Source: an uncultured Pseudomonadota bacterium (lineage in GTDB: Bacteria; Pseudomonadota; Alphaproteobacteria; Rs-D84). Taken from it: a stretch of 64,000 bases of DNA. The translations under genes and the position numbers were made by a program. The notes below the pieces were generated by a model that was not told the DNA's origin, searched no databases, and saw only the letters and a program-made list of their open reading frames with translations. The DNA lies in contig CADARU010000004.1 of the NCBI GenBank assembly GCA_902790415.1, positions 397 to 64,396 of the forward strand. The letters are read 5' to 3'. Below are positions 1-64,000 of the stretch, piece by piece; positions within the stretch are counted from its first letter, which is position 1, and the number at the start of each line of letters is the position of its first letter.

Positions 1-70
1 CTGCGTTTGCTGCGCCGGCAGACAAGATTGCTGCGGCAAAGCCGAAGAACATAATATTTTTTACTTTCAT
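1..70 (-). CDS. Surface-protein family member; only the N-terminal signal peptide is in the window (gene runs off the left edge)
   Basis: The reverse strand from ATG at 70 reads MKVKNIMFFGFAAAILSAGAA... It is nucleotide-identical for 62 nt to the start of the gene at 2166(+) and for 53 nt to the gene at 4395(-). It has the same AAGGAACGATT-ATG ribosome-binding context. Confidence 0.6.
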   Translation of the reverse strand, partial: MKVKNIMFFGFAAAILSAGAANA

Positions 71-80
71 AATCGTTCCT

Positions 81-129
81 TTTTGTTTGTTTGTTGTTTT
101 GTTGTTTGTTTGTTTTGTTTTTTGTTGTT
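81..129. repeat. T/G-rich simple-sequence tract ((CAAA/CAA)n on the coding strand) between the 546-aa gene and the edge gene
   Basis: The plus strand reads ttttgtttgtttgttgttttgttgtttgtttgttttgttttttgttgtt. It replaces the conserved leader seen upstream of the two paralogs. Confidence 0.7.
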
Positions 130-150
130 AAAAAACCTCCGTTTTGTCAA

Positions 151-1764
151 CTATTGTTGTACAGGTACCCATTGACGAACACCGTCAACAACACTTAACA
201 CGTATTGATTGCCATCATCTGGCGCGGCATCAATTAAGTTCAATGCCGCCTGGATGTCTGTTGCCATTTTCGTTCTTTCAATCGCCGCATCATCCGAAAC
301 CAAATCATTGGTAATCAAATCTTCGTATGCCAAATCGCCCAGACCTGATACACCAGGTACCGCCGCAATCGCCGCATCAACTTCGCTTTTGGTGTAATAA
401 TCACCACTGGCCGAAACTTTTCCATCTGACCCGACCGCCATTACTTTGCCGGCCTCAGAAGTACCTTGGTCAATGTCAACTTTGCCATCGACCGCCGTTG
501 TAATTACCGTATCGGTTTGAGACGATGTATAATAATTAGACATATCTGGGCCAACAGCTGATTTATCGGCAACCGTAATATTGCCAGACTCATCGGTAAC
601 CAAAACTTTATTTTCTCTGCCTGCGCCTTGGGCTTTATCAACCTTGCCAGACAAATCGATACCTGCAACCGCCGTTGTAATCGCCGTATCGGTTTCAGAC
701 GATGTATAATAATTAGACATATCTGGGCCAACATCCGATTTATCGGCAACCGTAATATTACCAGATTCATCGGTAATCAAAACTTTGTTTTCGTTGCCTG
801 TACCTAAATCCTTGTCTAACTTATCCGCCGCCGCCGTTGCAATCGCCGTATCGGTTTCGGTTTTGTTATAGTAATCGGACATATCTGGACTTAATGTCGA
901 AACCTCGGACGGAACAACATTACCAAATGCATCTGTCGTTAAAACCTTGTTCGCATTAAGCACACCTTGGGCTTTGTCAACCTTGCCAGACAAATCGATA
1001 CCTGCGACCGCCGCCGCAATCGCCGCATCGGCCTCTGATTGGGTATAAGTTTCGGATTTAGTATAATAGTTAGATAAATCAATGCCCGCAATCGCCGCCG
1101 CAATTTCATCATCAACATAGTTAACGGTTGCGTAATCCGACATGTCGCCACGAATTGTATCCAGGGCAATTAACTCTTTCCATGTTGGTTCGCCAACATA
1201 ACGCCACAACAGATGTGTCGCGTTTGTACCCATTTCAATTTCTGCGCCGGTCATGCCAGACAATTCGTCTTTCAATGCCGCAAATTCTAATACAACTTCA
1301 TTTTTATCGTTGATTGTAATAAATTCAGAACCATCCAGATTATCTTGCTTGTCCATACTTAAACCTTGGATATTACTTTCCATCGTATCCAAACGTTTGG
1401 TTAAATCACTGGATAAATTACTGGAACTGACCGATACTGGACGGGATGCACCAACATATTTACCAATAGATAAACGTGGTGTCGTTACGGTGCGCCCAAC
1501 CGTTGTCGTATTTGGTGTGGTCTTGGGAGTTGTGCCGGACAACGTTGCCGCCTTGGTTGTTGTACGCGCCGCAGGCATCACGCGTAAAGAACCCGCACGT
1601 GAAGAAGTACCCACACTTGATGTGTCGTTATCAGCACTGGCCGCCGCCGCAGACGTATACGCATTATCGCCACCAATCACACGAATAGACGGTGCCGCAT
1701 ACACAGTTGCAGACATCCCCGCCATAACACAAAACATTGCGATAAAAGACGCTTTTGTTCCCAT
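151..1764 (-). CDS. Secreted repeat protein with tail-fibre-like ~55-60 aa tandem repeats
   Basis: ORF 151..1791, trimmed to the ATG giving MGTKASFIAMFCVMAGMSATVYA (Sec-type signal peptide). An S/T/R-rich linker is followed by repeated DMS(N/D)YY(T/N)..ETDTAI...GIDLSGKVDKAQG...NKVL(V/I)TDESGNITVADKS units. Function unknown. Confidence 0.7.
   Translation of the reverse strand: MGTKASFIAMFCVMAGMSATVYAAPSIRVIGGDNAYTSAAAASADNDTSSVGTSSRAGSLRVMPAARTTTKAATLSGTTPKTTPNTTTVGRTVTTPRLSIGKYVGASRPVSVSSSNLSSDLTKRLDTMESNIQGLSMDKQDNLDGSEFITINDKNEVVLEFAALKDELSGMTGAEIEMGTNATHLLWRYVGEPTWKELIALDTIRGDMSDYATVNYVDDEIAAAIAGIDLSNYYTKSETYTQSEADAAIAAAVAGIDLSGKVDKAQGVLNANKVLTTDAFGNVVPSEVSTLSPDMSDYYNKTETDTAIATAAADKLDKDLGTGNENKVLITDESGNITVADKSDVGPDMSNYYTSSETDTAITTAVAGIDLSGKVDKAQGAGRENKVLVTDESGNITVADKSAVGPDMSNYYTSSQTDTVITTAVDGKVDIDQGTSEAGKVMAVGSDGKVSASGDYYTKSEVDAAIAAVPGVSGLGDLAYEDLITNDLVSDDAAIERTKMATDIQAALNLIDAAPDDGNQYVLSVVDGVRQWVPVQQ
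375..1150 (-). repeat. Intragenic tandem repeats (period about 180 nt, 4-5 units) in the 546-aa gene
   Basis: Near-identical DNA blocks are visible, for example gtataataattagacatatctgggccaaca at ~527 and ~706. The protein units begin with DMS(D/N)YY. Confidence 0.7.
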
Positions 1765-2086
1765 TACAAAATCTCTCTTTCCTTGCCACATATTATATCA
1801 CAAAAAAGGGTGTTCACAAAATCGTTTTTCAAAAAAAATTTATATTTTTTTATGTACTACAACAATAAAAAAAATGGCTGTTTTTTGCGGCTGTACAAAA
1901 AAGTTGTCGTTTCGCAAGTATTTTTTTTACAAAAAAAAATTACATTTTTTTAGAAAAAAAATCCGTCAGTAAAATGCATTTTGCATAAAATTTTTTCATA
2001 AAAAACACACATATTTTTTATAGGCCTCGTGATGTATATATACATTATATATATGTACACATTTTTCCACACTATATATAAATACA

Positions 2087-2165
2087 AACCCAAGCGTCAA
2101 AAAGCACCATTTATGTCCCCCGACACAAAAAAGCCGTTTGTGATTGGGGTCAAAAAGGAACGATT
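2087..2165 (+). promoter_or_regulatory. Conserved 5' leader, copy A, of the surface-protein family, with hairpin 2117..2149 just upstream of the SD
   Basis: This 79-nt segment is about 90% identical to the reverse complement of 4396..4474. It contains the stem CCCCCGACACAAA / TTTGTGATTGGGG and the SD AAGGAA. Confidence 0.55.
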
Positions 2166-2861
2166 ATGAAAGTAAAAAATATTATGTTCTTCGGCTTTGC
2201 CGCAGCAATCTTGTCTGCCGGCGCAGCGAGTGCAGCAGCAACTGCTACATTTAGTCCGGCAGTATCAGCTCCAGATGCAGCAGGTCGTCAGATTGTATCT
2301 TCTAAATCATATGTTGATAGCGTAGCAACCAACATCGCAGGTCAATTAAAATCAGTTGCAGTTACAGGCAATTACAATGATTTGGATAACAAACCGACAG
2401 TTGATACAACATATGATTCAGAAAGTTCTAATGCACAATCAGGTACTGCTGTTGCTGGTGCTATCACTCAAGCTTTATCTGATGCGGCGGCTGCACAAGT
2501 ACAGTCTGACTGGACTGAAACCAATACTAGCTCTAAAGCATATATCGCAAATAAGCCAAATTTAGCACCTGTTGCAACAAGTGGTAGTTATAACAGTTTG
2601 ACCGACACTCCGACAGTTGATACAACATTCAGTGCATCTAGCACCAATGCGGCAACATCAGCAGCTATCGCTACTTATATCAACAATCAAAACTTTACAA
2701 CTGTTGATAGCGTTATCCCAGCGAAACCATCTTTCTGCACAGACGCTAATCCATGCGCTCTGTTACAAGACGCGAGTGGTTACAACTGGTACACTATGGC
2801 GACAGATCAATCTGCAACTCGTCAAGCCGGTACTGATGAAAAACCGAATCCAAGATTGTAA
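2166..2861 (+). CDS. Secreted surface protein (family signal peptide; repeated G.Y(N/.)(D/S)L.(N/D).PTVDTT motifs)
   Basis: Signal peptide MKVKNIMFFGFAAAILSAGAASA. Two copies of the motif are present: GNYNDLDNKPTVDTT and GSYNSLTDTPTVDTT. The C-terminal KPSFCTDANPCA...W motif is shared with the 2929..4395 gene. Confidence 0.7.
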   Translation: MKVKNIMFFGFAAAILSAGAASAAATATFSPAVSAPDAAGRQIVSSKSYVDSVATNIAGQLKSVAVTGNYNDLDNKPTVDTTYDSESSNAQSGTAVAGAITQALSDAAAAQVQSDWTETNTSSKAYIANKPNLAPVATSGSYNSLTDTPTVDTTFSASSTNAATSAAIATYINNQNFTTVDSVIPAKPSFCTDANPCALLQDASGYNWYTMATDQSATRQAGTDEKPNPRL

Positions 2862-2883
2862 TCTTGTTAGGTTAAACAAACTA

Positions 2884-2908
2884 AAAACCCCAGGAATCCT
2901 GGGGTTTT
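2884..2908. terminator. Bidirectional rho-independent terminator between convergent genes
   Basis: The palindrome aaaaccccagg-aa-tcctggggtttt has A/T tracts on both sides. Confidence 0.7.
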
Positions 2909-2928
2909 GATTTGGTTTTAATTGACTA

Positions 2929-4395
2929 TTAGATAGCCATTGGAACCCAGGCATTGTTAACCCATGCACAAGGATTTGTACTTGTACAAGTATCTGGTTT
3001 TGCAATGCTTGTCCATGTGCCATCGGTATTACCAACCGCGTAATTAGCTGTTGCTGTCGCCTGTTTACCGGCAATCGCTGTGGTATTAGTCGCGATTTGT
3101 GCAATGTTTGTGGTGGTTGCACCAGAATTCAAAGCATCCTGTTGACCTTGTGTCATCGTGGTCCATCCGCCAGATGAATTACCCATTTGATAATCAGCAC
3201 CTGACTTATCTTGTTTATTCGCTACACCAGTCGAAGTGTTGTTGGCCGCGATTTGTTCAGCAACATAACTTTGAACATTCTTTGAAGATGGGTAGTTTGT
3301 ATCACTGTTGCTAACTGTCGAGGTTTCTGATCCACCTTGTGCCTCTAATGCGACTGTTTGTTTACTTGCGATTGTATCTGCATAACCATCATATGTTGAT
3401 ACTTTTGCAGCAGTAATACCAGAATTCAAGGCATTAACTTGAGCTGTTGTGGCCGCTTGCCATGTACCACCTGTCATACCAAACTGATAATCTGCTGTTG
3501 ACTTGGTCTGTTTGTTTGATACATCTGCTGTTGCACTGCTTACCAAACCTTCAACCGCACCAACTGTCGGCACCCATACGTCATCTTCTGAGAGAGCTAT
3601 TCCATCCATACTATCTACAATTTTTTTACCGGAATCTTTTGTATTACCATTAGCATCCCATGTTGCGATATTGTTTTGAGATGCACCTGTTACTTTTGCT
3701 TGTGCATAGCCAATAACTTGTGCGGATGTTGGAACAAGAGAACCGTTATTTGTTGTGGACAAAGTACCAGATGCTTCATCAAATCGACGTCCAGAAGAAT
3801 GAGAACTACCTGTAGAATTAAAGCTAGCGATATCACCTTCTTGTGCATTAGTATCTTTGTTCTGTTTGCCACCAACGACATCTGCCACTATAGTTCCCAT
3901 CTGAGCAAGTTGAGTTGCTGTTGCTACACCTGTATCACTTGCAAGTGTTGCAATATCTTCTTCGCCGTCAATTACTACTGTCGAATAATCTTTATCTGCT
4001 GCGGTACCTAATGATTTTGCACCATATGTTCCCTCTGTTGCGGTATAGGTTACAACCTGACCGTTGCTCCCTGTAAATGTTGGTTTGTTGTCAATATAAC
4101 CTGCTGTACCAGATGCTGCGTTCCAGTTTGGTGCCACGATTGCAACATTACCGTTAGAATCCGGGGTTACCGCCGTGCCGTTTTGGGTAACGCTTTTTAC
4201 CGGTGAACCCGCATTATTAATATCATCTTTCAATGAATTGGCCGCGGTATCCACATAATATTTGGATGTAACGGTTTGCTTTGCGGTTGCCAAGGCATCA
4301 CCTGTTGGAACCGGCACTTTGTCATACGCGCTTGCGGCACCAGCAGACAAGATTGCTGCGGCAAAGCCGAAGAACATAATATTTTTTACTTTCAT
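2929..4395 (-). CDS. Secreted surface protein (family signal peptide; tail-fibre/adhesin-like repeats)
   Basis: ORF 2929..4503, trimmed to the internal ATG at 4395, which gives the family signal peptide MKVKNIMFFGFAAAILSAGAASA. It carries repeated NKQ.KS.ADYQ.G...GGW......Q.ALNSG units and ends KPDTCTSTNPCAWVNNAWVPMAI. Confidence 0.7.
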   Translation of the reverse strand: MKVKNIMFFGFAAAILSAGAASAYDKVPVPTGDALATAKQTVTSKYYVDTAANSLKDDINNAGSPVKSVTQNGTAVTPDSNGNVAIVAPNWNAASGTAGYIDNKPTFTGSNGQVVTYTATEGTYGAKSLGTAADKDYSTVVIDGEEDIATLASDTGVATATQLAQMGTIVADVVGGKQNKDTNAQEGDIASFNSTGSSHSSGRRFDEASGTLSTTNNGSLVPTSAQVIGYAQAKVTGASQNNIATWDANGNTKDSGKKIVDSMDGIALSEDDVWVPTVGAVEGLVSSATADVSNKQTKSTADYQFGMTGGTWQAATTAQVNALNSGITAAKVSTYDGYADTIASKQTVALEAQGGSETSTVSNSDTNYPSSKNVQSYVAEQIAANNTSTGVANKQDKSGADYQMGNSSGGWTTMTQGQQDALNSGATTTNIAQIATNTTAIAGKQATATANYAVGNTDGTWTSIAKPDTCTSTNPCAWVNNAWVPMAI

Positions 4396-4474
4396 AATCG
4401 TTCGTTTTTGACCCCCGTTACAAACGGATTTTTTGTATTGGGGGACATAAATGGTGCTTTTTGACGCTTGGGTT
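4396..4474 (-). promoter_or_regulatory. Conserved 5' leader, copy B, of the surface-protein family (hairpin at 4412..4444)
   Basis: Its reverse complement aligns with 2087..2165 with 7 mismatches, one of which is a compensatory pair in the stem. Confidence 0.55.
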
Positions 4475-4613
4475 GACCGCATAAGGTTTCTTGTTGATAT
4501 CATTGTGTCGGTATGGCGGAATTAAACAAGATATTGGGCCAGGGGGACGGCATCTCTTTTTTTTAATATACTTTTTGCAAAAAGATTTTTTATTTGTAAT
4601 AATCCACCTCGTT

Positions 4614-5642
4614 ATGAGGAAAAAATCCAAACAGCAATTCATAAAATTTATGTGGGCCATCGCCGCACTGTTTGCATTCGTTTTGTTCTTTACGTTTGCG
4701 ATTTATTCGCCGGTGGCGAAATCTGTGAATTTTGTTATAAATCCGGGCGATAGTGTTAATGTCGTTGCGCGACGTGTGGCCGGTGAAAAAATCGTTTTAA
4801 ACGATTCGGTGTTTAAAATTGCGATTCGCCTAAACGGTGGCAGGGTCCAGGCCGGCGAATACGAAATTCCGCGTGGGGCATCGGCATTGCGAATCGCAAA
4901 AATATTTTCACATGGAAAAATCGCAACGGTGGATATTTTAATTCCCGAAGGATTGACTCTGCGCCAGGTGCGCGATTTGTTGGCAAATTCAAAATATTTA
5001 TCGGGTGATGTTGAATGTGATTCTGGGCAACGTTGGGGCGCGGTGTGTCAAATATCTGATGGTGATATTTTCCCGGATACTTATCGTGTTGCGCGTGGAA
5101 CTTCACGTATGGCGGTTCTGGATTTGGCATATAAAAAAATGCAGGATATAAAAAAGAAATTTTTTGTTGCGGGTAATGTGCCGCCGGCACCACTAAGAAA
5201 CTGGAACGACGTTTTGATATTGGCTTCTATTGTGCAACGTGAAACACCAAAAAAATCAGAAATGCGAATCGTGGCCAGTGTGTATTTAAATCGTCTGCGC
5301 CGCGGTATGCGTTTGCAAGCAGACCCAACCGTTATCTATGCTTTGACCGATGGTTATGGTGATATGCAAGGTGCGCCGTTGTTGCGCGACCATTTGAAAT
5401 TAGACAGCCCCTATAACACATACAGAAATTCTGGTTTGCCACCGGCACCAATCGCAAATGTTGGTATGCATGCGATTCGCGCAGTGATGAATCCGGCAAA
5501 TACAAACTATTTATTTTTTGTTGCCGATGGTCGTGGCGGACATAAATTTTCAACGGACTTTGAGGGGCATTTAAAGAATCGTTTGGATTGGCGCGAAATA
5601 AAAAGACAGAAAAATCCAGAATTGCAAGACGTTTTTAAATAA
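4614..5642 (+). CDS. mltG: Endolytic murein transglycosylase MltG (YceG family)
   Basis: Start trimmed to MRKKSKQQ... followed by a TM helix. YceG-like motifs are present: DGDIFPDTY, LILASIVQRE, RLQADPTVIYA, SPYNTY...GLPPAPIANVG. Confidence 0.85.
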   Translation: MRKKSKQQFIKFMWAIAALFAFVLFFTFAIYSPVAKSVNFVINPGDSVNVVARRVAGEKIVLNDSVFKIAIRLNGGRVQAGEYEIPRGASALRIAKIFSHGKIATVDILIPEGLTLRQVRDLLANSKYLSGDVECDSGQRWGAVCQISDGDIFPDTYRVARGTSRMAVLDLAYKKMQDIKKKFFVAGNVPPAPLRNWNDVLILASIVQRETPKKSEMRIVASVYLNRLRRGMRLQADPTVIYALTDGYGDMQGAPLLRDHLKLDSPYNTYRNSGLPPAPIANVGMHAIRAVMNPANTNYLFFVADGRGGHKFSTDFEGHLKNRLDWREIKRQKNPELQDVFK

Positions 5643-5805
5643 AATATTTATCTGTTTTTCGAATCGGTTGCGTAGGGCAGGGTACCACATTTTTCGAGTA
5701 TTTGCAAAAATCTTTTTTCTTGAATTTCTTCCTAATATGTTTTTAAAATACAATTAACTAGGAGAGGATTTCTAGTTCCAATAAACATAAAGGAAAGGAT
5801 TTAAT

Positions 5806-6573
5806 ATGAAAAAAATTGCTTTGACATCTATGTTGGCTGTTTTTGCGGTTTCTGGCGCATATGCGGCAAATGCTATTGATGGTAATCCATTATATATGCC
5901 GGGCCAAGGTCATGCATACAGCGTAACATCTTTGGAATCTCACTCTGAAAACACAAACGCGTTTGGTTTGAACGAAGAATTTGGTTTTGGTGTAACCAAC
6001 AAATTGGCGGTTGCTGTTGATACAACCGTATCAGAAGATGAAGAATTTGATTATATGGCTTGGGATGATATGTCAATCAAGGCAACATTCCGTGCATTGG
6101 AAAAAGGCAACTGGAAAGCTGATTTGATCGGTGCATATACTCTTGGCCATGTTTGGGATGATCATCGTCCGTTCTTGGCGGAAGAAGACACAGGTTATAC
6201 GTGGACATTGGGTGCACGTGCGGGTTATGTTGCATCCAACTGGACTGTTGCTGGTCACGTAGCATTTAACTATTTGGGTGATGAATCCTTCAACTGGAAT
6301 GAAGAAGGCGAACACATTTGGGCTTTGGGATTGGATGCTCAATACTTGATCGATTCCAATTGGAATTTGGTTGCTGGTGTTGAATATGAAGGCAAGACCG
6401 ATGATTGGGCACATGATGCAGGTGAATGGAATGGTTACTTTGGTGTAAACTATAACATCGATGCGACAAAATTCGTTGGTGCATATGTCAATGGTTCCAT
6501 GGCTCATGACACTGGCGATTGGGAATGGGAAGATGGATTTGGTTATGGTATCAAATTCGGTATCCAATTCTAA
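5806..6573 (+). CDS. Putative outer-membrane beta-barrel protein (paralog 1)
   Basis: Signal peptide MKKIALTSMLAVFAVSGAYA, alternating aromatic/Gly-rich strands and a C-terminal Phe (..GIQF). It is a paralog of 6706..7500. Confidence 0.6.
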   Translation: MKKIALTSMLAVFAVSGAYAANAIDGNPLYMPGQGHAYSVTSLESHSENTNAFGLNEEFGFGVTNKLAVAVDTTVSEDEEFDYMAWDDMSIKATFRALEKGNWKADLIGAYTLGHVWDDHRPFLAEEDTGYTWTLGARAGYVASNWTVAGHVAFNYLGDESFNWNEEGEHIWALGLDAQYLIDSNWNLVAGVEYEGKTDDWAHDAGEWNGYFGVNYNIDATKFVGAYVNGSMAHDTGDWEWEDGFGYGIKFGIQF

Positions 6574-6591
6574 TACAGTAGATACAAATAG

Positions 6592-6619
6592 AAACGGGCC
6601 AATTGGTCCGTTTTTTTTT
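6592..6619 (+). terminator. Rho-independent terminator
   Basis: Stem aaacgggcc-aatt-ggtccgttt followed by T9. Confidence 0.75.
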
Positions 6620-6620
6620 G

Positions 6621-6648
6621 TTGAGAAAATTCCTAAAAGTAGTACAAT
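6621..6648 (+). promoter_or_regulatory. Sigma70-like promoter for OMP paralog 2
   Basis: TTGAGA (6621..6626), a 16-nt spacer, then TACAAT (6643..6648). Confidence 0.5.
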
Positions 6649-6705
6649 GAAACTAACTAGACAATGTTTTCTAGTATTAAATGTAACAAATGAAAGGAAA
6701 AAAAC

Positions 6706-7500
6706 ATGAAAAAAATTGCTTTGACATCTTTGTTGGCGGCATTGGTTGCATCTGGCGCAAACGCGGCGGCAAAGAATGTTTTGGACGGCAATCCGTTGTA
6801 TATGCCGGCCAAAGGACACTTCGTCAGTGAAACAACAGTTGATTCTGCAACATATGCAAGTCGCGACTGGACATTGGGTGAACGTTTCGGTTGGGGAATT
6901 ACTGACCGTTTGGCAGTTGCGGTTGAAACTTCTGTTTCTGAAACTGCGTTGTTCTCTAACTTCTCTTGGAACGAAGTTGCTGTTGATGCCGCATGGCGTT
7001 TAATTGGTGACGGTGCATGGAAATTAGATGTTGTTGGTGGTTATGGTGTTGATTCAATGCGCGCATATCATCATCACTTCTGGGACAAAGATGCAACAAT
7101 TTATGCATGGAATGCCGGTGTTCGTGGTGGTTACGTTACAAAAGATTGGACTTTGATGGCACATGCTAACTTTATCTATGCAAATTCTGAATCTTTCAAC
7201 TGGGGCAATGACACAGATATGTGGATGAACCACATTTTGAATATTGGTTTCGGCGGTCATTGGCAAATGAACGATTTCTGGAGCACTGTTGTAACCGCAG
7301 ATTATATGAAGGTTATGGATCGTTATGGCGAACCATATAACACCGGTGCCTGGGAATTGACCGCAGGTTTGAATTTGAACTTGGATGCATCTAAATATGT
7401 TGGTATCTATGTTTCTAAAGATATTGAACATGTTGCCCAAGGTGTATGGGAAGTTCAAGACGGTTTTGGTTTCGGTGCCAAATTCGGTGTTGATTTCTAA
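6706..7500 (+). CDS. Putative outer-membrane beta-barrel protein (paralog 2)
   Basis: Signal peptide MKKIALTSLLAALVASGANA. It shares the DGNPLYMP and LAVAV(D/E)T motifs with paralog 1 and ends in Phe (..GVDF). Confidence 0.6.
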   Translation: MKKIALTSLLAALVASGANAAAKNVLDGNPLYMPAKGHFVSETTVDSATYASRDWTLGERFGWGITDRLAVAVETSVSETALFSNFSWNEVAVDAAWRLIGDGAWKLDVVGGYGVDSMRAYHHHFWDKDATIYAWNAGVRGGYVTKDWTLMAHANFIYANSESFNWGNDTDMWMNHILNIGFGGHWQMNDFWSTVVTADYMKVMDRYGEPYNTGAWELTAGLNLNLDASKYVGIYVSKDIEHVAQGVWEVQDGFGFGAKFGVDF

Positions 7501-7521
7501 AAACCGTACATATGTGAATAT

Positions 7522-7547
7522 AACGGGTCGGTTTCGGCCCGTTTTTT
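7522..7547 (+). terminator. Rho-independent terminator
   Basis: Stem acgggtcg-gttt-cggcccgt followed by a T-tract. Confidence 0.75.
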
Positions 7548-7653
7548 ATTTATAGTGGTTAGTGTTAGTGGTTGGTGAGCGGTCTTTCGCGACCATGTCG
7601 CGATGGGTAGTTGGGGTAGGGGTAAAAAAACGCAAGAAAACCTGTATTTTTCC

Positions 7654-7682
7654 TTGACAACAGTGGGGTTTGGGGTTATAGT
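7654..7682 (+). promoter_or_regulatory. Sigma70-like promoter of the str operon
   Basis: TTGACA (7654..7659), a 17-nt spacer, then TATAGT (7677..7682), about 150 nt upstream of rpsL. Confidence 0.6.
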
Positions 7683-7831
7683 TAACTCGCTTTCTGTGTA
7701 ATTAAGGAAAGTAAAAAACACAAAAAAGTGCCGTAAAATGACAGATTTATAATTGCGGATTAACCGTTAAAATAAGTCTGATACGGTCTTTTGTGCAAGA
7801 AAAACGTTAAGTAAAAACAAAGAGATATTGA

Positions 7832-8203
7832 ATGCCAACAGTGAATCAACTGATTCGGAAACCTCGTAAAAAAGTCGTCGCGAAAAAATCGGCGGCTGAT
7901 ATGATGGAAAATCCGCAGAAACGTGGTGTTTGCACACGTGTGTACACAACCACACCTAAAAAACCTAACTCTGCGCAACGTAAGGTTGCCCGTGTTAAAT
8001 TGGCCAATGGTCGTGAGGTTACGGCCTATATCCCTGGTGAAGGTCATAATTTGCAAGAACACAGCGTTGTTATGATACGTGGCGGTCGTGTAAAGGACTT
8101 GCCCGGTGTTAAATATCATATCATTCGTGGTGTTTTAGATACCAAGGGTGTAGAGAGCAGAAAACAAGGTCGTTCTTTGTATGGTGCAAAGAAAGCAAAA
8201 TAA
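7832..8203 (+). CDS. rpsL: 30S ribosomal protein S12
   Basis: The translation [10 protein letters not shown]...[11 protein letters not shown]...[10 protein letters not shown] is unmistakably S12, and the gene heads the str operon. Confidence 0.97.
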
Positions 8204-8271
8204 TTAAATGCATACGGTTCGCCGTATGAGTAATTCGGGTTATCCCGGGTGAAGACAAAAAAGGAAAAAAT

Positions 8272-8745
8272 ATGTCAAGACGTAAAGCCGCAGCAAAACG
8301 TGAAATTTTACCAGATTCTAAATATAATAATCTGGTTGTTGCGAAATGTATTAATGTTGTTATGCAAGATGGTAAAAAGGAAGTTGCCGAAGCGATTGTA
8401 TATGGTGCTTTGGAACGTTTGAAAAAAATCGCAAAAGATGGCGATGAATTGGTTTCCTTCTTGGAAGCGGTTGATGCCGTAAAACCATCTGTTGAAGTAA
8501 AAGGTCGTCGTGTTGGTGGTGCAACATACCAGGTTCCTGTTGAAGTTCGTAAAGAACGTCAGCAAACATTGGCTTTGCGTTGGATTATCGGTTCCGCACG
8601 TAAACGCGGTGAACGTTCAATGGAAGAACGTTTGTTTGCAGAGTTGCGTGACGCGTTAAATGGTACAGGTGCCGCGTTTAAAAAGAAAATCGACACACAC
8701 AAAATGGCAGAGGCCAACAAGGCGTTTGCTCATTTCCGTTGGTAA
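8272..8745 (+). CDS. rpsG: 30S ribosomal protein S7
   Basis: S7-like translation ([18 protein letters not shown]...[10 protein letters not shown]), located after rpsL. Confidence 0.96.
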
Positions 8746-8769
8746 TAAATATAAGAAAAGGAAAGATAA

Positions 8770-10851
8770 ATGTCTGTTGGAAAAACCGCCCCATTACATA
8801 TGTATCGTAATATCGGCATTATGGCACACATTGATGCTGGTAAAACAACAACATCTGAACGTATTTTGTTCTATACCGGTAAAACATACAAAATTGGTGA
8901 AGTGCATGATGGTGCCGCCACTATGGACTGGATGGAACAAGAACAAGAACGCGGTATTACAATTACATCCGCGGCAACGACTTGTTTCTGGCGCGATCAT
9001 CGTATTAATTTGATTGACACCCCGGGGCACGTTGACTTTACAATGGAAGTAGAACGTTCTTTGCGTGTTTTGGACGGTGCTGTTGCGGTATTTGAATCTG
9101 TATCTGGTGTACAACCACAGACTGAAACTGTATGGCGTCAGGCTGACCGTTATAATGTTCCACGTATTTGCTTTATTAACAAAATGGATCGTATTGGTGG
9201 AAACTTCTTCCGTTGTGTTGATATGATCCGTGAACGTTTGGGTGCAAATCCATTGGTTTTGAATTTCCCAATTGGTGCTGAATCTGATTTCCGTGGTGTC
9301 GTTGATGTTTTGGAAATGAAAGGTTTGATTTGGGAAGATGAAACAGGTTCTCATCCGGTTACAATTGAAATTCCAGAAGATTTGAAAGCAAAAGCCGAAG
9401 AATTACACAATAAATTGATTGAAGAAGTTGTTACTTTGGATGATGCGGTTATGGAAGCGTACATGGAAGGTAATATACCGGACCACGACACAATTAAAAA
9501 ATTGTTACGCAAAGGTGTTATTGCACAGAATTTTGTTCCTGTTTTATGCGGAACGGCCTTTAAAAACAAAGGTGTTCAACCATTGTTGGATGCGATTGTA
9601 GATTATTTGCCATCACCGTTGGATGTTCCGGCTATTAAAGGAACTGCGATGGACAAAGAAACCGTTATCGAACGTCATCCGGATCCAAAAGAACCATTTA
9701 GCGCATTAGCATTTAAGGTTGCAAATGACCCGTTCGTTGGAAACTTGATGTTTATCCGTATTTATTCTGGTAAATTGACGGCGGGTTCATATATCTATAA
9801 TTCTAATCGCGACAAACGTGAACGTGTTGGTCGTATGTTGTTGATGCACTCTAATCAACGTGAAGAAATCAAAGAAGCATCTGCTGGTGATATTATCACA
9901 TTGGTTGGTATGAAGGAAACAATTACCGGTGACACATTGTGCGATGAAAACAATCCGATTATTTTGGAAAACATCCATGTTCCAGAACCGGTTATTTCTA
10001 TCGCGGTTGAACCAAAAACCAAGGCGGACATTGAAAAAATGTCTTTGGGTCTGCAAGCATTGGCCAAAGAAGACCCTTCGTTCCGCGTATCGGTTGACGA
10101 AGAATCTGGTCAAACAATTTTGGCGGGTGTCGGTGAATTGCATTTGGAAATTTTGGTTGATCGTTTGTTGCGTGAATTCAAGGTTGATGTTAACGTTGGC
10201 GAACCGCGTATCGCGTATCGTGAAACATTCCGTAAACCTGTTACCGAAGAATATACACATAAAAAACAGTCTGGTGGTTCGGGTCAATATGCCCAGGTCA
10301 AGATTGAATTTGAACCATTAGAACCAGGTAAAGGTTACGAATTCGAAAACAAGATTGTCGGTGGTGCGATTCCAAAAGAATACATCCCGGGTGTAGAAAA
10401 AGGATTAAAGATAGCACAACAGACAGGTGTTCTGATTGGCTATCCGACAGTGGATTTCAAGGCAACATTGGTTGATGGTAAATATCACGAAGTTGACTCT
10501 AATGTATTGTGCTTTGAAATTGCGGCACGTGCCTGCTTCCGTGAAGCAATGAAAAAGGCCGCGCCAAAGTTGTTGGAACCGATTATGAAACTTTCGGTTA
10601 ACACACCGGAAGAATACGTCGGTGACATCATCGGTGACTTGAACAGTCGTCGTGGACAAATCAATGGTATCGAAACGCAATTTGGTAACCAGGTTATTTC
10701 CGCGTTCGTTCCATTGGCAAATCTGTTCGGTTACGTAAAAACACTGCGTTCTTTGTCCCAGGGACGTGCAAATCCGTACATGGAATTGTCACACTATGAC
10801 GAAGTACCGCAAAACGTTGCAGATGAAGTCATTAAAAAACTGACAAAATAA
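8770..10851 (+). CDS. fusA: Elongation factor G
   Basis: GTPase motifs [17 protein letters not shown] and NKMD; 693 aa; located between rpsG and tuf. Confidence 0.97.
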
Positions 10852-10944
10852 AAAAAAGAGTTTGTGATTTCTGATTTCGGGTGTAATATCCGATTTCAGG
10901 AATCAGAAAATTAAATTAACAAACCAGAGCCCAAGGAGAAAACC

Positions 10945-12132
10945 ATGGCAAAAGAAAAGTATGTAAGAACCAAACCGCATGTTAATATCGGTACTATTGG
11001 TCACGTTGACCACGGTAAAACGACATTGACTGCCGCTATCGTTCACTACTATGGCGTCGGTGCTGACGCACAAAAAGGTGTTGATCAAATCGATAATGCA
11101 CCAGAAGAAAGAGCACGTGGTATTACAATTAATACTGCACACGTTGAATATGAAACAGAAAGCCGTCACTATGCACACGTTGACTGCCCGGGACACGCGG
11201 ACTATGTTAAAAACATGATTACCGGTGCGGCGCAGATGGATGGTGCTATCTTGGTTGTTGCTGCAACTGATGGTCCGATGCCTCAGACACGTGAACACAT
11301 CTTGTTGGCACGTCAGGTTGGTATTCCAAAAATCGTTGTTTATTTGAACAAATGTGATTTGGCTAACGATCCTGAATTGTTGGAATTGGTCGAAATGGAA
11401 GTTCGTGAATTGTTGTCTGCGAACGATTTTGATGGTGAAAATGTGCCAATCATCCGTGGTTCTGCTGTTTCCGCATTGGAAGGCAAAAACGATGGTTTCG
11501 GTAAAGAATCTATTGATGCATTGTTGAAAGCTTGCGATGAATACATCCCAATGCCAGAACGTCCGGTTGATAAACCGTTCTTGATGCCAATTGAAGACGT
11601 GTTCTCTATCACAGGTCGTGGTACCGTTGTTACCGGCCGTGTAGAAGCAGGTGTTGTTAAAATTGGTGACGAATGCGAAATCGTTGGTTTGCGTCCAACA
11701 CAGAAAACAACAGTTACCGGTGTTGAAATGTTCCGCAAATTGTTGGATCAAGGTGAAGCCGGTGATAACGTTGGTTTGTTGTTGCGTGGAACCAAGAAGG
11801 AAGATGTTGAACGTGGTCAAATTATCTGCAAACCGGGTTCTATTACCCCGCACACAGATTTCGAAGCAGAAGTCTATATTTTGACCAAAGAAGAAGGTGG
11901 CCGTCATACAGCATTCTTTAGCAACTATCGTCCACAGTTCTTCTTTAGCACAACAGACGTAACAGGTACAATCACATTGCCAGCAGACAAAGAAATGGTC
12001 TTGCCGGGTGATAACGTTCGTATCACGGTTGCATTGATTGCTCCGATTGCTATGGACGAAGGTCGCCGCTTTGCTATCCGTGAAGGCGGACGCACAGTTG
12101 GTGCCGGTGTTGTATCCAAAATTATTAAATAA
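10945..12132 (+). CDS. tuf: Elongation factor Tu
   Basis: [18 protein letters not shown] and NKCD motifs; 395 aa. Confidence 0.98.
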
Positions 12133-12201
12133 TGAACTGTTTGTTGGTCGTCGCTGGGATATGTGGCGACCAACAATTGCGATATAAAATAAGGGAAACA
12201 A

Positions 12202-12513
12202 ATGGTACCAGCATCTAAAATTCGCATCAAGTTAATCGCTTTTGATCGCAGAGTCTTGATGGAATCAGTGGAGGAGATTGTTAAAACTGCAAAGCGCACC
12301 GGCGCAGATGTCGTTGGGCCTGTTCGCTTGCCGACATTGATTCAAAAGTTTACCGTCAATCGTTCACCACACGTTGATAAAAAATCACGTGAACAGTTCG
12401 AAATCCGCAATCATAAAGCGGTTGTGGATATTGTTAATCCAACCCCTCAGACAGTTGATGCATTAATGAAGTTGGATTTGGCATCGGGCGTTGATGTAAA
12501 AATTAAATTATAA
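12202..12513 (+). CDS. rpsJ: 30S ribosomal protein S10
   Basis: S10-like translation (IRIKL.AFD...[13 protein letters not shown]); first gene of the S10 operon. Confidence 0.95.
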
Positions 12514-12589
12514 GGGTTTGTTAGCGTTAGTTTATTATTGACTTTTGAAAATGATATTCTAACCTCTGACATATAAAAAAGGCAAAAAA

Positions 12590-13306
12590 ATGAAACGTAG
12601 CGGATTAATTACAACTAAAATAGGAATGACTCGTTTGTATGACGATGGCGGTGTTGCACATCCTGTAACAGTTTTGTCGGTTGGGGATTGTGCGGTCATT
12701 GGAAACAGAACAAACGAAAAAAATGGTTATGTGGCAAATGTTCTTGGTATTCGTGAAGCCAAGGCAAAACATATTGCGAAACCTCAGGCGGTTGCGGCCG
12801 AAAAAGCGGGCGTTAAACCATATCGTAAAATTGTGGAATTTCGGTGCACAGATGATTGTGTTATTCCTGTAGGAACCGCGTTATCGGCGTCTCATTTTGT
12901 TGCCGGTCAATTTGTTGATGTTCAAGCAACAAGTAAAGGTAAGGGCTTCCAAGGTGCGATGAAACGTCATAACTTTGGTGGTAAAGAAGCCACGCACGGT
13001 GTTTTAAAGGCACATCGTTCTTTGGGTGGTACAGGTATGCGTGAATGGCCGGGTCGTGTTTTGAAAGGTAAAAAGATGTCTGGTCAAATGGGTAACGAAA
13101 CCGTAACTGTTCAGAACTTGAAAGTTTTCGGCACAGATGAAGCAGAAAATTTGATTTTCGTTGAAGGTGCTGTTCCGGGCAGCAACGGCACATTTGTGTT
13201 GATTACCGATGCTGTTAAGAAAGAACAAACAAATTTGCCAGTTCCGACATCGGTGAAAAATTCTGCAGAACAAACAGAAACCAAAACAGAAACTGTTGCG
13301 GAATAA
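12590..13306 (+). CDS. rplC: 50S ribosomal protein L3
   Basis: L3-like translation (GLI..KIGMTR...GKGFQG.MKRHNF); conserved position. Confidence 0.95.
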   Translation: MKRSGLITTKIGMTRLYDDGGVAHPVTVLSVGDCAVIGNRTNEKNGYVANVLGIREAKAKHIAKPQAVAAEKAGVKPYRKIVEFRCTDDCVIPVGTALSASHFVAGQFVDVQATSKGKGFQGAMKRHNFGGKEATHGVLKAHRSLGGTGMREWPGRVLKGKKMSGQMGNETVTVQNLKVFGTDEAENLIFVEGAVPGSNGTFVLITDAVKKEQTNLPVPTSVKNSAEQTETKTETVAE

Positions 13307-13340
13307 TTAAGAAAGGCAACGGAAACTAAGGTGAATTAAA

Positions 13341-13964
13341 ATGCAAGTAAATATTATAAATTTTGATGGCAAAGCGGTCGGCAAGATTGATTTGCAAGAT
13401 TCTATTTTTGGTTTGGATGCGCGCGCAGATATTTTGCATCGTGTTGTTACATGGCAACGTGCGAAATCACGTGCGGGCACACATGCGGTGAAAACTGTTT
13501 CTGATGTTGCAGGCAGTGGTAAAAAGGCCTTTAAACAAAAGAAAACAGGTAATGCACGTCAAGGTGAACGTTACAATGTTCATATGCGTGGTGGTGGTGT
13601 TGTTCATGGACCAGTTGTTCGTGATCACAGCATCGATTTGCCAAAAAAGATTCGTGCTTTGGGCTTAAAGATGGCTTTATCTTCTAAGGCAAAAGAAGAC
13701 AGTTTGATTATTATCGATTCTGAAAAATTAAAAGCGGCAAAGACAAACGTGTTTGCAAAACAATTAAAGAAATTGGGTTTGGGATCCGCCTTGTTTGTTG
13801 GTGCAGATGCTTTGGATGAAAACTTCAAAAAATCTGCGGCAAATATAAACAATGTTGATGTTTTGCCGGTAATTGGTTTGAATGTCTTGGACATTTTAAA
13901 TCATGACAAGTTGGTTTTGACCGCTGACGCAGTCAAGGCCGTAGAAGGTCGCCTGGGGGCGTAA
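13341..13964 (+). CDS. rplD: 50S ribosomal protein L4
   Basis: L4-like translation (KQKKTGNARQG...GGGVVHGP); conserved position. Confidence 0.94.
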   Translation: MQVNIINFDGKAVGKIDLQDSIFGLDARADILHRVVTWQRAKSRAGTHAVKTVSDVAGSGKKAFKQKKTGNARQGERYNVHMRGGGVVHGPVVRDHSIDLPKKIRALGLKMALSSKAKEDSLIIIDSEKLKAAKTNVFAKQLKKLGLGSALFVGADALDENFKKSAANINNVDVLPVIGLNVLDILNHDKLVLTADAVKAVEGRLGA

Positions 13965-14006
13965 CGTCAATCGGTTTGGATTGAAAATGACAAAAAGGTT
14001 CTAGAA

Positions 14007-14339
14007 ATGGCAGAAAAAAAAGTTCAAACAGAAAAGAAAATCGTTGCGACGGCCGGTATTTATGATATACTGAGACGCCCGATTATTTCTGAAAAGGCGG
14101 CAAAAATGTCAGAAGGCAATGCTGTCGCATTTGAAGTTGCTGCGGATGCAACCAAGGAAGACGTTGCACGCGCAGTTCAGGCAATTTACAATGTAAAACC
14201 GGAAAAGGTTAACATTGTTGTTGTCAAAGGCAAGGTAAAACAATTCCGTGGTCGTGGAAATGGAACACAACGCACTGTTAAAAAAGCGTATGTTTCTTTG
14301 CCAAAAGATGCGAAATTGGATTTGGCTGCAAATAATTAA
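14007..14339 (+). CDS. rplW: 50S ribosomal protein L23
   Basis: L23-like translation (ILRRPIISEKA...FEV...KKAYV); conserved position. Confidence 0.93.
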   Translation: MAEKKVQTEKKIVATAGIYDILRRPIISEKAAKMSEGNAVAFEVAADATKEDVARAVQAIYNVKPEKVNIVVVKGKVKQFRGRGNGTQRTVKKAYVSLPKDAKLDLAANN

Positions 14340-14410
14340 TAAAATAACTGCCTTGGCAGAGAATCCGATGGGGTCGGACGTTAGTGTCAAGGTGAAAAAA
14401 GGATAAAAAA

Positions 14411-15244
14411 ATGGCATTAAAAACATATAAACCTATAACCGCAGGTATGCGTGGAATGGTTTTGGTGGATCACAGCGAATTACATCGTGGTGCCCCAGAA
14501 AAAGCATTGACGGTTGGTTTAAAGTCCAAAGGTGGACGTAATAATTTTGGTCATGTTACTGTTCCTCATCAAGGGGGCGGTCATAAACGTAAATATCGTT
14601 TGATTGATTTTAAACGCAAAAAATTGGATATGCCGGCGACAGTTGTTCGTTTGGAATATGATCCAAATCGTACCGCGTTTATTGCATTGATTGAATACAA
14701 AGATGGTTTGCGTTCTTATATCTTGGCACCACGTGATTTGAAAGTTGGTGATGTTGTTATTTCTGGTGCACAACAAGATATTAAACCGGGTAATGCGATG
14801 CCATTGAAAAATATGCCAATCGGAACGATTGTTCATAATGTTGAATTGAAACCTGGCGCGGGTGGTCAGTTGGCACGCAGTGCAGGTTGCTATGCCCAGT
14901 TGATGGGTAAAGATGGTGTTTATGCGCAGATTAAAATGAACAGTGGTGAGTTGCGTAAGGTTCACTCTGACTGTTTCGCGACAGTCGGCAGTGTATCTAA
15001 CCCTGATCAGCGCAATGTTAACTTGGGTAAAGCGGGACGCGCGCGTTGGTTGGGTGTTCGCCCATCTACACGGGGTATGGCGCAGAACCCAGTAGATCAT
15101 CCAATGGGTGGTGGTAACGGTCATTCCAAAGGACATGAACCTGTATCACGTACTGGTATTCCAGCCAAGGGATATCGCACCCGCAGAAATAAACGCACTG
15201 CAAAGATGATTATTCGTAGCAGACATTTGGCAAAGAAAAAATAA
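14411..15244 (+). CDS. rplB: 50S ribosomal protein L2
   Basis: L2-like translation ([12 protein letters not shown]...[16 protein letters not shown]). Confidence 0.97.
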
Positions 15245-15289
15245 TTAGTTAGTACAAAATAGTATTAACACAGAAAAACGGAGTTATTT

Positions 15290-15571
15290 ATGTCTCGTTC
15301 AGTTTGGAAAGGTCCTTATGTTCATCCGTCAATCTTGAAAAAGGTTGCGGCGTCCAAAGAAAAAGATGACCACAAACCAATTAAAACATGGTCCAGGGGC
15401 AGTACAATTGTTCCTTCTATGGTTGGTTTGACGTTTGAAGTTCACAATGGTAACAAATTTATTCCTGTTTCAATCGTAGAAGATATGATTGGACACAAAT
15501 TGGGTGAATTTGCACCGACACGGACATTTAAAGGACATGCTGCGAATAAAAAGGCTGCGGCAGGAAAATAA
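15290..15571 (+). CDS. rpsS: 30S ribosomal protein S19
   Basis: S19-like translation ([10 protein letters not shown]...HNGNKFIPV...[12 protein letters not shown]). Confidence 0.96.
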
Positions 15572-15587
15572 TTAAAAGGTTTAGATT

Positions 15588-16001
15588 ATGACAAGATATG
15601 GAATCAAAGATAATCAAGTTCGTGCGTTTAACAAAATGATACGCATCAGTCACCAAAAATTAAATTTGGTTTGTGATATGGTTCGCGGATTACCGGTAGA
15701 ACGCGCAATTGATGTCTTGAAATTTTCTAAAAAACGCGTTGCGGGTGAAGTTTTGAAAACTTTGTTGTCCGCGGTTGCTAATGCAGAACACAACAAAAAT
15801 TTGCCAACAGATACATTGTTTGTCAAAGAAATTTGGTGTGGTAAAGCATTGACAATGAAACGTATTATGCCGGGACCACGTGGCAGTGCCCGTCCGATTT
15901 TGAAACCATTTTCTAATTTGACAATTGTTTTGGAATCTGGGGTACCTGCGAAAAAATCTGCGGCAAAGAAAGAAAAAACAGAAAAGAAAAAAACAAAATA
16001 A
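15588..16001 (+). CDS. rplV: 50S ribosomal protein L22 (with Lys-rich C-terminal tail)
   Basis: L22-like core (ISHQKLNLV.DMVRG..V..A...L.FS.K) followed by a KKSAAKKEKTEKKKTK tail. Confidence 0.93.
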   Translation: MTRYGIKDNQVRAFNKMIRISHQKLNLVCDMVRGLPVERAIDVLKFSKKRVAGEVLKTLLSAVANAEHNKNLPTDTLFVKEIWCGKALTMKRIMPGPRGSARPILKPFSNLTIVLESGVPAKKSAAKKEKTEKKKTK

Positions 16002-16090
16002 AAGAACTAATGGTCGGTGGTATGGGCAACCTGAATAAAACCTGTTAAAGGTTTCAAGAACATCGACCAATAAAACCTGAGGAAAAAAAT

Positions 16091-16792
16091 ATGGGACAGA
16101 AAGTATCGCCAATTGCACAGCGTTTATCTATCAACAAAATTCCTGATTCAAGATGGATTGTTGATAAAAAACACTATGCTGAATTGTTGGCAGAAGACAA
16201 TACGATTCGTAAATTTATTGAAAAGAAACTGAAAAAAGCCGGTGTCGCCAAGGTTGTTATTGACCGTATCGCAAAGAAAGTTGTTATTACGGTTCATACA
16301 TCCAGACCAGGTATGATTATCGGTAAAAATGGTGCAGACATCGAAACTTTACGTAACGACATTAAAAAGTTGGTTAAAAATGACCAGGTTGTCGTTAATA
16401 TTTACGAAGTTCGTCGTCCTGACTTGAACGCACAGTTGGTTGCACAAGGTATTGCGCAACAAATCGAAGGTCGTGTTTCTTTTAAACGCGCAATGAAAAA
16501 GGCGGTTCAAAATGCACAAAAGGCCGGTGCACAAGGTATCAAAGTGATGTGCTCTGGTCGTTTGAACGGTGCAGAAATTGCCCGCAGCGAACAAATTCGT
16601 GAAGGTCGTATTCCTTTGCATACATTGCGTGCAGACATTGATTATGCCGCGGTTCAGTCAAAAACAACATACGGTGTTGTCGGTGTTAAGGTTTGGATTT
16701 ACACTGGCGACGTTGTAAACAAAGAAAAACTGGCTTCTGAAATGGCGCGTCCAACAGAATATGCCGGTACAAGCGACAAAAGAACTAAATAA
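16091..16792 (+). CDS. rpsC: 30S ribosomal protein S3
   Basis: S3-like translation ([11 protein letters not shown]...[11 protein letters not shown]...[13 protein letters not shown]). Confidence 0.96.
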
Positions 16793-16809
16793 AGACAGAG
16801 GTTGTTATT

Positions 16810-17223
16810 ATGTTAATGCCAAATAAGACAAAATTTCGTAAACAACACAAGGGGCGCATTCATGGTGTCGCCAAAGGTGGCAGCGAATTAGCATTTGGTT
16901 CTTTCGGCCTGAAAGCTATGTCGCCTGAACGTATTACTGCACGTCAGATAGAGGCGGCACGTCGTGCCATCACCCGTCATATGAGACGTATGGGAAAATT
17001 ATGGATTCGTATATTTCCTGATGTTCCTGTTACCGTTAAACCTGCCCAGGTTCGTATGGGTAAGGGTAAAGGTGCCGTTGAATATTGGATTTGCCGTGTA
17101 AAACCTGGACGTATCTTGTTTGAATTAGATGGTGTTAAACCAGAAGTTGCGCAAGAAGCGTTTGCGTTGGCTGCTGCAAAATTGCCAATCAAGACAAAAA
17201 TTGTTGAACGCAAAGTAAACTAA
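16810..17223 (+). CDS. rplP: 50S ribosomal protein L16
   Basis: L16-like translation ([16 protein letters not shown]...[10 protein letters not shown]). Confidence 0.96.
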
Positions 17224-17235
17224 AAGGTGGCAAAT

Positions 17236-17415
17236 ATGGCAAAGAAAGAATCTTTGAAGACAGAAGAATTGCAAAGCAAGCTGGTTGATTTGAAAAAAGA
17301 ACACATGAATCAACGTTTTCAGCATGCTGCGGGTCAGTTGCCAAAAACTCATGTTTTACGCAAAACCCGTCGCGAAATTGCCCGCGTTAAAACAAAACTG
17401 AACGCCGAGCAATAA
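17236..17415 (+). CDS. rpmC: 50S ribosomal protein L29
   Basis: L29-like translation (EL..KL.DLKKE..N.RFQ...GQL). ATG at 17236 is preferred over the GTG at 17227 used by the ORF track. Confidence 0.9.
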   Translation: MAKKESLKTEELQSKLVDLKKEHMNQRFQHAAGQLPKTHVLRKTRREIARVKTKLNAEQ

Positions 17416-17538
17416 AAAATACTAATTTTGGTTGAGATTTCCAAAAAAATTGGTTATAGTAGCCAGGATTGGGTAAAAATTAACAAGTGATTTTTGCGCT
17501 TTCGTGAAAATCAGGCAAGTATAATAAGGATAGAAATT

Positions 17539-17808
17539 ATGCCAAGACGTGTACTGCAAGGAACAGTTAGAAGTACAGCAAATGATAAAACAGTCGTTGT
17601 AGAAGTAGAACGTCGTTTTCGTCATCCATTGTATGGAAAATTTGTTAAGCAGAATAAAAAGTACAAGGCACACGATGAAGCCAATAAATACAAGGTTGGT
17701 GATATTGTTGCCATAGAAGAGCATCGTCCAATATCTAAAACGAAATCTTGGGTTGTCAAAGGTTTGGTTGGCGTATCCAAAGATAAAGACGTTGAAGTTG
17801 TGGACTAA
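17539..17808 (+). CDS. rpsQ: 30S ribosomal protein S17
   Basis: Start trimmed to [10 protein letters not shown]...; S17-like (KTVVV.VERRF.HPLYGK...K.HDE...GD.V.IEE.RPISK.K.W). Confidence 0.93.
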
Positions 17809-17906
17809 GTGTTAAACCTGGGGTCTTTTGAGGGTGCAAAACACCAGTCGGGACCCGTAACAAAGCAATGGGGGATTGCCCCATATGCAGGATTAAGGAT
17901 AGAGTT

Positions 17907-18281
17907 ATGATTCAAAATGAAACGGTTATGACGGTTGCAGATAACTCGGGTGCACGTAAAGCGATGTGCATCAAAGTTTTGGGCGGTTCTCATCGTCGCT
18001 ATGCAACGGTTGGTGATAAAATTGTTGTCGCCATCAAAGAAGCGATTCCACGCGGCAAAGTTCAAAAAGGAACAGTGCAACGTGCAATCATCGTTCGGAC
18101 AAAATTCCCAATTAAACGTCCGGATGGTTCAATTATTCGCTTTGACGATAACGCGGTCGTTCTGATTAACAAGAACAATTTCGAACCGATTGGAACACGT
18201 ATTTTCGGGCCTATTGCTCGTGAAACACGTCGTAAATATGATGTTCAGAAAATTGTGTCTTTGGCACCAGAAGTATTATAA
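17907..18281 (+). CDS. rplN: 50S ribosomal protein L14
   Basis: Start trimmed to [16 protein letters not shown]...; L14 hallmark sequence. Confidence 0.95.
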
Positions 18282-18299
18282 CAACAAAAGGGCTATGAG

Positions 18300-18602
18300 A
18301 TGAAAATTAAAAAAGGCGATGAAGTCGTAGTTATTTCTGGGAAATACAAAGGCGTAAAAGGTCAGGTTTTAGAAGCACGCCCAACAGAATCCAAAGTTGT
18401 TGTTGCGGGCGTTAACCGCCATAAATGGCACGTGAAACCAACTCGCGAAGAAGCGGGTCATATTGTTGATCGTGAAGCACCAATACATGTGTCGAATGTT
18501 GCCTTGGTTGATCCTAAGACAAAAAAAGCAACACGTGTCGGATATAAAGTAGAGCAGGGCAAAAAAGTCCGCGTTGCCAAAAAGTCCGGCGCAGAGTTAT
18601 AA
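18300..18602 (+). CDS. rplX: 50S ribosomal protein L24
   Basis: L24-like translation with KOW motif ([19 protein letters not shown]). Confidence 0.93.
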
Positions 18603-18646
18603 GCAAATAATCCCGCTGTTACGGGAACAACGTTAAGGATAAGAAA

Positions 18647-19192
18647 ATGCAAAGCAGATTGCGCGATATTTATGAAAAAGAAATTGTGCCAGAATTGATT
18701 AAAGAATTCGGCTATAAAAACAAATTGGCTGTGCCAAAGTTGTCAAAAATCGTCTTGAATATGGGCGTTGGTGAGGCAGTTGCGGATAAAAAGAAATTGG
18801 ATTCCGCGGTTGCAGATTTGACGGCGATTGCCGCACAGAAAGCGGTTGTTACACATGCAAAAAAATCTATTGCAACATACCGTTTGCGTGAAGGTCAGGC
18901 CATTGGAACCAAGGTTACATTGCGTGGTAAAAGAATGTATGACTTTTTGGATAAATTGATTGTTGTGGCTTTGCCGCGCGTCAAAGATTTCCGTGGTTTG
19001 TCTAAATCAAAATTTGATGGTCGTGGAAATTATGCGTTTGGTATCAAGGAACATTTGATTTTCCCTGAAATTTCCATCGATAAAATTGATTCTATTCGTG
19101 GTATGGATATTGTTATCGCAACAACCGCGAAGACAGATGATGAAGCACGCGCATTGCTGAGCAAAATCGGCCTGCCGTTAGTATTGAAATAA
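18647..19192 (+). CDS. rplE: 50S ribosomal protein L5
   Basis: L5-like translation ([15 protein letters not shown]...RGKRMY.FLDKL...ALPR..DFRG). Confidence 0.96.
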
Positions 19193-19207
19193 GCATAAGG
19201 AAAAAAG

Positions 19208-19510
19208 ATGGCAAAGTTAGCGTTGATTAATAAACAAGCAAGACGTAAAAAATTGGTTGCAAAATACGATTCTAAACGTAAAGCAATCAAAGAAAAAATG
19301 TCGCGTAACGCAACACCAGAAGAACGCAAAGAAGCGATGTTGAAAATGGCAAAATTGCCACGTAATGCAAATCCAACACGTTTGCACAATCGCTGTTCTG
19401 TTACCGGTCGTGCACGCGGATTTATGCGTTTCTTTGGTTTGTGTCGTCAACAGGTCAGAACCCAGGCATCCGAAGGGAAATTGCCAGGTGTTCGTAAGTC
19501 CAGTTGGTAA
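19208..19510 (+). CDS. rpsN: 30S ribosomal protein S14 (long form)
   Basis: S14-like translation (MAKLALINK...LPRNANPTR.HNRC..TGR.RG..R.FGL.R...R..A..G.LPGV.K.SW). Confidence 0.94.
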   Translation: MAKLALINKQARRKKLVAKYDSKRKAIKEKMSRNATPEERKEAMLKMAKLPRNANPTRLHNRCSVTGRARGFMRFFGLCRQQVRTQASEGKLPGVRKSSW

Positions 19511-19597
19511 AATTTTAAACGGTGCCAGTTGTGGACAATGCAACTGGTGTAACAAAATGGCGCAAGGTTTCGGCCTTGCATCCTAAGGAGTAAAAAG

Positions 19598-19996
19598 ATG
19601 TCATTATCACACCCAATCGGAGATATGGTTACACGTATCCGTAATGGTCAAAACGCAGGTAAGGAAACAATTGTTGTTCCAAACAGCAAATTGCGTGCCG
19701 CGGTTTTGTCTGTATTGAAAGACGAAGGTTTTATCGAAGATTTCAAAAAACAAGAAATTGACGAACATCGTTCTAATTTAGTCGTTACATTGAAATACAT
19801 TGGTGGAAACGGCGCAATTCAAGATATTTCTGTTGTGTCAAAACCGGGGCGCCGCGTTTATTCCGGCTGTGCCAAAATGCCGAAGGTTTTGAACGGCTTG
19901 GGTATCGCAATCGTTTCTACACCAAATGGCGTTATGACAGATCACAAAGCACGTCTGATGAATGTTGGCGGCGAAGTGTTGTGCAAGGTTATCTAA
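19598..19996 (+). CDS. rpsH: 30S ribosomal protein S8
   Basis: S8-like translation (DPIGDM.TRIRN...SKPG.RVY...GLGI.IVSTP.GVMTD..AR...VGGEVLC.V). Confidence 0.95.
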   Translation: MSLSHPIGDMVTRIRNGQNAGKETIVVPNSKLRAAVLSVLKDEGFIEDFKKQEIDEHRSNLVVTLKYIGGNGAIQDISVVSKPGRRVYSGCAKMPKVLNGLGIAIVSTPNGVMTDHKARLMNVGGEVLCKVI

Positions 19997-20015
19997 TAAA
20001 ATAAGGATGTAAGTT

Positions 20016-20567
20016 ATGTCTCGTGCAGGAAAATATCCAGTTAAGTTAAGCGATGGCGTTTCTGTTGCAATTGCAGGAAACGAATTGGTCGTCAAGGGTC
20101 CAAAAGGTGAATTAAAGATTGCCTTGGATACAAAAAATGCTGCCTTGGTTGATATCAAGGTTGAAGCGGGTGAAGTATCTGTTACACCGAAAAATCCGGA
20201 AGACAAAGATTCGCGCGCAATGTGGGGAACAATGACCCGCAATATTCGCAGCGCGGTCGAAGGTGTTACCAATGGTTTTTCAAAAGATATGTATATGAAG
20301 GGTGTTGGTTACAAAGCATCTGTTAGCGGGAATAAATTCACATTGGTTGTTGGTTTTTCTCATGACGTTGTTATGGAAATCCCGGCAGGTTTGATCGTAA
20401 AAATCGGCGAACAACCGACAGAATTTACCATCAGTGGTATAGATAAATGTGCGGTTGGTTTGTTTGCAGATAAAATCCATAAAATCCGCAAAGCAGACCC
20501 GTACAAGGCCAAAGGTATATTCTATAAGGGTGAAAAGATTCGCCGCAAAGAAGGTAAAAAGAAATAA
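20016..20567 (+). CDS. rplF: 50S ribosomal protein L6
   Basis: L6-like translation (SR.GK.PV.L..GV...VKGPKGEL...GVGYKA...PYK.KGI.Y.GE.IRRKEGKK). Confidence 0.95.
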   Translation: MSRAGKYPVKLSDGVSVAIAGNELVVKGPKGELKIALDTKNAALVDIKVEAGEVSVTPKNPEDKDSRAMWGTMTRNIRSAVEGVTNGFSKDMYMKGVGYKASVSGNKFTLVVGFSHDVVMEIPAGLIVKIGEQPTEFTISGIDKCAVGLFADKIHKIRKADPYKAKGIFYKGEKIRRKEGKKK

Positions 20568-20611
20568 TCAATAATTCCCGCTGTTACGGGGATTGTAAAA
20601 AAGGAAAAAAA

Positions 20612-20968
20612 ATGTTGAAACATTTATCTACAGAAGAAAGACGCACGCTGGCAACACGCGCCGCGTTAAAGAAAAAGAATCCTGGAAAAATTCGTTTGTC
20701 TGTTTTCCGTTCTGGACGGCATATTGAAATCCAGGCAATTGATGATGTCAAAGGTCACACAATTTGTGCCGCATCTTCAAAGGAAAAAGGTTTTAAAGGT
20801 AACGGTTGGAACGTTGCGGGCGCAGAATTAGTTGGCAAGGCATTTGCAGAACGCGCCGTCAAAGCGAAAATCGCAGATAACTGCTATTTCGATCGCGGTG
20901 GCTATCGTTATCATGGTCGCGTAAAAGCATTGTGCGAAGCAATTCGCGCAGGTGGCGTTAGAATTTAA
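20612..20968 (+). CDS. rplR: 50S ribosomal protein L18
   Basis: L18-like translation (RL.VFRS.RHI..Q.IDD......A.S...[19 protein letters not shown]). Confidence 0.94.
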
Positions 20969-20992
20969 TCAAGATAATATACGGAGTGTATA

Positions 20993-21556
20993 ATGGCACG
21001 TTTTGATGATAAAAAATTGCAGACAGACAATTTGGTAGATAAATTAGTTTCTGTCAATAGAGTTTCCAAAACTGTTAAGGGCGGTAAAAATATGTCCTTT
21101 TCTGCGTTGGTCGTTGTTGGTGACAAGGCCGGTCGCGTAGGTTTTGGTAAAGGTAAAGCATTGGAAGTTCAATCTGCGGTTCAAAAAGCAACCAAGGCAG
21201 CCAAGGCAAAAATGATTCGCGTTCCGTTAAAAGAAGGTCGCACATTACATCATGATATTGCCGCAAAATACGGGGCCAGCAAATTGGTTTTGCGCAGTGC
21301 GGTTCCTGGTACTGGAATTATTGCCGGTGGTGCGTTGCGTGCGGTATTTGATTGCCTGGGGGTTCAAGACGTTGTTGTGAAATCCCAAGGTGCAAATAAT
21401 CCAAACAATATGATTCGTGCGGCATTTTTGGCGTTCTCGAAAATGAATTCTCCAAAAACAGTTGCGGCGCGTCGTGGCAAAACAGTTGCAGAAATCATCG
21501 CAGGTCGTGATGGTAAAAAATTAGAAAACGATGCTAATGCGGCGGAAGACAAATAA
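20993..21556 (+). CDS. rpsE: 30S ribosomal protein S5
   Basis: S5-like translation ([34 protein letters not shown]). Confidence 0.95.
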
Positions 21557-21571
21557 TAAAAGGTGATTGTT

Positions 21572-21754
21572 ATGGCAAAGAAATTAGTTGTAAAACAAAT
21601 CAAAAGTGTTATCGGTCGTCCGGCGGCGCAACGTAAAATATTAAACGCGTTGGGTTTGGGACGCATTGGCAAGTCAAATGAATTGGATGACAATGCCGCG
21701 GTTCGTGGTATGATTTCCAAGGTAAATCATTTGATTTGTGTTGTTGAAAAATAA
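21572..21754 (+). CDS. rpmD: 50S ribosomal protein L30
   Basis: L30-like translation (KQIKS.IGR...QR..L.ALGL.RI). ATG at 21572 is preferred over the GTG at 21563. Confidence 0.9.
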   Translation: MAKKLVVKQIKSVIGRPAAQRKILNALGLGRIGKSNELDDNAAVRGMISKVNHLICVVEK

Positions 21755-21827
21755 TTTATAAAAACCGAGTATGCGGACACTTGTCCGCATGCGAAACAGA
21801 ACTATATAAAGTTCACAGGAGAAAAAA

Positions 21828-22286
21828 ATGAAATTAAATGCATTGATGGATAATTTTGGTGCACGTCAGGGAATTAAACGTGTTGGTCGTGGTATGGCAT
21901 CCGGTTATGGTAAAACATCTGGTCGTGGTAACAAAGGTCAAAAGGCGCGTGCGGGTTCTCGTAAACAGGCAACCTTCCAAGGTGGTCAGATGCCGATTAT
22001 GCGTCGTTTCCCAAAATTTGGTTTTAACAATCCGTTTGCTAAAAACTATGTTACAATCAATCTGGGTGATATTGAAAAGTTTATCGCGTCTGGTAAAATT
22101 GATGCCAAAAAAGAAATCACAATTGATTCTTTGTTGAACGCGAAAATCATCAACCGTCGTATGTCTGGCTTAAAGGTTTTGGCCAAAGGTGAAATTAAAT
22201 CTGCGGTTAATGTTATTGCAGATAAATGGTCCAAGGCCGCCGAAGCGGCAATCGTCAAAGCAGGCGGTTCTATCAAGAATAAATAA
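21828..22286 (+). CDS. rplO: 50S ribosomal protein L15
   Basis: L15-like translation (KRVGRG..SG.GKTSGRG.KGQKAR.G......F.GGQMP..RR.PK.GF). Confidence 0.95.
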   Translation: MKLNALMDNFGARQGIKRVGRGMASGYGKTSGRGNKGQKARAGSRKQATFQGGQMPIMRRFPKFGFNNPFAKNYVTINLGDIEKFIASGKIDAKKEITIDSLLNAKIINRRMSGLKVLAKGEIKSAVNVIADKWSKAAEAAIVKAGGSIKNK

Positions 22287-22319
22287 TAAACTTTTATAAA
22301 CCATCAGAGAGAATAACAG

Positions 22320-23639
22320 ATGAAATTACTATCTAAATTTTTTGGTAATTTGGGTGATTTGCAAAAACGTATTTTGTTTACGTTGGGGGCTCTGGTGGTT
22401 TATCGTATTGGTTCGTTTATTCCATTACCGGGTGTTAACGCATCGGCGGTTCTGCATTTATTCAGTGGCGAAGGCAGTGGCATTATGGGCATGTTCGATA
22501 TGTTCACTGGCGGTTCGTTGTCGCGTATGTCTGTTTTGGCATTGAATATTTTCCCGTACATTTCGGCATCTATCGTTTTACAGTTGTTGACCGCAACCAG
22601 TAAGTCGTTAAACGATTTGCGCAAAGAAGGTGAATCAGGACGTGTAAAGATTAATCAATATACACGTTATTTGGCGGTATTATTGGCGGTTGTCCAGGGC
22701 TGGGCGGTTGTACGTGGTTTGGAATCTATGGCACCGGTTAACGGTGTTCCGGCCGTTGTTAATCCGGGATTTGCGTTTGAATTGTCTGCGATAATCGCGT
22801 TGGTTGGTGGAACGGTTTTTGTTATGTGGTTGGCGGAACAAATTACCGCCCGCGGTATAGGTCAGGGTGCATCATTGTTAATCTTTGCGGGTATTATTGC
22901 CCAGATTCCAGGTGGTGTTGCGAAAATTGTATCTTTGGGGTCTGTTGGGCAAATGTCGCCGGCAATGATTGCGCTGGTTATATTGTTTGTCGTTGGGATT
23001 GTTGCGTTAATCGCGTTCTTTGAACAGGCGCAACGTCGTGTTCAGATTTTGTACCCACGTCAGGTTATGGCAAACGGTGTTGTTAACACGAACGCATCTT
23101 ATTTACCAATCAAGGTTAATATGTCTGGCGTTATGGGACCGGTGTTCGCATCGTCTATTATGATGTTGCCGGCATTTGTTCAACGCTTTGTACAGAGTGA
23201 AAACTTGGTTGTGCAAAACATAATGGGATTCTTTACGTATGGGGCGTGGTCTTATATTGTTTTGTATACGGTATTAATTGCGTTCTTTGCGTATTTCCAG
23301 ACGGCGGTTGTATTCAATTCCGAAGAAACCAGTAACAATTTGCGTAATGCCGGTGGTTATATCCCTGGGGTTCGCCCGGGTGAACAAACCATACATTTCT
23401 TGGATTCTATGGTTTCCAAGGTTACAGCAATCGGCGTATTGTATTTGATTGTTGTGTGTGTGGTGCCAATTATATTGAATACTCATTTTGGTATGCCGTT
23501 GGCGATTGGTGGAACCAGTGTGTTAATCGTTGCGGGTGTTGTACTAGATACAATGAACCAAGTACAATCTTATCTGGTGGCACGTCAATATGGAAATGTT
23601 GTTGGTGCAGTGTCCAGAAAAGGTCGCTTCCGTAATTAG
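22320..23639 (+). CDS. secY: Preprotein translocase subunit SecY
   Basis: 439 aa, multi-TM, SecY-like motifs (L.RI.FT...L.VYR.GS.IPLPG...MWL.EQIT..GIG.G.SL.IFAGI). Confidence 0.96.
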   Translation: MKLLSKFFGNLGDLQKRILFTLGALVVYRIGSFIPLPGVNASAVLHLFSGEGSGIMGMFDMFTGGSLSRMSVLALNIFPYISASIVLQLLTATSKSLNDLRKEGESGRVKINQYTRYLAVLLAVVQGWAVVRGLESMAPVNGVPAVVNPGFAFELSAIIALVGGTVFVMWLAEQITARGIGQGASLLIFAGIIAQIPGGVAKIVSLGSVGQMSPAMIALVILFVVGIVALIAFFEQAQRRVQILYPRQVMANGVVNTNASYLPIKVNMSGVMGPVFASSIMMLPAFVQRFVQSENLVVQNIMGFFTYGAWSYIVLYTVLIAFFAYFQTAVVFNSEETSNNLRNAGGYIPGVRPGEQTIHFLDSMVSKVTAIGVLYLIVVCVVPIILNTHFGMPLAIGGTSVLIVAGVVLDTMNQVQSYLVARQYGNVVGAVSRKGRFRN

Positions 23640-23658
23640 TTTTTACGGAAACAACAGT

Positions 23659-23686
23659 TTGACTTTTGTAATAATTTGTATAAAAT
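23659..23686 (+). promoter_or_regulatory. Sigma70-like promoter upstream of rpsM
   Basis: TTGACT (23659..23664), a 16-nt spacer, then TAAAAT (23681..23686). It shares the TTTGACTTTTG...GTATAAAAT architecture with the rpoA promoter. Confidence 0.5.
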
Positions 23687-23805
23687 TATTCGCAAAAGTG
23701 AAGAGTTCGGATTTTTTGCAATTAGGTTGGTTGCCAAGGAATCTGAAATAAAATCGTGGGGGACAAGGTGTTATCCCACAGAACAAATATAAAGGAAAAA
23801 GAAAA

Positions 23806-24183
23806 ATGGCTCGTATAGCAGGTGTTAATATTCCGACAGAAAAACGCATAGAAGCGGCGTTGCAATATATTCATGGTATCGGTCCGGCCAAATCTGCCCA
23901 GATTTGCAAGGATTTGAAATTGAAAGATGGTTTGCGCGCAAAAGATCTGACGGACGAAGATATTGTTAGAATTTCTAACTATATCGAACAAAACTTCAAG
24001 GTAGAAGGTGATGTTCGCCGTGAAGTTGCAATGAATATCAAACGTTTACAAGATTTGAAAACATATCGTGGTATTCGTCATCGTAATCGTTTGCCGGTTC
24101 GTGGTCAACGCACACAAACAAATGCCAGAACACGTAAAGGTAAACGTGTCGTTGTCGCAGGTTCCGCGGTCAAGGGTAAATAA
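23806..24183 (+). CDS. rpsM: 30S ribosomal protein S13
   Basis: S13-like translation ([11 protein letters not shown]....AL.YI.GIG...A..I......YRG.RH...[13 protein letters not shown]). Confidence 0.96.
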
Positions 24184-24246
24184 GTTTAACAATTGGGTAG
24201 AGATTAACACGATAGTTAATTGAAGACATCTAAAAGGAAATAAAAA

Positions 24247-24630
24247 ATGGCAGTTACAAAATCTAAAAAGAAAGTTGTAAAGAAAGTATCGCATGGTATT
24301 GCACATGTCGTTGCAACCAATAATAATACACGTATCACAATCACAGACCAATCGGGTGCTGTGTTGGCATGGGCAACCGCCGGTGCGAATAACTTTAAGG
24401 GCGCAAAAAAATCTACACCGTATGCGGCAACTGTTGTTGCAGATGCAGTTGGTAAAAAAGTTGCCGAAATGGGTATGAAAACGGTTGATGTTTTGATGCG
24501 TGGTATCGGTCAAGGTCGTGAATCCGCCGTTCGTGGTTTGGCCAGTGCGGGTTTAATTGTTCAAAGCATTACCGACACAACACGTATTCCACACAATGGA
24601 TGCCGTCCAAAGAAAGTACGTCGTGTTTAA
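24247..24630 (+). CDS. rpsK: 30S ribosomal protein S11
   Basis: S11-like translation (G.AH...T.NNT.ITITD..G.....A.AG...FKGAKKSTPYAA...GIGQGRESA.R.L...GL....I.D.T.IPHNGCRP.K.RRV). Confidence 0.96.
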   Translation: MAVTKSKKKVVKKVSHGIAHVVATNNNTRITITDQSGAVLAWATAGANNFKGAKKSTPYAATVVADAVGKKVAEMGMKTVDVLMRGIGQGRESAVRGLASAGLIVQSITDTTRIPHNGCRPKKVRRV

Positions 24631-24650
24631 TTGTAAATGTTTAGTAAAAT

Positions 24651-24683
24651 GGGCGCAAAATGCGCCTGTTTTTTCTTTTTTTT
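24651..24683 (+). terminator. Rho-independent terminator immediately after rpsK
   Basis: Stem ggcgca-aaa-tgcgcc followed by tgttttttctttttttt. Confidence 0.75.
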
Positions 24684-24726
24684 GCTTTGTATTTGTGATA
24701 CAATTTTTTTGATGTGAGAGGAATGT

Positions 24727-25488
24727 ATGATATCAATATTCAAGTATATTTGTATTGGTATGTCGGCATTGTGTATAATGCCGGTTTTTGGTGCAAATCC
24801 CCAGATTGTAAAATTATTAAGAGAAAAACAGCAAAAATATGCCCAGTTAGAACAATGTACCAAAAAAGTTAACGGCTTTAAAATAGCGGGTATATCAACA
24901 CTTGGTTTAACCGCGGCGGGTATAGGTGGAAATATTGCATTGGCATCCAAAAATAAAAAATTAGATACGGAAATTAATTCAATCACGACAGAAATAGAAA
25001 CAGAGAAAGAAAAATTAGCAAAAACGAACGATGAAATAGCCACCGAAAAATTAAAAATCCAACAAAAACAAGAAAAGTTAATAGAAGCAGAACAGCAAGA
25101 AACAACAAAAGCGGAACAAACAAAAGGTAGTGATGAACAAGGAAAAGAAGAAGTTCAAGAAAATAAAAAAGTAACAGGCAATGAATATTTTGTGTCTGCC
25201 GAAGGAATCAGGTATAAAAGTTTGGATGATTGTCCGGGCAATGCTTTTTCAAAACTACAAGAGTATTGTCCAGAGTGTGCAAATGATATTGTGCGGGAAC
25301 AACTTTGTTCTTATGATATAGATGAAAGTCATGGGGTGTTCGGTTTTGAAACAGATATATTGGGTCCAAATACATGGTGTTATTATAAGCAAAATGAGTA
25401 TAGTTATGCCGCGGTAATGATGGATGACTGTGTGTGTGCCAAAATTCAGGAATTAGAAAGGGCAAAAAAACAGAACAATAAAAAATGA
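24727..25488 (+). CDS. Membrane/secreted coiled-coil protein with a Gly-zipper-like segment and a Cys-rich C-terminal domain
   Basis: N-terminal hydrophobic signal MISIFKYICIGMSALCIMPVFGA, a G/A-rich segment IAGISTLGLTAAGIGGNIALA, an E/K/Q-rich coiled coil, and Cys residues in the last ~100 aa. SD gagagg lies upstream. Confidence 0.6.
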   Translation: MISIFKYICIGMSALCIMPVFGANPQIVKLLREKQQKYAQLEQCTKKVNGFKIAGISTLGLTAAGIGGNIALASKNKKLDTEINSITTEIETEKEKLAKTNDEIATEKLKIQQKQEKLIEAEQQETTKAEQTKGSDEQGKEEVQENKKVTGNEYFVSAEGIRYKSLDDCPGNAFSKLQEYCPECANDIVREQLCSYDIDESHGVFGFETDILGPNTWCYYKQNEYSYAAVMMDDCVCAKIQELERAKKQNNKK

Positions 25489-25591
25489 TTTTTTTTGTTT
25501 AGTATTTAAAATATTTTTTTGTCAATGTTTTTTCTTGACAACAAAAAGTAATTGTCCTATATTCTGTTTGTGATAACCAAAAGGGTCAATT

Positions 25592-25915
25592 ATGAAGAAA
25601 ACAATTTTGTCTGGTTTGATGGCGGCATTGGTATCGGTTGCGGCAAATGCATCTGATGGTGGTGTTTACGTTGAAACAGAAACTTTTACAAATCATATCA
25701 GATACAACAACAATAACACAGTGTATGTTAATGAAACAGCACCGGCGGTTGTAAGACGTCCTTGTGCATCTGCACAACCGGTTCGTGTTAAAACACACAC
25801 CGAAGTTATTGACCATTATCAGTTGTATCGTCCGGTAACCGTTTATCAACCGGCAGGAACTTATTCTGAACGCCGCGTTGTTGCAAATGAACCATGTGGT
25901 CGTTGCAACTGGTAA
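25592..25915 (+). CDS. Small secreted protein (unknown function)
   Basis: Signal peptide MKKTILSGLMAALVSVAANA; 107 aa; ends EPCGRCNW. A terminator follows at ~25935..25968. Confidence 0.55.
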   Translation: MKKTILSGLMAALVSVAANASDGGVYVETETFTNHIRYNNNNTVYVNETAPAVVRRPCASAQPVRVKTHTEVIDHYQLYRPVTVYQPAGTYSERRVVANEPCGRCNW

Positions 25916-26017
25916 TTGTTTGTTACTAAAATTTAAAGCCCTGCAAATTTGTGGGGCTTTTTTTATTTTTCACTTTTCATCATCGTGTTTTTGTGGTAAT
26001 ATGTGTTGAACAGAGAG

Positions 26018-28156
26018 ATGAAAAAAATATCAAAGATTTTGTTTACTGTCGTTTGCGCCGGTGTGTGTGGTGTTGCGTTGGCTAATGTTGCAACAACGGC
26101 TGGTAATAATTTAACCGCGTATAACGGCGGTGCTTCTAGCAATAACAATAAATGGAATACGATGTCTAATTCGCGTTCCGGGGCGACATCTTCTGCGCCG
26201 GCAACGGCAAATTTTGGAAACTGTAATGCGGTTGTGTTACGCTGTGCATCGCCAAAATGTTCGGGTGGTGGATGTATGGATATGATGGTGGCACGTTCCA
26301 TTGTTGCCGGATGTGTGGCATCAAACGAATCGTGCAAGAAACATGGCGACCCATTGATTGATGCGATTACCGGGCAAATTGTTGCTCAATCGACTGCGAC
26401 CGCAAATGCCCAGGCTGCGGCGGCGGCGGCATCACAGAGTAATGCCCAGGTTGAACAAATGCAGATGCAAATGCAACAGATGCAGGCATCTATGCAAGAA
26501 TCTATGAACGCAATGCAGGCGCAAATGGCGCAACAAAACGAAATGGCAAATCAACAGTTGCAATCTGCGTTGGCGGAACAGCGTTCTGTGATGGAGGCGG
26601 CCCAGGCCGCGGCGGCGGAATCTGCGACAAATGCGGTTGCAACCGCCGGGATGGAGGGTATGACAGTTGCCGAACAGGTTGCGGCAAAGAATAATATGGA
26701 TGTTGATGTTTTGGTGCGTTCGCAGAGTTTGGGACAAATAGAGACCGCGGTTGAAGATGCAACAAAAAAAATGGATGATTTAAAAAAAGTTTTATCTCGT
26801 TTGTTGGAATATGGCGGTTGTGATTCTTCGGCAAATCATTGTGAGGGGCCAAAGCGTGTAAAGAAATTTAAAGATATTGCAAACGAATTTTTCGAACCGT
26901 ATGAAGGTGTTGCGGACAGTATGTATGATGCAATGATGTTGGCAATGAGTTTGGGTGTTGATATTAGTCAGGTTGTCATGATGCTTAGTGGTTCTTGTAA
27001 TATGTGGGGCAAATATATGTGTGATGTTTGTTCAACAAGTGATGTGAATGCAGGAAACTGTTTAAGTGTTGGAAACAAGTATTATTATCGTGTGGAAACA
27101 TACAGTCAAGCAGATGGTGTCGAAGAAAGTAAATTGGGCCGGGTAAAGCCGCAACAGCCACACTGTCGTTTGGTTGAAATTTTATCTGATGGTGCCGAGG
27201 TTCAACGTGAATGGATTGATTCTAATTCCGGAATAACCGGCAATGTTCAGGTTGCCTGTGCAACGGATACTTTGGGTAATATCGGTATATTCAGCCGTCG
27301 TAATAAAATGAATTCATTAATCGATATTGAATCTGTCCGGGATTTAGTCAACCAAGATGCGTATGGTGTGTGTAAAAAAGACGATGACAGAACACTTTGT
27401 ATGAATTATTGCGCAACCAGAAAAACGGACAATTGGTATCAGAACTTGCAAACGGCGGTAAAAAACAAAACTATAAAAAAAGCCAATTGTAAAAAAGAGG
27501 CAAATGGCCGTTTAACCGATGCCGGCAGCCAGAATGAAGATGTGTGGCCGAATTGTACGTATTTTCCGCAAGAATATGCGTTGTGTACGGTGCATGCGTA
27601 TAATATCGGTAAAACCTTGACGCAAGAGATGACTTCCAGCGAATTGTCAGAGATGCAAGAAGTTATTGCGTTAAAATCTACGGTGATTGCACAAATGATA
27701 AAGCAACAATATGATGCATTGAATACGATGGTTAAACAGTTGAAAACCCATTTGCAAAAGGCCGTATTAACAACAAAAACCGAAATCGCAACTGGTAACG
27801 TTTCAGGGGGCAGTTCGGGTGGTTTGTCTTTGTCGGCAAAACAAGATGGAATTTACTTGGCTGGTGCCCAAAATTGCAAGATGATAACGTCCGGTGGAGT
27901 ATCCGCAGCAGCGCAGTGTTTGCAAACTAATGCGAATTTGGCTATGAATGCGCAAAGTAAGGCAGATGCGCGTAAACAGTTAAAGGAAGATTTGGAAATT
28001 GCTAAGCGTTGGGGATTGTGCGGAACAGATAATAAGTGCTGTAACAACGAAAATGATCCGAAATCTTGTGCACAAGAGTTACTTATGAACATTTCAATAG
28101 AATTGCAAAAAAAGCAGGATGAACGTGATAGCAGGATGTATTATCCTGGCAGGTAA
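26018..28156 (+). CDS. Large secreted cysteine-rich protein with Q/M/A-rich coiled coil (member of the Cys-motif family)
   Basis: ATG at 26018 (the ORF-track start 26003 is a GTG five codons upstream). Signal peptide MKKISKILFTVVCAGVCGVALA. N-terminal motif NCNAVVLRCASPKCSGGGC, a QMQMQMQQMQASMQ stretch, and many Cys residues throughout. Confidence 0.65.
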   Translation: MKKISKILFTVVCAGVCGVALANVATTAGNNLTAYNGGASSNNNKWNTMSNSRSGATSSAPATANFGNCNAVVLRCASPKCSGGGCMDMMVARSIVAGCVASNESCKKHGDPLIDAITGQIVAQSTATANAQAAAAAASQSNAQVEQMQMQMQQMQASMQESMNAMQAQMAQQNEMANQQLQSALAEQRSVMEAAQAAAAESATNAVATAGMEGMTVAEQVAAKNNMDVDVLVRSQSLGQIETAVEDATKKMDDLKKVLSRLLEYGGCDSSANHCEGPKRVKKFKDIANEFFEPYEGVADSMYDAMMLAMSLGVDISQVVMMLSGSCNMWGKYMCDVCSTSDVNAGNCLSVGNKYYYRVETYSQADGVEESKLGRVKPQQPHCRLVEILSDGAEVQREWIDSNSGITGNVQVACATDTLGNIGIFSRRNKMNSLIDIESVRDLVNQDAYGVCKKDDDRTLCMNYCATRKTDNWYQNLQTAVKNKTIKKANCKKEANGRLTDAGSQNEDVWPNCTYFPQEYALCTVHAYNIGKTLTQEMTSSELSEMQEVIALKSTVIAQMIKQQYDALNTMVKQLKTHLQKAVLTTKTEIATGNVSGGSSGGLSLSAKQDGIYLAGAQNCKMITSGGVSAAAQCLQTNANLAMNAQSKADARKQLKEDLEIAKRWGLCGTDNKCCNNENDPKSCAQELLMNISIELQKKQDERDSRMYYPGR

Positions 28157-28196
28157 TTAATTTATTTACCAAAATTTTCCCGAATATTTATTTTAT

Positions 28197-28225
28197 TTGA
28201 CTTTTGGTTGTGGGCGGTATAAAAT
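28197..28225 (+). promoter_or_regulatory. Sigma70-like promoter for rpoA-rplQ
   Basis: TTGACT (28197..28202), a 17-nt spacer, then TAAAAT (28220..28225). Confidence 0.5.
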
Positions 28226-28296
28226 ACGCGGGCACGTAAGGATTTTATGTGTGCCAAATGGCGAAAATGATAAACTAAGCCCATGGGAGTTTTTAA

Positions 28297-29325
28297 ATGA
28301 TTGAAAAAAATTGGATGACTTTAATCAAGCCAAAAAAACTAAACATCAATGTTGATGAACATAATCCGAATATTGCAACCTTGGTTGCCGAACCGTTGGA
28401 AAAAGGTTTCGGTTTAACATTGGGAACCGCATTGCGTCGTGTGTTGTTGTCTTCGTTACAAGGATGCGCGCCGGTATGGGTTAAAATTGACGGTGTGCAA
28501 CACGAATTTTCCAGTATCCAAGGTGTTCGTGAAGATGTTGCAGACATTTTGTTAAATTTAAAGGGTGTTTATTTCAAGGCGAATACCGAAGGTCAACACA
28601 AGGTTACTTTGCATGTTACAGGTCCGGCGGTTGTCAAGGCGGGTATGATTGAAACCACTGGGGCGATTGAAATTATGAATCCTGATGCGGAAATCTGCAA
28701 TTTGGATAAAGGCGCAGAATTGGATATGGAAATCGCATTGGAAACAGGTCGTGGCTATGTTCCGGCAACGGCACATTCTGATGGTTTACCGTTGGGTGTT
28801 ATTCCGGTTGATTCAATCTTTTCACCGATTTTAAACGTGGCCAGTATTGTTTCTGAAACACGTGTTGGTCAATCTACCGATTTTGATAAATTGGAATTGA
28901 CCGTCAAAACCAATGGCAGTGTTAGCCCCGAAGATGCAATCGCATTTGCGGCACGTATTTTGACAGACCAACTGAACGTATTTATTAACTTTGAAGATCC
29001 GGCACAAATCAATGCGGTGGATGAAGATGACAAGGCCAAAGATGCGTTACAATTTGATCCGAAATTGTTGAAACGTGTCGATGAATTAGAATTGTCTGTT
29101 CGTGCAAATAATTGCCTGAAGAACGATAAAATTAATTGGTTGGGCGAATTGGTTCAAAAGACCGAAGCAGATATGTTGAAAACACCTAACTTTGGTCGCA
29201 AATCTTTGAACGAAATCAAAATCCAATTGGAAGCGATGGGACTTGGCTTGGGTATGGAAGTACCGGGTTGGCCACCAGAAAATATCGCCGAATTGGCCAA
29301 AAAGTATGAGGACCCATACAAATAA
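28297..29325 (+). CDS. rpoA: DNA-directed RNA polymerase subunit alpha
   Basis: 342 aa; RpoA-like N-terminal domain (EPLE.GFG.TLGNALRR.LLSS..G.A) and C-terminal domain ([12 protein letters not shown]...I..IGELV...E.DLL...NFG.KSL.EIK). Confidence 0.96.
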
Positions 29326-29551
29326 AATTGTGATAACACGTCCGTTGTTGCGTTTGTCGGTCCAGGTATAGGTTTACTGCACTGCGAATCGTCAAACGTT
29401 TCCAACTGACGTATTCTGACAATTTTCTTGCAACCGCAAGGACTTTGTCGAAAAAGACCGTATTGCTGAATTTTGAATTTGGGGTACGGGTGTGTCTAAA
29501 AAAATCCCGTCCTTTTATAGGGCAGGGCAGAAAAAAATAAAGGAGTAGCCG

Positions 29552-30106
29552 ATGAGACACCAGAAAGCAGGTCGCACTTTTAATCGCGACACAAATGCAC
29601 GCAAGGCCTTGTTTATTGGTCTGGCGAAAAACTTGATTGAAAAAGAACAAATTAAAACAACTTTGCCAAAGGCCAAAGATTTACGCAGTGTCGTAGAAAA
29701 ATTGGTTACTCATGCCAAGGTTGATACTGTTGCAAACCGTCGTTTGGTTGCATCACAGTTGGGTAATGCGGGTGCCGCGACCGTTAAAAAATTATTTACG
29801 GTTTTGGGACCACGCTATGCCAAACGTCCGGGCGGTTATACCCGCGTATTAAAGGCAGGTTTCCGTTATGGTGATGCGGCACCTATGGCGATTATCGAAT
29901 TCGTTGATCGTGATGAAAATGCCAAGAAAGTTGTAAAAACAGCGGCGGCGACACCGGTTGCAACCGAAGAAAAAACAGAAGAAAAAGCCAAACCGGCAAA
30001 AAAAGCGGCGGCCCCAAAGGCAGCGGCGGCAAAAGATGCTAAACCGGCCAAGGCAACTGCGGCAAAGAAAACTGTTGCGGTTAAACGTCGTGCAACAGGC
30101 AAATAA
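29552..30106 (+). CDS. rplQ: 50S ribosomal protein L17 with Ala/Lys/Pro-rich C-terminal extension
   Basis: L17 core (MRH.KAGR.F.R....R.AL...L...L...E.I.TT..KAK.LR...E.L.T.AK...RPGGYTR..K...R.GD.A.MA.IE.V) followed by a ~60-aa tail rich in A, K, P, T and E. Confidence 0.93.
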
Positions 30107-30126
30107 TTTGTCTGGTTATCAAATAA

Positions 30127-30162
30127 AAGAGGTCCATATTTTGTGGGCCTTTTTTGTTTTTT
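30127..30162 (+). terminator. Rho-independent terminator after rplQ
   Basis: Stem aggtcca-tattttg-tgggcct (one G-U pair) followed by tttttgtttttt. Confidence 0.65.
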
Positions 30163-30166
30163 ATTC

Positions 30167-30195
30167 TTGTATGAAATTGTATATTATGATAGAAT
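30167..30195 (+). promoter_or_regulatory. Sigma70-like promoter for the 940-aa gene
   Basis: TTGTAT (30167..30172), a 17-nt spacer, then TAGAAT (30190..30195). Confidence 0.45.
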
Positions 30196-30219
30196 AATAG
30201 GGATTATAGAGGGAAAGAA

Positions 30220-33042
30220 TTGAAGAATTTACTGATTTTGGTGGCTTTTCTTGCCTGTTCGTTTAACGCAGTTGCGGCGGTGCGCACGCCTGCGCGTGGT
30301 TCTTCGGGGACAAATGCATCTGGGAACACGACGGTTTCTGCACGTGCGGCGGTGCGTGGTGCGCGCAGTGCGACAACCTCGAACGTGGCACCTGCAACGT
30401 CTGGGGCGGGGGCCGGTGCGGTGGTGCAACGTCGTGGCGCGCCTGCGGCGGCAACAACATCATCCGGTACAACGGTCGGGCGCAGTGCGACACCTGTAAA
30501 AACAACGGCGGCGCGTGCGGCAAAACAGAACGTTGTTGCAGGTGGGACCAAGGTTGCGTCTGCAGCGCAAAATACGTTGGTTGATGAAACCTGTCGCCAG
30601 AAATTTGATGGTTGTATGGATTCTTTTTGTATGATGGAAAATGCCAGTGGTGGCCGCTGTTTGTGCAGTGATAGAAACAAAGAATTAAACACGTTGTTGG
30701 CACAAATAGAACGTCTGGATGCACAAAGTTATAAAATGGCAACCGAAGGTGTCGAAAAAATCGAAATGGGTGAAAATGCCGATGCGGTAATGGCCAGTGC
30801 CAAGGCAATAACAAAATCTTTGGATGGTAAATCCGAAGAAGATTCAAAGACCAAACGTCGCAAATTAAACCTAGATGCGTGGAAAAACGTTTCTGTGGAT
30901 GAAGATTCTATTTTTGGTGAAGATGACGGTGAAAAACGTATAGAAGACCAGGAAGGCGATGCGTTGTTTGCGATGTCTTATGATTTGTGTGTTGCGCAGA
31001 TGCCGGAATGTTCGTCTAATTTTAGTATGTTGGGGTCGTTGTATCGTCAACGTGTGCGTTCTGATTGTACGGCATTTGAAAACAGTTTAAAGCAAAAACA
31101 AACAGAAAGCCAACAGAAGTTGGCCGCGGCCGAGGCCGCCATGCGCGAAGCCGCATTGGAACAATATAAATCTGCGAACAAGTATGATTTGGGACAATGC
31201 ACAATTCAATTCAAGCAATGTATGCAAACAACGGCCGGTTGTGGTGAAGATTTTACCGGGTGTGCCGGTTTGGCCGCGGCAGAAGAGGCGGTAACCAAGA
31301 AAAATACCAAGTCAAAAAAGGCGAAACAAACAACTATCCAGGGGACAGTGTCGTCTATTACTATTGCGGCGGCGACATTTGATACGTTGGAATCCAAGAA
31401 ACCGTTATGTATGGATGTAACCAAAAACTGTGTCAATGTTCGGGACCAGGTTTGGAATACCTTTTTGCGTGAGGTTGCGCCGGAATTAAAATCTGCGGAA
31501 TTATTGGCGGAATCTAATTTGCGTACGTCATGTATTGGTAATATTGCGCAGTGTTTTCAAAAGGCATGTAAAGATAATATTGATCCAAATGATGAAGAAG
31601 GGTCTTATGATATGTGTCTGTCGCGCCCAGAAACCGTAGAATCGCTGTGTAAGGTTGAAATACAACCATGTGTGGCCGCAGAACCCAAGATTATGGATTA
31701 TGTTCGTGCAAAGTTGGCATCTATGCGTGTTGATGCGTGCACCAAAGAGGTCAAAGATTGTTTACAGGATGAAAATCGCTGTGGCAAGGATTACGCGGGT
31801 TGTATCGGTTTAGATACGGACACAATCGTCCGTTTGTGCCCCCCCGAAAAATTGACCGCATGCTACCAAGAATATGGGGGTAAAAAATCTACTGTCGATG
31901 ATGCATTAACCCGCATGGTCGACGGCATATTCTTAAACATTGATAATTCAATATTAGACCAATGTCAAAAATTGGCCCAAAACAAGGTAATTGAAATATG
32001 TGGCTCGTTGTCAGAAACAGAATGTCAGGCGTTTTCTTCCGATGATTCTATTGGTACAGATTCCCTGTTATCTTATAAAGATAACAATGGTAACATAACA
32101 ATTGACGGTTTGTTAGATTTTAATGCTCTGACTTCAAAAGAAACGTCCAGTGCTAAAAATGGCATATTATACACAGTGGATGCAGATGCATATTTGCAAA
32201 AAATTAATCAAAGTGGTGCAGAATTTGCAACCCAAGAACGTATCAAGGCGGCAATTAATGGTGTAAAAAACAAAATTGATCAGCGGATAAAGTTGTTAAA
32301 TATGGACCCAAAAATTTCTATGTGTATTAACGGTCGTGATACATCGCAGTTGTCCAGAAATTCACAAAAGGCATCCAGTAATTTGGCAGAAAACGGTCGT
32401 ACAAATGCACGTTTCCCACATCTGTTGGACAGTTATCAATTAATGATTTTAAACGCAGGAATTTCCCAAGCCAACAAAAATTATTCCAAAAAGAAAGACA
32501 GTTTGGTCGCGGATGCGATAGAGTCGCGCAGCGATGATGAAAAGGCCGCAATTTGTGCCGCAATGGCAATTAACGAAGGTGCCGCGGTTTGTAAAGAATA
32601 CAAGGCAGACGATGGAGGTAACGCGGTTTGTACGAACTATGAGCCCAAGGCCCCTTTAAGCAATCTGTTTGTTGATAGCGATCAACAAATTGGCTTGGAT
32701 GCGTCCGGTACAAAAATGGTTATCCAAGGTGCAGACCTAGAAAAGAAATTAACGGCCATCACTAATGGTAAGGGCGAATTTATTCAAACAGATAAAGATG
32801 GAAATATGGTTGGCCGTATAAATATGACCGCCGCATATAGTGCCGATAACAACATCTGTAAAATTGTCACAGAAACAATTATGTGTAAAAACATAGAGGC
32901 CATTTTAACAGATGTGAAGAAATTAAAAACGAAAGATGAAAATGGTAACAAAATTAAAAAGAAAAAATATAAAGAATATCAGGGCTCTCAATGTACAGAA
33001 TTTGCAGACCCGATGATATCCAGTGATGAAATTAGATTATAG
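30220..33042 (+). CDS. Large secreted cysteine-rich protein (940 aa) with repeated C-x6-C-(M/L)-x3-4-CG-x2-(F/Y)-x2-C motifs
   Basis: TTG start 6 nt after SD GAGGG. Signal peptide (M)KNLLILVAFLACSFNAVAA. An R/A/T/S/G-rich low-complexity region is followed by multiple Cys motifs: TCRQKFDGCMDSFC, QCTIQFKQCMQTTAGCGEDFTGC and ACTKEVKDCLQDENRCGKDYAGC. Confidence 0.7.
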   Translation: MKNLLILVAFLACSFNAVAAVRTPARGSSGTNASGNTTVSARAAVRGARSATTSNVAPATSGAGAGAVVQRRGAPAAATTSSGTTVGRSATPVKTTAARAAKQNVVAGGTKVASAAQNTLVDETCRQKFDGCMDSFCMMENASGGRCLCSDRNKELNTLLAQIERLDAQSYKMATEGVEKIEMGENADAVMASAKAITKSLDGKSEEDSKTKRRKLNLDAWKNVSVDEDSIFGEDDGEKRIEDQEGDALFAMSYDLCVAQMPECSSNFSMLGSLYRQRVRSDCTAFENSLKQKQTESQQKLAAAEAAMREAALEQYKSANKYDLGQCTIQFKQCMQTTAGCGEDFTGCAGLAAAEEAVTKKNTKSKKAKQTTIQGTVSSITIAAATFDTLESKKPLCMDVTKNCVNVRDQVWNTFLREVAPELKSAELLAESNLRTSCIGNIAQCFQKACKDNIDPNDEEGSYDMCLSRPETVESLCKVEIQPCVAAEPKIMDYVRAKLASMRVDACTKEVKDCLQDENRCGKDYAGCIGLDTDTIVRLCPPEKLTACYQEYGGKKSTVDDALTRMVDGIFLNIDNSILDQCQKLAQNKVIEICGSLSETECQAFSSDDSIGTDSLLSYKDNNGNITIDGLLDFNALTSKETSSAKNGILYTVDADAYLQKINQSGAEFATQERIKAAINGVKNKIDQRIKLLNMDPKISMCINGRDTSQLSRNSQKASSNLAENGRTNARFPHLLDSYQLMILNAGISQANKNYSKKKDSLVADAIESRSDDEKAAICAAMAINEGAAVCKEYKADDGGNAVCTNYEPKAPLSNLFVDSDQQIGLDASGTKMVIQGADLEKKLTAITNGKGEFIQTDKDGNMVGRINMTAAYSADNNICKIVTETIMCKNIEAILTDVKKLKTKDENGNKIKKKKYKEYQGSQCTEFADPMISSDEIRL
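31824..31946 (+). repeat. Recombination handle, copy 1 (inside the 940-aa gene)
   Basis: 123 nt with 117/123 identity to the reverse complement of 34524..34646, including perfect runs of 50 and 44 nt. All six differences are synonymous third-position changes. Confidence 0.9.
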
Positions 33043-33081
33043 AACCAAAAACGCGCCTATTGGCGCGTTTTTGGTTCTATA
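33038..33081. terminator. Bidirectional terminator between the convergent 940-aa and 504-aa ORFs
   Basis: Perfect palindrome tatagaaccaaaaacgcgcc-tat-tggcgcgtttttggttctata. Confidence 0.8.
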
Positions 33082-33103
33082 ATGTTTATGCACCTTTGTT
33101 ACC

Positions 33104-34654
33104 CTAGGCATTGCCGTGGTTACTTGACCCACCACCGGTTCCAGACGAACTACTGCCCCCCCCACTTCCATTTTTCTTTGGTTTCGGCTCTCGTTTAGGT
33201 TTATTATTATTATTGTTGTTGCTGTTAATATTGGTATCACCATTACCAACAGCGGACTGACCTCCATCTTTGCTTGCGGAACCGCTACCTACATTAGAAA
33301 CACTGCTGTTATCAATATTACCACGATTACCGATGCTGCCAATGGATGCCCCACCAAAACCAAGACTGGTACTTTTGCTGTTATCGACACTGCTGTTATC
33401 AACATAGTTGGATGTCAAATTTGAACGTGTTATGTTACCAGCAATGACCTCGCCCGATGACATGTTAATTAACTGTTCGGTAACAATTGGCTCTTGGAAA
33501 CTGTTACACACAGACCCCTTGTAATTTGTTACCGATGTGCCAACGTTAACACCACCGCCAATACCGGCGTATTCTGCTTGAACCCCAACATCAACACTTT
33601 TTCCATCGGAAACAGTTGTCATTGCCGCACATGCATATATCGTACGTGTTATACGACAAACCTTTGGACCGGCCTCGTATGCGGCCGAAACCGTTTCTTT
33701 GCCCACCATGGTTTCTTCGTCTTCTATTTGTCTTCTTTTATCGACACGACGCGGAACCTCTTTTAATGCAGACGAAATTTTTGCGGTCAGCACACGTTCG
33801 GTTGTATTCTTTTGTTTTAATGCCTCTAATAAATCACTGCTGTCTGGGCCACCAGAAATAGATACCTGACAATCGGTTGGAACGACATTGGAACGCGTTG
33901 CAGATTCACCCATGGTGATGCTATCAAAATCATCAACCAGCGCCAGACGATTACAATAAATGGTGTTTTTGTAATCTTCAGCCGCATTTTTTCCTTCGTT
34001 TGTCGCGTTCACAAACATTTCTGTATATTTGGTATTATAATTGGTTTCTGCGGCGCTTAGTATAGAATCCGCAATAATCGCAGAATAATTATCCAACAGA
34101 TGCGGAAAACGTGCGGCAGTGCGTTTCTTGGACCCTGTGATTTGTCGCATATCACGTCCCGTTACACACATATTAACGGTTGGGTCGGCCAACAATACAT
34201 CAAATTTGCGTTTTATTGTATTAAATATTCCTTGTAATGTGGCAGATTTACCGTTACCGTTGGGACACACATCATAACTGTTTAAATCAATATTGTAATA
34301 TTCAATCGGATTTTTATCAGATGAATTTGACACCAAATCTAATTTAACTTTGCCAAATGTTACCAAACCATCAATGATAGTTGTACCTCTTGAATTCGTA
34401 TAGGACCGCAAAGATTCTACCCCTAAATTAGGGTCATCTGTAACAGATATACATGCGGTTTCATCGCCACAAATTTCAACAAATTTTTTACGTGCGGCAT
34501 TTTGACAGGCCGTTAACATACTGTTATCGATGTTTAAGAATATGCCGTCGACCATGCGGGTTAATGCATCATCAACGGTGGATTTTTTACCCCCATATTC
34601 TTGGTAGCATGCGGTCAATTTTTCGGGGGGACATAAACGGACGATTTTGACCCG
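33104..34654 (-). CDS. 5'-truncated paralog of the C-terminal half of the 940-aa protein (promoterless, no signal peptide; candidate silent cassette)
   Basis: The frame is open from just after an in-frame TAG (34655..34657). There is no ATG and no SD; the ORF-track start at 34618 is a TTG that corresponds to an internal Leu of the paralog. The first 41 aa (IVRLCPPEKLTACYQEYGGKKSTVDDALTRMVDGIFLNIDNS) are identical to residues within the 940-aa protein. Beyond that, similarity is only distant (FPHLLD, ICG, IDGL). The C-terminus is a low-complexity N/S/G tail. Confidence 0.55.
   Translation of the reverse strand, partial: RVKIVRLCPPEKLTACYQEYGGKKSTVDDALTRMVDGIFLNIDNSMLTACQNAARKKFVEICGDETACISVTDDPNLGVESLRSYTNSRGTTIIDGLVTFGKVKLDLVSNSSDKNPIEYYNIDLNSYDVCPNGNGKSATLQGIFNTIKRKFDVLLADPTVNMCVTGRDMRQITGSKKRTAARFPHLLDNYSAIIADSILSAAETNYNTKYTEMFVNATNEGKNAAEDYKNTIYCNRLALVDDFDSITMGESATRSNVVPTDCQVSISGGPDSSDLLEALKQKNTTERVLTAKISSALKEVPRRVDKRRQIEDEETMVGKETVSAAYEAGPKVCRITRTIYACAAMTTVSDGKSVDVGVQAEYAGIGGGVNVGTSVTNYKGSVCNSFQEPIVTEQLINMSSGEVIAGNITRSNLTSNYVDNSSVDNSKSTSLGFGGASIGSIGNRGNIDNSSVSNVGSGSASKDGGQSAVGNGDTNINSNNNNNNKPKREPKPKKNGSGGGSSSSGTGGGSSNHGNA
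34524..34646 (-). repeat. Recombination handle, copy 2 (5' end of the truncated cassette)
   Basis: Inverted copy of 31824..31946. Similarity stops abruptly at 34646/34647, 3 codons downstream of the in-frame stop codon that opens the frame. Confidence 0.9.
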
Positions 34655-34807
34655 CTAAAATTTTGAAAAATTTTTTTCAGGTTTTCTGCGGTGTTGCCGG
34701 CGATTATATAGGGTTACGGCCGATTTTAAAAAATTCCGGATTTCCAGGCTTTTTATATTCTAATGAAAAATACGTATAATTTGCATAATAATTACGGAAT
34801 GTAAAAT

Positions 34808-34837
34808 AAAAAAATGCCCGAATTTTCGGGCATTTTT
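34808..34837. terminator. Bidirectional rho-independent terminator downstream of the 768-aa gene
   Basis: aaaaaaatgcccg-aatttt-cgggcattttt. Confidence 0.8.
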
Positions 34838-34861
34838 GGACACCTTGTGTTTCTATTGTTT

Positions 34862-37168
34862 CTAGCGTGTTGTTGCGCCCTGGGTTCCAGAACCGCCTGT
34901 TCCTGGGGTTGATGTCGGGCATGTGGCATCATTGTCGACAATGCCATAACGTTTTGCGGTGGTCATATTGATACCGCATGTTGCGCCGTTCATTCTGCAT
35001 GCAGACACAACTTCACGTGGGGTATAGATATTTTCAGGCATATATCCAACCGTTGCATTCGTACATTCATCGGCACTGGTAAATGTTTTGCAAATTGCAT
35101 CCCAGTTACCACAGTTCGTTACAATCAGTGCAGATGAACTGGCCGGTGTTTTCGGAACCTGTAATGCCCATTTGACATAGAAATCACGCAGACGGTCAAT
35201 AGTGTATGATTTATTCAACTCTACGCGATCCAAATCATCACCAACGCGACAGTTGATTCTGTTCTTTTCAACGAACGCGGTAATCAACGTTGCGGTTCCG
35301 CCGGCCGCTGCACCAGATGCCGCACCAATCGCGGTTGTTTTTGCACGATTGTCTTTGGTGCCGGCAAATACACTATCCAATCCTGCAAATGCGGTGCGAA
35401 TCTTATTTACCTCGTTTTCAAAGTCACTCTTGATAATACAGTTGTGATCAGATGCTTCGCAATATACACTGTCAGAATCTTTGATTGCCTGGTTCAGTTC
35501 TTTGAAACTGCAACGTGGAGACAAGGTTTCGTGAATGTCTGGATTTGCCACAACCCTGGAATCAATTTCAATTTTGAAAGGAACCTTGGTTTGATAATTA
35601 AGTATCTCGCATTTACAGCTTTTTTCATTGGTGCATTGGTTCATTGTTTCTGTGCATTTTTTGATTATTTCATCAGTTACAGAAACCCCGTATGTTTCGC
35701 ACTGTCCGGCCAAATAGCGTTCAGTATTCAAATCTAAGACAACACCATAGGTACGTGCGGTGTCTTCGCAATTTTTGATTGCTTCTTGGCCATCGTTACC
35801 AATTTCGTACAATGTACGTAATTGTTCGCATGCATCTTTGTTTATAATTGCGCCAGTACTGGTTAAATTGCCACTGTCTAATTCTTGTGCGACATCAGAA
35901 ATAGCATGGTCTTTTAAGAATTGACGTAATACACCGATGTTTTTGCTGTCGCGCAACGCATGCGTCAAATCGCGACGTTGTTTTTCATCGCCACAATCAA
36001 ACTCAGATGCCTTGTGTCCAGCCGCAAAACCAATTCCGGCACCAACCGCTGTTCCAACCGGAACTGCGATAATCGCCGCCTTTTTGGTGTCGTTCATCAA
36101 CGAGAACCCGAACAAATCTTTGTTACATGTAAAGGTTTCGCCGGTTGCGCGCCATACCTGGGCAGGACCCTTGTCGCCAATTCCAAATACGTCATTGGTG
36201 ATTAATTTATCTTTGTTATATGCCGCGACACGCAATAAACATTGTGCGTTTTGGGCATCCCAACGCGCATAGTATCCACGATTTGCATCGTATGTGCCGT
36301 TGGTGTTGACTTCTGCGCCTTGGGGGTTAGGTTTTATCAGTGGCGCATCTTTATCTTTGGGTTTCTGACTGTTGTATGCGGCAACCGCTTGTGCATACTC
36401 AGAATTAGTATTATCTAACTTGCCAACTGCATTAAATGATGCACCATACGTGTTGCGATCTAACAATAAACAAGTGTTTTCCGCCTGGATAGGGGTAAGA
36501 CCGGTTCTGCTTAATACAAATGCATAGTACGCAGGTTGAACGCGACGTGCGTTAAAGTCCAACCATACATCACGTGCAGATTGGTACATTGGGACACAAC
36601 CGCTGTTATCGCTCTTGGGTAATTTTACGTTAGATATACAGTATTCAACCTGGCTGATACACAAATTCATACCATTAAATATAGATTCACGTAATTCTGC
36701 ATCAAACATAGAATTTATACCGTTCGGCAATGCGCCGCTGTTAACACAGGCCGCAATATCCGCCATACAAGAATCCACCGTATAACTAAGGTCACACAAA
36801 CCGTTTGGTGTCGGATTCGGGTTCGGATTAGGATTCGGACCAGGATTCGGATCAGGATTTGGGTTCGGATTAGGATTAGGGTTTGGGTTAATCGGTTCCG
36901 GTGTTGTCGGAACTTCGTTTATAGTATTAATCTCGTTACCATTAGACGGTAATTTATTGCCAATAACATTTAATGGTAAAATCGGCATAGAAGGCATACG
37001 TTGTACATTGGTTGCACCACGACCCTGATTTTGATTATTAGATGCGCCGCCGCGTGCCGCACTTGTTGTCGCACCACCACGCGGAGAGTCCGCAAAAGCG
37101 ACACATGTGAACATTAAAACAGCCAGGCTAACCACACTCTTTTCCAATGTTTTCAGCAGAATATGCAT
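34862..37168 (-). CDS. Large secreted cysteine-rich protein (768 aa) with (PN)n linker and two Gly-zipper-like segments
   Basis: Strong SD AAGGAGG. Signal peptide ...VVSLAVLMFTCVAFA, an R/G/S/T-rich segment, INPNPNPNPNPNPDPNPGPNPNPNPNP, Cys motif CDLSYTVDSCMADIAAC, and G/A-rich segments AVPVGTAVGAGIGFAAG and AIGAASGAAAGGTATLITAF. Confidence 0.7.
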   Translation of the reverse strand: MHILLKTLEKSVVSLAVLMFTCVAFADSPRGGATTSAARGGASNNQNQGRGATNVQRMPSMPILPLNVIGNKLPSNGNEINTINEVPTTPEPINPNPNPNPNPNPDPNPGPNPNPNPNPTPNGLCDLSYTVDSCMADIAACVNSGALPNGINSMFDAELRESIFNGMNLCISQVEYCISNVKLPKSDNSGCVPMYQSARDVWLDFNARRVQPAYYAFVLSRTGLTPIQAENTCLLLDRNTYGASFNAVGKLDNTNSEYAQAVAAYNSQKPKDKDAPLIKPNPQGAEVNTNGTYDANRGYYARWDAQNAQCLLRVAAYNKDKLITNDVFGIGDKGPAQVWRATGETFTCNKDLFGFSLMNDTKKAAIIAVPVGTAVGAGIGFAAGHKASEFDCGDEKQRRDLTHALRDSKNIGVLRQFLKDHAISDVAQELDSGNLTSTGAIINKDACEQLRTLYEIGNDGQEAIKNCEDTARTYGVVLDLNTERYLAGQCETYGVSVTDEIIKKCTETMNQCTNEKSCKCEILNYQTKVPFKIEIDSRVVANPDIHETLSPRCSFKELNQAIKDSDSVYCEASDHNCIIKSDFENEVNKIRTAFAGLDSVFAGTKDNRAKTTAIGAASGAAAGGTATLITAFVEKNRINCRVGDDLDRVELNKSYTIDRLRDFYVKWALQVPKTPASSSALIVTNCGNWDAICKTFTSADECTNATVGYMPENIYTPREVVSACRMNGATCGINMTTAKRYGIVDNDATCPTSTPGTGGSGTQGATTR
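36808..36892 (-). repeat. Hexanucleotide (GGATTN/GGGTTN)n tandem repeat encoding (Pro-Asn)n
   Basis: The plus strand reads gtgtcggattcgggttcggattaggattcggaccaggattcggatcaggatttgggttcggattaggattagggtttgggtt. Confidence 0.85.
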
Positions 37169-37194
37169 GAAAAATCCTCCTTTCTATCTTTGGC

Positions 37195-37203
37195 ATTATA
37201 TCA
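37195..37203 (-). promoter_or_regulatory. Extended -10 element (TGATATAAT) for the 768-aa gene
   Basis: The reverse strand reads ttattgTGaTATAATgcc about 25 nt upstream of the SD/ATG. Confidence 0.45.
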
Positions 37204-37268
37204 CAATAACGAACATTATAAAAGACATTTTTAAATATTTTTTAATTTTTTATTCTTAATTTTGTTGA

Positions 37269-37296
37269 TTGACAGATAAAAATAAATGTCTATAAT
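37269..37296 (+). promoter_or_regulatory. Consensus sigma70 promoter for the 382-aa membrane-protein gene (possibly giving a leaderless mRNA)
   Basis: TTGACA (37269..37274), a 16-nt spacer, then TATAAT (37291..37296). The -10 overlaps the first ATG of the ORF (37286). The next ATG (37304) lies 7 nt after the -10. Confidence 0.55.
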
Positions 37297-37303
37297 ATAT
37301 AGT

Positions 37304-38434
37304 ATGAACAAGATAAAGAATTTTTTTAAATCTTATGCTCTGGTGATTACCTGGACGGTTTGCTATGCCGTAATGGTATGGGCAGTTTTACGTTTCTTGT
37401 TTAATTTTGATATTTTTGTTTTGCATAATTGGGTGCGTTTAACAGGATTTCATTTGCGTGGTTTCGCAGGGTTGGTTTTCGGGATGTTTATATTGGCGGC
37501 GGTGCCATTGTATTTTGCAACCACGGTGGTTGTGGCACGAACAAAAACCGCCCCTGTGCCGTTTAAAATCCCGTTACCGCGTTGGTTAAAGGCGGAACCT
37601 GCGCCGGTTACAAAAGAAGATGTTGTTGTGGAATCAAGACCGGAACGCGAAGAAATTGTTCTGCCGGCGGGGGCTCCAAAGGAAATGCGTGAAGGTTTTA
37701 TTCGTGCACGCAGAAACGCCAGTGCGCACCAATATTCGGTATTTAATAAACCAGAGGTTGATAAAGAGGTTGCAGATACCAAAGCAAAAAATGTTGTTAA
37801 TGATGTGGAATCTGGGACACAGAACGCGCAATCTGATGCGATGTCTGCGCAAAAGCGTGCCGTTATTGCCGCCGCACCAAAAAATAATTTGCGTAGAAAA
37901 AGTCAAGATTTGGTTCACGATACCCCAAATGGCTTGCCTTTGCCGGACAGTTTTGATATAGATTCCGGGGCCGAGGTTAATTTTGGCGCGCCAGTGTTTT
38001 CTGATATAAATTTTGATGATGATGAAGATTCTGGTGAAAAGGAAGTTGCCGAGGATAAAAAATCTGGGGCAGGGGATGCGCCAAAAAAATCAAATGCAAA
38101 TAAAGATTTTGTAAAGTATCTAAAAAAATGCGGGCAAAAAGCCAAGTATCAAAATGGATTATATCTGTCGGATAAATTTGTGATTGCATTGCATGATGAC
38201 GATGATTTGTGGATTGCAGATGATATAGATTGGTTTGCCGCAGGCAAGCAAAAACCATCACCAATTGCGGCATTAAAAAATGCACAGACACAATACGATG
38301 TTACACCAATTTTGTTCTTGGATAACGCGAATATAATGGACGGTGATACGTTAATAGACACATGGCGTAACGACGGTATAATGGTTGCACAAAGTACCGA
38401 TGAATTAGAAGAAATCTTGAAGGTTGCAGAATAA
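37304..38434 (+). CDS. Membrane protein, unknown function (N-terminal TM helices, acidic disordered middle, globular C-terminal domain)
   Basis: ORF 37286..38434, with the start moved to 37304 because the promoter -10 covers the first ATG. TM segments are YALVITWTVCYAVMVWAVL and GLVFGMFILAAVPLYFATTVVVA. Confidence 0.6.
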   Translation: MNKIKNFFKSYALVITWTVCYAVMVWAVLRFLFNFDIFVLHNWVRLTGFHLRGFAGLVFGMFILAAVPLYFATTVVVARTKTAPVPFKIPLPRWLKAEPAPVTKEDVVVESRPEREEIVLPAGAPKEMREGFIRARRNASAHQYSVFNKPEVDKEVADTKAKNVVNDVESGTQNAQSDAMSAQKRAVIAAAPKNNLRRKSQDLVHDTPNGLPLPDSFDIDSGAEVNFGAPVFSDINFDDDEDSGEKEVAEDKKSGAGDAPKKSNANKDFVKYLKKCGQKAKYQNGLYLSDKFVIALHDDDDLWIADDIDWFAAGKQKPSPIAALKNAQTQYDVTPILFLDNANIMDGDTLIDTWRNDGIMVAQSTDELEEILKVAE

Positions 38435-38437
38435 TTT

Positions 38438-39334
38438 TTATGGTATATCAACCAGACATTCTTTGACTTCTTTGCCTGTGTTGGTATCGGTTCCGGTGGT
38501 TGCCCAAATTGCGCGAACACCGACACGTGTGCTGTCTTTTGAACTTTTTTGTATTTCGGACAAGAATCGGTCGTAATCTTCGCACAGTTCTTCACTTTTC
38601 ACACCGACACAATTGTAATATTCTGGTTTTGATGGGTGTTGTCGCCAATTTGAACCATATCCATGATAGCAATAAAGTTCTGCTTTCTTTTCTGGGGTAA
38701 AATCTGTATCGGATAAATCTGTTACGACCCAACCATATACACGTTCACCATTGGTTTTACCATTGTTAATTGTATAATTTATAACCGCAAGATTTGGTGC
38801 ATTATACATTTGTTTGTTCCAAAATTCTTTTGTAATTTTGTATTGGCCATTGAACAGATTGCCCCACATTGTACGACCGTATTCTTGTATCATTGCTTTG
38901 TCGGCGGCACCGGCCTTGGAAAAAGGTCCCATGCACCATTGTGGAACCCTGACGGTATTATTATTTTCATCGCGGACCAGTTTTCCATTGGTAACGATTT
39001 GATTTGTATATTTTGTGCCACCTTCGGTTATTTCGGTATCCAGTTTTTGTTTGCATGGTTCTTTTGGGGCAACATAGGGTTTGCCGGCCAGTGTTACATC
39101 AGGGCATTTATGATTAGGGTAAACAAAGAAATATGGTTGCTGTGAATTATGGGTACTGTCTTCTGTGCTTTTATGCCAATTTTTGTATTTGTTATATATT
39201 TCTAATTCTTCACCGCTTAAATTGCTCTGACCTTTGGTCATAATATCGCATACATCTTGTCTTGATACCAAGGCATTCGCCACAGGGCAAAAACCAAACA
39301 AGATTAAAAATGTATAAATAAAACAATTCTTCAT
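38438..39334 (-). CDS. Secreted protein, unknown function (last gene of a 4-gene operon)
   Basis: Signal peptide MKNCFIYTFLILFGFCPVANA and scattered Cys residues. The SD lies within the 14-nt gap to the upstream gene. Confidence 0.6.
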   Translation of the reverse strand: MKNCFIYTFLILFGFCPVANALVSRQDVCDIMTKGQSNLSGEELEIYNKYKNWHKSTEDSTHNSQQPYFFVYPNHKCPDVTLAGKPYVAPKEPCKQKLDTEITEGGTKYTNQIVTNGKLVRDENNNTVRVPQWCMGPFSKAGAADKAMIQEYGRTMWGNLFNGQYKITKEFWNKQMYNAPNLAVINYTINNGKTNGERVYGWVVTDLSDTDFTPEKKAELYCYHGYGSNWRQHPSKPEYYNCVGVKSEELCEDYDRFLSEIQKSSKDSTRVGVRAIWATTGTDTNTGKEVKECLVDIP

Positions 39335-39348
39335 TATTTTAATCCTTG

Positions 39349-40338
39349 TTAATCGTTATCATCAAAAATTTTTGCATCACCGATACCGTTGTTATCTTGT
39401 TCGGCACGTTTTGCATCACGAAGTTTTTTACCCAATGTCAGGTTTGTTGTAACGGCGGTAACCAATCCGGCGGCGGCAACAGATGCACCAACGATTAAAC
39501 GTTTTTGAGTTTTATCTTTTTGTTCTGCCCATTTTTGTGCATCTTCACTGTTTTCATCGCGCAACGCGTTCGCCAATGAACCAAATGTACTTTGTACCTT
39601 TTGCGGTGGTGCGTATGTGTACAGATTGCTTTCCGATTTGTCTAAGATTTTTTCGGATTCAATACCCGGGGTCATTTTTAATGCGGTCTTGGTCTTTTGC
39701 AGGCGCGATGCCAGTGTTTTGTATTCGGTTACGTAATTTATCAATTCGTTTCCGCCACCAACATCTATTTCTTCTTCGCCCAGTTTATATGTGTTTCCAC
39801 GACCGTAATCACAACGCATTGTTGCCAAATATGCCGTCATATCGCGTTCCGCGGCGGCATCAGATTTCTTCTCGCTAAGTGCCTGGGCAGCCTGCATTGC
39901 ACCCAATCCCATGGATGCCATCGATGCGGCCTCTAGGGTTGCATTGGCCTTGTCTTTCTTTGTGTCTGTATCTTTGTCTTCTTTCTTTGTTTCTTCTTTG
40001 GTCTTTTCTTCTTTACCTGTTGGTGCTTGATTAACATCCTCGTTTTTTTTGTTTTCCTCGATATTTTTCTTTTTTGTTTTGTTTCGTTCATTGACCGCTT
40101 TGTTATAAGCATCTTTTGTATTTGTTTTTGTCTTTGAATTTGATGTGTTCGCGGTGTTTTGTTGTGTGTCTTTTTTTTCTTTATTTATTGCGGCTTCCTC
40201 TTTTGCCTGATTTTCTGTAGCTTTTGTGGCAGAGTTTGTCCCTTTGTTTGTCACTGTTGCGGCACCAGCATACACGACATCAACATGTGTTGATATCGAA
40301 ATTAATACGGTGAAAACACAAACTATAATTTTTTTCAT
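39349..40338 (-). CDS. Secreted/anchored Lys-Glu-Thr-rich protein with Gly-zipper-like C-terminal TM segment
   Basis: Signal peptide MKKIIVCVFTVLISISTHVDVVYA, a K/E/T/N low-complexity region, MASMGLGAMQAAQAL, and a C-terminal IVGASVAAAGLVTAVTTNLTL followed by a basic/acidic tail. Confidence 0.6.
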   Translation of the reverse strand: MKKIIVCVFTVLISISTHVDVVYAGAATVTNKGTNSATKATENQAKEEAAINKEKKDTQQNTANTSNSKTKTNTKDAYNKAVNERNKTKKKNIEENKKNEDVNQAPTGKEEKTKEETKKEDKDTDTKKDKANATLEAASMASMGLGAMQAAQALSEKKSDAAAERDMTAYLATMRCDYGRGNTYKLGEEEIDVGGGNELINYVTEYKTLASRLQKTKTALKMTPGIESEKILDKSESNLYTYAPPQKVQSTFGSLANALRDENSEDAQKWAEQKDKTQKRLIVGASVAAAGLVTAVTTNLTLGKKLRDAKRAEQDNNGIGDAKIFDDND

Positions 40339-40384
40339 TTTTATCCTGTTAATTCATCCTATTTATTCACTTTGTACCTGTTTT

Positions 40385-42289
40385 TTAATTGGCTTTGGTA
40401 GCATTATTATACATCGCTTTTCGAACGAGTTTATTGGTTCCTGCTTGCTCACAGTTCAGTGCGCAATCTTTTGAACATAATGCGTTGTTTTCGTCGCTAT
40501 ATAAATAGATCCATGGTGATTTTATCGTTGTATCTTGGTCATCGACAGAATATGTCGTCATTTTACAAACACAGTGTTGACCGGTTGTTGCTGCTGCCTC
40601 AATATTTTCATTTTTAACGGGTTTTCTGGAGGAAGGGGAAGCTCCGAGGTTGTCAACGCATGCAGAAACACCTTTGATGATGTAGCCATCAAATTGTACC
40701 AACCAATCTCCCTTGTTTGATGGGGTTCCCCAGTCTCTCATCCTAGTGGTCTTACCGTTAAGGCTTTGGCTAGTAGAATCAGTTTTGGATTTTTCTACGT
40801 CAAGCACACCAAATATTAAATTCGATGTTGCATCAGCGGTAGTGTTGGTGCTTTCATTATTGTTATCACTGGTGTTACTGTTGCTATCACCGTTGTTATC
40901 AGTTGGTGGTGTTGTGGCACCATTTGTAGTTGGCGTTGCAGTATTATTGTCTGATTCACTAGTTCCATTGTCACTCGGTTGATCGTCTATTTTGATGCAT
41001 GTTTTGTAATCCCCGCTAATATTGTGGGTTTCTCGGGGACATTTACAAATTTCATTGCCAGTGACTGGATTAATATGGGGAGTACCAGCGCTTCCTTCGC
41101 ATGCTGCTTTTTCCGCCTCGGTCATTTTTGTGCCGGCTTTTTGTTCATTATTGCTTGCATTTACACATGCTTTTGTTGTTTCGTCCCATGTTTGATTTTT
41201 TTCACATGCTTCACTGTTGTTTGCGTCATCATTATTTTCGCCACCAAGTTTACCGAAATTCCAATTTTCTTTATCAAATGCGCCTGCGCGTTCCAACGCG
41301 CCCGATGTTAATGTTGAAACACCTGTGCCAACACCCGCGCCCAATGCGGCAGATGATGCGGCCTTTTCACTGCGTGTTAAACGATATGCGTTTTCTTTAA
41401 ACGTTGTAACGTCAATGCCAAACCATTCGGGGGTACATTGAAAAACACTGCCCGAATATAACTTTTTTGATGCGTATGGTTTATCGGCATTGTCCGCATA
41501 GAAATTGACGGTAAAGACACAATCCAGTGTACGGTTGTCAAATATCGCACCTTGGGCCTTGCATACAGATTCCATTTTGTCGCGCAATTCATACAGGCGT
41601 TTTTCATCCGCGCGTGCTTGTTCTTGGGCATGTTTGCGCAGGGTGGCAAAAACCTCGGTTGCGCGGGACGGCAGGCCGCTGTCCTGAGATTTACATTTGT
41701 CGGCAATCGATTTACATTTTGATATTGCGGCATCGCCATCGGTTTTTGCGATACAATTATCCATCGTTGTGCCACAATTTTTAAATATGCACTCGTTATA
41801 TTCTTGACCACATTTAACAATTTTTTGGTATTCACCCATTTGAACATTCAAATCGCGGTCGGCCTTGATTTCCGGGACCAACAATGCGTATTCGTGTGAT
41901 GTACATTTGGTGTTGCGGCGACATGCATCCATTTTGCCGCCCCATATAGATTCACTGTCGGTAAAACACTTTGAAAAATCATTGCCACATTTTTCTTGCA
42001 TACATTTACGTAAATCGGTATCACAGGCATTGACGTTTTGAATCCCCGATGCGGTTGCGATTGCGGCGGTTTCTTGGTTGTCCAATTTCGCGCGTTGTTC
42101 GCGTATCATTTCCGCCAAAGTAGAATTTGATTTGTTTGTGCTTTGTGCACCGGTTTCAGACAATGTCTCGCTGAAACGTGCGGATTTGTTTTCGCGAACC
42201 TCTTGTGCGGCAAAACTTACCACCGGCAGGGCGATTAAAATCGCGCCGAAATAAATTTTAGTTAAAAGATTTTCTAATCTTAGTTTCAT
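40385..42289 (-). CDS. Large secreted cysteine-rich protein (634 aa; Cys-motif family)
   Basis: Start trimmed to MKLRLENLLTKIYFGAILIALPVVSFA. Its ATG overlaps the TAA of the upstream gene (TAATG). Motifs include ACDTDLRKCMQEKCGNDFSKC and KCGQEYNECIFKNCGTTMDNC, plus the G-rich segment AALGAGVGTGVSTLTSGAL. Confidence 0.7.
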   Translation of the reverse strand: MKLRLENLLTKIYFGAILIALPVVSFAAQEVRENKSARFSETLSETGAQSTNKSNSTLAEMIREQRAKLDNQETAAIATASGIQNVNACDTDLRKCMQEKCGNDFSKCFTDSESIWGGKMDACRRNTKCTSHEYALLVPEIKADRDLNVQMGEYQKIVKCGQEYNECIFKNCGTTMDNCIAKTDGDAAISKCKSIADKCKSQDSGLPSRATEVFATLRKHAQEQARADEKRLYELRDKMESVCKAQGAIFDNRTLDCVFTVNFYADNADKPYASKKLYSGSVFQCTPEWFGIDVTTFKENAYRLTRSEKAASSAALGAGVGTGVSTLTSGALERAGAFDKENWNFGKLGGENNDDANNSEACEKNQTWDETTKACVNASNNEQKAGTKMTEAEKAACEGSAGTPHINPVTGNEICKCPRETHNISGDYKTCIKIDDQPSDNGTSESDNNTATPTTNGATTPPTDNNGDSNSNTSDNNNESTNTTADATSNLIFGVLDVEKSKTDSTSQSLNGKTTRMRDWGTPSNKGDWLVQFDGYIIKGVSACVDNLGASPSSRKPVKNENIEAAATTGQHCVCKMTTYSVDDQDTTIKSPWIYLYSDENNALCSKDCALNCEQAGTNKLVRKAMYNNATKAN

Positions 42290-43170
42290 TATTTTTGTTT
42301 CACCCGATTTAATGTTGCGCATGCGGTGTCCCAATATTTGCACAAATTGCTGGCCATGATTTTTTCATCCGCACCCTCGCATTTGCCGACCATATTTGTC
42401 GCGCAAATATTTTCAACACATTTGTTTAATGCGTTTTTGTTTTTACAAGAATTTTGCGCAGAATTTACGCGTGTTTTGCGGTTATCTTGATAGGCTTTTG
42501 TCAATCCCTCAATGGCATTATTGTTGTCTGCCAGTTGTTGCGTACGGGTGGCATTTATTTCGCCGCGCAAATCGGCCAAGTATTCATCACAACCAACAGA
42601 TTCAGTGGCGCATTGGGATATTGCGCGGTCAAAATCCGAATCGGCGGCGCATTTATCAAAACCAATTCCACAATTTGTATTCATACATTTTGTAATAGAT
42701 GCCTGACATTTAGATTTTGTTGGTTTTGTATTAATTGCACTGGTTGCGGCAGATATTTTCATCGCGACACCGGCGGCGGTACAAGATTGTTCTATCAATT
42801 TATCGTATACATCAGAAATATCTTCGGTTGTACAATCAGGTAATTTTTTCAAACATTCGCCAGATGCCCACATGTACCGTTTGCCGGCATCACTGGGGGC
42901 GTTTTTTAATTCTTTATCACTTAATGTGTTTTTGCTGGATTTTCCGGCACTGACCGATTTCATGGCTTTTTTCCCAGTTTGTGGGGTGCCGGCATCACTG
43001 GTTCCACAGTATTGGCAACGTGCCGCGGGGTTGGAACCGATGTTTATTGCACACGCCGAATCCAAGCAACGTGTTAGATTTTGTTTGGAACAACGTGCCG
43101 GGGCGGCCACAGTCGCCGCGATATGCGCGCATGTAAACAGTGCCACGAAAAATATTTTGTGATATTTCAT
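42289..43170 (-). CDS. Secreted cysteine-rich protein (293 aa; Cys-motif family; first gene of the operon)
   Basis: Signal peptide MKYHKIFFVALFTCAHIAATVAA. Motifs include RCSKQNLTRCLDSAC and KCQASITKCMNTNCGIGFDKC. Confidence 0.7.
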   Translation of the reverse strand: MKYHKIFFVALFTCAHIAATVAAPARCSKQNLTRCLDSACAINIGSNPAARCQYCGTSDAGTPQTGKKAMKSVSAGKSSKNTLSDKELKNAPSDAGKRYMWASGECLKKLPDCTTEDISDVYDKLIEQSCTAAGVAMKISAATSAINTKPTKSKCQASITKCMNTNCGIGFDKCAADSDFDRAISQCATESVGCDEYLADLRGEINATRTQQLADNNNAIEGLTKAYQDNRKTRVNSAQNSCKNKNALNKCVENICATNMVGKCEGADEKIMASNLCKYWDTACATLNRVKQK

Positions 43171-43187
43171 CTCTCGTCCTGATGGGT

Positions 43188-43216
43188 AGTATATCAGAAA
43201 ACAAAAAATGTTGCAA
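43188..43216 (-). promoter_or_regulatory. Sigma70-like promoter of the 4-gene minus-strand operon
   Basis: The reverse strand has TTGCAA (43216..43211), a 17-nt spacer, then TATACT (43193..43188). Confidence 0.5.
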
Positions 43217-43236
43217 AATATTTTTTATAAAACTAC

Positions 43237-43264
43237 TTGACATTAAAAAATATTTGTCTATAAT
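43237..43264 (+). promoter_or_regulatory. Consensus sigma70 promoter for the lipoprotein gene
   Basis: TTGACA (43237..43242), a 16-nt spacer, then TATAAT (43259..43264). Confidence 0.6.
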
Positions 43265-43329
43265 ATTTAGTGTAAAAGAAAACAAGGGGCCTTAACAGGC
43301 CGGAACAACAAACAAAAGGGAAAAGAAAA

Positions 43330-43749
43330 ATGAAAAAGAATAAAAACTTAGTTAATTCGAAAAATGTTGCTTTGTTGGCATCATTGTTCGGCTTGTCCAC
43401 TTTGTTGACAGGTTGCTATAATAACTGTTGCAATGATTGTAACAAGGAATACGTTCCTGTTAAAACAACAACAAATACAGTAAACATAACAATCAATGGG
43501 GATAATAATATCGTTGGTGATGATAACGATGGCAATTATGTTTACGGTGGTGAAGTTGTAACCCCACAACCAAAACCGAAACCAAAAAAGCCAAAACCGG
43601 AAGATAAACCGGTTGTAAATCCGGAAAACGATTGCGATTGTGAAGAGATTGTTACAAAGATTACATACGAACATATTATCAACGAATATGGCGAACGTCC
43701 AACCACAAACACCACATATACAAGAGCTTTTGGTGAACGTGGTATGTAA
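43330..43749 (+). CDS. Small Cys-rich lipoprotein with Pro/Lys-rich linker
   Basis: Lipobox LLTG-C, mature N-terminus CYNNCCNDC, and linker PQPKPKPKKPKPEDKP. The terminator aaagggcgc-agaaat-gcgcccttt plus T-tract follows at 43772..43805. Confidence 0.65.
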   Translation: MKKNKNLVNSKNVALLASLFGLSTLLTGCYNNCCNDCNKEYVPVKTTTNTVNITINGDNNIVGDDNDGNYVYGGEVVTPQPKPKPKKPKPEDKPVVNPENDCDCEEIVTKITYEHIINEYGERPTTNTTYTRAFGERGM

Positions 43750-43864
43750 AAACATCATCGTTAAAATTATCAAAGGGCGCAGAAATGCGCCCTTTGTTTT
43801 TTTCTTTTTCACTGGACAGAGATTTAAAAACTGTGATATTATGTTTTCTATAGAGAGAGTTTGT

Positions 43865-46800
43865 ATGAAATTTTTCAAACTGGTTATTATTTCTGCATTG
43901 TGTTTGCCGGCGGTATCGTATGCCGCAACTAATGATTTTGCTGTCGCGGCCAGTTTGTTAAACGCCGCCAAGGCCGGTAATATTCAACAGGTTCAAATGC
44001 TGATTAGTACCGGGGCAGATGTCAATTACAAGGATTCTACGGGTTTGTCGTTGGTCTGTACGGCAATAATGAATAACGATACGCGTGCATCACAGATATT
44101 ACAGATGTATGGTGCCGATGCATCAAATTGCGACCGTCAAATCAAAGATTATAAATTTAGAAATGTTCCCGAAACATCGTCTGGATTTTTTGGTGGGCTG
44201 TCTAAACCCCAGGGGTTGACCTTGATTGGTGCCGGGGTTGCGGCGGCGGTTGGTGGGTTGTTCTTGTTGACCGATGTGTTTGATGCGGATAATGGTAATT
44301 CTGGTGGTGGCGGTGGTAATAATAACAACAATAATAATGATAATAATGGCGGTTCAACAACGAATAATGGTACACCGTTGTTTGCAAATGGTTTACCGTA
44401 TGGCCCGGCAACGGTTAACGCCGCAGGCGAGGCCGCAAATTATGCCGATAATTTAGTAAATTGGTATGCGCAAACAATTACCGGGGGAACAGGAACGGTT
44501 GATAATCTTCCTTACTATGGGAATTTCTTGTTGATGAATGAGAAAGTGAATTATTTGTTGTTAATGCGTGGATATTCGCCATTTGCACGTGGGTATTTTG
44601 GGATGCGTACATTGCGTAATTTGGAAACGCGTGTGCCTTTTTCATCGGAAGTATTAAAAGAATTCAAATTGGGGGTTGATCCGGTTATGGGTGGACGACC
44701 GGTTAATGTCGCGCTGGTTACGGCAAATGGTATAAATGCGGCCGATGGTACATCATTACAAAACAGATTTTTGATATGGACGGATACATCAGGAACATCT
44801 TCTTTGAACGGGACCAGTAATTCAATGATTTCCAGTAAATACTATAACAATGCAATTTCTTTGGGTGGAAATGACAGTTCTGTTGAAGAAGACACAGTTG
44901 CCGAAGATTCAAATCTTTTGGCGAATTTTGATTGGTCTAATTCTGGGACGGTAATAAATAATGTGTTGGCATCCGACTTAGATAATTTGTTGGTCAAGGT
45001 TGTTGGTGGTTTGGACAGTGGCTATGCCGGCCCGGATTTCGTTGGTTTTATGCCAAACGGTCAAATGACGATATATCGTACCGGTGGCGGACATGTGTTG
45101 ACCGATATTACACCGGTTGATGTTGGGGATTATTCTTTTGCCGGTTTGACGTTGGCAACCGATGATACTTTTTCGAATTTCTTGAACGATGATTGGACGG
45201 TTACATTGGATGGAACGGCGGTTACATTAACATCATCAACTGATGATACCAAAACTATCAAAGGATATTTGATAAGCAATGTTTTGTATCTAGATACCGA
45301 AAATAATGACGGAAATCCGGATTCTGCGTATGTCTTTTCTGGGGGGGATATTAAACAAACAATGGGGCTGGGGGATGCCCAAACGGATTATTATAATTAT
45401 CGTGCAATGTTCAATGCGGCAAGTTTAAATGCGGATTTAAACGGAAACGCAACAAACCAATCTTATATAGGGCGTTCCAAGGTCGATATTATCGCAAATT
45501 TGGATGTGATTGAACCATTACATTTACGTGAAACGGCAACAATATCTGATATTTTGTCGGCGGGCACAGAAAATTATTGGACACGTTTTAAAACATTGGT
45601 CACAGATAACTATGGTGCCAATAGTATTGAAAATGATTCTAATCTGTCGAATTTTTTCACAAATATAAATCAAACCAATCCGCGTTTGCTGGTATTTTCA
45701 ACCGGTGCATCGGTCCAAGAATCTGGGGCGAATTATCAAGATGCCCTGCAAGAGGCGGCGTTTGAAAATGCGGCACCGTTGGTATTCAATAATCTGGAAC
45801 ATTTGTTTATGTCTGTTGTTGCGGTTGGGGCCCCCACAACGGACGTAACATCAATTTCACCCAACAGTGGTTCTATGCCGGTTAGTGGAACAAAATATCA
45901 ACTGGCGACATGGCATACCGGCACTGGTGATAATACGACATATTATCGTGCGCGCACCTGTGGTGTTGCGGGGCGCGGAAACAGTGATTTGGACCCTTGG
46001 TGTTTTGCGGCGGTTGGTTTAACGGATGAATTGGCAACAGCGGCGGCCACTGGTGCGGCGGGGGTATTAAAATCTGCGTTTTATTACATGACACCACAAC
46101 AGATTTTCACCCTGTTGGCATTAACGGCGGATGGTCCATTTTTAAAGACGTTGGCGGATGGAACTAATTTGACCGAAGAAGATTTAATTGCGCGGTTAAG
46201 TTCTATGTATGATATGCCGCCTCAGTATCAATACGAGATAAATTATAATGGTAAAAGTTATCTGGATGCCTTTAAAGAAGTTTATGGTTATGGTGTAATT
46301 AACTTGGAACGCGCAACAAAACCGGGAACAAATTTGTATTATTATACTGGTGGTAAAATTGTATCAACACCAAATAATTCTTATTGGCGTGCGGCGACAA
46401 ATACAATGTTACGCGGTTCGTCTGCATTGAATATAGGGCGCAATGCAATAAATATCGCGGCATACGATGTGTTAGAAAGTATGGACGGTTCGATGTCTTT
46501 GCCGCGTATTTGGGAAAACACTTTGGAATTTGGCAATTCAAATCGTCATGAGTTGTATATGGGGGATGTGTTGTCTGATTTAAACACACGTAATGTTGCA
46601 CCAACATCTGAAACAATAGGGGACTTTACATTTAGTTTGGCGCGCTCTGACAGGGCGTATACAGATAATATGAACGGACTGGATATTATGCGTGCACAAT
46701 ATAATGTTGGAAATTGGACGTTGGGGGCAGATTGGCAACATTACTTGACCGATGGTAAAACGCGTTTCTTTGATTCTGGTAATCCGATATTGGGATTGAT

Positions 46801-47557
46801 GTCAAATGCCGCGACCGGTGATGTTACATATAATTATGGAAATTGGGCATTTGGTGCACGCACATATTCGGGTGCAATTACCGATGAAGGTTTATTGGAA
46901 AATGACCCGGTTGTTTCGTCAAATTATGAACCGCTACGTTTGGGAACAATGTTTGGGGCACAGTCAGTCCTGGGGTGGCATGGTAAAAAATTTGGGTTTA
47001 ACACTTCATTTGGTATGGCACGTGAATCAAATACTGTTTTGGGGGCATATGGTGATGGTATGATTGCGATGGGTGCCGCGGATACAAGTTATGTTGATTC
47101 TGATGTGTATTGGATGCCTACCGATGATTTGTATTTTGATATGCGTGCAACGTTTGCGCACACGATGCCAACGGCCGGTGCGGATACAATTATGCGCTTG
47201 ACCGATTTAGATTCTAATTCGTTCGCCTTGGATGCGCGTATTGGACGTTTGGGGTTCGGTGTTTCTTTGCCGTTGGCGGTAACGCATGGCGCATTGGAAT
47301 ATGATTATGCCGATTATGAAATTGTTGATGAATCAAATGGTAAATACGGTTTGGCGATATCTGACAGTGGTGTAAAGGCCATAGATGTCGCGCCATCGCA
47401 TCGTGAAGTTCGTTTGAACGCGACATACAAACATAAGTTTGGTGAATTTACCGATGGTGCATTGGGATTGATATATCGTATAAATCCAAACAATACTGAT
47501 GAGTTTGGAAATGAAAGTATTTTCATGATGAAAATGTCTCACCGTTTGGGAATATAA
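43865..47557 (+). CDS. Giant surface protein: signal peptide, ankyrin repeats, Gly-zipper-like TM, G/N linker, large passenger region, C-terminal beta-barrel-like domain
   Basis: ORF 43640..47557, trimmed to MKFFKLVIISALCLPAVSYA because the upstream part overlaps the previous gene and its terminator. ANK-like GNIQQVQMLISTGADVNYKDSTGLSLVCTAI; GLTLIGAGVAAAVGGLFLL; GGGGGNNNNNNNDNNGG. The last ~280 aa show an alternating beta-strand pattern. Confidence 0.65.
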   Translation: MKFFKLVIISALCLPAVSYAATNDFAVAASLLNAAKAGNIQQVQMLISTGADVNYKDSTGLSLVCTAIMNNDTRASQILQMYGADASNCDRQIKDYKFRNVPETSSGFFGGLSKPQGLTLIGAGVAAAVGGLFLLTDVFDADNGNSGGGGGNNNNNNNDNNGGSTTNNGTPLFANGLPYGPATVNAAGEAANYADNLVNWYAQTITGGTGTVDNLPYYGNFLLMNEKVNYLLLMRGYSPFARGYFGMRTLRNLETRVPFSSEVLKEFKLGVDPVMGGRPVNVALVTANGINAADGTSLQNRFLIWTDTSGTSSLNGTSNSMISSKYYNNAISLGGNDSSVEEDTVAEDSNLLANFDWSNSGTVINNVLASDLDNLLVKVVGGLDSGYAGPDFVGFMPNGQMTIYRTGGGHVLTDITPVDVGDYSFAGLTLATDDTFSNFLNDDWTVTLDGTAVTLTSSTDDTKTIKGYLISNVLYLDTENNDGNPDSAYVFSGGDIKQTMGLGDAQTDYYNYRAMFNAASLNADLNGNATNQSYIGRSKVDIIANLDVIEPLHLRETATISDILSAGTENYWTRFKTLVTDNYGANSIENDSNLSNFFTNINQTNPRLLVFSTGASVQESGANYQDALQEAAFENAAPLVFNNLEHLFMSVVAVGAPTTDVTSISPNSGSMPVSGTKYQLATWHTGTGDNTTYYRARTCGVAGRGNSDLDPWCFAAVGLTDELATAAATGAAGVLKSAFYYMTPQQIFTLLALTADGPFLKTLADGTNLTEEDLIARLSSMYDMPPQYQYEINYNGKSYLDAFKEVYGYGVINLERATKPGTNLYYYTGGKIVSTPNNSYWRAATNTMLRGSSALNIGRNAINIAAYDVLESMDGSMSLPRIWENTLEFGNSNRHELYMGDVLSDLNTRNVAPTSETIGDFTFSLARSDRAYTDNMNGLDIMRAQYNVGNWTLGADWQHYLTDGKTRFFDSGNPILGLMSNAATGDVTYNYGNWAFGARTYSGAITDEGLLENDPVVSSNYEPLRLGTMFGAQSVLGWHGKKFGFNTSFGMARESNTVLGAYGDGMIAMGAADTSYVDSDVYWMPTDDLYFDMRATFAHTMPTAGADTIMRLTDLDSNSFALDARIGRLGFGVSLPLAVTHGALEYDYADYEIVDESNGKYGLAISDSGVKAIDVAPSHREVRLNATYKHKFGEFTDGALGLIYRINPNNTDEFGNESIFMMKMSHRLGI

Positions 47558-47588
47558 GGTATTTTCGTTTTTAAATAAGCAAATCTTG

Positions 47589-47597
47589 TGATATAAT
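47589..47597 (+). promoter_or_regulatory. Extended -10 element (TGATATAAT) upstream of the 675-aa gene
   Basis: cttgTGaTATAATatcc lies 25 nt upstream of SD gaggag and the ATG at 47623. Confidence 0.45.
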
Positions 47598-47622
47598 ATC
47601 CCCGATAAGAGGAGAGATTTTT

Positions 47623-49650
47623 ATGAAACATGCCATGGTAAGATTTATAAAATTTATTGCTTTGGGCATGATGTTTCCTGTTTTTATGTCGGTGTTATCA
47701 AATGCTGCATATGCGGTTCAGGGGTCTGGCAGTTTTTCGGTTACATTAAATACTGGTGCGGGCAGTGGAACCTATAGGTTTTCCTTCGCTATTTCTGGTA
47801 TTGGGGCGTTTCGTGTTGATTGTGGTACGGGTGGCACTTTAAGCACAAGTGGCACTCAATCTGGCACAATCACAAAAAATACATCGGCGGTAACTAATGT
47901 CCGTTGCTCTTATACCAAAAGTACGACAAATCGTACGGTTACATTTATTGGTTCACAAACAAATGTAACGGCGTATGATGCATCGTTGCCCGTATTAAGA
48001 TTTACAACCCCAACAACAATAGTTGGTTTTTCTGGTTCTATCGGCCGTGTGTTCCCAACGATTGATGGTGGGTTAACCAATGGCATGCCCGATGCAACAA
48101 AGCAACCCAGTTTTGAAAAAATGTTCACATCGGCCAGTGATACCTATGCTTCTGGTATGACAGGGACTATTCCATCTGATTTTTTTGCGGGTGTAACGGG
48201 ACTGGCGCGTTCGAATATGTTTAATGGCACATTTGCCGGTTGTTCCAGTTTGACCGGTGGTATTCCCGCTGGTTTGTTTAGTGGTATTACCGGTATCGCC
48301 CCTGGGGCCACAGATGTTTTCAAAGAAACCTTTTTACGTGCAACCGGTTTAGGAACGAATACTTATATTGCACCACAATTATTTTCTGGGTTATATACAA
48401 CCGATGCCGCGACCGTTGTTAGTAATATGACCGATATTTTTACCGAAACACAATTACTAACATCGTGCCCATCGGGAACAACCTTGTTTACAACAGGTTT
48501 TGAAAGCGCGTGGAATGGCAAGGTTTCTTGTAATGATGGTTCTTATTGGATTCCGCGATTTTCGGTAACAACAACAACGCAGGCATCTGGTTTTGATTTT
48601 TCATGGAAAATGTCAGCCAAGGGAACATTTTACGTTGATTGTGGCGATGCGACCGCAACCCTGGTTTATCCTGACAGTTCAACATCAACCGGCGGCGGCA
48701 CCATAGCAAGAACTGGTACATCAACACAAATATATACATGCAGTTATCCATCAGGTGGTGTCAGAACGATATCATTTGGTGGCCAGGCAACAGGGTATAG
48801 TTCTGCGTCTGATTGGTACAATTGTGGTAATCCCCAAAAAATACCGGTGGCCATAGGTTTTAATGTTACGCCGTTGCTTGTCGCAAGCATATCAGGTTCG
48901 TTGGGTGCTATTTTTCCAACAATAGGAAATAGCGCTTATAATACTCCTGTGTTTCATCAAGCCTTTTCTGGTTGTAAAAATTTAACGGGAACTATTCCGC
49001 CCAGGTTGTTTGAAGGTGTTACAAGGATAAACCACTGCCAGTTTAAGCATCTTTTTGTTGGTGATACTAATTTGGTCGGTCCTATACCAGAAAATTTGTT
49101 TCGTGGTATAACAGGAGATAGAACATTTCAAACCTGGTTTTATACTTTTGGTAGTACAAATATCGGTCGTGATTATGTTGATGGACCGTCAAAGTATTAT
49201 ATACCAAACAATTTGTTTGATAGTGGAATTGGGGCATCATCTCAAACTATTGGGGGTGGAACTTTTGATGAGACAGGGATGTTGCAATGTTGCCCGGCAG
49301 GCATGCGCAAAATGAAGACAAGTGATATTAGTTATTCTATGGCGGAATATGTTTCTAATCTCGGAAACTATGTGTCTTGTATCCCTGGTACCCCGGAACC
49401 AAGTGAAAAAAAGTTGCTTGCTGGGGGTGTTTGTGTTGATGATTGTGGTAAAAAATTAAAAGTATCAGATGGGCAAGAGTACCCATTATATAATCCAAAA
49501 CCAACAACAAAAGCTTTGGGGGTAAAATCTTACTCTATTAAAAATGGTGCGAATTGTTATGTTCCTTTGGGAAATGGAACTGGTTCGTTAAACATAAATG
49601 ACGGGGTAATGATATATCATGCGCTAACAGAGACAGAGATTGTGGAATAA
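47623..49650 (+). CDS. Secreted protein with two tandem modules and LRR-like (L/M)(T/V)G.IP..(L/F)F.G(V/I)TG repeats
   Basis: Signal peptide ...MMFPVFMSVLSNAAYA. There is an internal duplication: FSVTLNTGAGSGTYRF...FRVDCG...GSIGRVFPTI versus FSVTTTTQASGFDFSW...FYVDCG...GSLGAIFPTI. Confidence 0.65.
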   Translation: MKHAMVRFIKFIALGMMFPVFMSVLSNAAYAVQGSGSFSVTLNTGAGSGTYRFSFAISGIGAFRVDCGTGGTLSTSGTQSGTITKNTSAVTNVRCSYTKSTTNRTVTFIGSQTNVTAYDASLPVLRFTTPTTIVGFSGSIGRVFPTIDGGLTNGMPDATKQPSFEKMFTSASDTYASGMTGTIPSDFFAGVTGLARSNMFNGTFAGCSSLTGGIPAGLFSGITGIAPGATDVFKETFLRATGLGTNTYIAPQLFSGLYTTDAATVVSNMTDIFTETQLLTSCPSGTTLFTTGFESAWNGKVSCNDGSYWIPRFSVTTTTQASGFDFSWKMSAKGTFYVDCGDATATLVYPDSSTSTGGGTIARTGTSTQIYTCSYPSGGVRTISFGGQATGYSSASDWYNCGNPQKIPVAIGFNVTPLLVASISGSLGAIFPTIGNSAYNTPVFHQAFSGCKNLTGTIPPRLFEGVTRINHCQFKHLFVGDTNLVGPIPENLFRGITGDRTFQTWFYTFGSTNIGRDYVDGPSKYYIPNNLFDSGIGASSQTIGGGTFDETGMLQCCPAGMRKMKTSDISYSMAEYVSNLGNYVSCIPGTPEPSEKKLLAGGVCVDDCGKKLKVSDGQEYPLYNPKPTTKALGVKSYSIKNGANCYVPLGNGTGSLNINDGVMIYHALTETEIVE

Positions 49651-49744
49651 AGCTAGAGTTGTGTATATCTTGTGTTATGTGAATGCTAATTGTGGACACT
49701 GGCGCGTTGTATCGTGCAATGACACATGAATAGTTATTTAGATA

Positions 49745-50279
49745 GGCTCAAGTGTAAATAATGTATCTTTTTTGATTAGCAAGAACTTGTTTTTCAATGA
49801 ATTATTGTTGATATAAATCCATAATAAATATACAATAGTTCTAATAATCGCACAAAAAGGAGCTGTTAATGTCTGATAAAGAAACTAAAACAGAAAAACA
49901 TGAAGAGACAAAGAAATCTGAGATTAACGCACTTCGTTCTCTTGAAGCATTTATGGAAGTTGCAAATCAACATAGACCATATGAACCATGGGATTTTAAA
50001 AAAGAATCTTATATCCCCGATCTTATGTTAGCATTACTTATTGCAACAAATTTCGCTATCGGTACACCAAGTGGAAAACTGCCTGCAAGATTAGATACAA
50101 AAAATAAAACAGAAGAACGTGCTTTAACAAAACTTTATCAAAATATGCAGAATAACAAAGCAATAATGTTTGATAGTTCTAAAGTATTATAAATTGTGAT
50201 GCAGAATATTTTATAAACCCCATTTATATGGGGTTCTTTTTTATAGTTTTCAAAAAGATACATTATTTACACTTGAGCC
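49745..50279. mobile_element. MITE-like non-autonomous element (535 bp) with 28-bp perfect terminal inverted repeats and 8-bp target-site duplication
   Basis: IRL is ggctcaagtgtaaataatgtatcttttt at 49745. The reverse complement of 50252..50279 is identical. TTTAGATA flanks the element directly on both sides (49737..49744 and 50280..50287). No transposase-like ORF lies inside. Confidence 0.8.
49869..50192 (+). CDS. Hypothetical protein carried inside the MITE-like element
   Basis: 107-aa ORF with SD aaaggag upstream. The hairpin aaaccccat-ttat-atggggtt plus T-tract follows (50213..50243). No family recognised. Confidence 0.45.
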   Translation: MSDKETKTEKHEETKKSEINALRSLEAFMEVANQHRPYEPWDFKKESYIPDLMLALLIATNFAIGTPSGKLPARLDTKNKTEERALTKLYQNMQNNKAIMFDSSKVL

Positions 50280-50344
50280 TTTAGATAAAACTTGACATTT
50301 TTGTTTTGTGTGTAAAAATATTTAGGCTAAAAAAGAGAGTTCAG

Positions 50345-50686
50345 ATGGTAAAGTTTTATGATTTTTTGGGGACACGTTCCGAATTGACTGATGTTTATAA
50401 TGCGGCCCGCATTCCTAAGTTTGTGAGGGGAATTGTGGATGCTGATGATAATCATTATTTCTATGTCGTTCCATGGGCTAATAAAAAGTCTGATTTGATT
50501 GCGTTGTGGTTTTTGTTTCGCCGCAATGGGGTGATTTTAACACCGCACAAGAGTGGTTTTTACAACAGTATCGTATTGCGCTGTCGTAACAAAAATCAAA
50601 AATTTATGCGCGATGTATGCGAAATAAATCGTAATCCTAATATGTACAAGGAATGGTTACGCCAATATCACGAATCGCACAAGTAA
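50345..50686 (+). CDS. Hypothetical protein
   Basis: ORF 50306..50686, trimmed to the ATG at 50345 (SD aaagagag). No family recognised. Confidence 0.4.
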   Translation: MVKFYDFLGTRSELTDVYNAARIPKFVRGIVDADDNHYFYVVPWANKKSDLIALWFLFRRNGVILTPHKSGFYNSIVLRCRNKNQKFMRDVCEINRNPNMYKEWLRQYHESHK

Positions 50687-50705
50687 TTGGTTGCAAAACA
50701 AAATC

Positions 50706-50734
50706 TTGTAATTTTGTGTTTTTATGGTTATAAT
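50706..50734 (+). promoter_or_regulatory. Promoter of tRNA-Arg
   Basis: TTGTAA (50706..50711), a 17-nt spacer, then TATAAT (50729..50734), 12 nt upstream of the tRNA 5' end. The tRNA-Pro promoter has the same architecture. Confidence 0.6.
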
Positions 50735-50746
50735 ATCACGCAATAC

Positions 50747-50823
50747 GTGCCCATGGCTCAATTGGATAGAGCAATTGCCTTCTAAGCAATAGGTTGCAGG
50801 TTCGAGTCCTGCTGGGCACGCCA
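50747..50823 (+). tRNA. tRNA-Arg (anticodon TCT)
   Basis: Hand-folded cloverleaf: acceptor GTGCCCA/TGGGCAC, D stem GCTC/GAGC, anticodon stem ATTGC/GCAAT with loop CT-TCT-AA, T arm GCAGG-TTCGAGT-CCTGC, and an encoded CCA. Confidence 0.9.
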
Positions 50824-50863
50824 AAAATCAAACCGACATTTTGTCGGTTTTATTTTTGACCTG
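50805..50863 (+). repeat. 59-bp direct repeat, copy 1 (3' 19 nt of tRNA-Arg plus its terminator)
   Basis: agtcctgctgggcacgccaaaaatcaaaccgacattttgtcggttttatttttgacctg is identical to 50889..50947. Confidence 0.9.
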
Positions 50864-50888
50864 CGCATTTATGCGATATGGGAATTAC

Positions 50889-50947
50889 AGTCCTGCTGGG
50901 CACGCCAAAAATCAAACCGACATTTTGTCGGTTTTATTTTTGACCTG
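50889..50947 (+). repeat. 59-bp direct repeat, copy 2 (orphan tRNA-Arg 3' end plus terminator)
   Basis: Perfect copy of 50805..50863, 25 nt downstream of copy 1. Confidence 0.9.
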
Positions 50948-51149
50948 TAACCTGCGGACGATACAGCGAGATTGTGCAAGCAAAATTCCATAGAATCGTC
51001 CATACCGTTTTTTTCTTCGTCATACCGGCTTACGCCGGTATGACGAATTGCTGTTGTCTGCAACGCAGTCGCGGCAACGGGGGGTGCGATTTCTTTCCTG
51101 TTTGTTGTTGGTGTGGCCTGGTGTATAATTTTTTTATATGGAGGAAAAA

Positions 51150-51632
51150 ATGAGTAAATTTAAAAACTGTATTTGGTTTATCGTGGCAATGGTTATTTCT
51201 TTCTTGCCTGGTATTTTCGGTGTGTTTTTTACACCGCATGGCGAATCTGATGTGTGGTATATGGCTTTGGTACGACCGGGCTTGACACCGCCGGGATGGG
51301 TTTTTGGTGCGGCGTGGACATTGTGGTACATTATGTTAGGTATTGCGTTGTACCTGGTTATAAAAAATCGCAGGTCTTTCTCAGAAAAACGTATCGCGTA
51401 CACTTTGTTCGGTGTTCAGTTGGTTTTAAACGGATTGTGGTCATATTTGTTCTTTGGGGCGCATTTGGTCGGTTTTGCGTTGCTGTGTTTGATGCTGTTG
51501 TTGATAGCGTCAATATGGATGGCGCGTGCGTTTCATGCGATTAACCGTTGGGCCGGATATGCGATTATACCATATATTCTATGGATGATGTTCGCTTTTT
51601 ATCTGAATTCATATATATTGTTGATGAACTAG
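51150..51632 (+). CDS. tspO: TspO/MBR family tryptophan-rich sensory protein
   Basis: Five-TM Trp-rich sequence (W...L..P...PP.W.F...WT.LY..MG...). ATG at 51150 follows SD GGAGG; the ORF track starts 4 codons earlier. Confidence 0.8.
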   Translation: MSKFKNCIWFIVAMVISFLPGIFGVFFTPHGESDVWYMALVRPGLTPPGWVFGAAWTLWYIMLGIALYLVIKNRRSFSEKRIAYTLFGVQLVLNGLWSYLFFGAHLVGFALLCLMLLLIASIWMARAFHAINRWAGYAIIPYILWMMFAFYLNSYILLMN

Positions 51633-51964
51633 ATTTTTAAAACTTTGAATTTAGGATCGCCAGTATTTAAGTATCTCAGTCCCAATTCTTGAATGTAATC
51701 GGGACTGAATTCTTTTAATAATTCAATGTGTTTTTCAATTTTTTCTAATTTTTCACGTTCCATTGCCAATTCTTGACGTTCGGCATTTAGATGCCAAATA
51801 TTGCGGACAAATTTTACAACATTTACCTGGCCCCAAAATATGCCGATAAACATCACAAATGCGAAAATCATGAAAAATATCCCGATTTTGCCACGAATAC
51901 CACCGCGCCATGCACGGCCTAAAAATTCAAATAAATTTTTGATTTTGTCTTTCATAAGTGTCAT
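51629..51964 (-). CDS. Septum formation initiator family protein (FtsB/DivIC-like)
   Basis: About 110 aa with one TM helix (IGIFFMIFAFVMFIGIFW), then a coiled coil (ERQELAMEREKLEKIEKHIELL) and a ..DYIQELGLRYL.. tail typical of FtsB. Confidence 0.6.
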   Translation of the reverse strand: MTLMKDKIKNLFEFLGRAWRGGIRGKIGIFFMIFAFVMFIGIFWGQVNVVKFVRNIWHLNAERQELAMEREKLEKIEKHIELLKEFSPDYIQELGLRYLNTGDPKFKVLKI

Positions 51965-51974
51965 TATATCACAA

Positions 51975-52898
51975 ATGTTAGGTCAGAATCAAATCTTTGC
52001 TGCACCGTTGGCCGGAATTTCTGATAAGCCGTTTCGTCAAATGGTGCGTTTCTTTGCACCAGATGCCGCATTGGTTACAGAAATGATATCTTGTCATTCG
52101 TTGGTGGGGCGGCATAAAAACTGTCTGCGAAATTTTGATGACTATTCAGACGAGGGGTTGATAGGTGCGCAAATTTTTGGTGCGGTCCCAGAACTGATGG
52201 CCGATGCCGCCAAAATAATCGAGGCCCAAGGTGCCAAATGGGTTGATATAAATATGGGCTGTCCGGTGCCCAAGGTTGCGACCCGTTCGGGTGCGGGTGC
52301 ATTTTTAATGCGGGACCATAAATTGGCCGAAAAAATAATTTATTCTGTGGTGCGTGCGGTGAAAATTCCGGTGTCTATCAAGACCCGTCTGGGGTGGGAC
52401 GCAGAACATCGTGATTGGGCCGATTTGGTGCGTATTGCCGCCGATAACGGGGTGAGGTGGGCCGCGTTACATGGGCGTACGCGGTCGCAACTCTATACCG
52501 GTGCGGCAACGCATCCGGATGTGCATGATGCACCAATCCCGATTATTGCCAACGGCGATATAAAGACGTGTGCGGATGTGCAAGAAATGCAAAAATTGGG
52601 GTATGCAGGCGTTATGATTGGACGCGCAATTTATGGGCGGCCTTGGTTGTTGGGGGAATTGTCTGGTGTTGCGACAAGGCCGGAAAATATTGGTGCGGTG
52701 GTGATGCGTCATCTTGATTTGGTTTTGGAATATTATGGTGCCAAGGCCGGAATACCAATGTTTCGCAAGCATTTGGCATGGTATTCGGCCGGAATGCCTA
52801 ATTCTGGGGATTTTAGAATAAAAATTAACCAAATATCTGATGAAAAATCATTAAAGCAAGAAATTTTGCAATTTTGGGGTTGCGTTGACGCAATATAG
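51975..52898 (+). CDS. tRNA-dihydrouridine synthase (Dus family, DusB/NifR3-like)
   Basis: Start trimmed to MLGQNQIFAAPLAGISD.PFR. Motifs DINMGCP and KTRLGWD are present. The upstream part of the ORF overlaps the ftsB-like gene on the other strand. Confidence 0.85.
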   Translation: MLGQNQIFAAPLAGISDKPFRQMVRFFAPDAALVTEMISCHSLVGRHKNCLRNFDDYSDEGLIGAQIFGAVPELMADAAKIIEAQGAKWVDINMGCPVPKVATRSGAGAFLMRDHKLAEKIIYSVVRAVKIPVSIKTRLGWDAEHRDWADLVRIAADNGVRWAALHGRTRSQLYTGAATHPDVHDAPIPIIANGDIKTCADVQEMQKLGYAGVMIGRAIYGRPWLLGELSGVATRPENIGAVVMRHLDLVLEYYGAKAGIPMFRKHLAWYSAGMPNSGDFRIKINQISDEKSLKQEILQFWGCVDAI

Positions 52899-52937
52899 GT
52901 TTATTATGTTTATGTAATATCAAAAAGGTTTATACCG

Positions 52938-53801
52938 ATGACAGAAGAAAAACAAGAAGTTCAAATGACAATGGCTTTGACCGCAGGACAAATGTTGCGC
53001 GATGCACGAACCACTGGTCGCAGAAAACGGGAAATCGCAACAATCGCGAAACAGTTATGCATACGTGAAGAATTCTTGCAAGCATTAGAAGATGGCAATT
53101 ATGCCGTATTGCCAGAAACGGTATATATTTTGGGCTTCGCACGCAATTATGCGATGGAATTGGGCATAGATCCAGATGTTGTCGTGGAAAAAATTAAACA
53201 AGAATTAGGTCTGGTTGTTGCGGAAACGCCTGTGCCGGTGCGTGAAAATATTCCTGAAAAGAAAAAAGACGTAAAGGAAAAAGTAAAAATTTCTGAAAAA
53301 ATCGCAAAAGTCAAAGATTACAAGGTGTGCAAATTTGTCGTGAAAAATTGGAAATGGTTCGTTGGTGGAATATTGTTGGTTGTGTTATTGATTGGACTGG
53401 CGTTGTTGTTGACACCAGGTAAAGAAAATCATACGGATGCCGAAGCCGTTGTAGAGGTTAGCACCGCCGAACCAAAATATAATATTACGGTACGTGAAAG
53501 ATTCGGCAAAGAGAACAAAAAAGATGCCGAGATTGTTCTGCAAACAACCCAGGAATCATGGGTTAAAATAGAAGACGGACGTGGCAAAACGGTGTTTAGT
53601 CGCGTGCTAATTCCGGGCGATGTATATTATGTGCCGACCGGTGGTAAGCACAAGGCGACATTTGGAAATGCAGCCGGGATTGATATTTGGGTAAATGGTG
53701 AATTGGCCCCAAAAATTAGCAACGAACATGTTAGAAAAAACGGTGTGTTGATGAGTGCAGATGCACTGATGAAAAAGACAACTGATTCCGAAGAAAAATA
53801 A
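52938..53801 (+). CDS. rodZ: RodZ-like cytoskeleton protein (HTH domain, TM, C-terminal DUF4115-like domain)
   Basis: N-terminal HTH (G..LR.AR...........A..L.I....L.ALE.G.....P...Y..GF.R.YA..LG.D), a TM helix (WFVGGILLVVLLIGLALLL) and a C-terminal WVKIEDGRGK..F......GD.Y.VP. Confidence 0.7.
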   Translation: MTEEKQEVQMTMALTAGQMLRDARTTGRRKREIATIAKQLCIREEFLQALEDGNYAVLPETVYILGFARNYAMELGIDPDVVVEKIKQELGLVVAETPVPVRENIPEKKKDVKEKVKISEKIAKVKDYKVCKFVVKNWKWFVGGILLVVLLIGLALLLTPGKENHTDAEAVVEVSTAEPKYNITVRERFGKENKKDAEIVLQTTQESWVKIEDGRGKTVFSRVLIPGDVYYVPTGGKHKATFGNAAGIDIWVNGELAPKISNEHVRKNGVLMSADALMKKTTDSEEK

Positions 53802-53854
53802 ATTTTTCTGGCATTGTTGAAATTTTTATATAAAAACCTATATTTCATATCACT

Positions 53855-56603
53855 ATGAGTGGAATAATAAAAGTTCGCGGTGCGCGCGAAAACAATCTTA
53901 AAAATGTTGATTTAGACATACCAAAAAATAAGTTGGTGGTCTTTACTGGCGTGTCCGGTTCGGGAAAATCTTCGTTGGCATTTAATACTATTTATGCCGA
54001 AGGACAACGGCGTTATGTTGAATCGCTGTCCAGTTATGCACGTCAATTTTTAGATATGCAAAAAAAACCAGATGTTGATTTAATAGAAGGTTTGGCCCCG
54101 GCAATTTCAATCGAACAAAAAACAACGTCAAAAAACCCACGTTCTACGGTTGGAACAGTTACAGAAATTTACGATTATTTGCGATTGTTATGGGCACGTA
54201 TTGGGGTGCCTTATTCGCCGGTAACCGGTTTGCCAATTAAATCCCAGACCATTGCAGAAATGGTGGAAATGACAATGGATATTCCCGCTGGGGTGCGCGC
54301 GTATATTATGGCACCGTTGGTTCGGGACAGAAAAGGCGAATATAAAAAAGAATTGGCTTTCTTGGTCAAACAGGGATATCAACGCGTAATTGTTGATGGC
54401 GAACTGTACGATTTGTCCTATGTGCCGCCGTTGGATAAAAATAAAAAACATAATATTTTTGTCATAATCGATAGAATTCAAATGCCGGCATCTGATGCAT
54501 CGGATGAAGATAAGGAAGAATTTAAGTCGCGCGTGTATTCGTCTTTTGAGGGGGCTTTGCGACTTGTTCCGGGTTCGGTATTGTTACGCCGTTTGGATAC
54601 AAACGAAGATGTTTTATATTCGCAAAGTTATGCCTGTCCGGTTAGCGGTTTTGCCGTTCCAAAAATAGAACCCAGGTTATTTTCTTTTAATGCGCCAATC
54701 GGTGCGTGTCAGGGGTGCGATGGGTTAGGTGTGCAATTAAATATGTCGCCTGATTTGGTTGTTCCTGACCCGTCAAAATCGATATTAGATGGCGCAATCG
54801 CGCCATGGTCGCGTGGCGGTATGTTAAGTCAATTTGAACATTTGGTTGATGCACTGCATAAACAATTTAAAATTCCTTTGTCTAAACCTTGGCATACGTT
54901 AACCCAAGAACAGAAAGATTTGGTGCTGTATGGAACTGGGGACAAACCAATAAAAATAAATTGGAACGGATTTATTTATGAAAAACCTTTTGAAGGTGTG
55001 ATTCCAAATATTGAACGTCGTTGGCGCGAATCTGATTCCGAATCGGTCAGGGCGGAATTGGCAAAATACCAATCTGAAAAACCATGTCCGATGTGTCATG
55101 GAAAACGGTTGAATATTCAGGCATTGTGTATAAAAATAAATGGTGCCGATATTATTGATGTCTGTGATATGTCAATAGATGATTCTTATAATTGGTTTAT
55201 GGATTTGCCAAACCATTTGACACAAAAAGAAAGAGACATTGCAAAGGGGCGAGGCACAGCGTATTCGTCTTGCATCACAAATTGGCAGTGGTCTGTCCGG
55301 GGTATTGTATGTGTTGGATGAACCGTCAATTGGTCTGCATCAAAGTGATAATGACAAATTATTAGATACACTGAAAATGTTGCGTGATAAAGACAACAGT
55401 GTGATTGTTGTTGAACACGATGAAGATGCGATGCGCGCGGCCGATTTCTTGGTTGATATTGGTCGTGGGGCCGGTGTAAATGGTGGAAACATTATTGCCG
55501 CAGGTACCCCGGCGCAGGTTATAAAAAACAAAGATTCTTTGACGGGGCAATATTTATCTGGGAAAAAGAAAATATCTGTACCGAAACAGCGGCGCGCGGG
55601 TAATGGCGAATTTATAACTGTTCGTGGTGCACGTGAAAACAATCTGAAAAATATTGATGTAGAATTTCCGTTGGGTAAATTTATTGCGTTGACCGGGGTA
55701 TCTGGGTCTGGAAAGTCCACATTATTATTAGATACCTTGTATCCGGCACTGATGCGCGCGTTATATAATTCTAAAATAGAATGTGGGGCGCACGATATTA
55801 TAACCGGTATGGAAAATATTGACAAGGTTGTTGATATAGATCAATCGCCTATTGGGCGCAGTCCGCGCAGTAATCCGGCAACATATACAGGTGTATTTTC
55901 GAATATACGCGATTTCTTTGCCGAATTACCCGAAGCCAAGGCGCGCGGCTATGGCCCGGGGCGTTTTTCGTTTAATGTCAAAGGTGGGCGATGTGAAGCA
56001 TGCCAGGGCGATGGTCAGATAAAAATAGAAATGAATTTTTTGGCCGATGTTTATGTCCAATGTGATAAATGTCATGGTGCGCGTTATAACGAAGAAACCT
56101 TGGCGGTAAAATACAAAGGTAAATCTATTGCGGATGTTTTGGATATGACCGTTGATGAAGCATATCGTTTCTTTATAAATCATCCACAAATCAGTCGCAA
56201 GTTAGAATTGTTGAAACGTGTCGGTTTGGATTATATTAAGTTGGGACAAAGTTCTTTGGATTTATCCGGGGGCGAGGCGCAACGTATAAAACTGTCCAAA
56301 GAATTATCTGCGCGCAGTACCGGGCAAACATTATATATCTTGGATGAACCGACCACTGGTTTGCATTTCGAAGATATTAAACAACTGTTGGGTGTATTGC
56401 ACGAGTTGGTAGAGCAGGGAAATACCGTAATTGTTATTGAACATAATTTGGAAGTTATAAAAACCGCAGATTGGATTATTGACCTGGGGCCAAATGGTGG
56501 TGCCGGTGGTGGCCAGGTTGTTGCCGTTGGTACACCCGAGACGGTGGCAAAAAATCCTGATTCATTGACCGGGCAATATCTTAAGAAATACTTGGACAAA
56601 TAG
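53855..56603 (+). pseudogene. uvrA: Excinuclease ABC subunit UvrA, disrupted by an out-of-frame internal deletion near 55240 (or a sequence error)
   Basis: Two overlapping ORFs in different frames (53855..55321 and 55239..56603) together cover UvrA. The first ends ...[10 protein letters not shown] then out-of-frame residues. The second begins at ..[16 protein letters not shown]. About 30 residues normally lying between these points in UvrA (..ILKEI..RL.FL..VGL.YL.L.R...TLSG) are absent. Confidence 0.75.
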
Positions 56604-56649
56604 TTTTTATAAGTTATTATAAATAATGAAAAACATAAGGAGAAAAATA

Positions 56650-57153
56650 ATGTTTGGATTTGGTAAAAAGAAAAAAGTCGAATCAACCCAAGAAGTAAAA
56701 AACGATGCCTCAGAACCAAAAATGCCCAAGGGCATGAAGGAAACCGCCGAACGTATGATGAACGGTCAATTTGATATGAACGATATGTTGGCGCAATTAA
56801 AACAGATTAAAAAAATGAGCAATTTTAGTGGGCTGCTTAAAATGGTGCCGGGGATGTCTGGTGCGGTTTCGGCAATGAAGGAAAAAATCAAAGACGGCAG
56901 TGTTGATGCACAAATCAAAATATTGGAAGCAATGACTGCCGCCGAACGTGCCGACCCAGAAAAGATTTTTGCAAATGCCAAAGCCCGTATTGCACAAACC
57001 GCAGGGGTAACCGTTCGTGAAGTTGAACATATTATCAAACAATATTTAAAGATGAAACAACAAATGGCCTTGATTCAACGTATGGGCGGGATGGAGGCCG
57101 TAATGCAAAAAATGCAATCGGCCCAAGGCGGCGTTCCGGGTGCAAATAATTAA
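56650..57153 (+). CDS. Stand-alone SRP54 (Ffh) M-domain-like protein; no N or G domain
   Basis: ATG at 56650 follows SD AAGGAG. Ffh M-domain features are present: G.FD.ND.L.QL.Q.KKM......LKM.PGM, E.MT..ER..P..I....K.RIA...G..V.EV...IKQY..M, and a Met-rich tail. The upstream gene is uvrA, so no NG domain is adjacent. Confidence 0.65.
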   Translation: MFGFGKKKKVESTQEVKNDASEPKMPKGMKETAERMMNGQFDMNDMLAQLKQIKKMSNFSGLLKMVPGMSGAVSAMKEKIKDGSVDAQIKILEAMTAAERADPEKIFANAKARIAQTAGVTVREVEHIIKQYLKMKQQMALIQRMGGMEAVMQKMQSAQGGVPGANN

Positions 57154-57813
57154 ATGAAAATAACAAATAAAAAAATTGCAAAGCATAAATCAAGTGTCGC
57201 ATGGTTGCAACGCCAGGCATCAGATCCCTATGTTGCACGTGCGCATGCGGACGGTTATCGCGCACGTGCGGCATATAAATTGATTGAAATAAATGAACGT
57301 TATAAATTTTTGAAAAACGGTCAGACGGTTGTGGATTTGGGGGCGGCACCGGGTTCTTGGTCGCAATTTATTGCGCGGACTTTTCCAAAAACAAAAATTT
57401 TTGCGATGGATTTATTGGAAATTACACCAATAAATAATGTCGAATTTTACCAGGGTGATTTTACTTCTGATGATGCCTTGCGTTGGTTGGAAGAAAAATT
57501 GAATATGAAAAACGACAATGATGGTGTTGTTGATGTCGTGGTTTCTGATATGGCACCGAACACCGTTGGACATCAAAAGACCGACCATTTGCGCCAGATG
57601 GTTTTGTTGGAATATGCTTTTGATTTTGCGTGTCGCGCATTAAAAACGGGGGGGACATTTGTTGCAAAATCTTTTACCGGTGGAACAACAAACGAGTTGT
57701 TAAAACAAATAAAACAAAAATTCGAATCGGTGCATCATATAAAACCGGAATCTTCGCGCAAAGATTCGGTGGAAATGTTTATTGTTGCACTGGGGTACAA
57801 AAATAATATATAA
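57154..57813 (+). CDS. rlmE: 23S rRNA (uridine2552-2'-O)-methyltransferase RlmE (FtsJ)
   Basis: W...Q..D.YV..A...GYR.RAAYKL.EI......LK.G..VVDLGAAPG.WSQ and DVV.SDMAPN..G. The ATG directly abuts the stop of the previous gene. Confidence 0.9.
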   Translation: MKITNKKIAKHKSSVAWLQRQASDPYVARAHADGYRARAAYKLIEINERYKFLKNGQTVVDLGAAPGSWSQFIARTFPKTKIFAMDLLEITPINNVEFYQGDFTSDDALRWLEEKLNMKNDNDGVVDVVVSDMAPNTVGHQKTDHLRQMVLLEYAFDFACRALKTGGTFVAKSFTGGTTNELLKQIKQKFESVHHIKPESSRKDSVEMFIVALGYKNNI

Positions 57814-57840
57814 TGCCTGTATAAAAATGGAGAAAAAAGT

Positions 57841-58386
57841 ATGCCAACTACTAAAAAAACAAATACAAAAAAATCAACTGCGCCACGTCGTACGGTGAAA
57901 CGTACGGTTGTTCGCAAAACTGTTACGACAACGGAAACCGTTCGTCCGGTTGCACCTGTTGCACCGGAAAGAAATCGTATGATTGGACCGTTCGCATCTG
58001 TTCGTAATTTTATTTTGGGATATTTTGATTTCTTGGGGCGTTCAACGCGCAGTGAATTCTGGTTCGGGTTATTATTTGTGTTTTTGGTTACATTTGCGGT
58101 GTTTGCATTGTTTGGCCGCGGTGTCGTGTTTTCGGTATGTAACATTTTGTTGTTTATACCATTTGTTGCATTGTCTGCACGCAGATTCCAAGATGCGGGC
58201 CTGTCGGTGTGGTGGTATATGATACCATGTTTATTGTTTTATTTGGTGCCGGTATTTCGTGCGGCGGTGTGGGCGCGTTTGATGGCGTTTAATATGGTGT
58301 CTTTGGATATGGCACTGTATTCGTTCTTTGCGATTGCATTTTGGATATTTTGTTTTGTGGTTGCATGTTTGCCGACACGTAAATAA
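57841..58386 (+). CDS. DUF805-family inner-membrane protein with basic N-terminal extension
   Basis: GRSTRSEFW and RRFQDAGLS..W motifs with 4 TM segments. The N-terminal ~45 aa are rich in K, R and T. Confidence 0.7.
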   Translation: MPTTKKTNTKKSTAPRRTVKRTVVRKTVTTTETVRPVAPVAPERNRMIGPFASVRNFILGYFDFLGRSTRSEFWFGLLFVFLVTFAVFALFGRGVVFSVCNILLFIPFVALSARRFQDAGLSVWWYMIPCLLFYLVPVFRAAVWARLMAFNMVSLDMALYSFFAIAFWIFCFVVACLPTRK

Positions 58387-58404
58387 AGGAAATAATTTGT
58401 GTTT

Positions 58405-58435
58405 TATACCGCGCGATTATGCGCGGTATTTTTTG
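58405..58435 (+). terminator. Rho-independent terminator
   Basis: tataccgcgc-gattat-gcgcggtat followed by ttttt. Confidence 0.75.
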
Positions 58436-58448
58436 TAATACAATTTAT

Positions 58449-58477
58449 TTGTAATATATTTTTTTTTTATGTATAAT
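58449..58477 (+). promoter_or_regulatory. Promoter of tRNA-Pro
   Basis: TTGTAA (58449..58454), a 17-nt spacer, then TATAAT (58472..58477), 11 nt upstream of the tRNA. Confidence 0.6.
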
Positions 58478-58488
58478 CATGTGGTCGT

Positions 58489-58565
58489 CGGGGCGTAGCT
58501 CAGCCTGGTAGAGTACTTGCATGGGGTGCAAGGGGTCGCAGGTTCGATTCCTGTCGCCCCGACCA
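58489..58565 (+). tRNA. tRNA-Pro (anticodon GGG)
   Basis: Hand-folded cloverleaf: acceptor CGGGGCG/CGCCCCG, D arm GCTC-AGCCTGGTA-GAGT, anticodon stem CTTGC/GCAAG with loop AT-GGG-GT, T arm GCAGG-TTCGATT-CCTGT, and an encoded CCA. Confidence 0.9.
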
Positions 58566-58606
58566 TAAAATAAAAATGTCGCCAAGGGCGGCATTAAACA
58601 TAAAAT

Positions 58607-58642
58607 AACCGCCACTTTCGTGGCGGTTGTCGTTTTTTTTTT
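58607..58642. terminator. Terminator after tRNA-Pro (also abuts the stop of the minus-strand His-rich gene)
   Basis: aaccgccac-tttc-gtggcggtt followed by gtcgtttttttttt. Confidence 0.75.
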
Positions 58643-58895
58643 ACATAAATGCAGATATTAATATCGCGGTGGCAAGAAAGATATTACCTGCATTGTGATG
58701 ATGATGGTGGTGATGATGATGGTGTGCGGGCTTTACATGATGATGGTGTCCATGATGATTATTTTGGACAACCGTTACAACATGGGCCGGTTGATGATGC
58801 CCCATCCTGTGATTAGAAGGCGCGGCGTTTGCCGTTCCAACAGATAATACCGCAACCAGGACACTGGCAAGTACAAGTAGTTTTGTTTTTTTCAT
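58641..58895 (-). CDS. Small secreted/anchored histidine-rich protein
   Basis: Signal peptide MKKTKLLVLASVLVAVLSVGTANA, a His-rich core (HHGHHHHVKPAHHHHHHHHHH) and a hydrophobic C-terminus IFLATAILISAFM. Confidence 0.6.
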   Translation of the reverse strand: MKKTKLLVLASVLVAVLSVGTANAAPSNHRMGHHQPAHVVTVVQNNHHGHHHHVKPAHHHHHHHHHHNAGNIFLATAILISAFM

Positions 58896-59072
58896 ATTTT
58901 ACTCCTTTACGCAAAATCATTATATATTATAATTATTATAAAACGCAACGTTTTTTTTATTTTTTATAATTATTGTATTTTGTTGTGTTTTATGCTTGCA
59001 CGAATCGGAAAAATTTTTCTATATTCTCGGTATGATTATTTAATACAACAATTTGTTGCAAAGGAGGCACCT

Positions 59073-59447
59073 ATGATTGTTGGTATTGGTATTGACTTGG
59101 TGGAATCTGGTCGTTTTTTAGATTGGTCTGCATTTAAAAAACAACGTATTTTTACAAAGAAGGAATTAGAATATGCTGATGCGGACAACGCAAATGCCGA
59201 AAAACATCTGGCAAATTTTTGGGCCGCGCGTGAGGCATGTCTAAAAGCCATGGGAACGGGGTTTGGCGATGATATCGCATTTCTTGATATTTCGGTTGTG
59301 CATGATGATAACGGCCGTCCAGAATTGCTAATCAGTGGCGGTGCGCGTGCCGTATTAAAAGAAATTGCCGGTACGGGTGCAACAGTGCATTTATCTATTA
59401 CCGATCAAGATGCGTATTCTGCGGCAATGGTTGTGATTGAAAAATAG
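59073..59447 (+). CDS. acpS: Holo-[acyl-carrier-protein] synthase
   Basis: Start trimmed to MIVGIGIDLVE (SD AAGGAGG). AcpS motifs FWAAREA..KA.G.G and S.T... are present. Confidence 0.88.
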   Translation: MIVGIGIDLVESGRFLDWSAFKKQRIFTKKELEYADADNANAEKHLANFWAAREACLKAMGTGFGDDIAFLDISVVHDDNGRPELLISGGARAVLKEIAGTGATVHLSITDQDAYSAAMVVIEK

Positions 59448-59451
59448 TTAA

Positions 59452-59477
59452 AAAATATCGCACATATGTGCGATATT
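59452..59477. terminator. Bidirectional terminator between acpS and the minus-strand membrane-protein gene
   Basis: aatatcgcaca-tat-gtgcgatatt flanked by A- and T-tracts. Confidence 0.7.
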
Positions 59478-59478
59478 T

Positions 59479-59766
59479 TTATTTCTTGTTTTTAAATAAA
59501 TCGTTGTGTTTATACCAAAACGCCATGAATAAATTTAATAAAAATAAATAATCCTGTAAACCAACCCCACCGATAAAACGCCAACTAAATGACGGGAAAG
59601 AACCAACCCACGGCCAAGGTCCGACAACCATCAAAAAACACGCCAAAGAAATCAAAAAACTGATGGTTACGATATCAAACTTTGCACGTCTTACAGATAA
59701 AATTATGGTGGGCAAGAAAACAACAAAAGCCGCAATAAAAAATAGCCCTACAATTTCTATCATATG
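59479..59766 (-). CDS. Small integral membrane protein, unknown function
   Basis: ORF 59479..59814, with a likely start at MIEIVGLFFIAAFVVFLP. Three hydrophobic segments. Confidence 0.45.
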   Translation of the reverse strand, partial: HMIEIVGLFFIAAFVVFLPTIILSVRRAKFDIVTISFLISLACFLMVVGPWPWVGSFPSFSWRFIGGVGLQDYLFLLNLFMAFWYKHNDLFKNKK

Positions 59767-59826
59767 AAATCCTTCTCTCTCGAAATGAATTATATCATAA
59801 AAAGTTTTATTCACAAAACGAAAAAA

Positions 59827-60255
59827 TTATTTTAATGCTTCGGCGGCGGCACGTGCCAATTCATCACATTTTTCGTTAAATTCTTCGCCATTATGTCCGC
59901 GTACCCAAACCCAATGAATTTTTATTTTTGCGGCCAATTCATCTAATTTTTGCCACAGGTCTTGATTTTTAACAGGTTTTTTATCCGCAGTGCGCCAGTT
60001 ATTTTTTCGCCAATTTTTTATCCATGTTTGCATGCCGTTTTTTACGTATTGACTGTCGGTATGAATTTCTAACTCTTGATGCCGATGCGCCGCGGTTAGT
60101 GCGCGTATTACCGCCATTAATTCCATGCGATTGTTGGTTGTGTTTGGTTCGCCACCACTGCGGTGCGCAATATTTTTACCATCGGTTGCAACAAATGCCC
60201 ATCCGCCCGGGCCGGGGTTACCCAAACAACTGCCGTCTGTCCAAATTTTTAGCAT
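59827..60255 (-). CDS. rnhA: Ribonuclease HI
   Basis: Start trimmed to MLKIWTDGSCLGNPGPGGW. Motifs TNNRMEL.A and HTDSQYV......W..NWKK are present. Confidence 0.92.
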   Translation of the reverse strand: MLKIWTDGSCLGNPGPGGWAFVATDGKNIAHRSGGEPNTTNNRMELMAVIRALTAAHRHQELEIHTDSQYVKNGMQTWIKNWRKNNWRTADKKPVKNQDLWQKLDELAAKIKIHWVWVRGHNGEEFNEKCDELARAAAEALK

Positions 60256-60291
60256 TTTATTTACCTTTTGTTTGTGATATAATATCATAAA

Positions 60292-62082
60292 ATGTTCATA
60301 GATGCCAAGAATTTACGTGAAATGTCTAATGCGTTGCGCGCAACTGCGTTACGTACGTTGCGTCACGCACAAAGTGGGCATTTCGGTATCATAATGTCGG
60401 CGGCTGATATCGTTACAATGATTTATGCGGTGTTCATGTCGGGCGCAAATGACAGGTTTGTTTTGTCTGCGGGACATGGTTCGGCATTGTTGTATTCGGC
60501 ATTAAGTTTATCAGGTCATAATATCGGAAATTTAGATTCTTTTCGCAGGTTTGGTGGGTTGCCGGGACATCCGGAATTTGGCATGGATGGCGTTGCCGCA
60601 ACAACAGGACCACTGGGCCAAGGTGTTGCAAATGCGGTTGGTATGGCGATTGCAGAAAAACATAAAAATACATGTGGGCGTGTTTTTTGTTTGTGCAGTG
60701 ATGGCGATTTGATGGAAGGTGTTGCCAATGAAGCAATAGGTTTTGCCGGCCGATATAATCTGGATAATCTGGTTTTGTTTTGGGATGATAACGGATTGTC
60801 AATAGATGGTGTTGCACAAACGGATGTGAATATTCCAATGCGTATGCGTGCGGCCGGTTGGACGGTTGTGGCGGCCGATGGAAATGATTTTGATTCGATA
60901 TATGATGCGGTATATGGCGCGAATACCAAGGGACCTTTGTTTGTTGCCTGTAAAACCGTATTGGGGGCGGATTCTTCGGTTGCAGGTATGGCGCGTGCGC
61001 ATGGTTTTGGTGTTTCTGATTTAGAATTGGTGAATTTAATAGAGCGTTTCGATTCGGTATCTGGATTAAATTTGTGGAAAAAATTGGCGGTCGAATTCAA
61101 AAAAAATCGAACGTCTTTGCGGCGGGTTGTTTTGCCGAATGACGTGTTGCCGAAATGTCCGAATTTTATTTCAACACGCGAAATGTCGGGTATCTATCTG
61201 AACCAAATTGTTGCGCGCAATCGTAATTTGATTGGGGGCAGTGCGGATTTATCATCCAGTACAAATGTTAAATCTGATGCAACATGTGAAATTACACGTG
61301 ATGATTTTTCCGGGAACTTTATAAATTACGGTGTGCGCGAACATGCAATGGCGGCAATTATGAACGGTATGACTTATGCCGGTTTGCGTACATTTGGTTC
61401 AACATTTTTGGTGTTCAGCGATTATATGCGTGGTGCGATGCGTATTGCGGCATTGTCGGGGCTGCCGGTTGTATATGTGTTGACACATGACAGTATTGCG
61501 GTCGGTCAAGATGGTCCAACGCATCAACCGGTGGAACAAATTGCGGGACTGCGTTTGATTCCGAATATGAATGTGTTTCGACCATCTAATATGGCCGAAG
61601 TTGCGGTTGCATGGCGAACCGCGTTAAGTGAACCTTGTCGTCCATCTTGTATCATTTTATCGCGCCAAAAAATAAATCAAACTTTGTCGGCGGTGGTGGG
61701 AACCCCATATTGTGGCGGCTATGTTGTATATCGCGCGCGCCGGCACAGAATACGTATGACATTGATTGCAACCGGAACCGAAGTGCCTTTGGCAATCAGT
61801 GTGGCACGTCGTTTGGGGCCTTGGGTTCAGGTGGTCAGTATGCCATCTGTTTCTAAATTCCGGGAAATGGATGCGGCATATAAGAAACAAATCTTGCGCG
61901 GACGTGTTGTCGTGATAGAGGCGGGCGCAACATCTGGGTGGTTTGAGTTTGCTGATGCGGTGATTGGTGTTGACGGGTTTGGCGCATCGGGGCCGGGCGA
62001 TATGGTTTATCGTGAATATGGTTTTGATACCAGTGCAATAGTTCAAGAGATTCGTGGCAGATTAAAAAATGGCAAATTATGA
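60292..62082 (+). CDS. tkt: Transketolase (shorter than usual, 596 aa)
   Basis: SGH.G...S.A.I; DRFVLSAGHGS.LLY; GHPE......V..TTGPLGQG..NAVGMA.AE; GS.DL..S; THDSI.VG.DGPTHQP.E. Confidence 0.9.
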   Translation: MFIDAKNLREMSNALRATALRTLRHAQSGHFGIIMSAADIVTMIYAVFMSGANDRFVLSAGHGSALLYSALSLSGHNIGNLDSFRRFGGLPGHPEFGMDGVAATTGPLGQGVANAVGMAIAEKHKNTCGRVFCLCSDGDLMEGVANEAIGFAGRYNLDNLVLFWDDNGLSIDGVAQTDVNIPMRMRAAGWTVVAADGNDFDSIYDAVYGANTKGPLFVACKTVLGADSSVAGMARAHGFGVSDLELVNLIERFDSVSGLNLWKKLAVEFKKNRTSLRRVVLPNDVLPKCPNFISTREMSGIYLNQIVARNRNLIGGSADLSSSTNVKSDATCEITRDDFSGNFINYGVREHAMAAIMNGMTYAGLRTFGSTFLVFSDYMRGAMRIAALSGLPVVYVLTHDSIAVGQDGPTHQPVEQIAGLRLIPNMNVFRPSNMAEVAVAWRTALSEPCRPSCIILSRQKINQTLSAVVGTPYCGGYVVYRARRHRIRMTLIATGTEVPLAISVARRLGPWVQVVSMPSVSKFREMDAAYKKQILRGRVVVIEAGATSGWFEFADAVIGVDGFGASGPGDMVYREYGFDTSAIVQEIRGRLKNGKL

Positions 62083-62779
62083 ATTTATCACGTCTGATGG
62101 TGAACATATTCCAATAGAAATAAATGTAAAGCGCGGTATGAAAAATATAACCTTGCGACCGCGTGTTGTGTGTGGTGCGCGGCGTATAGAAATATCGCGT
62201 CCATGGTTGTCGACAGATGCGGCGGCGATGCGTTTTGTTGAACAGAAACGGCGTTGGTTGGAACGAATTTTTGCAAATGCGCCATGTCGTGGACATTTAA
62301 AATCTGGCGATTGGTTTGATTTTTTGGATATGCGTGTACACGTGTTGCATGATGATACTGTGCGGGTAACACGATTCGTTTTACAAGATGATGGTACGTA
62401 CACCTTGTTTGTTGGTGGGGATGCGGCGTTATTGGAAAACCGTATTCGTACATTTATAAAGTCAGAATTATTAAAACATATCAAGAAACTGATTTTGCAA
62501 ACACCGCGTGAATTTTGGCCACGACGTATTGCGTTGCGCGATACGTCATCACGTTGGGGGTCTTGTTCAACGACCGGGACAATATCTTTTTCGTGGCGAT
62601 TGGCGTTTGCGCCATACGATGTTATGCGGTATGTTGTTATGCACGAATTATCGCACAGAAAGCACATGGACCACTCTCCGGAATTTTGGGCCCAGGTTAG
62701 GGCATTATATGGTTTTGGTGTGGAACGTGCAAAACGTTGGCTGACCAAAAACGGCGCTTCGTTGCATCAGTACTTATAA
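62069..62779 (+). CDS. DUF45/YgjP-like metal-dependent hydrolase (HExxH)
   Basis: SRWGSCS..G.I.F.WRL and Y.V.HELSH..HM.HS..FW motifs. It overlaps the tkt stop by 14 nt. Confidence 0.8.
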   Translation: MANYEFITSDGEHIPIEINVKRGMKNITLRPRVVCGARRIEISRPWLSTDAAAMRFVEQKRRWLERIFANAPCRGHLKSGDWFDFLDMRVHVLHDDTVRVTRFVLQDDGTYTLFVGGDAALLENRIRTFIKSELLKHIKKLILQTPREFWPRRIALRDTSSRWGSCSTTGTISFSWRLAFAPYDVMRYVVMHELSHRKHMDHSPEFWAQVRALYGFGVERAKRWLTKNGASLHQYL

Positions 62780-62896
62780 ATACTTTTCTTTGTTTGTTGC
62801 GAAACCATTCCTGAACCAATTTGGGGGCTTTTTTATTATAATTTTATTGTGTCAAAGTGGCATAAAAATAAAAAACAATTAACAAAGGACGAAAAT

Positions 62897-63244
62897 ATGA
62901 AAAAAATATCAGTGCTTGCGATATTGGGCGCGATTGCGACCGTACCTGGTTTTGCCGCATCGAATAATATGAATAATAATGCGATGACGGTTGTATCTGT
63001 TGAAGAAGTTCGCAATATGTCGGACAATTCACCGGTTATAATTCGCGGATATATGTTGCGCCAAAATGGTGAAAATTCCTATGTATTCCAAGATGATACC
63101 GGCACAATCAATTTGGAAATAGACGAAGAAGATTGGGGTGGTCAAACATTTTCACCAAATGATTTTGTAGAAGTATGGGGTGAAGTTGATAAAAACGGAA
63201 TGTCGGTTACCGAAATTGACGTATCCGCAATCAAAAAATTATAA
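62897..63244 (+). CDS. YgiW/YdeI-family periplasmic OB-fold (BOF) protein
   Basis: Start trimmed to MKKISVLAILGAIATVPGFAA (signal peptide). The sequence V.IRGY......G...Y.FQDDTG.I...ID...W.GQ...P.D.VE..GEVDK is typical of the family. Confidence 0.75.
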   Translation: MKKISVLAILGAIATVPGFAASNNMNNNAMTVVSVEEVRNMSDNSPVIIRGYMLRQNGENSYVFQDDTGTINLEIDEEDWGGQTFSPNDFVEVWGEVDKNGMSVTEIDVSAIKKL

Positions 63245-63264
63245 ATCACAAGATTTATAAAAAA

Positions 63265-63292
63265 ACAGGTGCAAATTTGCACCCGTTTTTTT
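63265..63292 (+). terminator. Rho-independent terminator
   Basis: acaggtgca-aatt-tgcacccgt followed by ttttttg. Confidence 0.75.
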
Positions 63293-63434
63293 GTTTTTAT
63301 GATATAACTCCCGTAACATTAATGTGGGGGCACGCGTATGAAACAATTTACAAAAAATCGCAGAAATCTAGAGAGAAACTAGCGACCTTAAAAAACATAC
63401 ATTTGTATGCGGCTGTGTTTCTTTGATAGTTTTG

Positions 63435-64000
63435 CTATTTATTTGTTAATTGCAATTCTATACGGCGATTTTTTTGCAAACTGGCCTTGTCTGCACCTAA
63501 TTCAACCGGGTGTAAATCACCAAAGCCCGTTGGAACCAATCGGCGTGGTGATACCCCATCACGAATTAATTCATTTGCAACAACCGTTGCGCGCAACAAT
63601 GATAATTGCATATTTGTTTTGTATGCCGCATTACCACGAACAACCTGTTTGTTGTCGGTATGACCGTCAACACGAATAATCCAATCAATGTCAGACGGAA
63701 TTTGATTTTCCAAATCTTTGATAACGTTGGATATTAGTTTTAATTGCTTTTTACCTTCGGGTGATAATTTGTATGAACCACTGGAAAACAATATATCACT
63801 GGGGACGATAAAGCGGTCGCCGTCTTGTTGTAACGTTTTGGTGTCGCCCAATGCCAATTTGATGGATTTATAAAATTCAGATTGATATTTGCCCATATCT
63901 TGCAGTTCGGCAACCTTGTCCGCCAAGGCCTTGTTCAGGCGCGTTGACATTTCAACGTATTGAACTTCTTGTTCTTTTGATTTGGCTTCGGCGGCATCCA
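63435..64000 (-). CDS. OmpA/MotB-domain peptidoglycan-binding protein with coiled-coil N-terminal part (5' end probably beyond the window)
   Basis: The C-terminal OmpA-like domain reads F.SGSY.LS..GK..L......L.........I.V.GHTDN.........Y..N..LS..RA..V...L...GV...RL...GFG...P......A...NRRIEL. The reading frame stays open upstream of the first ATG to position 64000. Confidence 0.7.
   Translation of the reverse strand, partial: DAAEAKSKEQEVQYVEMSTRLNKALADKVAELQDMGKYQSEFYKSIKLALGDTKTLQQDGDRFIVPSDILFSSGSYKLSPEGKKQLKLISNVIKDLENQIPSDIDWIIRVDGHTDNKQVVRGNAAYKTNMQLSLLRATVVANELIRDGVSPRRLVPTGFGDLHPVELGADKASLQKNRRIELQLTNK

Follow-up and report, generated by a model that had tools for sequence, protein, structure and literature searches.

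Cysteine-rich secreted proteins with a six-cysteine module form a conserved, strain-variable gene cluster in the alphaproteobacterial order Rs-D84

Introduction

In an uncultured member of the alphaproteobacterial order Rs-D84, the genes around rpoA and rplQ are accompanied by several genes for large, cysteine-rich proteins with signal-peptide-like N-termini. A preliminary description of this DNA assigned these proteins to a single multigene family built on one repeated cysteine motif, and suggested that they belong to one envelope or surface system. The question raised by this locus is whether the genes are indeed one family, parts of one system, or unrelated hypothetical genes.

Bacteria of the Rs-D84/Enterousia group have genomes of less than 1 Mb, do not make most of their building blocks and are thought to depend on other cells; they occur widely in the guts of humans and animals (PMC12306168). 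Candidatus Enterousia is an anaerobe that lacks a respiratory chain, and peptidoglycan genes are retained in Rs-D84. No description of the proteins considered here was found in the literature on Enterousia, Rs-D84 and Cx6C. Here, we report a computational analysis of a 64-kb stretch of DNA (hereafter, the window), which also encodes MltG and RodZ, and of related loci.

Results

Gene content and genomic setting

The genes on which the analysis centers are the following:

26018..28156, plus strand: C, a 712-aa secreted protein, between rpsK and rpoA
30220..33042, plus strand: D, a 940-aa secreted protein, directly after rplQ
33104..34652, minus strand: E, an inverted, 5'-truncated copy of the C-terminal 60% of D, with an intact 504-codon frame
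34862..37168, minus strand: F, a 768-aa secreted protein with Cx6C pairs and two glycine zippers
37286..38434, plus strand: G, a 382-aa membrane protein, the conserved divergent partner of F
39349..40338, minus strand: I, a 329-aa protein, downstream of J
40385..42289, minus strand: J, a 634-aa secreted protein with two six-cysteine modules
42289..43170, minus strand: K, a 293-aa secreted protein with two six-cysteine modules
43868..47557, plus strand: M, a 1229-aa protein divergent from K and its conserved neighbor

The five genes of the preliminary description were found where it had placed their starts (C at 26018 and D at 30220 on the plus strand; F at 37168, J at 42289 and K at 43170 on the minus strand), every peptide that it quoted is present in the translations, and an N-terminus resembling the n- and h-regions of a signal peptide can be read directly from the sequence of each protein. 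Its estimate that such genes occupy most of the ~19 kb downstream of rplQ was too generous: together with E, the named motif genes downstream of rplQ fill ~9.4 kb of this 13-kb interval (30220-43170), and G, H and I, also located there, are different proteins. Co-orientation in operons holds for K-J-I, where the stop codon of K overlaps the start codon of J (TAATG), and not for the others; only K-J(-I) is operon-like, and D, F and C each have their own terminators.

The cluster (30220-47557) spans ~17 kb, about 2% of a genome of less than 1 Mb. Its GC content equals that of the remainder of the window, and a tblastn search with D against phage and plasmid collections gave no match, which argues against an origin in a mobile element; taken together, these observations indicate that the cluster is not a foreign island. 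Homologue searches confined all these protein families to the gut alphaproteobacterial order Rs-D84, in which 79 species-level genomes share the gene order rpoA-rplQ-D, G<>F, (I)-J-K, M. F is present in 64 of the 79 loci, mostly divergent from G, and C lies near rpoA in only 13 of them. In related loci, identity is 45-47% for D, compared with 88% for rpoA and secY. The homologues of D number more than 1000 and are annotated as hypothetical without exception; for the K family, a profile search of 1.84 billion representatives yielded no more than 66 clusters, without connection to any other family.

A six-cysteine module underlies the motif

The strict motif, C-x6-C-[MLI]-x3-6-CG-x2-[FYM]-x2-C, was counted in the five proteins against a null of residue shuffles of the same proteins. 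It was observed 5 times, compared with 5e-5 expected, a count reached in 0 of 20000 shuffles, and adjacent cysteines were separated by exactly 6 residues in 30 cases against 4.4 expected (D 11, F 6, J 5, K 5, C 3). The underlying unit is a module of ~40 aa with six cysteines, C-x6-C-x4-6-C-x4-7-C-x11-14-C-x5-7-C, of which the five proteins contain 6 copies (C74, D507, J107, J178, K155 and K242) against 0.008 expected (again 0 of 20000 shuffles); it is absent from every other ORF of the window. The motif described initially is real, far above the shuffle expectation. The copies are located as follows:

26222-26335, plus strand: six-cysteine module of C, followed by a Q/A/M-rich helical stretch and a cysteine-rich body
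30592-30666 and 31198-31263, plus strand: partial module copies in D (residues 125-149 and 327-348)
31738..31863, plus strand: canonical six-cysteine module of D (residues 507-548)
41903-42025 and 41693-41812, minus strand: six-cysteine modules of J
42589-42708 and 42319-42447, minus strand: six-cysteine modules of K

Among the 79 related species, the module is present in 81 of 88 D, 45 of 46 J and all 45 K ORFs, and its cysteines are invariant across hundreds of orthologues; in total, ~33 cysteines are invariant in D and 20 in K. These data bear on the possibility that the genes are unrelated and that the cysteine spacing reflects chance or composition. The lack of profile-level homology of C and F to D, J and K (see below) would fit this explanation, but the shuffle tests refute it, and the invariant cysteine columns and conserved synteny speak against it as well, so that we give it practically no weight.

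The proposal of a single multigene family did not survive comparison of the profiles. The proteins represent separate orthologous families, each of them order-wide, with at most the ~40-aa module as a common part. Profile-profile probabilities were 93% for J-K, 58% for D-J and 26% for D-K, with D505-597 aligned to J105-193 by hhalign; J is thus homologous to K and, weakly, to D, and the module is all that C has in common with them. F and J reached 47%, the match lying at the glycine-zipper region rather than at the cysteine motif, and C matched the other proteins at the signal peptide only; homology of C and F to D, J and K is not supported by these comparisons. The peptide originally cited as the example from F, SYTVDSCMADIAAC, is a mere Cx6C pair, and F has only generic pairs of this kind. 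The sole true paralogue pair in the window, D and E, had been overlooked.

The statement that these proteins could not be assigned to any described family was borne out by Pfam, NCBIfam, PDB sequence and Foldseek searches alike. For every cluster protein, Pfam and NCBIfam returned low-complexity or sub-threshold noise only, with nothing at E <= 0.1 in Pfam for C, D, F, J and K; the profiles built for D, K, F and G found nothing below E = 0.3 among PDB sequences; and Foldseek gave no match with E <0.001 for the D model against PDB and BFVD or for the K model against PDB. Levivirus-coat matches to the beta domain of D were weak and were rejected. At least four protein families that had not been described are thus defined by the cluster, as well as a new six-cysteine helical module for which the Foldseek libraries searched (PDB and BFVD) contain no structural relative.

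Cysteine parity points to structural disulfides

The number of cysteines is even in 111 of 115 D sequences (p = 3.5e-28; totals of 34, 36, 38 or 40), in 60 of 64 F sequences (range 20-36) and in 13 of 14 mature C sequences, is mostly 20 in K, and is odd in 112 of 118 J sequences and 17 of 20 orthologues of I. Within F, the N-domain is odd, the loop even (62 of 64) and the C-domain odd; the N-terminal part of J contains 15 cysteines in 116 of 119 sequences, whereas its variable part, with anywhere from 0 to 50, is even in 115 of 119. Even counts in D, K, F and C and odd counts in J and I indicate structural disulfides, and the parity in D, F, K and the variable part of J is that of exported proteins with such bonds. 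Concerted loss was seen only for C162 with C187 in K and for C791 with C804 in D, the cysteines being too invariant for pairing to be deduced in this manner.

An alternative is that the cysteine clusters coordinate zinc or iron, or shuttle electrons, and form no disulfides. Regularly spaced four-cysteine clusters in an anaerobic organism without an evident oxidative folding pathway would be in line with this, but the totals in D, F and the variable part of J shift by two rather than by four, there are no His/Asp partners and no CxxC or CxxCH signatures, and no metalloprotein family was matched in Pfam or NCBIfam; we consider this alternative very unlikely. How the disulfides would be made is a biochemical question in its own right. 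No Dsb-type oxidase is encoded in the 64-kb window and the organism has no respiratory chain, which raises the question of how a strict anaerobe of this kind oxidizes proteins with 20-80 cysteines.

Domain layout, glycine zippers and anchoring

D consists of a disordered basic tether (residues ~21-105), a long helical, cysteine-stapled region (~123-540) and an alpha/beta C-terminal part; its AF2 model, of moderate confidence (mean pLDDT 63), is helical with a C-terminal beta domain. K is predicted to be all-helical, with pLDDT >90 over residues 150-290. F has a conserved N-domain (125-360) and a conserved C-domain with two zippers and a hypervariable loop between them, and carries six Cx6C pairs. 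In I, the N-terminus is variable; there is a glycine zipper at nt 39883-39936, a conserved core whose one cysteine is C177, and a second hydrophobic segment. G has two N-terminal hydrophobic helices, is nearly free of cysteine and had no family or PDB match, and M has two ankyrin repeats and a segment resembling a glycine zipper, in addition to its signal peptide. The elements of F and J map as follows:

36014-36079, minus strand: zipper 1 of F
~35339-36013, minus strand: loop of F
35264-35338, minus strand: zipper 2 of F
41294-41362, minus strand: glycine zipper of J, followed by a hypervariable C-terminal domain

The glycine-zipper profile matched F residues 599-627 at sub-threshold level only (E 0.0045-0.009); the segments are conserved within the families. 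Anchoring as lipoproteins was rejected: the signal-peptide cysteine is kept in only ~20% of the D and K sequences, and C has no canonical lipobox. D contains no anchor segment whatsoever. Orthologues of I in related species carry OmpA (PF00691) and CarboxypepD_reg domains. The OmpA domain scored 42-57 bits in 6 of the 8 orthologues, above the Pfam gathering cut-off of 27.2 bits; the I protein of the window itself has no OmpA domain in Pfam.

The zippers and the OmpA domain favor anchored proteins and count against the notion that these are effectors or toxins released into the medium, a host or a competitor cell, with their variation resulting from an arms race with the targets. Signal-peptide-like N-termini, high cysteine content, diversity among strains and the ankyrin repeats of the neighboring M would suit effectors; the conserved parts, however, are large and nearly invariant in their cysteine pattern, and immunity-like small genes, secretion ATPases and toxin domains were not found with Pfam and NCBIfam, which makes release quite improbable. 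The OmpA domain in orthologues of I also agrees with a purely periplasmic scaffold, that is, a rigid layer or tether between outer membrane and peptidoglycan that would replace lost envelope components and have no exposure at the surface, as do the order-wide retention in genomes of less than 1 Mb and the fact that neither a beta-barrel nor a signal for export to the outer membrane could be recognized in D, J and K.

Sharply bounded blocks differ between strains

Strain L080, with 99-100% identity in the flanks, differs only in divergent blocks with sharp limits: the C-terminal parts of D and J, the N-terminus of I and the loop of F. The blocks are bounded by glycine-zipper segments or by the 129-nt inverted repeat common to D and E. 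In F, the block lies exactly between the two zippers, and dS is 1.7-2.3 in the loop against 0-0.05 in the flanks. In D, the block extends from about residue 500 onward, with divergence from L080 beginning at ~31530-31950, across the repeat arm. The blocks of I and J form one continuous stretch:

39900..41270, minus strand: hypervariable block that stretches from the I zipper to that of J (I N-terminus and J C-terminus), 20-50% identical compared with 99-100% in the flanks

The breakpoints in J coincide with the zipper (residues 310-332) or follow it closely: three close relatives show a fall in identity in the bin 321-360; in a fourth, it dips at 321-360, with full divergence only after ~440. 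Replacement of whole blocks in D, F, J and I, in strains whose remaining sequence is 99-100% identical, is typical of exposed regions under frequency-dependent selection and hard to square with periplasmic domains; this, and the length of J orthologues, from 355 to 1099 aa, lead us to regard the purely periplasmic scaffold as unlikely. Replacement of cassettes at the strain level offers a means for strain typing and for studying selection on these symbionts.

Cassette E and the inverted repeat

E lacks a signal peptide, is 33% identical to the C-terminal 60% of D, and its homology to D begins abruptly after a stop codon. D and E are arranged tail-to-tail between two repeat arms:

31818..31946, plus strand: inverted-repeat arm in D (residues ~533-575), 129 nt, 94% identical to 34524-34652
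33036..33083, no strand assigned: perfect 22+22-nt hairpin between the D and E stop codons, a candidate terminator for both directions

In strain L080, the N-terminus of D is fused to an E-type C-terminus. The D/E architecture recurs in three more species (L004, repeat of 352 nt, 100% identical; L057, 184 nt, 96%; L047, 97 nt, 93%); the arrangement is found in only ~4 of 81 loci. As in an invertible segment, inverted repeats enclose 3' ends that could alternate behind a single constant 5' part; no recombinase domain was detected in any neighboring ORF scanned, and four contigs of the same strain all had one orientation, with no flipped junction. An exact-pattern scan of JGI metagenomes was uninformative, as neither the flipped junction nor the unflipped control was present. 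As regards gene conversion, which would involve several silent cassettes, one truncated cassette with a conserved 5' junction and mosaic alleles between strains were seen; the window has no further truncated cassette beyond E.

Discussion

The suggestion of one envelope or surface system, disjoined from that of one family, draws support from the conserved neighborhood: synteny in 79 species, the K/J overlap, the OmpA domain in orthologues of I and cysteine parity. We propose that these proteins form a complex of the envelope, stapled by disulfides, on which variable domains are exposed and can be exchanged, a predicted function for which we see the arguments as evenly balanced. D, F, J and K, with C in some species, would together with I, G and M be parts of one Rs-D84-specific, envelope-associated system. 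Its conserved parts may be elongated helical domains kept rigid by many structural disulfides. The six-cysteine unit is likely to be a helix-loop-helix in which C1 pairs with C6 and C2 with C5, and C3 and C4 close a small 'CGxxFxxC' loop at the turn. K and J would be produced together, given the overlapping stop and start codons; the one unpaired cysteine in each of J and I would probably form an intermolecular disulfide, and I could join the assembly to peptidoglycan via its OmpA domain in most species.

The Gly/Ala-zipper segments in F (two), J, I and M may mark the border between conserved domains, which would face the periplasm, and hypervariable domains presumed to be exposed at the cell surface. 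The exposed domains, at the C-termini of D and J, the N-terminus of I and the loop of F, would be swapped as blocks by recombination between strains and, in some genomes, the C-terminus of D might also be exchanged with the adjacent inverted cassette E via the common repeat. The cluster combines order-wide conservation with hypervariability in defined blocks, which makes it the obvious candidate for an attachment or exchange interface; likely roles are contact with host or partner cells, or evasion of phages or immunity, by a bacterium unable to live alone.

Several observations sit uneasily with this proposal. Alpha-helical outer-membrane spans are rare, and the zipper segments fall below family thresholds; the absence of an anchor in D and the restricted occurrence of C near rpoA are of the same kind. 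The two hydrophobic segments in I make a simple topology, with the N-terminus out and OmpA in, a poor fit. The moderate confidence of the D model and the failure to find a flipped D/E arrangement also count against the proposal, as does the need for ~100 disulfides in an anaerobe that has no respiratory chain and, in the window, no Dsb-type oxidase.

A bolder version of the proposed envelope complex, which we put forward only tentatively, is an Rs-D84 envelope organelle: a peptidoglycan-tethered, disulfide-stapled helical scaffold of K, J, I, F and D would cross the outer membrane by glycine-zipper helices and attach to a partner or host cell by exchangeable head domains, with head switching programmed through recombination at a conserved junction inside the six-cysteine module (the inverted D/E cassette), in an anaerobe without the usual quinone-dependent disulfide machinery.

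Comparison with known systems

CHCH (twin Cx9C) and small Tim (twin Cx3C) proteins of the mitochondrial intermembrane space resemble the module in having fixed-spacing cysteine pairs on two antiparallel helices, presumably joined by two disulfides. The module differs in its spacing of x6 (i, i+7, one heptad), not x9 or x3, in the extra C3-C4 loop and in its six cysteines per unit, with the pairing predicted here; the cluster proteins, moreover, are bacterial, large and multi-modular, with signal-peptide-like N-termini, and C, D, F, J and K gave no Pfam match to CHCH (PF06747) at E <= 0.1. Gamma-retroviral and filoviral class I fusion subunits have a disulfide-closed C-x6-C turn between two long helices, and the extra cysteine of their Cx6C(C) makes an intersubunit disulfide (PMC9967133, PMC11575397). 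This loop can be compared with the 'CGxxFxxC' turn and the unpaired cysteine of J, a likeness of motif only, without homology, in another organism and without evidence of fusion activity.

Among disulfide-rich envelope proteins, the chlamydial OmcA/OmcB/MOMP complex likewise belongs to a host-dependent bacterium with a reduced genome, and a comparable structural role is possible; the chlamydial proteins are, however, beta-rich and not homologous (no match to the Chlam_OMP3 and Chlam_OMP6 models in Pfam or NCBIfam), and Rs-D84 keeps its peptidoglycan genes. For TraN-type cysteine-rich outer membrane proteins, there was no model match, no transfer gene nearby and no plasmid homologue. The Hcp (Sel1-like) proteins of Helicobacter, a host-associated bacterium, are secreted helical repeat proteins with one disulfide per helix pair and regular cysteine spacing. 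The cluster proteins are similarly secreted, helical and regular in cysteine spacing; they differ in repeat length and cysteine pattern, the 36-aa Sel1-like repeat profile (PF08238) has no match in them, and Hcp proteins, unlike the cluster, have neither zipper anchors nor hypervariable blocks. YiaD/Pal-type lipoproteins share with the orthologues of I Gly-zipper-like segments and a C-terminal, peptidoglycan-binding OmpA domain, yet only this domain matches, scores are far below equivalog cut-offs, and there is no lipobox; the orthologues of I are much larger, with cysteine-rich variable N-termini, and the I of the window is without the domain.

Finally, the D/E pair invites comparison with Anaplasma Msp2/P44, Neisseria pilE/pilS, the R64 shufflon PilV and the phage Mu G segment. 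It differs from these cassette systems in having one cassette only, no adjacent site-specific recombinase and repeats of 97-352 nt rather than 19-34-bp sites; any inversion or conversion here is putative. As in those systems, D provides a constant N-terminal part at one expression site, E is a promoterless, 5'-truncated alternative C-terminus nearby with a highly similar junction repeat, and the alleles are mosaic between strains.

Gene order and genomic context

The cysteine-motif genes lie in and around a ribosomal str/S10/spc/alpha run (rpsL ... secY, rpsM, rpsK, rpoA, rplQ). All five genes of the preliminary description are present in the window at the starts claimed for them, as is every peptide quoted. 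These genes and their main neighbours are designated as follows.

26018, plus strand: start of C
30220, plus strand: start of D
33104-34652, minus strand: E, an intact frame of 504 codons that copies the C-terminal 60% of D at 33% identity
37168, minus strand: start of F
37286-38434: G, a membrane protein with two N-terminal hydrophobic helices
39349-40338: I, a minimal version without OmpA and CarboxypepD_reg domains
42289, minus strand: start of J
43170, minus strand: start of K
43868-47557: M, 1229 aa, with a signal peptide, two ankyrin repeats, a glycine-zipper-like segment and a poly-Asn/Gly stretch

In most of the 79 related species-level loci, the order rpoA-rplQ-D, divergent G/F, (I)-J-K, divergent M recurs despite local rearrangements; C is near rpoA in only 13 of the 79 species. 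At an identity of 88% in rpoA and secY, D reaches 45-47%. The start codon of J is overlapped by the stop codon of K (TAATG), and I follows J after 46 nt. G is nearly always divergent from F, with a perfect TTGACA-16-TATAAT promoter match in the region between them, and most species keep M next to K in divergent orientation. Hairpins resembling terminators follow rpsK, the small gene B, rplQ, D/E and F, so that D, F and C look like separate transcription units in and beside the ribosomal operon. Because the GC content of the region (0.40-0.46) is the same as in the rest of the window and phage and plasmid collections contain no homologues of D, the region is native chromosome, not an island.

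Relatives of these proteins come exclusively from metagenome-assembled genomes (MAGs), which were obtained from rumen, faecal and termite-gut material and bear the names Candidatus Enterousia, 'Alphaproteobacteria bacterium' or 'uncultured Rickettsiales'. The lineage is the GTDB order Rs-D84; its members have genomes below 1 Mb, do not respire, possess few biosynthetic pathways and are presumed to depend on a partner (PMC12306168). One locus with the Rs-D84 cluster (CAVGNU010000007.1) is deposited as Bacteroides fragilis and is probably a mis-binned or mislabelled MAG.

Elsewhere in the window, uvrA (53855-56603) is broken up into two reading frames that overlap (53855-55321 and 55239-56603), owing to a frameshift in the gene itself or to a mistake in assembly. 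The open reading frame (ORF) at 56626-57153 (175 aa) has a match in a single part of Ffh/SRP54, the signal-peptide-binding M domain, and no N or G domain was found upstream of it. Two tandem paralogues with signal peptides, 5806-6573 and 6706-7500, are 40% identical, free of cysteine and without a Pfam match; they look like small outer-membrane proteins. The large secreted proteins encoded at 151-1791 and 2929-4503 are orphans, too.

A six-cysteine module

The recurrence of a short cysteine motif is real: in comparison with shuffled sequences, the strict form C-x6-C-[MLI]-x3-6-CG-x2-[FYM]-x2-C was observed 5 times with 5e-5 expected, and adjacent cysteines exactly six residues apart were observed 30 times with 4.4 expected. 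The actual unit, however, is longer than originally described, a module of ~40 aa with six cysteines, C-x6-8-C-x4-6-C-x4-7-C-x11-14-C-x5-7-C, observed 6 times with 0.008 expected in shuffles. Chance fits worse than the envelope scaffold that we propose below and is scarcely credible as the source of the pattern.

C has one copy of the module, D one canonical and two partial copies, and J and K two copies each; the module was not detected in any other ORF of the window. Among the ORFs of the 79 related species, it is carried by 81 of 88 D, 45 of 46 J and all 45 K proteins. Pairs of the Cx6C type number 11 in D, 6 in F, 5 each in J and K, and 3 in C, and the cysteine columns of D (~33) and K (20) are essentially invariant.

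Three neighbouring genes, A (24727-25488), B (25592-25915) and H (38438-39334), encode small secreted cysteine-containing proteins without the module. B has three cysteines and the C-terminal end CxxCNW, and is kept beside rpoA in 34 of the 79 species. Neither A nor H has a counterpart among the 79 loci, and H recurs only in a near-identical second strain (locus L080).

Parity of cysteine counts

Mature D contains an even number of cysteines, mostly 36 or 38, in 111 of 115 proteins (p = 3.5e-28), K exactly 20 in 103 of 118; even counts also prevail in F (60 of 64, range 20 to 36) and C (13 of 14). This change in steps of two favours paired disulfides and argues against four-cysteine metal sites; metal or redox proteins fit worse than a disulfide-stapled scaffold, and we regard this explanation as very improbable.

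The conserved N-terminal part of J has 15 cysteines in 116 of 119 proteins, and its variable C-terminal part an even number, from 0 to 50, in 115 of 119. Orthologues of I have odd counts in 17 of 20 cases and share a conserved 'CDYG' cysteine; we infer that an intermolecular disulfide may join J and I. In F, the N-domain (9) and the C-domain (7 or 13) are odd, and the region between the two hydrophobic segments is even in 62 of 64 proteins, which suggests that one disulfide joins the N- and C-domains while the middle region folds independently.

Separate families without known relatives

The proposal that these genes form one multigene family is not borne out, as D, F, J and K make up four orthologous families, each kept throughout the order. 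A BLASTP comparison inside the window pairs only D with E and, at a weak level, J with K. Comparison of profiles built from the related loci connects J and K over 125 columns (93% probability, E 3e-7); D-J and D-K reach 58% and 26%, the F-J match (47%) is located at the glycine-zipper region and not at the cysteine motif, and C matches the others at the signal peptide only. Homologues number more than 1000 for D, 738 for K and 658 for J; the K profile retrieved only 66 clusters from 1.84 billion representative proteins.

As in the preliminary description, these proteins could not be assigned to a known family: none of the cluster proteins has a significant match in Pfam or NCBIfam, the family profiles match no PDB sequence, Foldseek found no relative in PDB or BFVD, and the papers searched contain no mention of them. 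The AlphaFold2 (AF2) model of K is all-helical (mean pLDDT 80, above 90 over residues 150-290); in that of D (pLDDT 63), long helices precede a C-terminal alpha/beta part, which ends in long beta hairpins. The cluster comprises real, strongly conserved and undescribed protein families of a symbiont lineage that has hardly been studied, and its cassette-like variation was unexpected.

Indications of envelope association

In other species, I is represented by orthologues of 570-1236 aa with up to 81 cysteines (loci L025, L060, L019, L061, L071, L013). Many possess an N-terminal CarboxypepD_reg domain, and in 6 of the 8 tested the C-terminal region scores above the Pfam threshold for the OmpA peptidoglycan-binding domain. 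Conserved hydrophobic segments rich in Gly/Ala ("zippers") occur twice in F and also in J, I and M; the sole database echo of these segments consists of sub-threshold matches to glycine-zipper/OmpA lipoproteins. The C-terminal region of M shows alternating, beta-like hydrophobicity. G ends in a conserved domain of ~110 aa with the motif H-x-D-x-D-F-W...W-F-A-x-G, for which no match was found among protein families or in PDB.

The D/E cassette

E lacks a signal peptide, and its homology to D starts abruptly past a stop codon and unrelated upstream sequence. The two genes lie tail to tail with a perfect 22-nt hairpin between them, and share an inverted repeat.

31818-31946 and 34524-34652: inverted repeat D/E, 129 nt, 94% identical

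The adjoining sequence is ~55% identical or unrelated. The repeat spans the last two cysteines of the D module and the next ~30 residues. Three other species show the same design at D residues ~490-600 (L004, 352 nt, 100%; L057, 184 nt, 96%; L047, 97 nt, 93%), and L070 a weaker arrangement of this type. L080 lacks the cassette, and its D protein combines the D N-terminus with a C-terminus of the E type that shares 55% identity with E; hence, recombination at this junction clearly happened in the lineage. The repeat and cassette are a candidate switch for the C-terminal domain of D. No recombinase gene was found nearby, the four contigs of this strain show a single orientation, and a metagenome scan matched neither flipped nor unflipped junctions.

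Block-wise replacement

The L080 contig is 99-100% identical to the window over rplQ, G, H, the greater part of both D and F, and part of I, and differs sharply in four places. In D, identity decays from ~31530 and is below 50% beyond 31933, on through the entire E region; the replaced block with the D C-terminus is 31730-34802. The second block (~35330-36000) lies exactly between the two zippers of F, and the third (39900-41270) runs from the I zipper through the intergenic region to the J zipper, covering the I N-terminus and the J C-terminus; the blocks in F, I and J thus end at zipper segments. The fourth difference is in the length of low-complexity linkers. The (PN)n linker of F is encoded by a tandem 12-nt repeat (36801-36880) and differs by 24 nt, and the disordered N-terminal tether of D has indels of a similar kind (30254-30335, 30436-30535).

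In the F loop dS is 1.7-2.3, compared to 0-0.05 in the flanks, indicating that these blocks were replaced by recombination and not eroded by point mutation. Among close relatives of J, which range from 355 to 1099 aa across homologues, identity in P0309, P0310 and P0312 falls from 93-100% to below ~35% at residues ~321-340, just past the zipper (310-332); P0308 shows a mere dip there and diverges after ~440.

Given their paired cysteines, the variable parts are very probably extracytoplasmic. Conserved and recombining domains on opposite sides of a hydrophobic segment would be expected of a protein that is anchored in the membrane and exposes a variable face, a topology predicted from sequence. 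Released effectors fit worse than such an anchored arrangement and seem improbable. The main rival, a purely periplasmic scaffold, accounts for the OmpA link but leaves the block replacement unexplained, and we consider it unlikely.

A putative envelope scaffold and known parallels

We give about an even chance to an envelope-anchored, disulfide-stapled helical scaffold that displays hypervariable domains outward, for contact or evasion; this function is predicted from sequence features. In such a scaffold, K and J would be made together, J possibly linked to I by a disulfide, and I tethered to peptidoglycan in most species; F would fold back on itself across its two zippers, and D would be a stalk with an exchangeable head. 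The hypervariable domains would face outside, likely for contact with partner or host cells, or for escape from phage or immune recognition.

The six-cysteine module would work in the manner of twin-CxnC helical hairpins (CHCH), and class I viral fusion subunits have a similar element in their Cx6C(C) chain-reversal loop; the module is a member of neither group. The D/E arrangement is similar to shufflon or Mu G-segment switching and to Msp2/pilS-type cassettes, but lacks a recombinase and has only one cassette. Without homology to the cluster proteins, the Helicobacter Hcp proteins offer a parallel in their repeats and the chlamydial cysteine-rich envelope complex one in lifestyle. The cluster would belong among disulfide-rich, variable bacterial envelope proteins.

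Follow-up and report, generated by a model that had tools for sequence, protein, structure and literature searches.

The locus lies near the middle of the window, i.e., the whole 64-kb stretch of DNA that was analysed, and consists of an expressed gene, gene A (30220-33042, forward strand), and a truncated partner on the opposite strand, copy B (Table 1). Gene A codes for a protein of 940 amino acids with a signal-peptide-like N-terminus, and translation starts at a TTG codon that is preceded by a Shine-Dalgarno sequence. A promoter-like sequence upstream of it follows the L17 terminator (30121-30159). In the constant part of the protein, the signal peptide is followed by a low-complexity linker rich in A, T, S and G and by a helical, cysteine-rich N-terminal half, to which the C-terminal module A1 is joined via a segment that is referred to as the handle.

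Table 1. Features of the locus in the window and corresponding structures in related genomes.
Feature	Position or extent	Strand	Remarks
Promoter-like TTGTAT-17 nt-TAGAAT	30167..30195	+	upstream of gene A; putative, read from the sequence
Shine-Dalgarno AGAGGGA and TTG start codon of gene A	30208..30222	+	
Constant part, aa 1-535	30220..31823	+	single copy; signal peptide (~aa 1-20), linker, N-terminal half
Handle A (hA), arm inside expressed gene	31824..31946	+	codes for IVRLCPPEKLTACYQEYGGKKSTVDDALTRMVDGIFLNIDNS; weaker similarity to 32004
C-terminal module A1, aa 577-940 and stop	31947..33042	+	module of current expressed gene
Bidirectional intrinsic terminator, perfect palindrome	33036..33083		22-bp stem, 4-nt loop; common to A and B
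C-terminal module B, silent	33104..34523	-	~470 codons, Gly/Ser/Asn-rich tail; intact ORF
Handle B (hB), inverted arm	34524..34646	-	117/123 identical to hA; frame is that of module B
In-frame TAG	34655..34657	-	lies three codons before hB, where copy B is truncated at its 5' end
Promoter-like TTTAAA-16-TATAAT, 10/12 match	34703..34730	-	upstream of hB, outside invertible segment; significance uncertain
Intrinsic terminator of upstream 768-aa gene	34810..34837	-	shields copy B from read-through
768-aa cysteine-rich secreted ORFan, neighbour gene	34862..37168	-	order-wide synteny with gene A; outside switch
L053 inverted repeat	97 nt		92.8%
L063 inverted repeat	184 nt		95.7%
L092 inverted repeat	75 nt		97.3%
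L010 inverted repeat	352 nt		100%; divergent topology, promoter and N-half would flip
L096	3-kb contig		module-terminator-module, edged by perfect 119-nt inverted handles
L069, L076			mini or decayed versions

Gene A belongs to a family with 1053 homologues at an E-value of at most 0.001, and it is present in at least 357 species-level genomes (357 GTDB stretches). Its members share homology over their full length, a conserved cysteine pattern, in which 33 cysteines are invariant among 21 homologues, and synteny with rpoA-rplQ, i.e., the genes adjoin the ribosomal-protein/rpoA operon. No meaningful Pfam match was obtained for gene A, copy B or the 768-aa neighbour. An AlphaFold2 model of the gene A product, for which 21 sequences were aligned, was of mediocre quality (pLDDT 61.7, pTM 0.36), and a Foldseek search of the PDB with this model gave no match below E = 0.4. 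Taken jointly with the inversion device proposed below, the gene A product is rather probably a lineage-specific, disulfide-rich exported ORFan protein of Candidatus Enterousia / order Rs-D84, and it may be exposed at the cell surface. The neighbouring 768-aa gene varies between strains at 35304-36003.

A repeat search of the window revealed inverted arms of 187 nt with 83% identity (31818-32004 / 34466-34652), the core of which, the two handles, reaches 95.1%. Both arms encode the same 41 residues (IVRLCPPEKL...FLNIDNS), and all six differences between the handles are thus synonymous. The handles share perfect runs of 50 and 44 nt; each strand of the window contains the 50-nt run exactly once, and no occurrence was expected from 100 shuffled sequences. 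Beyond the handle, the A and B proteins are only about 28-34% identical, with shared islands such as ARFPHLLD, EICG and IDGL. The stop codons of the two coding sequences (33042 and 33104) are 61 nt apart, and the palindromic terminator is located between them; as it is symmetric, it should function in either orientation of the segment.

The reading frame of copy B is open on the reverse strand from 34654 down to 33104. Copy B lacks the N-terminal half and a signal peptide, although it belongs to a cysteine-rich, exported family, and inspection by eye found no Shine-Dalgarno sequence in front of its in-frame ATG and TTG codons, including TTG 34618 and ATG 34555. In strain L005, the TAG codon upstream of the handle is absent and the frame stays open for 32 further codons, which do not include an ATG. 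The window, L004 and L005 represent three strain types, and the ORF of copy B is intact in each of them. With the handle excluded, B of the window and B of L005 differ at 11 sites, nine of which are synonymous and two non-synonymous (p ~5e-5 for this split in a binomial test by hand with a neutral expectation of 77% non-synonymous changes), and omega is 0.16 over the whole B ORF. Judged by these substitutions, the silent copy B is under purifying selection. The region upstream of B is homologous only in part to the promoter region of the NUDIX gene in sister lineages, and this homology is not counted as evidence for transcription of B.

This anatomy agrees in most respects with an earlier, sequence-only reading of the locus, which had described the near-identity of the handles with its synonymous differences and long perfect runs, the distant relation of the proteins downstream, the convergence of both copies on a shared bidirectional terminator and the truncation of copy B shortly after an in-frame TAG, without N-terminal half, signal peptide or translation start. 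It had also stated that similarity ends abruptly at both borders of the handle; on the module side, however, weaker similarity continues for about 58 nt past the 123-nt core. Likewise, the lack of a promoter in front of copy B is not strictly shown, given the 10/12 match upstream of hB, although the DNA is rich in AT and contains many matches of this kind (31 found, 19.9 expected).

Comparison of closely related strains shows that the handles do not diverge independently. In L005, hA and hB have no differences over a core of 105 nt, and relative to either of them, the window has 10 differences in hA and five in hB. The hB sequences of the window and of L005 differ at 4.8% of sites, as compared to about 1% in the body of B, and hA of L004 is a mosaic of three segments. 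On this pattern, the handles evolve in concert, with sequence exchange between both handles within genomes. The expressed module itself is replaced in near-identical strains: L004 and L005 carry module A2, which is 40-52% identical to A1, whereas the N-terminal halves of strains with different C-terminal modules are 96-99% identical. Between the window and L005, the flanks are 99-100% identical, but positions 31652-33203 only 44-79%, and this comparison identifies a replaced tract in L005 that extends from the handle into the tail of B. The expressed module of these near-identical strains was thus exchanged wholesale, and no inversion was seen.

The search of relatives for the handle and for further cassettes showed that the architecture recurs in other Rs-D84/Enterousia species at the homologous protein position; the main proteins of these species are about 45-50% identical to gene A. 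In the window, both modules begin with a shared in-frame handle of some 105-123 nt, the two copies of which are inverted relative to each other; across the loci, the handles span 75-352 nt, and their 5' and 3' limits vary by species. The silent cassettes of L053, L092 and L093 are abutted by terminators equivalent to that of the 768-aa gene of the window, and the 5' boundary of the cassette is identical in L053 and L092-L095 (MA[H/D]N..YVY, immediately after the terminator hairpin). Module types are found in both positions: in L053, the N-terminal half is fused to an A-type module and a C-type module is silent, while L092, L093, L094 and L095 express N+C and carry a silent A-type module. A cassette is kept in only about six of 79 sampled GTDB species, and the type of module fused to the N-terminal half has changed many times on the N-half tree of these 79 species. 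The module type is only loosely associated with the orientation of the gene relative to rpoA-L17 and the 768-aa gene. L010 and L041 were considered as plain inversion states of each other and rejected, as their modules differ outright; the same applies to L063 and L092, in which both modules differ between flanks that are 89-99% identical. Pattern searches contributed little: the cassette-start pattern ATGGCGCATAATG... retrieved L053 and L063 only, and a degenerate handle pattern had no match in GTDB representatives or JGI metagenomes. The handle of L096 had no match in these two collections either, its own contig included, which indicates that they do not contain the relevant organisms.

Inversion of the segment 31947-34523 in silico creates an in-frame ORF of 1048 amino acids, in which the N-terminal half is fused to module B, and leaves a silent A cassette of 408 codons; an in-frame fusion of this kind had been predicted by the sequence-only reading. 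Proteins of this kind exist in nature. The fusions P0004, P0005, P0007 and P0008 (1052-1057 amino acids) combine an N-terminal half that is 77-96% identical to that of the window with a module that is 51-56% identical to B, and the in silico product is 78% identical to P0004 (1052 amino acids) along its entire length. P0004 itself is a recombinant: its N-terminal half is 96% identical to that of the window and 86% to that of P0007, and its module is 97% identical to that of P0007. The opposite orientation, however, was found in none of the seven assemblies that hold module B, which represent three haplotypes (four window-type contigs, two L005-type contigs and L004). No N-terminal half joined to a module with an identity to B of 90% or more was present among 5.8 billion clusters in a word-indexed protein search, which is dependable for close matches only and also missed P0004 (52% identical). 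Homologue searches likewise revealed no silent-A ORF of about 400 amino acids for the strain of the window. A search with the whole of B gave three matches and was swamped by its low-complexity tail; the core of B retrieved only P0121, which is the same cassette in L005.

The absence of a recombinase gene, which had already been noted for the window, was confirmed by Pfam searches (Phage_integrase, Resolvase, Recombinase), which had no match among about 33 ORFs of the 64-kb window; recombinase matches were also lacking among 20 ORFs beside the cassettes of L010, L053, L063 and L076. A short conserved sequence, GGCATATTC, was considered as a recombinase core and rejected: it is present in several handles, but equally in loci without cassettes. 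Short crossover sites whose core recurs at all junctions, as in the Gin/Cin/Hin systems and the Rci shufflon, were thus not found, and the locus instead has the long homologous inverted segments without dedicated recombinase that characterise sap-type systems.

The interpretation favoured here, with moderate confidence, is a gene-altering inversion device with two modules that acts on an exported Enterousia/Rs-D84 protein. A single promoter, signal peptide and N-terminal half would serve whichever of two alternative C-terminal modules is joined to them, the modules lying tail-to-tail around the palindromic terminator. Recombination between the handles, presumably of the RecA type, would invert the segment, join the N-terminal half to module B and park module A at the silent site; the window itself does not contain recA. 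Heteroduplex repair in the course of such events could keep the handles near-identical, and the handles might double as crossover points for the import of new modules from other strains. The rate of inversion is probably low, unlike that of a fast invertase-driven switch, and variants may be enriched by selection, e.g., by host immunity, phages or a partner cell. The recombinational switch envisaged in the sequence-only reading is supported in part, namely by the anatomy and geometry of the locus, its in-frame compatibility, selection on B, concerted exchange between the handles, recurrence in relatives and reciprocal modules in other species, but not by the single orientation in seven assemblies. 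Two results count against a fast programmed switch, namely the single orientation without any N+B protein and the absent recombinase. A RecA-type, low-frequency gene-altering inversion is most likely; it may still take place in present-day populations, and switching in the living population may be reversible. The reciprocal states seen between species could also stem from imported DNA that integrates in either direction via the two handles.

A different account of the same data would invoke allele exchange at the population level only. The handle would then be the most conserved stretch of the gene, where recombination with DNA of other strains starts and ends, and copy B a by-product of one event that is kept alike by occasional gene conversion, with no inversion today. 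The replaced tract in L005, the recombinant P0004, the pair L063/L092 with its similar flanks and different modules, and the single orientation in seven assemblies are all in line with this account. It leaves unexplained, however, why a 5'-truncated copy of about 500 codons without an evident start is an intact ORF under purifying selection, why terminator-insulated copies persist with reciprocal modules in the diverged L053, L092 and L093, and why the handles are homogenised within genomes. Such exchange and inversion would complement rather than exclude each other, and exchange as the sole explanation is unlikely. Alternatively, copy B could be a silent donor like those of pilS, vlsE and msp2, from which sequence is transferred to the expression site by non-reciprocal gene conversion, again without inversion; the handle would be used at one end and the palindromic terminator at the other. 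The truncation and selective maintenance of B, which has no recognisable translation start, the common edging of both modules by the handle (5') and the same palindromic terminator (3') and the conversion tracts in the handles are compatible with such a role. Conversion predicts two copies of B and the loss of A, though, and no locus with two identical modules was found among those that bear cassettes; furthermore, the 3' homology is confined to a 48-nt hairpin, and the reciprocal placement of modules (A/C versus C/A) is what reciprocal exchange predicts. Silent donation is considered quite improbable.

It is about as improbable that copy B is an independent gene with its own promoter and a product of about 480-500 amino acids without the N-terminal half. 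Gene callers do predict products of 479-504 amino acids, the sequence at 34730-34703 resembles a sigma-70 promoter, and B is under purifying selection; moreover, the cassettes of L053, L063 and L092 start with ATG, and that of L063 has a GAAGGGGA motif six nt upstream. In the window, however, TTG 34618 and ATG 34555 lack a Shine-Dalgarno sequence, a TAG codon lies three codons upstream of the homology, the product would have no signal peptide although the module belongs to a cysteine-rich exported protein, and chance promoter-like matches are frequent. In L092, L093 and L053, the first codon lies only 7-15 nt past the terminator hairpin, which leaves no room for a promoter or ribosome-binding site, and in L093 it is TTG, so that the cassette "start" looks like the T-tract of the terminator. 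Finally, the inverted repeat might be an artefact of a chimeric or fold-back contig, as the DNA was assembled from a metagenome; the contig of L004 breaks off within hB and that of L096 in both handles, which shows that assemblers struggle at such repeats, and breaks of this sort say nothing about the orientations present in a population. An artefact can practically be dismissed, since four window-type contigs and three from other studies show the arrangement with independent sequence differences, and both between the arms and around them there is unique sequence (2.5 kb) with correct synteny.

Milman, Yelin & Kishony (2023; PMC9881135) showed that verified gene-altering inversions are predicted by a long inverted repeat, by coding sequences that lie close together and by the truncation of one partner at the repeat. 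The present locus resembles these inversions and the "partial intergenic invertons" (Chanin et al., 2023 preprint; doi 10.1101/2023.03.11.532203), in that the repeat lies in a full gene and at the 5' end of an opposed, truncated partner. The repeat is in frame in both oppositely oriented coding sequences, the part from the start to the repeat is missing in B, giving rise to a gene/pseudogene asymmetry, the inter-CDS distance is short, and inversion would swap the distal coding part and yield an intact alternative allele. Recombinase genes, by contrast, are enriched near verified loci, where they are usual but not obligatory, and none is found in or beside this locus or at the four other loci. 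A further difference is that the handles are stretches of homology of 75-352 nt in which no short recombinase site is evident. Genomes of one species that differ by inversion were not found either: only one orientation is present in the seven conspecific assemblies, and reciprocal states occur only between species. The target is an ORFan family without Pfam domain in an uncultured order with reduced genomes; the locus would be a known kind of device in a new protein family.

The sequence-only reading had likened the locus to sap switching, shufflons and phage tail-fibre inversion; the first of these, which is homology-driven and independent of a recombinase, fits better than site-specific systems of the shufflon or Gin type. 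For Campylobacter fetus, Dworkin and Blaser reportedly described in the 1990s how a segment that carries the promoter is inverted, in a RecA-dependent manner, between opposed homologues of sapA with a conserved 5' region in common. The eight to nine sap cassettes are complete ORFs with a common 5' end of about 600 bp. Both systems would use one promoter for alternative secreted or surface cassettes with a variable C-terminal part, and the relative L010, with promoter and N-terminal half between opposed modules, has a sap-like topology. In contrast to sap, the N-terminal 535 amino acids are present in a single copy, the shared segment lies in the middle of the gene, and there is one spare module in the form of an incomplete cassette; in the window, the modules rather than the promoter would flip, as promoter and N-terminal half lie outside the segment, and the protein has no homology to SapA. 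The G segment of Mu (Gin), the C segment of P1 (Cin) and the R64 pilV shufflon (Rci) possess sites of 26-31 bp or 19 bp and a dedicated serine or tyrosine recombinase alongside. The locus shares with phage tail-fibre segments and the shufflon the joining of a constant N-terminal part to alternative, tail-to-tail C-terminal parts by inversion, but neither short sites nor a dedicated recombinase were found at it.

Inversion loci of type I restriction-modification systems with hsdS, e.g., ivr/SpnD39III of Streptococcus pneumoniae, usually carry a recombinase gene, and there is experimental proof of their inversion; on the longer repeats, inversion reportedly persists without the local recombinase. 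They resemble the locus in the swap of half a gene, in having expressed and truncated silent copies and in their in-frame inverted repeats of tens to hundreds of nt; HsdS, however, is a DNA specificity subunit, whereas the protein described here is exported and cysteine-rich. Pilin variation in Neisseria (pilE/pilS), vlsE of Borrelia and msp2 of Anaplasma, which is also an alphaproteobacterium with a reduced genome, are RecA-dependent and non-reciprocal, with homology on both sides and usually many donors. Like these "functional pseudogenes", copy B would be a promoterless, 5'-truncated donor that selection keeps intact because of its periodic expression; unlike them, it is a single inverted donor with one long homology, an arrangement for which reciprocal inversion is predicted.

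The genomes of Candidatus Enterousia / Rs-D84 bacteria are smaller than 1 Mb, and a life at the expense of other cells is assumed for these bacteria (PMC12306168). It is possible, and proposed here only tentatively, that these presumed obligate symbionts or parasites of the animal gut possess an order-wide, recombinase-free "module exchanger" as their main system of antigenic or partner-specificity variation. In such a system, inverted mid-gene handles would let RecA toggle the C-terminal module and would also allow whole module pairs of other strains to be imported in either orientation. Its modules would comprise a beta-rich A type, a B type with a Gly/Ser/Asn tail and a C type with a hydrophobic, anchor-like stretch, and a switch between anchored and non-anchored modules would alter the location of the protein. 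The locus highlights one conserved, cysteine-rich exported protein, the C-terminal half of which is exchanged both within strains and from strain to strain. Should inversion be confirmed, a minimal genome would possess a gene-altering switch that is driven by homology and needs no recombinase, and a new family would be added to the targets of inversion. The switch would also point to the C-terminal module as the part of the protein under selection, be it from host immunity, phages or a partner receptor.

The sequence-only reading had proposed that gene A, an expressed 940-aa protein gene, and copy B, a silent cassette on the opposite strand that encodes an alternative C-terminal half, are joined by an inverted handle acting as a recombinational switch. 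Its observations were confirmed overall. Gene A lies directly 3' of the ribosomal-protein/secY/rpoA/rplQ cluster of its own contig and is separated from copy B by 61 nt, between which a perfect palindromic terminator was found, as described. The two handle arms, hA in gene A and hB in copy B, encode the same 41 residues, and the six differences between them are therefore all synonymous; their perfect run of 50 nt occurs once per strand in the window and in none of 100 shuffled sequences. The in-frame TAG lies three codons ahead of the point where the similarity of copy B starts, and no start with a preceding Shine-Dalgarno sequence is visible for copy B. That copy B is also promoterless is unproven because of a promoter-like match upstream of it; such sigma-like matches are frequent in the window (31 found versus 19.9 expected).

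Features of the window and of the comparison loci (L numbers); positions refer to the window unless a locus is named
Feature	Position	Strand	Details
Gene A	30220-33042	+	940 aa; TTG start; AGAGGGA Shine-Dalgarno; signal-peptide-like N-terminus
Copy B	34654 to 33104	-	open frame
Handle arms hA / hB	31824-31946 / 34646-34524		117/123 identical, 95.1%
Inverted arms, repeat search of window	31818-32004 / 34466-34652		187 nt, 83% identity
Terminator	33036-33083		
Promoter-like match	34730-34703		TTTAAA-16-TATAAT
Segment reversed in silico	31947-34523		
Segment divergent from L005	31652-33203		44-79% identity
Variable patch, 768-aa gene	35304-36003		60-82% identity between strains
Large ORFs	34862-49650		768, 382, 298, 329, 652, 293, 1305, 675 aa
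ORFans	24727-28156		253, 107, 717 aa
uvrA	53855-56603		overlapping ORFs 53855-55321 and 55239-56603, different frames
Ffh/SRP54 M-domain ORF	56626-57153		175 aa
NUDIX hydrolase gene	L002 3780-4250; L086 5610-6080; L088 3778-4248		
Gene A paralogues	L010 3651-6374		
Fic/RhuM-domain gene	L093 6993-7985; L094 6993-7985		
Handle pair	L053		97 nt, 92.8%
Handle pair	L063		184 nt, 95.7%
Handle pair	L092		75 nt, 97.3%
Handle	L093-L095		decayed to 77%
Handle pair	L076		72.5%
Handle	L069		57 nt, fused to mini-module
Repeat	L010		352 nt, perfect; divergent topology

In the close strain L005, hA and hB are identical over a 105-nt core; compared with the window, each shows 10 differences from hA and 5 from hB. 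Divergence between the orthologous hB sequences of the window and L005 amounts to 4.8% of sites, versus ~1% in the adjoining body of B, and hA of another close strain, L004, is a mosaic of three polymorphic segments. Paralogous handles are thus closer within a genome than orthologues are between genomes, which shows concerted evolution: the inverted arms have undergone gene conversion, crossing-over or both, and the handles are thereby shown to recombine. The reading frame of copy B is intact in three strain types (window, ENA assembly ERZ27280471; L004, ERZ28614147; L005, ERZ28594247). Between the window and L005, 11 sites differ outside the handle, 9 synonymous and 2 non-synonymous (p ~5e-5, hand binomial calculation with a neutral expectation of 77% non-synonymous changes); including the handle, the counts are 13 and 3 (p = 1.1e-6). 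Copy B is kept by purifying selection, and such selection on a headless, signal-less, cysteine-rich frame is to be expected of a cassette that is expressed periodically. In-silico reversal of the segment between the handles yielded the anticipated in-frame fusion, an open frame of 1048 aa (N+B), and left a silent A cassette of 408 codons. Downstream of the shared FLNIDNS, the peptides that would mark the junction are MLTACQNAAR for B and ILDQCQK for A. Natural proteins of the N+B build exist (P0004, P0005, P0007 and P0008; 1052-1057 aa); their B-like module is 51-56% identical to B and ~28% to the module of gene A, and their N-half is 96% (P0004) or 77-80% (the others) identical to that of the window.

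Gene A has 1053 homologues at an E-value of <=0.001, nearly all of full length (900-1050 aa) and originating from uncultured gut Alphaproteobacteria; a relative is encoded in 357 GTDB stretches, many of them belonging to genomes with the title Candidatus Enterousia. These bacteria form the order Rs-D84, in which genomes measure <1 Mb and life as a symbiont or parasite is presumed (PMC12306168). A Pfam domain search of the family found no domain, and a mediocre AlphaFold2 model (pLDDT 61.7) gave no match in a fold comparison with the PDB. The family possesses 33 invariant cysteines, and we infer that the gene A product is an exported, disulfide-bonded protein. Tandem or adjacent full-length paralogues are found in L057, L064, L072, L079 and L010, with direct repeats of up to 1.8 kb at 98%.

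Cassettes were surveyed by self-comparison and tblastn in 79 GTDB loci (the best ~80 of at least 357 Rs-D84 genomes), and extra loci were found via cassette-only ORFs in a library of 1.84 billion proteins. This search of relatives, which the sequence-only reading had suggested, revealed the arrangement at the same position of the protein in additional loci, among them L096 (JGI sample 3300042618), a 3,040-bp contig consisting of exactly a B-type module, a spacer and a C-type module with perfect 119-nt inverted handles at its ends. The silent cassettes of L053, L092 and L093 begin 7-15 nt after a terminator hairpin, which argues against independent expression. L053 expresses N+A and stores C, whereas L092 and L093-L095 show the opposite state, with N+C expressed and A stored, and the cassette boundary is the same in all; the expressed C modules of the latter are 61-65% identical to the stored module of L053, and their stored A modules 47-50% to its expressed one. 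Module placement is thus reciprocal between the two groups. The fused module type (A versus C) switches many times on the N-half tree of the 79 loci. C-type modules contain a hydrophobic stretch and may anchor the protein, whereas A- and B-type modules may release it. At least 12 more 50%-identity clusters of C-half-only ORFs (350-480 aa; including P0137, P0136 and P0146) start in or just ahead of the handle region, and the leader of the C-type cassette of L076 recurs in P0137, where an A-type module follows it.

The switch interpretation is partly supported. The in-frame fusion, the selection on B, the recombining handles and the recurrence favour it; however, the assemblies holding B share one orientation (7/7), and the homologue searches found neither a fused N+B protein nor a silent-A ORF of this strain on record. 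As had been noted, a domain search found no recombinase among ~33 window ORFs, and 20 ORFs next to four further cassette loci gave none either; the handles differ between loci in length and borders and have no conspicuous short core in common. These results favour low-rate homologous recombination of the RecA type over an invertase. Furthermore, replacement rather than inversion accounts for much of the difference between close strains: the flanks of the window and L005 agree at 99-100%, versus 44-79% identity across 31652-33203, P0004 is an N/C recombinant, and neither module is shared by L063 and L092. Because of the inverted arrangement of the handles, DNA from outside could be inserted either way round, so that intramolecular inversion is not strictly needed to explain reciprocal states between species. 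With moderate confidence, the best explanation is that the handles would undergo RecA-type recombination, thereby mediating both inversion and exchange of C-terminal modules at low frequency.

A patch of the adjacent 768-aa cysteine-rich secreted gene diverges between strains whose sequences on both sides of it agree at 97-100%. Throughout the order, this gene and the 382-aa gene keep their linkage to gene A, and in many species (L007-L085 generally) inversions have rearranged the block rpoA-rplQ/gene A/768/382; L008 and L045 differ in module type and in the orientation of the whole gene, which is inverted with respect to its two flanks. The large ORFs of this region have no real Pfam family, the 1305-aa ORF giving only a weak ankyrin match. 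In sister lineages with a B-like module on the expressed gene (L002, L086 and L088), a NUDIX hydrolase gene occupies the position of silent B; the window has no NUDIX homologue. Three ORFans without a Pfam match are inserted between rpsK and rpoA, within the ribosomal-protein operon, and are kept in relatives, and one Enterousia lineage carries a Fic/RhuM-domain gene just 5' of rpoA. Further downstream, uvrA appears split, which could reflect a frameshift, a pseudogene or an assembly error, and the following ORF has only the signal-peptide-binding (M) domain of Ffh/SRP54, with no N or G domain seen upstream.

Inversion at the sap locus of C. fetus is recombinase-independent and driven by homology. 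Among the analogies that had been drawn, sap is mechanistically nearest to the window locus. Shufflon and tail-fibre systems are alike in logic, combining, as hsdS systems do, a constant N-part with alternative C-parts. L010 is sap-like in that the promoter and N-half would flip. Attributes that predict verified gene-altering programmed inversions are a long repeat, little space between the coding sequences and one partner truncated at the repeat (PMC9881135). All three attributes are seen at the window locus; however, the usual recombinase neighbour has no counterpart, and the intra-species variation used as a criterion for such inversions was not found. Among the categories of Chanin et al., the locus matches the 'partial intergenic invertons'. 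It would be an inversion device of an already known kind, in a new protein family and an unstudied bacterial order.

What the first reader, a model, noticed from the sequence alone, without database searches (positions are those of the whole stretch)
56650..57153. Orphan SRP54 M-domain gene, translationally abutted to rlmE, with no N/G GTPase domain
The 167-aa product matches the methionine-rich M domain of Ffh. It has the linker ..GQFDMNDMLAQLKQIKKM.., the finger-loop region LKMVPGMSG, the RNA-binding helix region ..MT.AER.DP..I....K.RIA...G..V.EV..IIKQY.. and a Met-rich tail. It is preceded only by a novel Lys-rich 25-aa N-terminus. The gene upstream is uvrA, so the NG domain is not simply frameshifted away nearby. 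The gene has a strong SD and its stop abuts the rlmE ATG, which suggests it is expressed. It could be a remnant of ffh, a split SRP54, or a free M-domain protein that binds 4.5S RNA or signal peptides.
Basis: partly seen in the sequence, partly recalled or inferred. Interest (0 to 1): 0.6.

Follow-up and report, generated by a model that had tools for sequence, protein, structure and literature searches.

The report
Ffh reduced to its M domain
A group of small-genome gut bacteria has lost both GTPases and the RNA of the near-universal signal recognition particle, yet keeps the signal-peptide-binding half of the Ffh protein as a small, strongly conserved gene, much like a protein found on mitochondrial ribosomes.

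Summary
Window 56650-57153 (+) encodes a 167-aa protein whose only domain is the SRP54/Ffh M domain (PF02978, E 1.9e-22, full profile). It has a Shine-Dalgarno site, and its stop abuts the rlmE start.

It is not a decaying fragment or half of a split gene. In sister genera of the same family, a full-length ffh sits in the same uvrA-ffh-rlmE slot, so the NG part was deleted in place.

In 92 genomes of eight genera (78 of this genus plus this one; two are single-contig) I found no SRP GTPase domain, so neither Ffh-NG nor FtsY. A custom covariance model found no 4.5S RNA there. The same model finds that RNA in 27 of 29 genomes of the full-SRP genera. The M-only gene is present in 91 of the 92.

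It is under strong purifying selection (core pN/pS 0.08). It starts with an aromatic plus poly-lysine motif (MFGFGKKK here). SecY, YidC, SecA, SecB and trigger factor remain.

The closest known analogue is mitochondrial MAP67/mL105, of independent origin. The proposed function is GTPase- and RNA-free capture of nascent membrane proteins at the ribosome exit or the membrane; this is inferred, not shown.

This scan found the same thing earlier on another genome (e1-1441794).

The parts
56637..56642 (+). Shine-Dalgarno AAGGAG, 7 nt before the start codon
   Evidence: Read directly from the sequence.
56650..57153 (+). M-domain-only Ffh gene (167 codons plus TAA)
   Evidence: ORF. PF02978 at E 1.9e-22 over the full profile. 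It is the only Ffh-like hit in the genome with order-specific HMMs (E 2.6e-38, HMM positions 314-446 of 455).
56650..56673 (+). N-terminal motif MFGFGKKK (aromatic plus polybasic)
   Evidence: No non-synonymous change in 276 pairs within the genus, while pS is 0.49. Among 80 further loci, 77 show the N-terminus: 65 MFGFGKKK, 11 MFGFGRKK, 1 MFGFGKKA. Other genera carry same-kind variants such as MSWFSKKKK, MAWFGRSKK and MAFLGFGKKK. The model is disordered here (pLDDT below 50 for residues 6-24).
56674..56730 (+). Variable polar/acidic linker (residues 9-27)
   Evidence: pN/pS is 0.64, and length varies between species.
56731..57105 (+). M-domain core (residues 28-152): end of the GM-linker helix, h1, finger loop, former RNA-binding helix-turn-helix, C-terminal helix
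   Evidence: pN/pS is 0.079 within the genus. 48 columns are invariant in 36 sequences. The AF2 model is helical, with pLDDT 80-97 over residues 41-150. Foldseek's top hits are Ffh M domains.
56977..56979 (+). Ala110, where full-length Ffh has an invariant Arg (aligned to the first Arg of the E. coli RKRR motif)
   Evidence: Arg in 22 of 22 full-length proteins and Ala in 35 of 36 M-only proteins. Ala in 80 of 80 further loci. Alignment to 1dul_A. The role of Arg398 comes from passages of PMC5807370. The residue numbering is my inference.
57106..57150 (+). Variable Gly/Pro-rich C-terminal tail (residues 153-167)
   Evidence: pN/pS is 0.57.
57154..57813 (+). rlmE (FtsJ-type 23S rRNA methyltransferase), start abutting the M-only stop
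   Evidence: PF01728 at E 9e-58. It is downstream of ffh or the M-only gene in 29 of 31 M-only loci and 6 of 7 full-length loci.
53855..56603 (+). uvrA, upstream neighbour, disrupted in this assembly
   Evidence: UvrA domains in two overlapping frames. About 29 codons are missing and the frame shifts near 55240.
58406..58429 (+). Terminator-like hairpin, the first on the + strand after the M-only, rlmE and DUF805 genes
   Evidence: 10-bp stem followed by a T run. This is a consensus match only.

Best explanation
SHOWN. The gene is the lineage's own ffh, cut down in place to its M domain. A multi-genus clade of about 0.9-Mb gut alphaproteobacteria has lost the Ffh N and G domains, the receptor FtsY and the 4.5S RNA together. 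Relatives carry the record title Candidatus Enterousia. The clade keeps SecY, YidC, SecA, SecB and trigger factor. The M-only gene is retained and evolves under strong purifying selection. It shows a burst of change on the stem branch and then tighter constraint than the M domain of full-length Ffh.

INFERRED. The protein still uses its methionine-rich groove to bind hydrophobic signal-anchor or transmembrane segments of nascent chains. It works without a GTPase cycle or RNA. It would be a stationed or tethered factor rather than a shuttling particle. One option is a seat at the ribosomal tunnel exit, as mitochondrial mL105/MAP67 has. The other is attachment to the membrane through its conserved aromatic plus poly-lysine N-terminus on a flexible linker. 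Either would keep translating ribosomes close to SecYEG and YidC.
For: Domain identity.

No NG or FtsY. In the own genome PF00448 and PF02881 give no hit. HMMs built from 15 sister Ffh and 12 sister FtsY, run with --max over all six-frame ORFs, hit only the M-only ORF. PF00448 is found in 0 of 92 genomes of the eight M-only genera and in 28 of 29 genomes of ten other genera of the family. The 92 include single-contig genomes G102 and G070.

No 4.5S RNA. Custom model R1 hits 27 of 29 full-SRP genomes at E<=1 (24 at E<=1e-4) and 0 of 92 M-only genomes. The own genome gives nothing at E<=10.

M-only gene present: 91 of 92 genomes.

Same locus: uvrA-[ffh or M-only]-rlmE.

Selection: core pN/pS 0.079 with synonymous sites near saturation. 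M-core divergence relative to UvrA divergence is 0.91 within the M-only clade, 1.45 among full-length family members and 2.13 between the two groups.

RNA-site changes: Arg to Ala and SMT to AMT.

Rest of the pathway present. A crude count gives 114 ORFs with 2 or more hydrophobic segments and 54 with 4 or more.

RNA-library contigs from three studies cover the ORF at 99-100% identity.

Precedent: mL105 is an M-domain-only protein at the mitoribosome tunnel exit and contacts an insertase-like density (passages of PMC7326499 and PMC9576764). MAP67 was proposed to arise by deletion of the N and G domains (PMC8321541).
Against: No experiment or structure shows what the protein binds. Ribosome binding, membrane binding and signal-peptide binding are all inference.

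The former RNA-binding helix-turn-helix is still highly conserved (77-81% pairwise identity). The residues aligned to E. coli Arg401 and the conserved Glu are kept. An RNA partner, for example rRNA, is therefore not excluded.

I saw no clade-specific extension of uL23, uL29, uL24 or uL22 and no change in the YidC C-terminal tail that would point to a new docking site.

The RNA-library contigs do not prove transcription, because DNA can be present in such libraries.

Absence calls rest mostly on MAGs. The family-wide RNA search used strict filters and scored only 35 first-look candidates per genome.

In the quick UvrA tree one M-only genus (g17) is not resolved inside the main M-only clade.
Confidence: 0.6

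Rival explanations
1. The M-only protein still works as a ribonucleoprotein. Its conserved helix-turn-helix binds an RNA other than a recognisable 4.5S RNA. This could be a very divergent SRP RNA, or 23S rRNA at the exit site as a permanent ribosomal protein.
For: The helix-turn-helix region stays conserved. The residues aligned to E. coli Arg401 and the conserved Glu are kept. RF00169 missed the divergent 4.5S RNA of the whole family (0 of 121), so standard models can fail here. mL105 keeps the position of the bacterial M domain on the ribosome.
Against: The family-tuned model R1 finds the RNA in 27 of 29 full-SRP genomes and in 0 of 92 M-only genomes. It finds nothing at E<=10 in the own genome. 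A regex scan for the conserved domain IV motif gave no credible site. The Arg invariant in full-length Ffh is Ala in 35 of 36 and in 80 of 80 proteins.
Confidence: 0.15
2. The domain has been recruited to a task unrelated to membrane-protein targeting. Examples would be a general holdase for a few clients, or a factor in ribosome biogenesis alongside rlmE.
For: It is tightly coupled to rlmE (TAAATG). There was a burst of substitutions on the stem branch. No GTPase partner is left to deliver cargo.
Against: The rlmE neighbourhood is ancestral: full-length ffh has it in 6 of 7 loci. It therefore says nothing specific about the M-only form. The best-conserved part is h1 plus the finger loop, the signal-binding region (88-90% identity). 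Those hydrophobic positions match E. coli Ffh.
Confidence: 0.15
3. The ORF is a decaying leftover of ffh with no function.
For: It lacks two of the three Ffh domains, and its partners are gone.
Against: It is present and intact in 91 of 92 genomes of eight genera. Core pN/pS is 0.079 while synonymous sites are near saturation. The start motif is conserved. It has an SD site. The sequence occurs in RNA libraries of three studies.
Confidence: 0.03
4. SRP54 is split, or the NG part, FtsY and ffs lie in unassembled or unbinned DNA.
For: This genome is a 23-contig assembly at 94% completeness.
Against: The same absence is seen in 92 of 92 genomes, including two single-contig ones and several at 99-100% completeness. 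Sister genera assembled in the same way show all three parts.
Confidence: 0.02

Closest known systems
Bacterial Ffh (SRP54), M domain; for example E. coli Ffh in 1DUL and 5AKA
   Same: It has the same domain (PF02978 over the full profile) and the same helical fold: 36% identity and target-normalised TM 0.70 to 5aka_5. It descends from ffh at the same locus.
   Different: It has no N or G domain. The genome has no FtsY and no 4.5S RNA. The invariant RNA-contact Arg and the Ser of the SMT motif are replaced. It carries a new conserved aromatic-polybasic N-terminus.
MAP67 / mL105, the M-domain-only Ffh relative of mitochondria (Tetrahymena 6Z1P chain AT; Polytomella)
   Same: The architecture is the same: an M domain alone, with no RNA and no GTPase. 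The proposed origin is the same, by deletion of N and G (PMC8321541 passages). The model matches 6z1p_AT with Foldseek probability 1.00 over 146 columns.
   Different: The origin is independent. The bacterial gene is nested within one alphaproteobacterial family by synteny. It is closer to bacterial Ffh (36% identity) than to mL105 (20%, rank 20, E 0.03). phmmer at E<=0.001 did not retrieve mL105. Residence on the ribosome is shown for mL105 but not for this protein. MAP67 coexisted with mtFfh in some lineages, whereas here nothing else of the SRP remains.
RNA-less SRPs that keep the GTPases: chloroplast cpSRP54 of some plants and algae, and mitochondrial mtFfh/mtFtsY of some protists
   Same: These are SRP systems that lost the RNA component (PMC8321541 passages).
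   Different: They keep the NG domains and FtsY. This clade lost them.
Bacteria that tolerate SRP loss in the laboratory (E. coli suppressor strains, Streptococcus mutans)
   Same: They show that life without a working SRP cycle is possible, for instance when translation is slowed. I saw only the abstracts of PMC8299109 and PMC8546722 in the search listing.
   Different: Those are laboratory knock-outs or suppressors. This is a natural, clade-wide loss with the M domain kept. There is no second YidC and no extended YidC tail here.

Membership tests
Pfam SRP_SPB (PF02978), signal-peptide-binding M domain | Profile match above the gathering score | tested here: met
   79.9 bits against a cut-off of 27, profile positions 1-91 of 91.
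Canonical Ffh/SRP54 | N domain (PF02881) | tested here: not met
   No hit at E<=1 anywhere in the genome. The ORF begins in the G-M linker region.
Canonical Ffh/SRP54 | SRP-type GTPase G domain (PF00448) | tested here: not met
   No hit in the own genome. Order-specific HMMs give only P-loop noise at E>=0.07. 0 of 92 genomes of the M-only genera have a hit.
Canonical Ffh/SRP54 | Partner SRP RNA (4.5S, ffs) in the genome | tested here: not met
   RF00169 gives no hit. Custom model R1 gives no hit at E<=10. R1 hits 0 of 92 M-only genomes against 27 of 29 in sister genera.
Canonical Ffh/SRP54 | Receptor FtsY in the genome | tested here: not met
   PF00448 would detect FtsY. The FtsY HMM gives only E>=0.01 P-loop matches.
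Canonical Ffh/SRP54 | Conserved RNA-recognition residues of the M domain | tested here: inconclusive
   The Arg aligned to the first Arg of the E. coli RKRR motif is Ala. The Ser of SMT is Ala. The Arg aligned to E. coli Arg401 and the conserved Glu are kept.
MAP67 / mL105 | M-domain-only architecture | tested here: met
MAP67 / mL105 | Common descent with the eukaryotic mitochondrial family | tested here: not met
   Synteny places the origin inside one bacterial family. The protein is 20% identical to 6z1p_AT and 36% identical to E. coli Ffh M. It is an analogue, not a member.
MAP67 / mL105 | Stable binding at the ribosomal tunnel exit | not testable with these tools
   Comparison of exit-site proteins showed no clade-specific extension. 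This needs ribosome purification or cryo-EM.

The most novel reading that the evidence does not exclude
A natural bacterial lineage with about 890 genes and a normal Sec/YidC apparatus runs membrane-protein biogenesis with no SRP GTPase cycle and no SRP RNA. It uses only a stationed M domain at the ribosome exit or at the membrane. That would make it a living bacterial counterpart of the step that produced mL105/MAP67 on mitochondrial ribosomes. It would also be a minimal one-domain co-translational targeting factor.
Probability: 0.45. Interest if true: 0.9.

Novelty: new variant of a known kind. Interest (0 to 1): 0.8.

Why it matters
SRP, its receptor and its RNA are treated as near-universal. 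From memory, they are kept even in minimal mycoplasma genomes. Here a whole clade with an otherwise ordinary secretion apparatus has discarded the GTPases and the RNA, yet guards the signal-binding domain more tightly than before.

If the M domain alone supports targeting, it shows which part of the SRP cannot be dispensed with. It also gives a tractable bacterial model for how mitochondrial ribosomes acquired a resident M-domain protein. It offers a simple protein to test whether tethering alone, without GTP-controlled hand-over, is enough for co-translational insertion.

For annotation, these genes are labelled 'hypothetical protein' or 'SRP54' in public records. Completeness tools that count ffh and ftsY as markers will under-score these genomes.

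Tried and rejected
(1) RF00169 as a test for ffs. It finds nothing in any of 121 family genomes, including those with full Ffh and FtsY, so it is uninformative here. I replaced it with custom model R1.

(2) A regex scan of the genome for the domain IV motif gave only coding or chance matches.

(3) Compensation through YidC. There is one copy per genome in 119 of 121 genomes. Lengths are similar, and the short basic C-terminus is the same in 6 M-only and 6 full-SRP genomes. I found no sign of a ribosome-binding tail or a second paralogue.

(4) Co-evolving exit-site proteins. uL23, uL29, uL24 and uL22 from 10 M-only and 9-10 full-SRP genomes show no clade-specific insertion or extension.

(5) Complex prediction with the M-only protein against uL23, uL29 and uL24 gave no verdict: score 0.00 and controls not run. 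This is not evidence either way.

(6) The origin of the N-terminal motif stays undecided. It could descend from the first codons of ffh (MFDNLTRR... in family members). It could descend from the LGMGD motif that ends the G domain, to which MAFFT aligns it. It also resembles the N-termini of sister-family FtsY proteins. Eight residues cannot settle this.

(7) Other short M-domain proteins in the 50%-identity library. Most begin at the Met of the LGMGD motif and keep the RNA-binding motif, so they look like truncated gene calls of normal ffh. One, P0128 (138 aa, 48% identity), starts MGLFGKKK and looks like a more distant member. No genome for it was found.

(8) Small ~85-aa-module ORFs lie between the M-only gene and rlmE in many relatives. 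They have no match in this genome, so they are not an obligatory partner.

(9) The UvrA tree was a quick search only, because the careful search did not finish. 27 of 28 M-only rows form one clade with support 98. Genus g17 is a long branch left unresolved. One origin is not ruled out, but this tree does not prove it.

(10) Parts of the laid stretch without RNA-contig cover are not interpreted.

(11) Literature. I found no paper describing a bacterial M-domain-only Ffh or SRP loss in this group. PMC12306168 on Ca. Enterousia has no occurrence of SRP, Ffh, FtsY or 'signal recognition'. A 2023 paper it cites (Microbiology 92:S50) was not available to me.

Full report
**1. What is in the sequence**

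Window 56650-57153 (+) is an open frame of 167 codons.
- Its only domain above a Pfam cut-off is SRP_SPB, the M domain of SRP54/Ffh. The match is E 1.9e-22 and 79.9 bits, covering profile positions 1-91 of 91 at residues 40-139.
- The closest solved chains are E. coli Ffh M domains 5aka_5 and 1dul_A (E 2e-14 and 6e-14).
- AAGGAG lies 7 nt before the ATG. The TAA stop is followed at once by the ATG of rlmE (PF01728, E 9e-58).
- Upstream is uvrA.

One detail needs adjusting. The 'Lys-rich 25-aa N-terminus' is an 8-residue conserved motif (MFGFGKKK) followed by a variable linker.

**2. The rest of the SRP is missing from the genome**

The window lies in a 894,842-bp assembly of 23 contigs, 94.2% complete.
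- PF00448, the SRP GTPase domain shared by Ffh and FtsY, gives no hit.
- PF02881, the N domain, gives no hit at E<=1.
- RF00169 gives no hit.
- I built HMMs from 15 Ffh and 12 FtsY proteins of sister families. I ran them with all filters off over every six-frame ORF of 25 aa or more. The Ffh model hit only the M-only ORF (E 2.6e-38, model positions 314-446 of 455). Everything else was P-loop noise, at E>=0.07 for Ffh and E>=0.01 for FtsY.
- SecY, YidC, SecA, trigger factor and SecB are all present.
- A crude gene call gives 892 ORFs. Of these, 114 have two or more strongly hydrophobic segments and 54 have four or more. A normal polytopic membrane proteome still has to be inserted.

**3. The pattern holds for a clade, not just one assembly**

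I searched 121 genomes of the same family, this one included.
- PF00448 at E<=1e-5 is found in 0 of 92 genomes of eight genera. These are g1 (78 plus this genome), g12 (2), g17 (1), g19 (5), g20 (1), g24 (2), g26 (1) and g27 (1).
- It is found in 28 of 29 genomes of ten other genera.
- The 92 include two single-contig genomes (G102, G070) and several at 99-100% completeness.
- PF02978 is found in 91 of the 92; the miss is the 78%-complete g27 genome. It always lies in stop-to-stop frames of 150-273 aa.
- In the full-SRP genera it lies in frames of about 430-570 aa, apart from a few assemblies with frameshifts.
- In five other families of the order, 15 of 16 genomes have a full-length Ffh (440-489 aa). 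Fourteen of those also have a second PF00448 match, the FtsY candidate; its stop-to-stop frame is about 290-320 aa in 13 of them and 660 aa in G036.

**4. The SRP RNA**

RF00169 found the RNA in 13 of 16 sister-family genomes and in 0 of 24 genomes of this genus. It also found nothing in any of the 121 family genomes, including those with complete Ffh and FtsY. That negative was therefore worthless.

A lenient search of five full-SRP family genomes gave weak hits. Two of them (G045, G067) carry the canonical domain IV sequence in a GC-rich, shortened RNA. I aligned these two with 13 sister-family RNAs and built covariance model R1.

R1 finds one RNA in 27 of 29 genomes of the full-SRP genera at E<=1, and in 24 at E<=1e-4. 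Two of these were in the seed alignment. It finds none in the 92 genomes of the M-only genera. It finds nothing at E<=10 in this genome.

The losses of Ffh-NG, FtsY and ffs thus coincide exactly across the genomes searched. There are caveats. The family-wide run used strict filters and scored 35 candidates per genome. Most of the genomes are MAGs.

**5. Origin**

The gene order is rodZ-uvrA-[M-only]-rlmE-...-rnhA-tkt in 31 M-only loci.
- uvrA is visible in 29 of the 31 and rlmE in 29 of the 31. The misses are at contig ends.
- In 7 of 7 family loci with full-length ffh, ffh lies directly after uvrA, in the slot the M-only gene occupies. rlmE lies downstream in 6 of these 7.

The M-only gene is therefore the orthologous ffh with about 300 codons removed in place. 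The 46-bp uvrA-M spacer here leaves no room for NG remnants. In the other families of the order, ffh is not next to uvrA.

A quick UvrA tree puts 27 of 28 M-only rows in one clade (SH-aLRT 98), sister to a full-SRP genus. The long-branch genus g17 is unresolved, and one origin is not excluded. g17 shares the N-terminal motif type and the same truncation point. However, it keeps the Arg discussed below.

**6. Selection**

Nei-Gojobori estimates on 36 orthologues are as follows.

| Region | pN/pS within the genus (276 pairs) | Note |
|---|---|---|
| M core | 0.079 | pS 0.715, close to saturation |
| N-terminal 8 codons | pN 0, pS 0.49 | no amino-acid change |
| Linker | 0.64 | |
| C-terminal tail | 0.57 | |

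I then used UvrA as a yardstick for M-core amino-acid divergence.
- Within the M-only clade the ratio to UvrA divergence is 0.91 (378 pairs).
- Among full-length family members it is 1.45 (21 pairs).
- Between the two groups it is 2.13 (196 pairs).

This indicates a burst of change when NG was lost, followed by tighter constraint than before. That pattern suits a changed function that is still important. The pairs are not independent, and only seven full-length sequences were used.

The best-conserved part is h1 plus the finger loop (88-90% pairwise identity, against 64% in the full-length proteins).

**7. What changed in the domain**

I compared 22 full-length proteins with 36 M-only proteins. 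Four core positions are fixed differently.
- Gly to Ser after the KKM motif.
- Ala to Lys in the helix before the SMT motif.
- The Ser of SMT to Ala: 22 of 22 against 32 of 36.
- An invariant Arg to Ala: 22 of 22 Arg against 35 of 36 Ala.

In 80 further loci this last residue is Ala in 80 of 80, and the Ser-to-Ala change is present in 72 of 80.

By the alignment to 1dul_A, the lost Arg corresponds to the first Arg of the E. coli RKRR motif. A review names Arg398, Arg401 and Glu386 as the residues that recognise the flipped-out adenosine of the RNA (PMC5807370 passages). The equation with Arg398 is my inference from chain numbering, which is off by one for the Glu. The residues aligned to Arg401 and to the Glu are kept. 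This fits loss of 4.5S RNA binding, but it does not exclude another nucleic-acid partner.

**8. Structure**

AlphaFold2 on the 36-sequence alignment gives mean pLDDT 76.5 and pTM 0.65.
- Residues 6-24 are disordered (pLDDT below 50).
- Residues 27-159 form an all-helical domain, with pLDDT 80-97 over residues 41-150.
- Foldseek against the PDB ranks ribosome-bound E. coli Ffh M domain first (5aka_5, 36% identity, target-normalised TM 0.70).
- It lists the Tetrahymena mitoribosomal protein mL105 (6z1p_AT) at rank 20 (E 0.03, probability 1.00, 146 columns, 20% identity). Toxoplasma mitoribosome chains follow at ranks 30-31.

**9. The N-terminal motif**

Within the genus the protein starts MFGFGKKK or MFGFGRKK. 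Other genera have MSWFSKKKK, MAWFSKKKK, MAWFGRSKK, MAFLGFGKKK, MFNFGKK or MFGLGKKK.

The constant feature is two aromatic or hydrophobic residues among small ones, then two to four Lys. A 15-45-residue acidic or polar linker of free sequence follows.

A degenerate aromatic-plus-basic pattern on a flexible tether is what one expects for binding to anionic lipid or to RNA, rather than to a specific protein pocket. From memory, the extreme N-terminus of E. coli FtsY is a lysine-rich, aromatic-containing lipid-binding segment. The short FtsY proteins of sister families here start with similar sequences. This is a resemblance, not a test.

**10. Expression**

Contigs from RNA libraries of three studies (sheep gut and other gut metatranscriptomes) match at 99-100% identity.
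- They cover 56640-57140 (X1), 56679-57173 (X2) and 56658-57183 (X4).
- One contig (X3) runs from the end of uvrA into the ORF (56384-56692).

These are assembled contigs from libraries that can contain DNA. They show presence, not proven transcription.

On the + strand the scan lists no terminator-like hairpin before 58406-58429, after the downstream DUF805 gene.

**11. Identity of the organism**

Public names for the protein are 'hypothetical protein [Alphaproteobacteria bacterium]' or 'SRP54'. Of the 80 best related loci in species-representative genomes, many records are titled Candidatus Enterousia sp., or are rumen and gut MAGs of goat, sheep, buffalo, yak or deer. In total 276 stretches encode a relative.

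A paper on Ca. Enterousia (order Rs-D84) describes genomes of about 0.75-1.0 Mb from farm-animal guts. It mentions neither SRP nor Ffh nor FtsY (PMC12306168, term search and passages).

**12. Comparison with the known**

The nearest described thing is MAP67/mL105.
- It is an M-domain-only relative of Ffh in mitochondria, proposed to have arisen from mtFfh by deletion of the N and G domains (PMC8321541 passages).
- It sits at the mitoribosome tunnel exit, with its C-terminal helix reaching into the tunnel towards the uL23 hairpin (PMC7326499 passages).
- It contacts a density assigned to the Oxa1-type insertase (PMC9576764 passages).

The bacterial protein is an analogue, not a member. Its origin lies inside one bacterial family, and it is closer to bacterial Ffh than to mL105.

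RNA-less SRPs of plastids and of some protist mitochondria keep their GTPases. Laboratory E. coli and S. mutans can survive SRP loss (abstracts seen in the listing).

My literature searches found no description of a bacterial M-domain-only Ffh.

This scan noted the same phenomenon earlier on another genome (e1-1441794). That note gave me the mL105 and Enterousia leads. I checked them through the papers, the fold search and the record titles.

**13. Mechanism and confidence**

Shown (about 0.95):
- truncation of ffh in place;
- clade-wide absence of NG, FtsY and a detectable 4.5S RNA;
- retention of the M-only gene under purifying selection.

Inferred (about 0.5): the protein binds nascent hydrophobic segments and acts as a resident or tethered factor at the ribosome exit and/or the membrane.

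Searches for supporting co-adaptations were negative or gave no verdict. These covered the YidC tail, exit-site ribosomal proteins and a complex prediction.

The main rival is that the still-conserved helix-turn-helix binds some RNA, possibly rRNA. That reading would be compatible with an mL105-like ribosomal seat.

Noticed in passing
window 53855-56603: uvrA is split into two overlapping frames. About 29 codons just before the second ABC signature are missing and the frame shifts near 55240. All 37 comparison loci have a single ORF of about 2.9 kb. This is either an assembly error or a real pseudogene.
   Followed up: partly
window 58641-58895 (-): An 84-aa ORF has an N-terminal hydrophobic segment and long runs of His, more than ten in a row. 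It could be a secreted or membrane metal-binding peptide.
   Followed up: no
loci L035, L039, L041, L075, L076, L080 (between the M-only gene and rlmE): Many relatives carry 240-1400 bp with small ORFs of a repeated ~85-aa module between the M-only gene and rlmE. This genome has none there and no tblastn match elsewhere. The scan noted this before as e1-699843.
   Followed up: partly
G061:C9:4881-5666 and G068:C1:17123-18278 (loci L117-L120): The SRP RNA model gave weak hits spaced every 66 bp. This looks like a repeat array with CRISPR-like spacing, not an SRP RNA.
   Followed up: no
sister-family genomes G025, G026, G027: The C-terminal half of the window's UvrA found no match at E<=1e-50 in 3 of 5 sister-family genomes. 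Nucleotide excision repair may be lost in some families of the order.
   Followed up: no
family-wide: 4.5S RNA of the full-SRP genera (for example L088 and L089): The 4.5S RNA of this family is short and GC-rich, in genomes where the window's own is about 40% GC. It escapes RF00169: 0 of 121 genomes at E<=0.01, with the best lenient hit at 26 bits against a gathering score of 40.
   Followed up: yes
protein P0128 (metagenome, 138 aa): This is a more distant M-only protein (48% identity) that starts MGLFGKKK. It suggests the family extends beyond the genomes sampled. No representative genome was found.
   Followed up: partly
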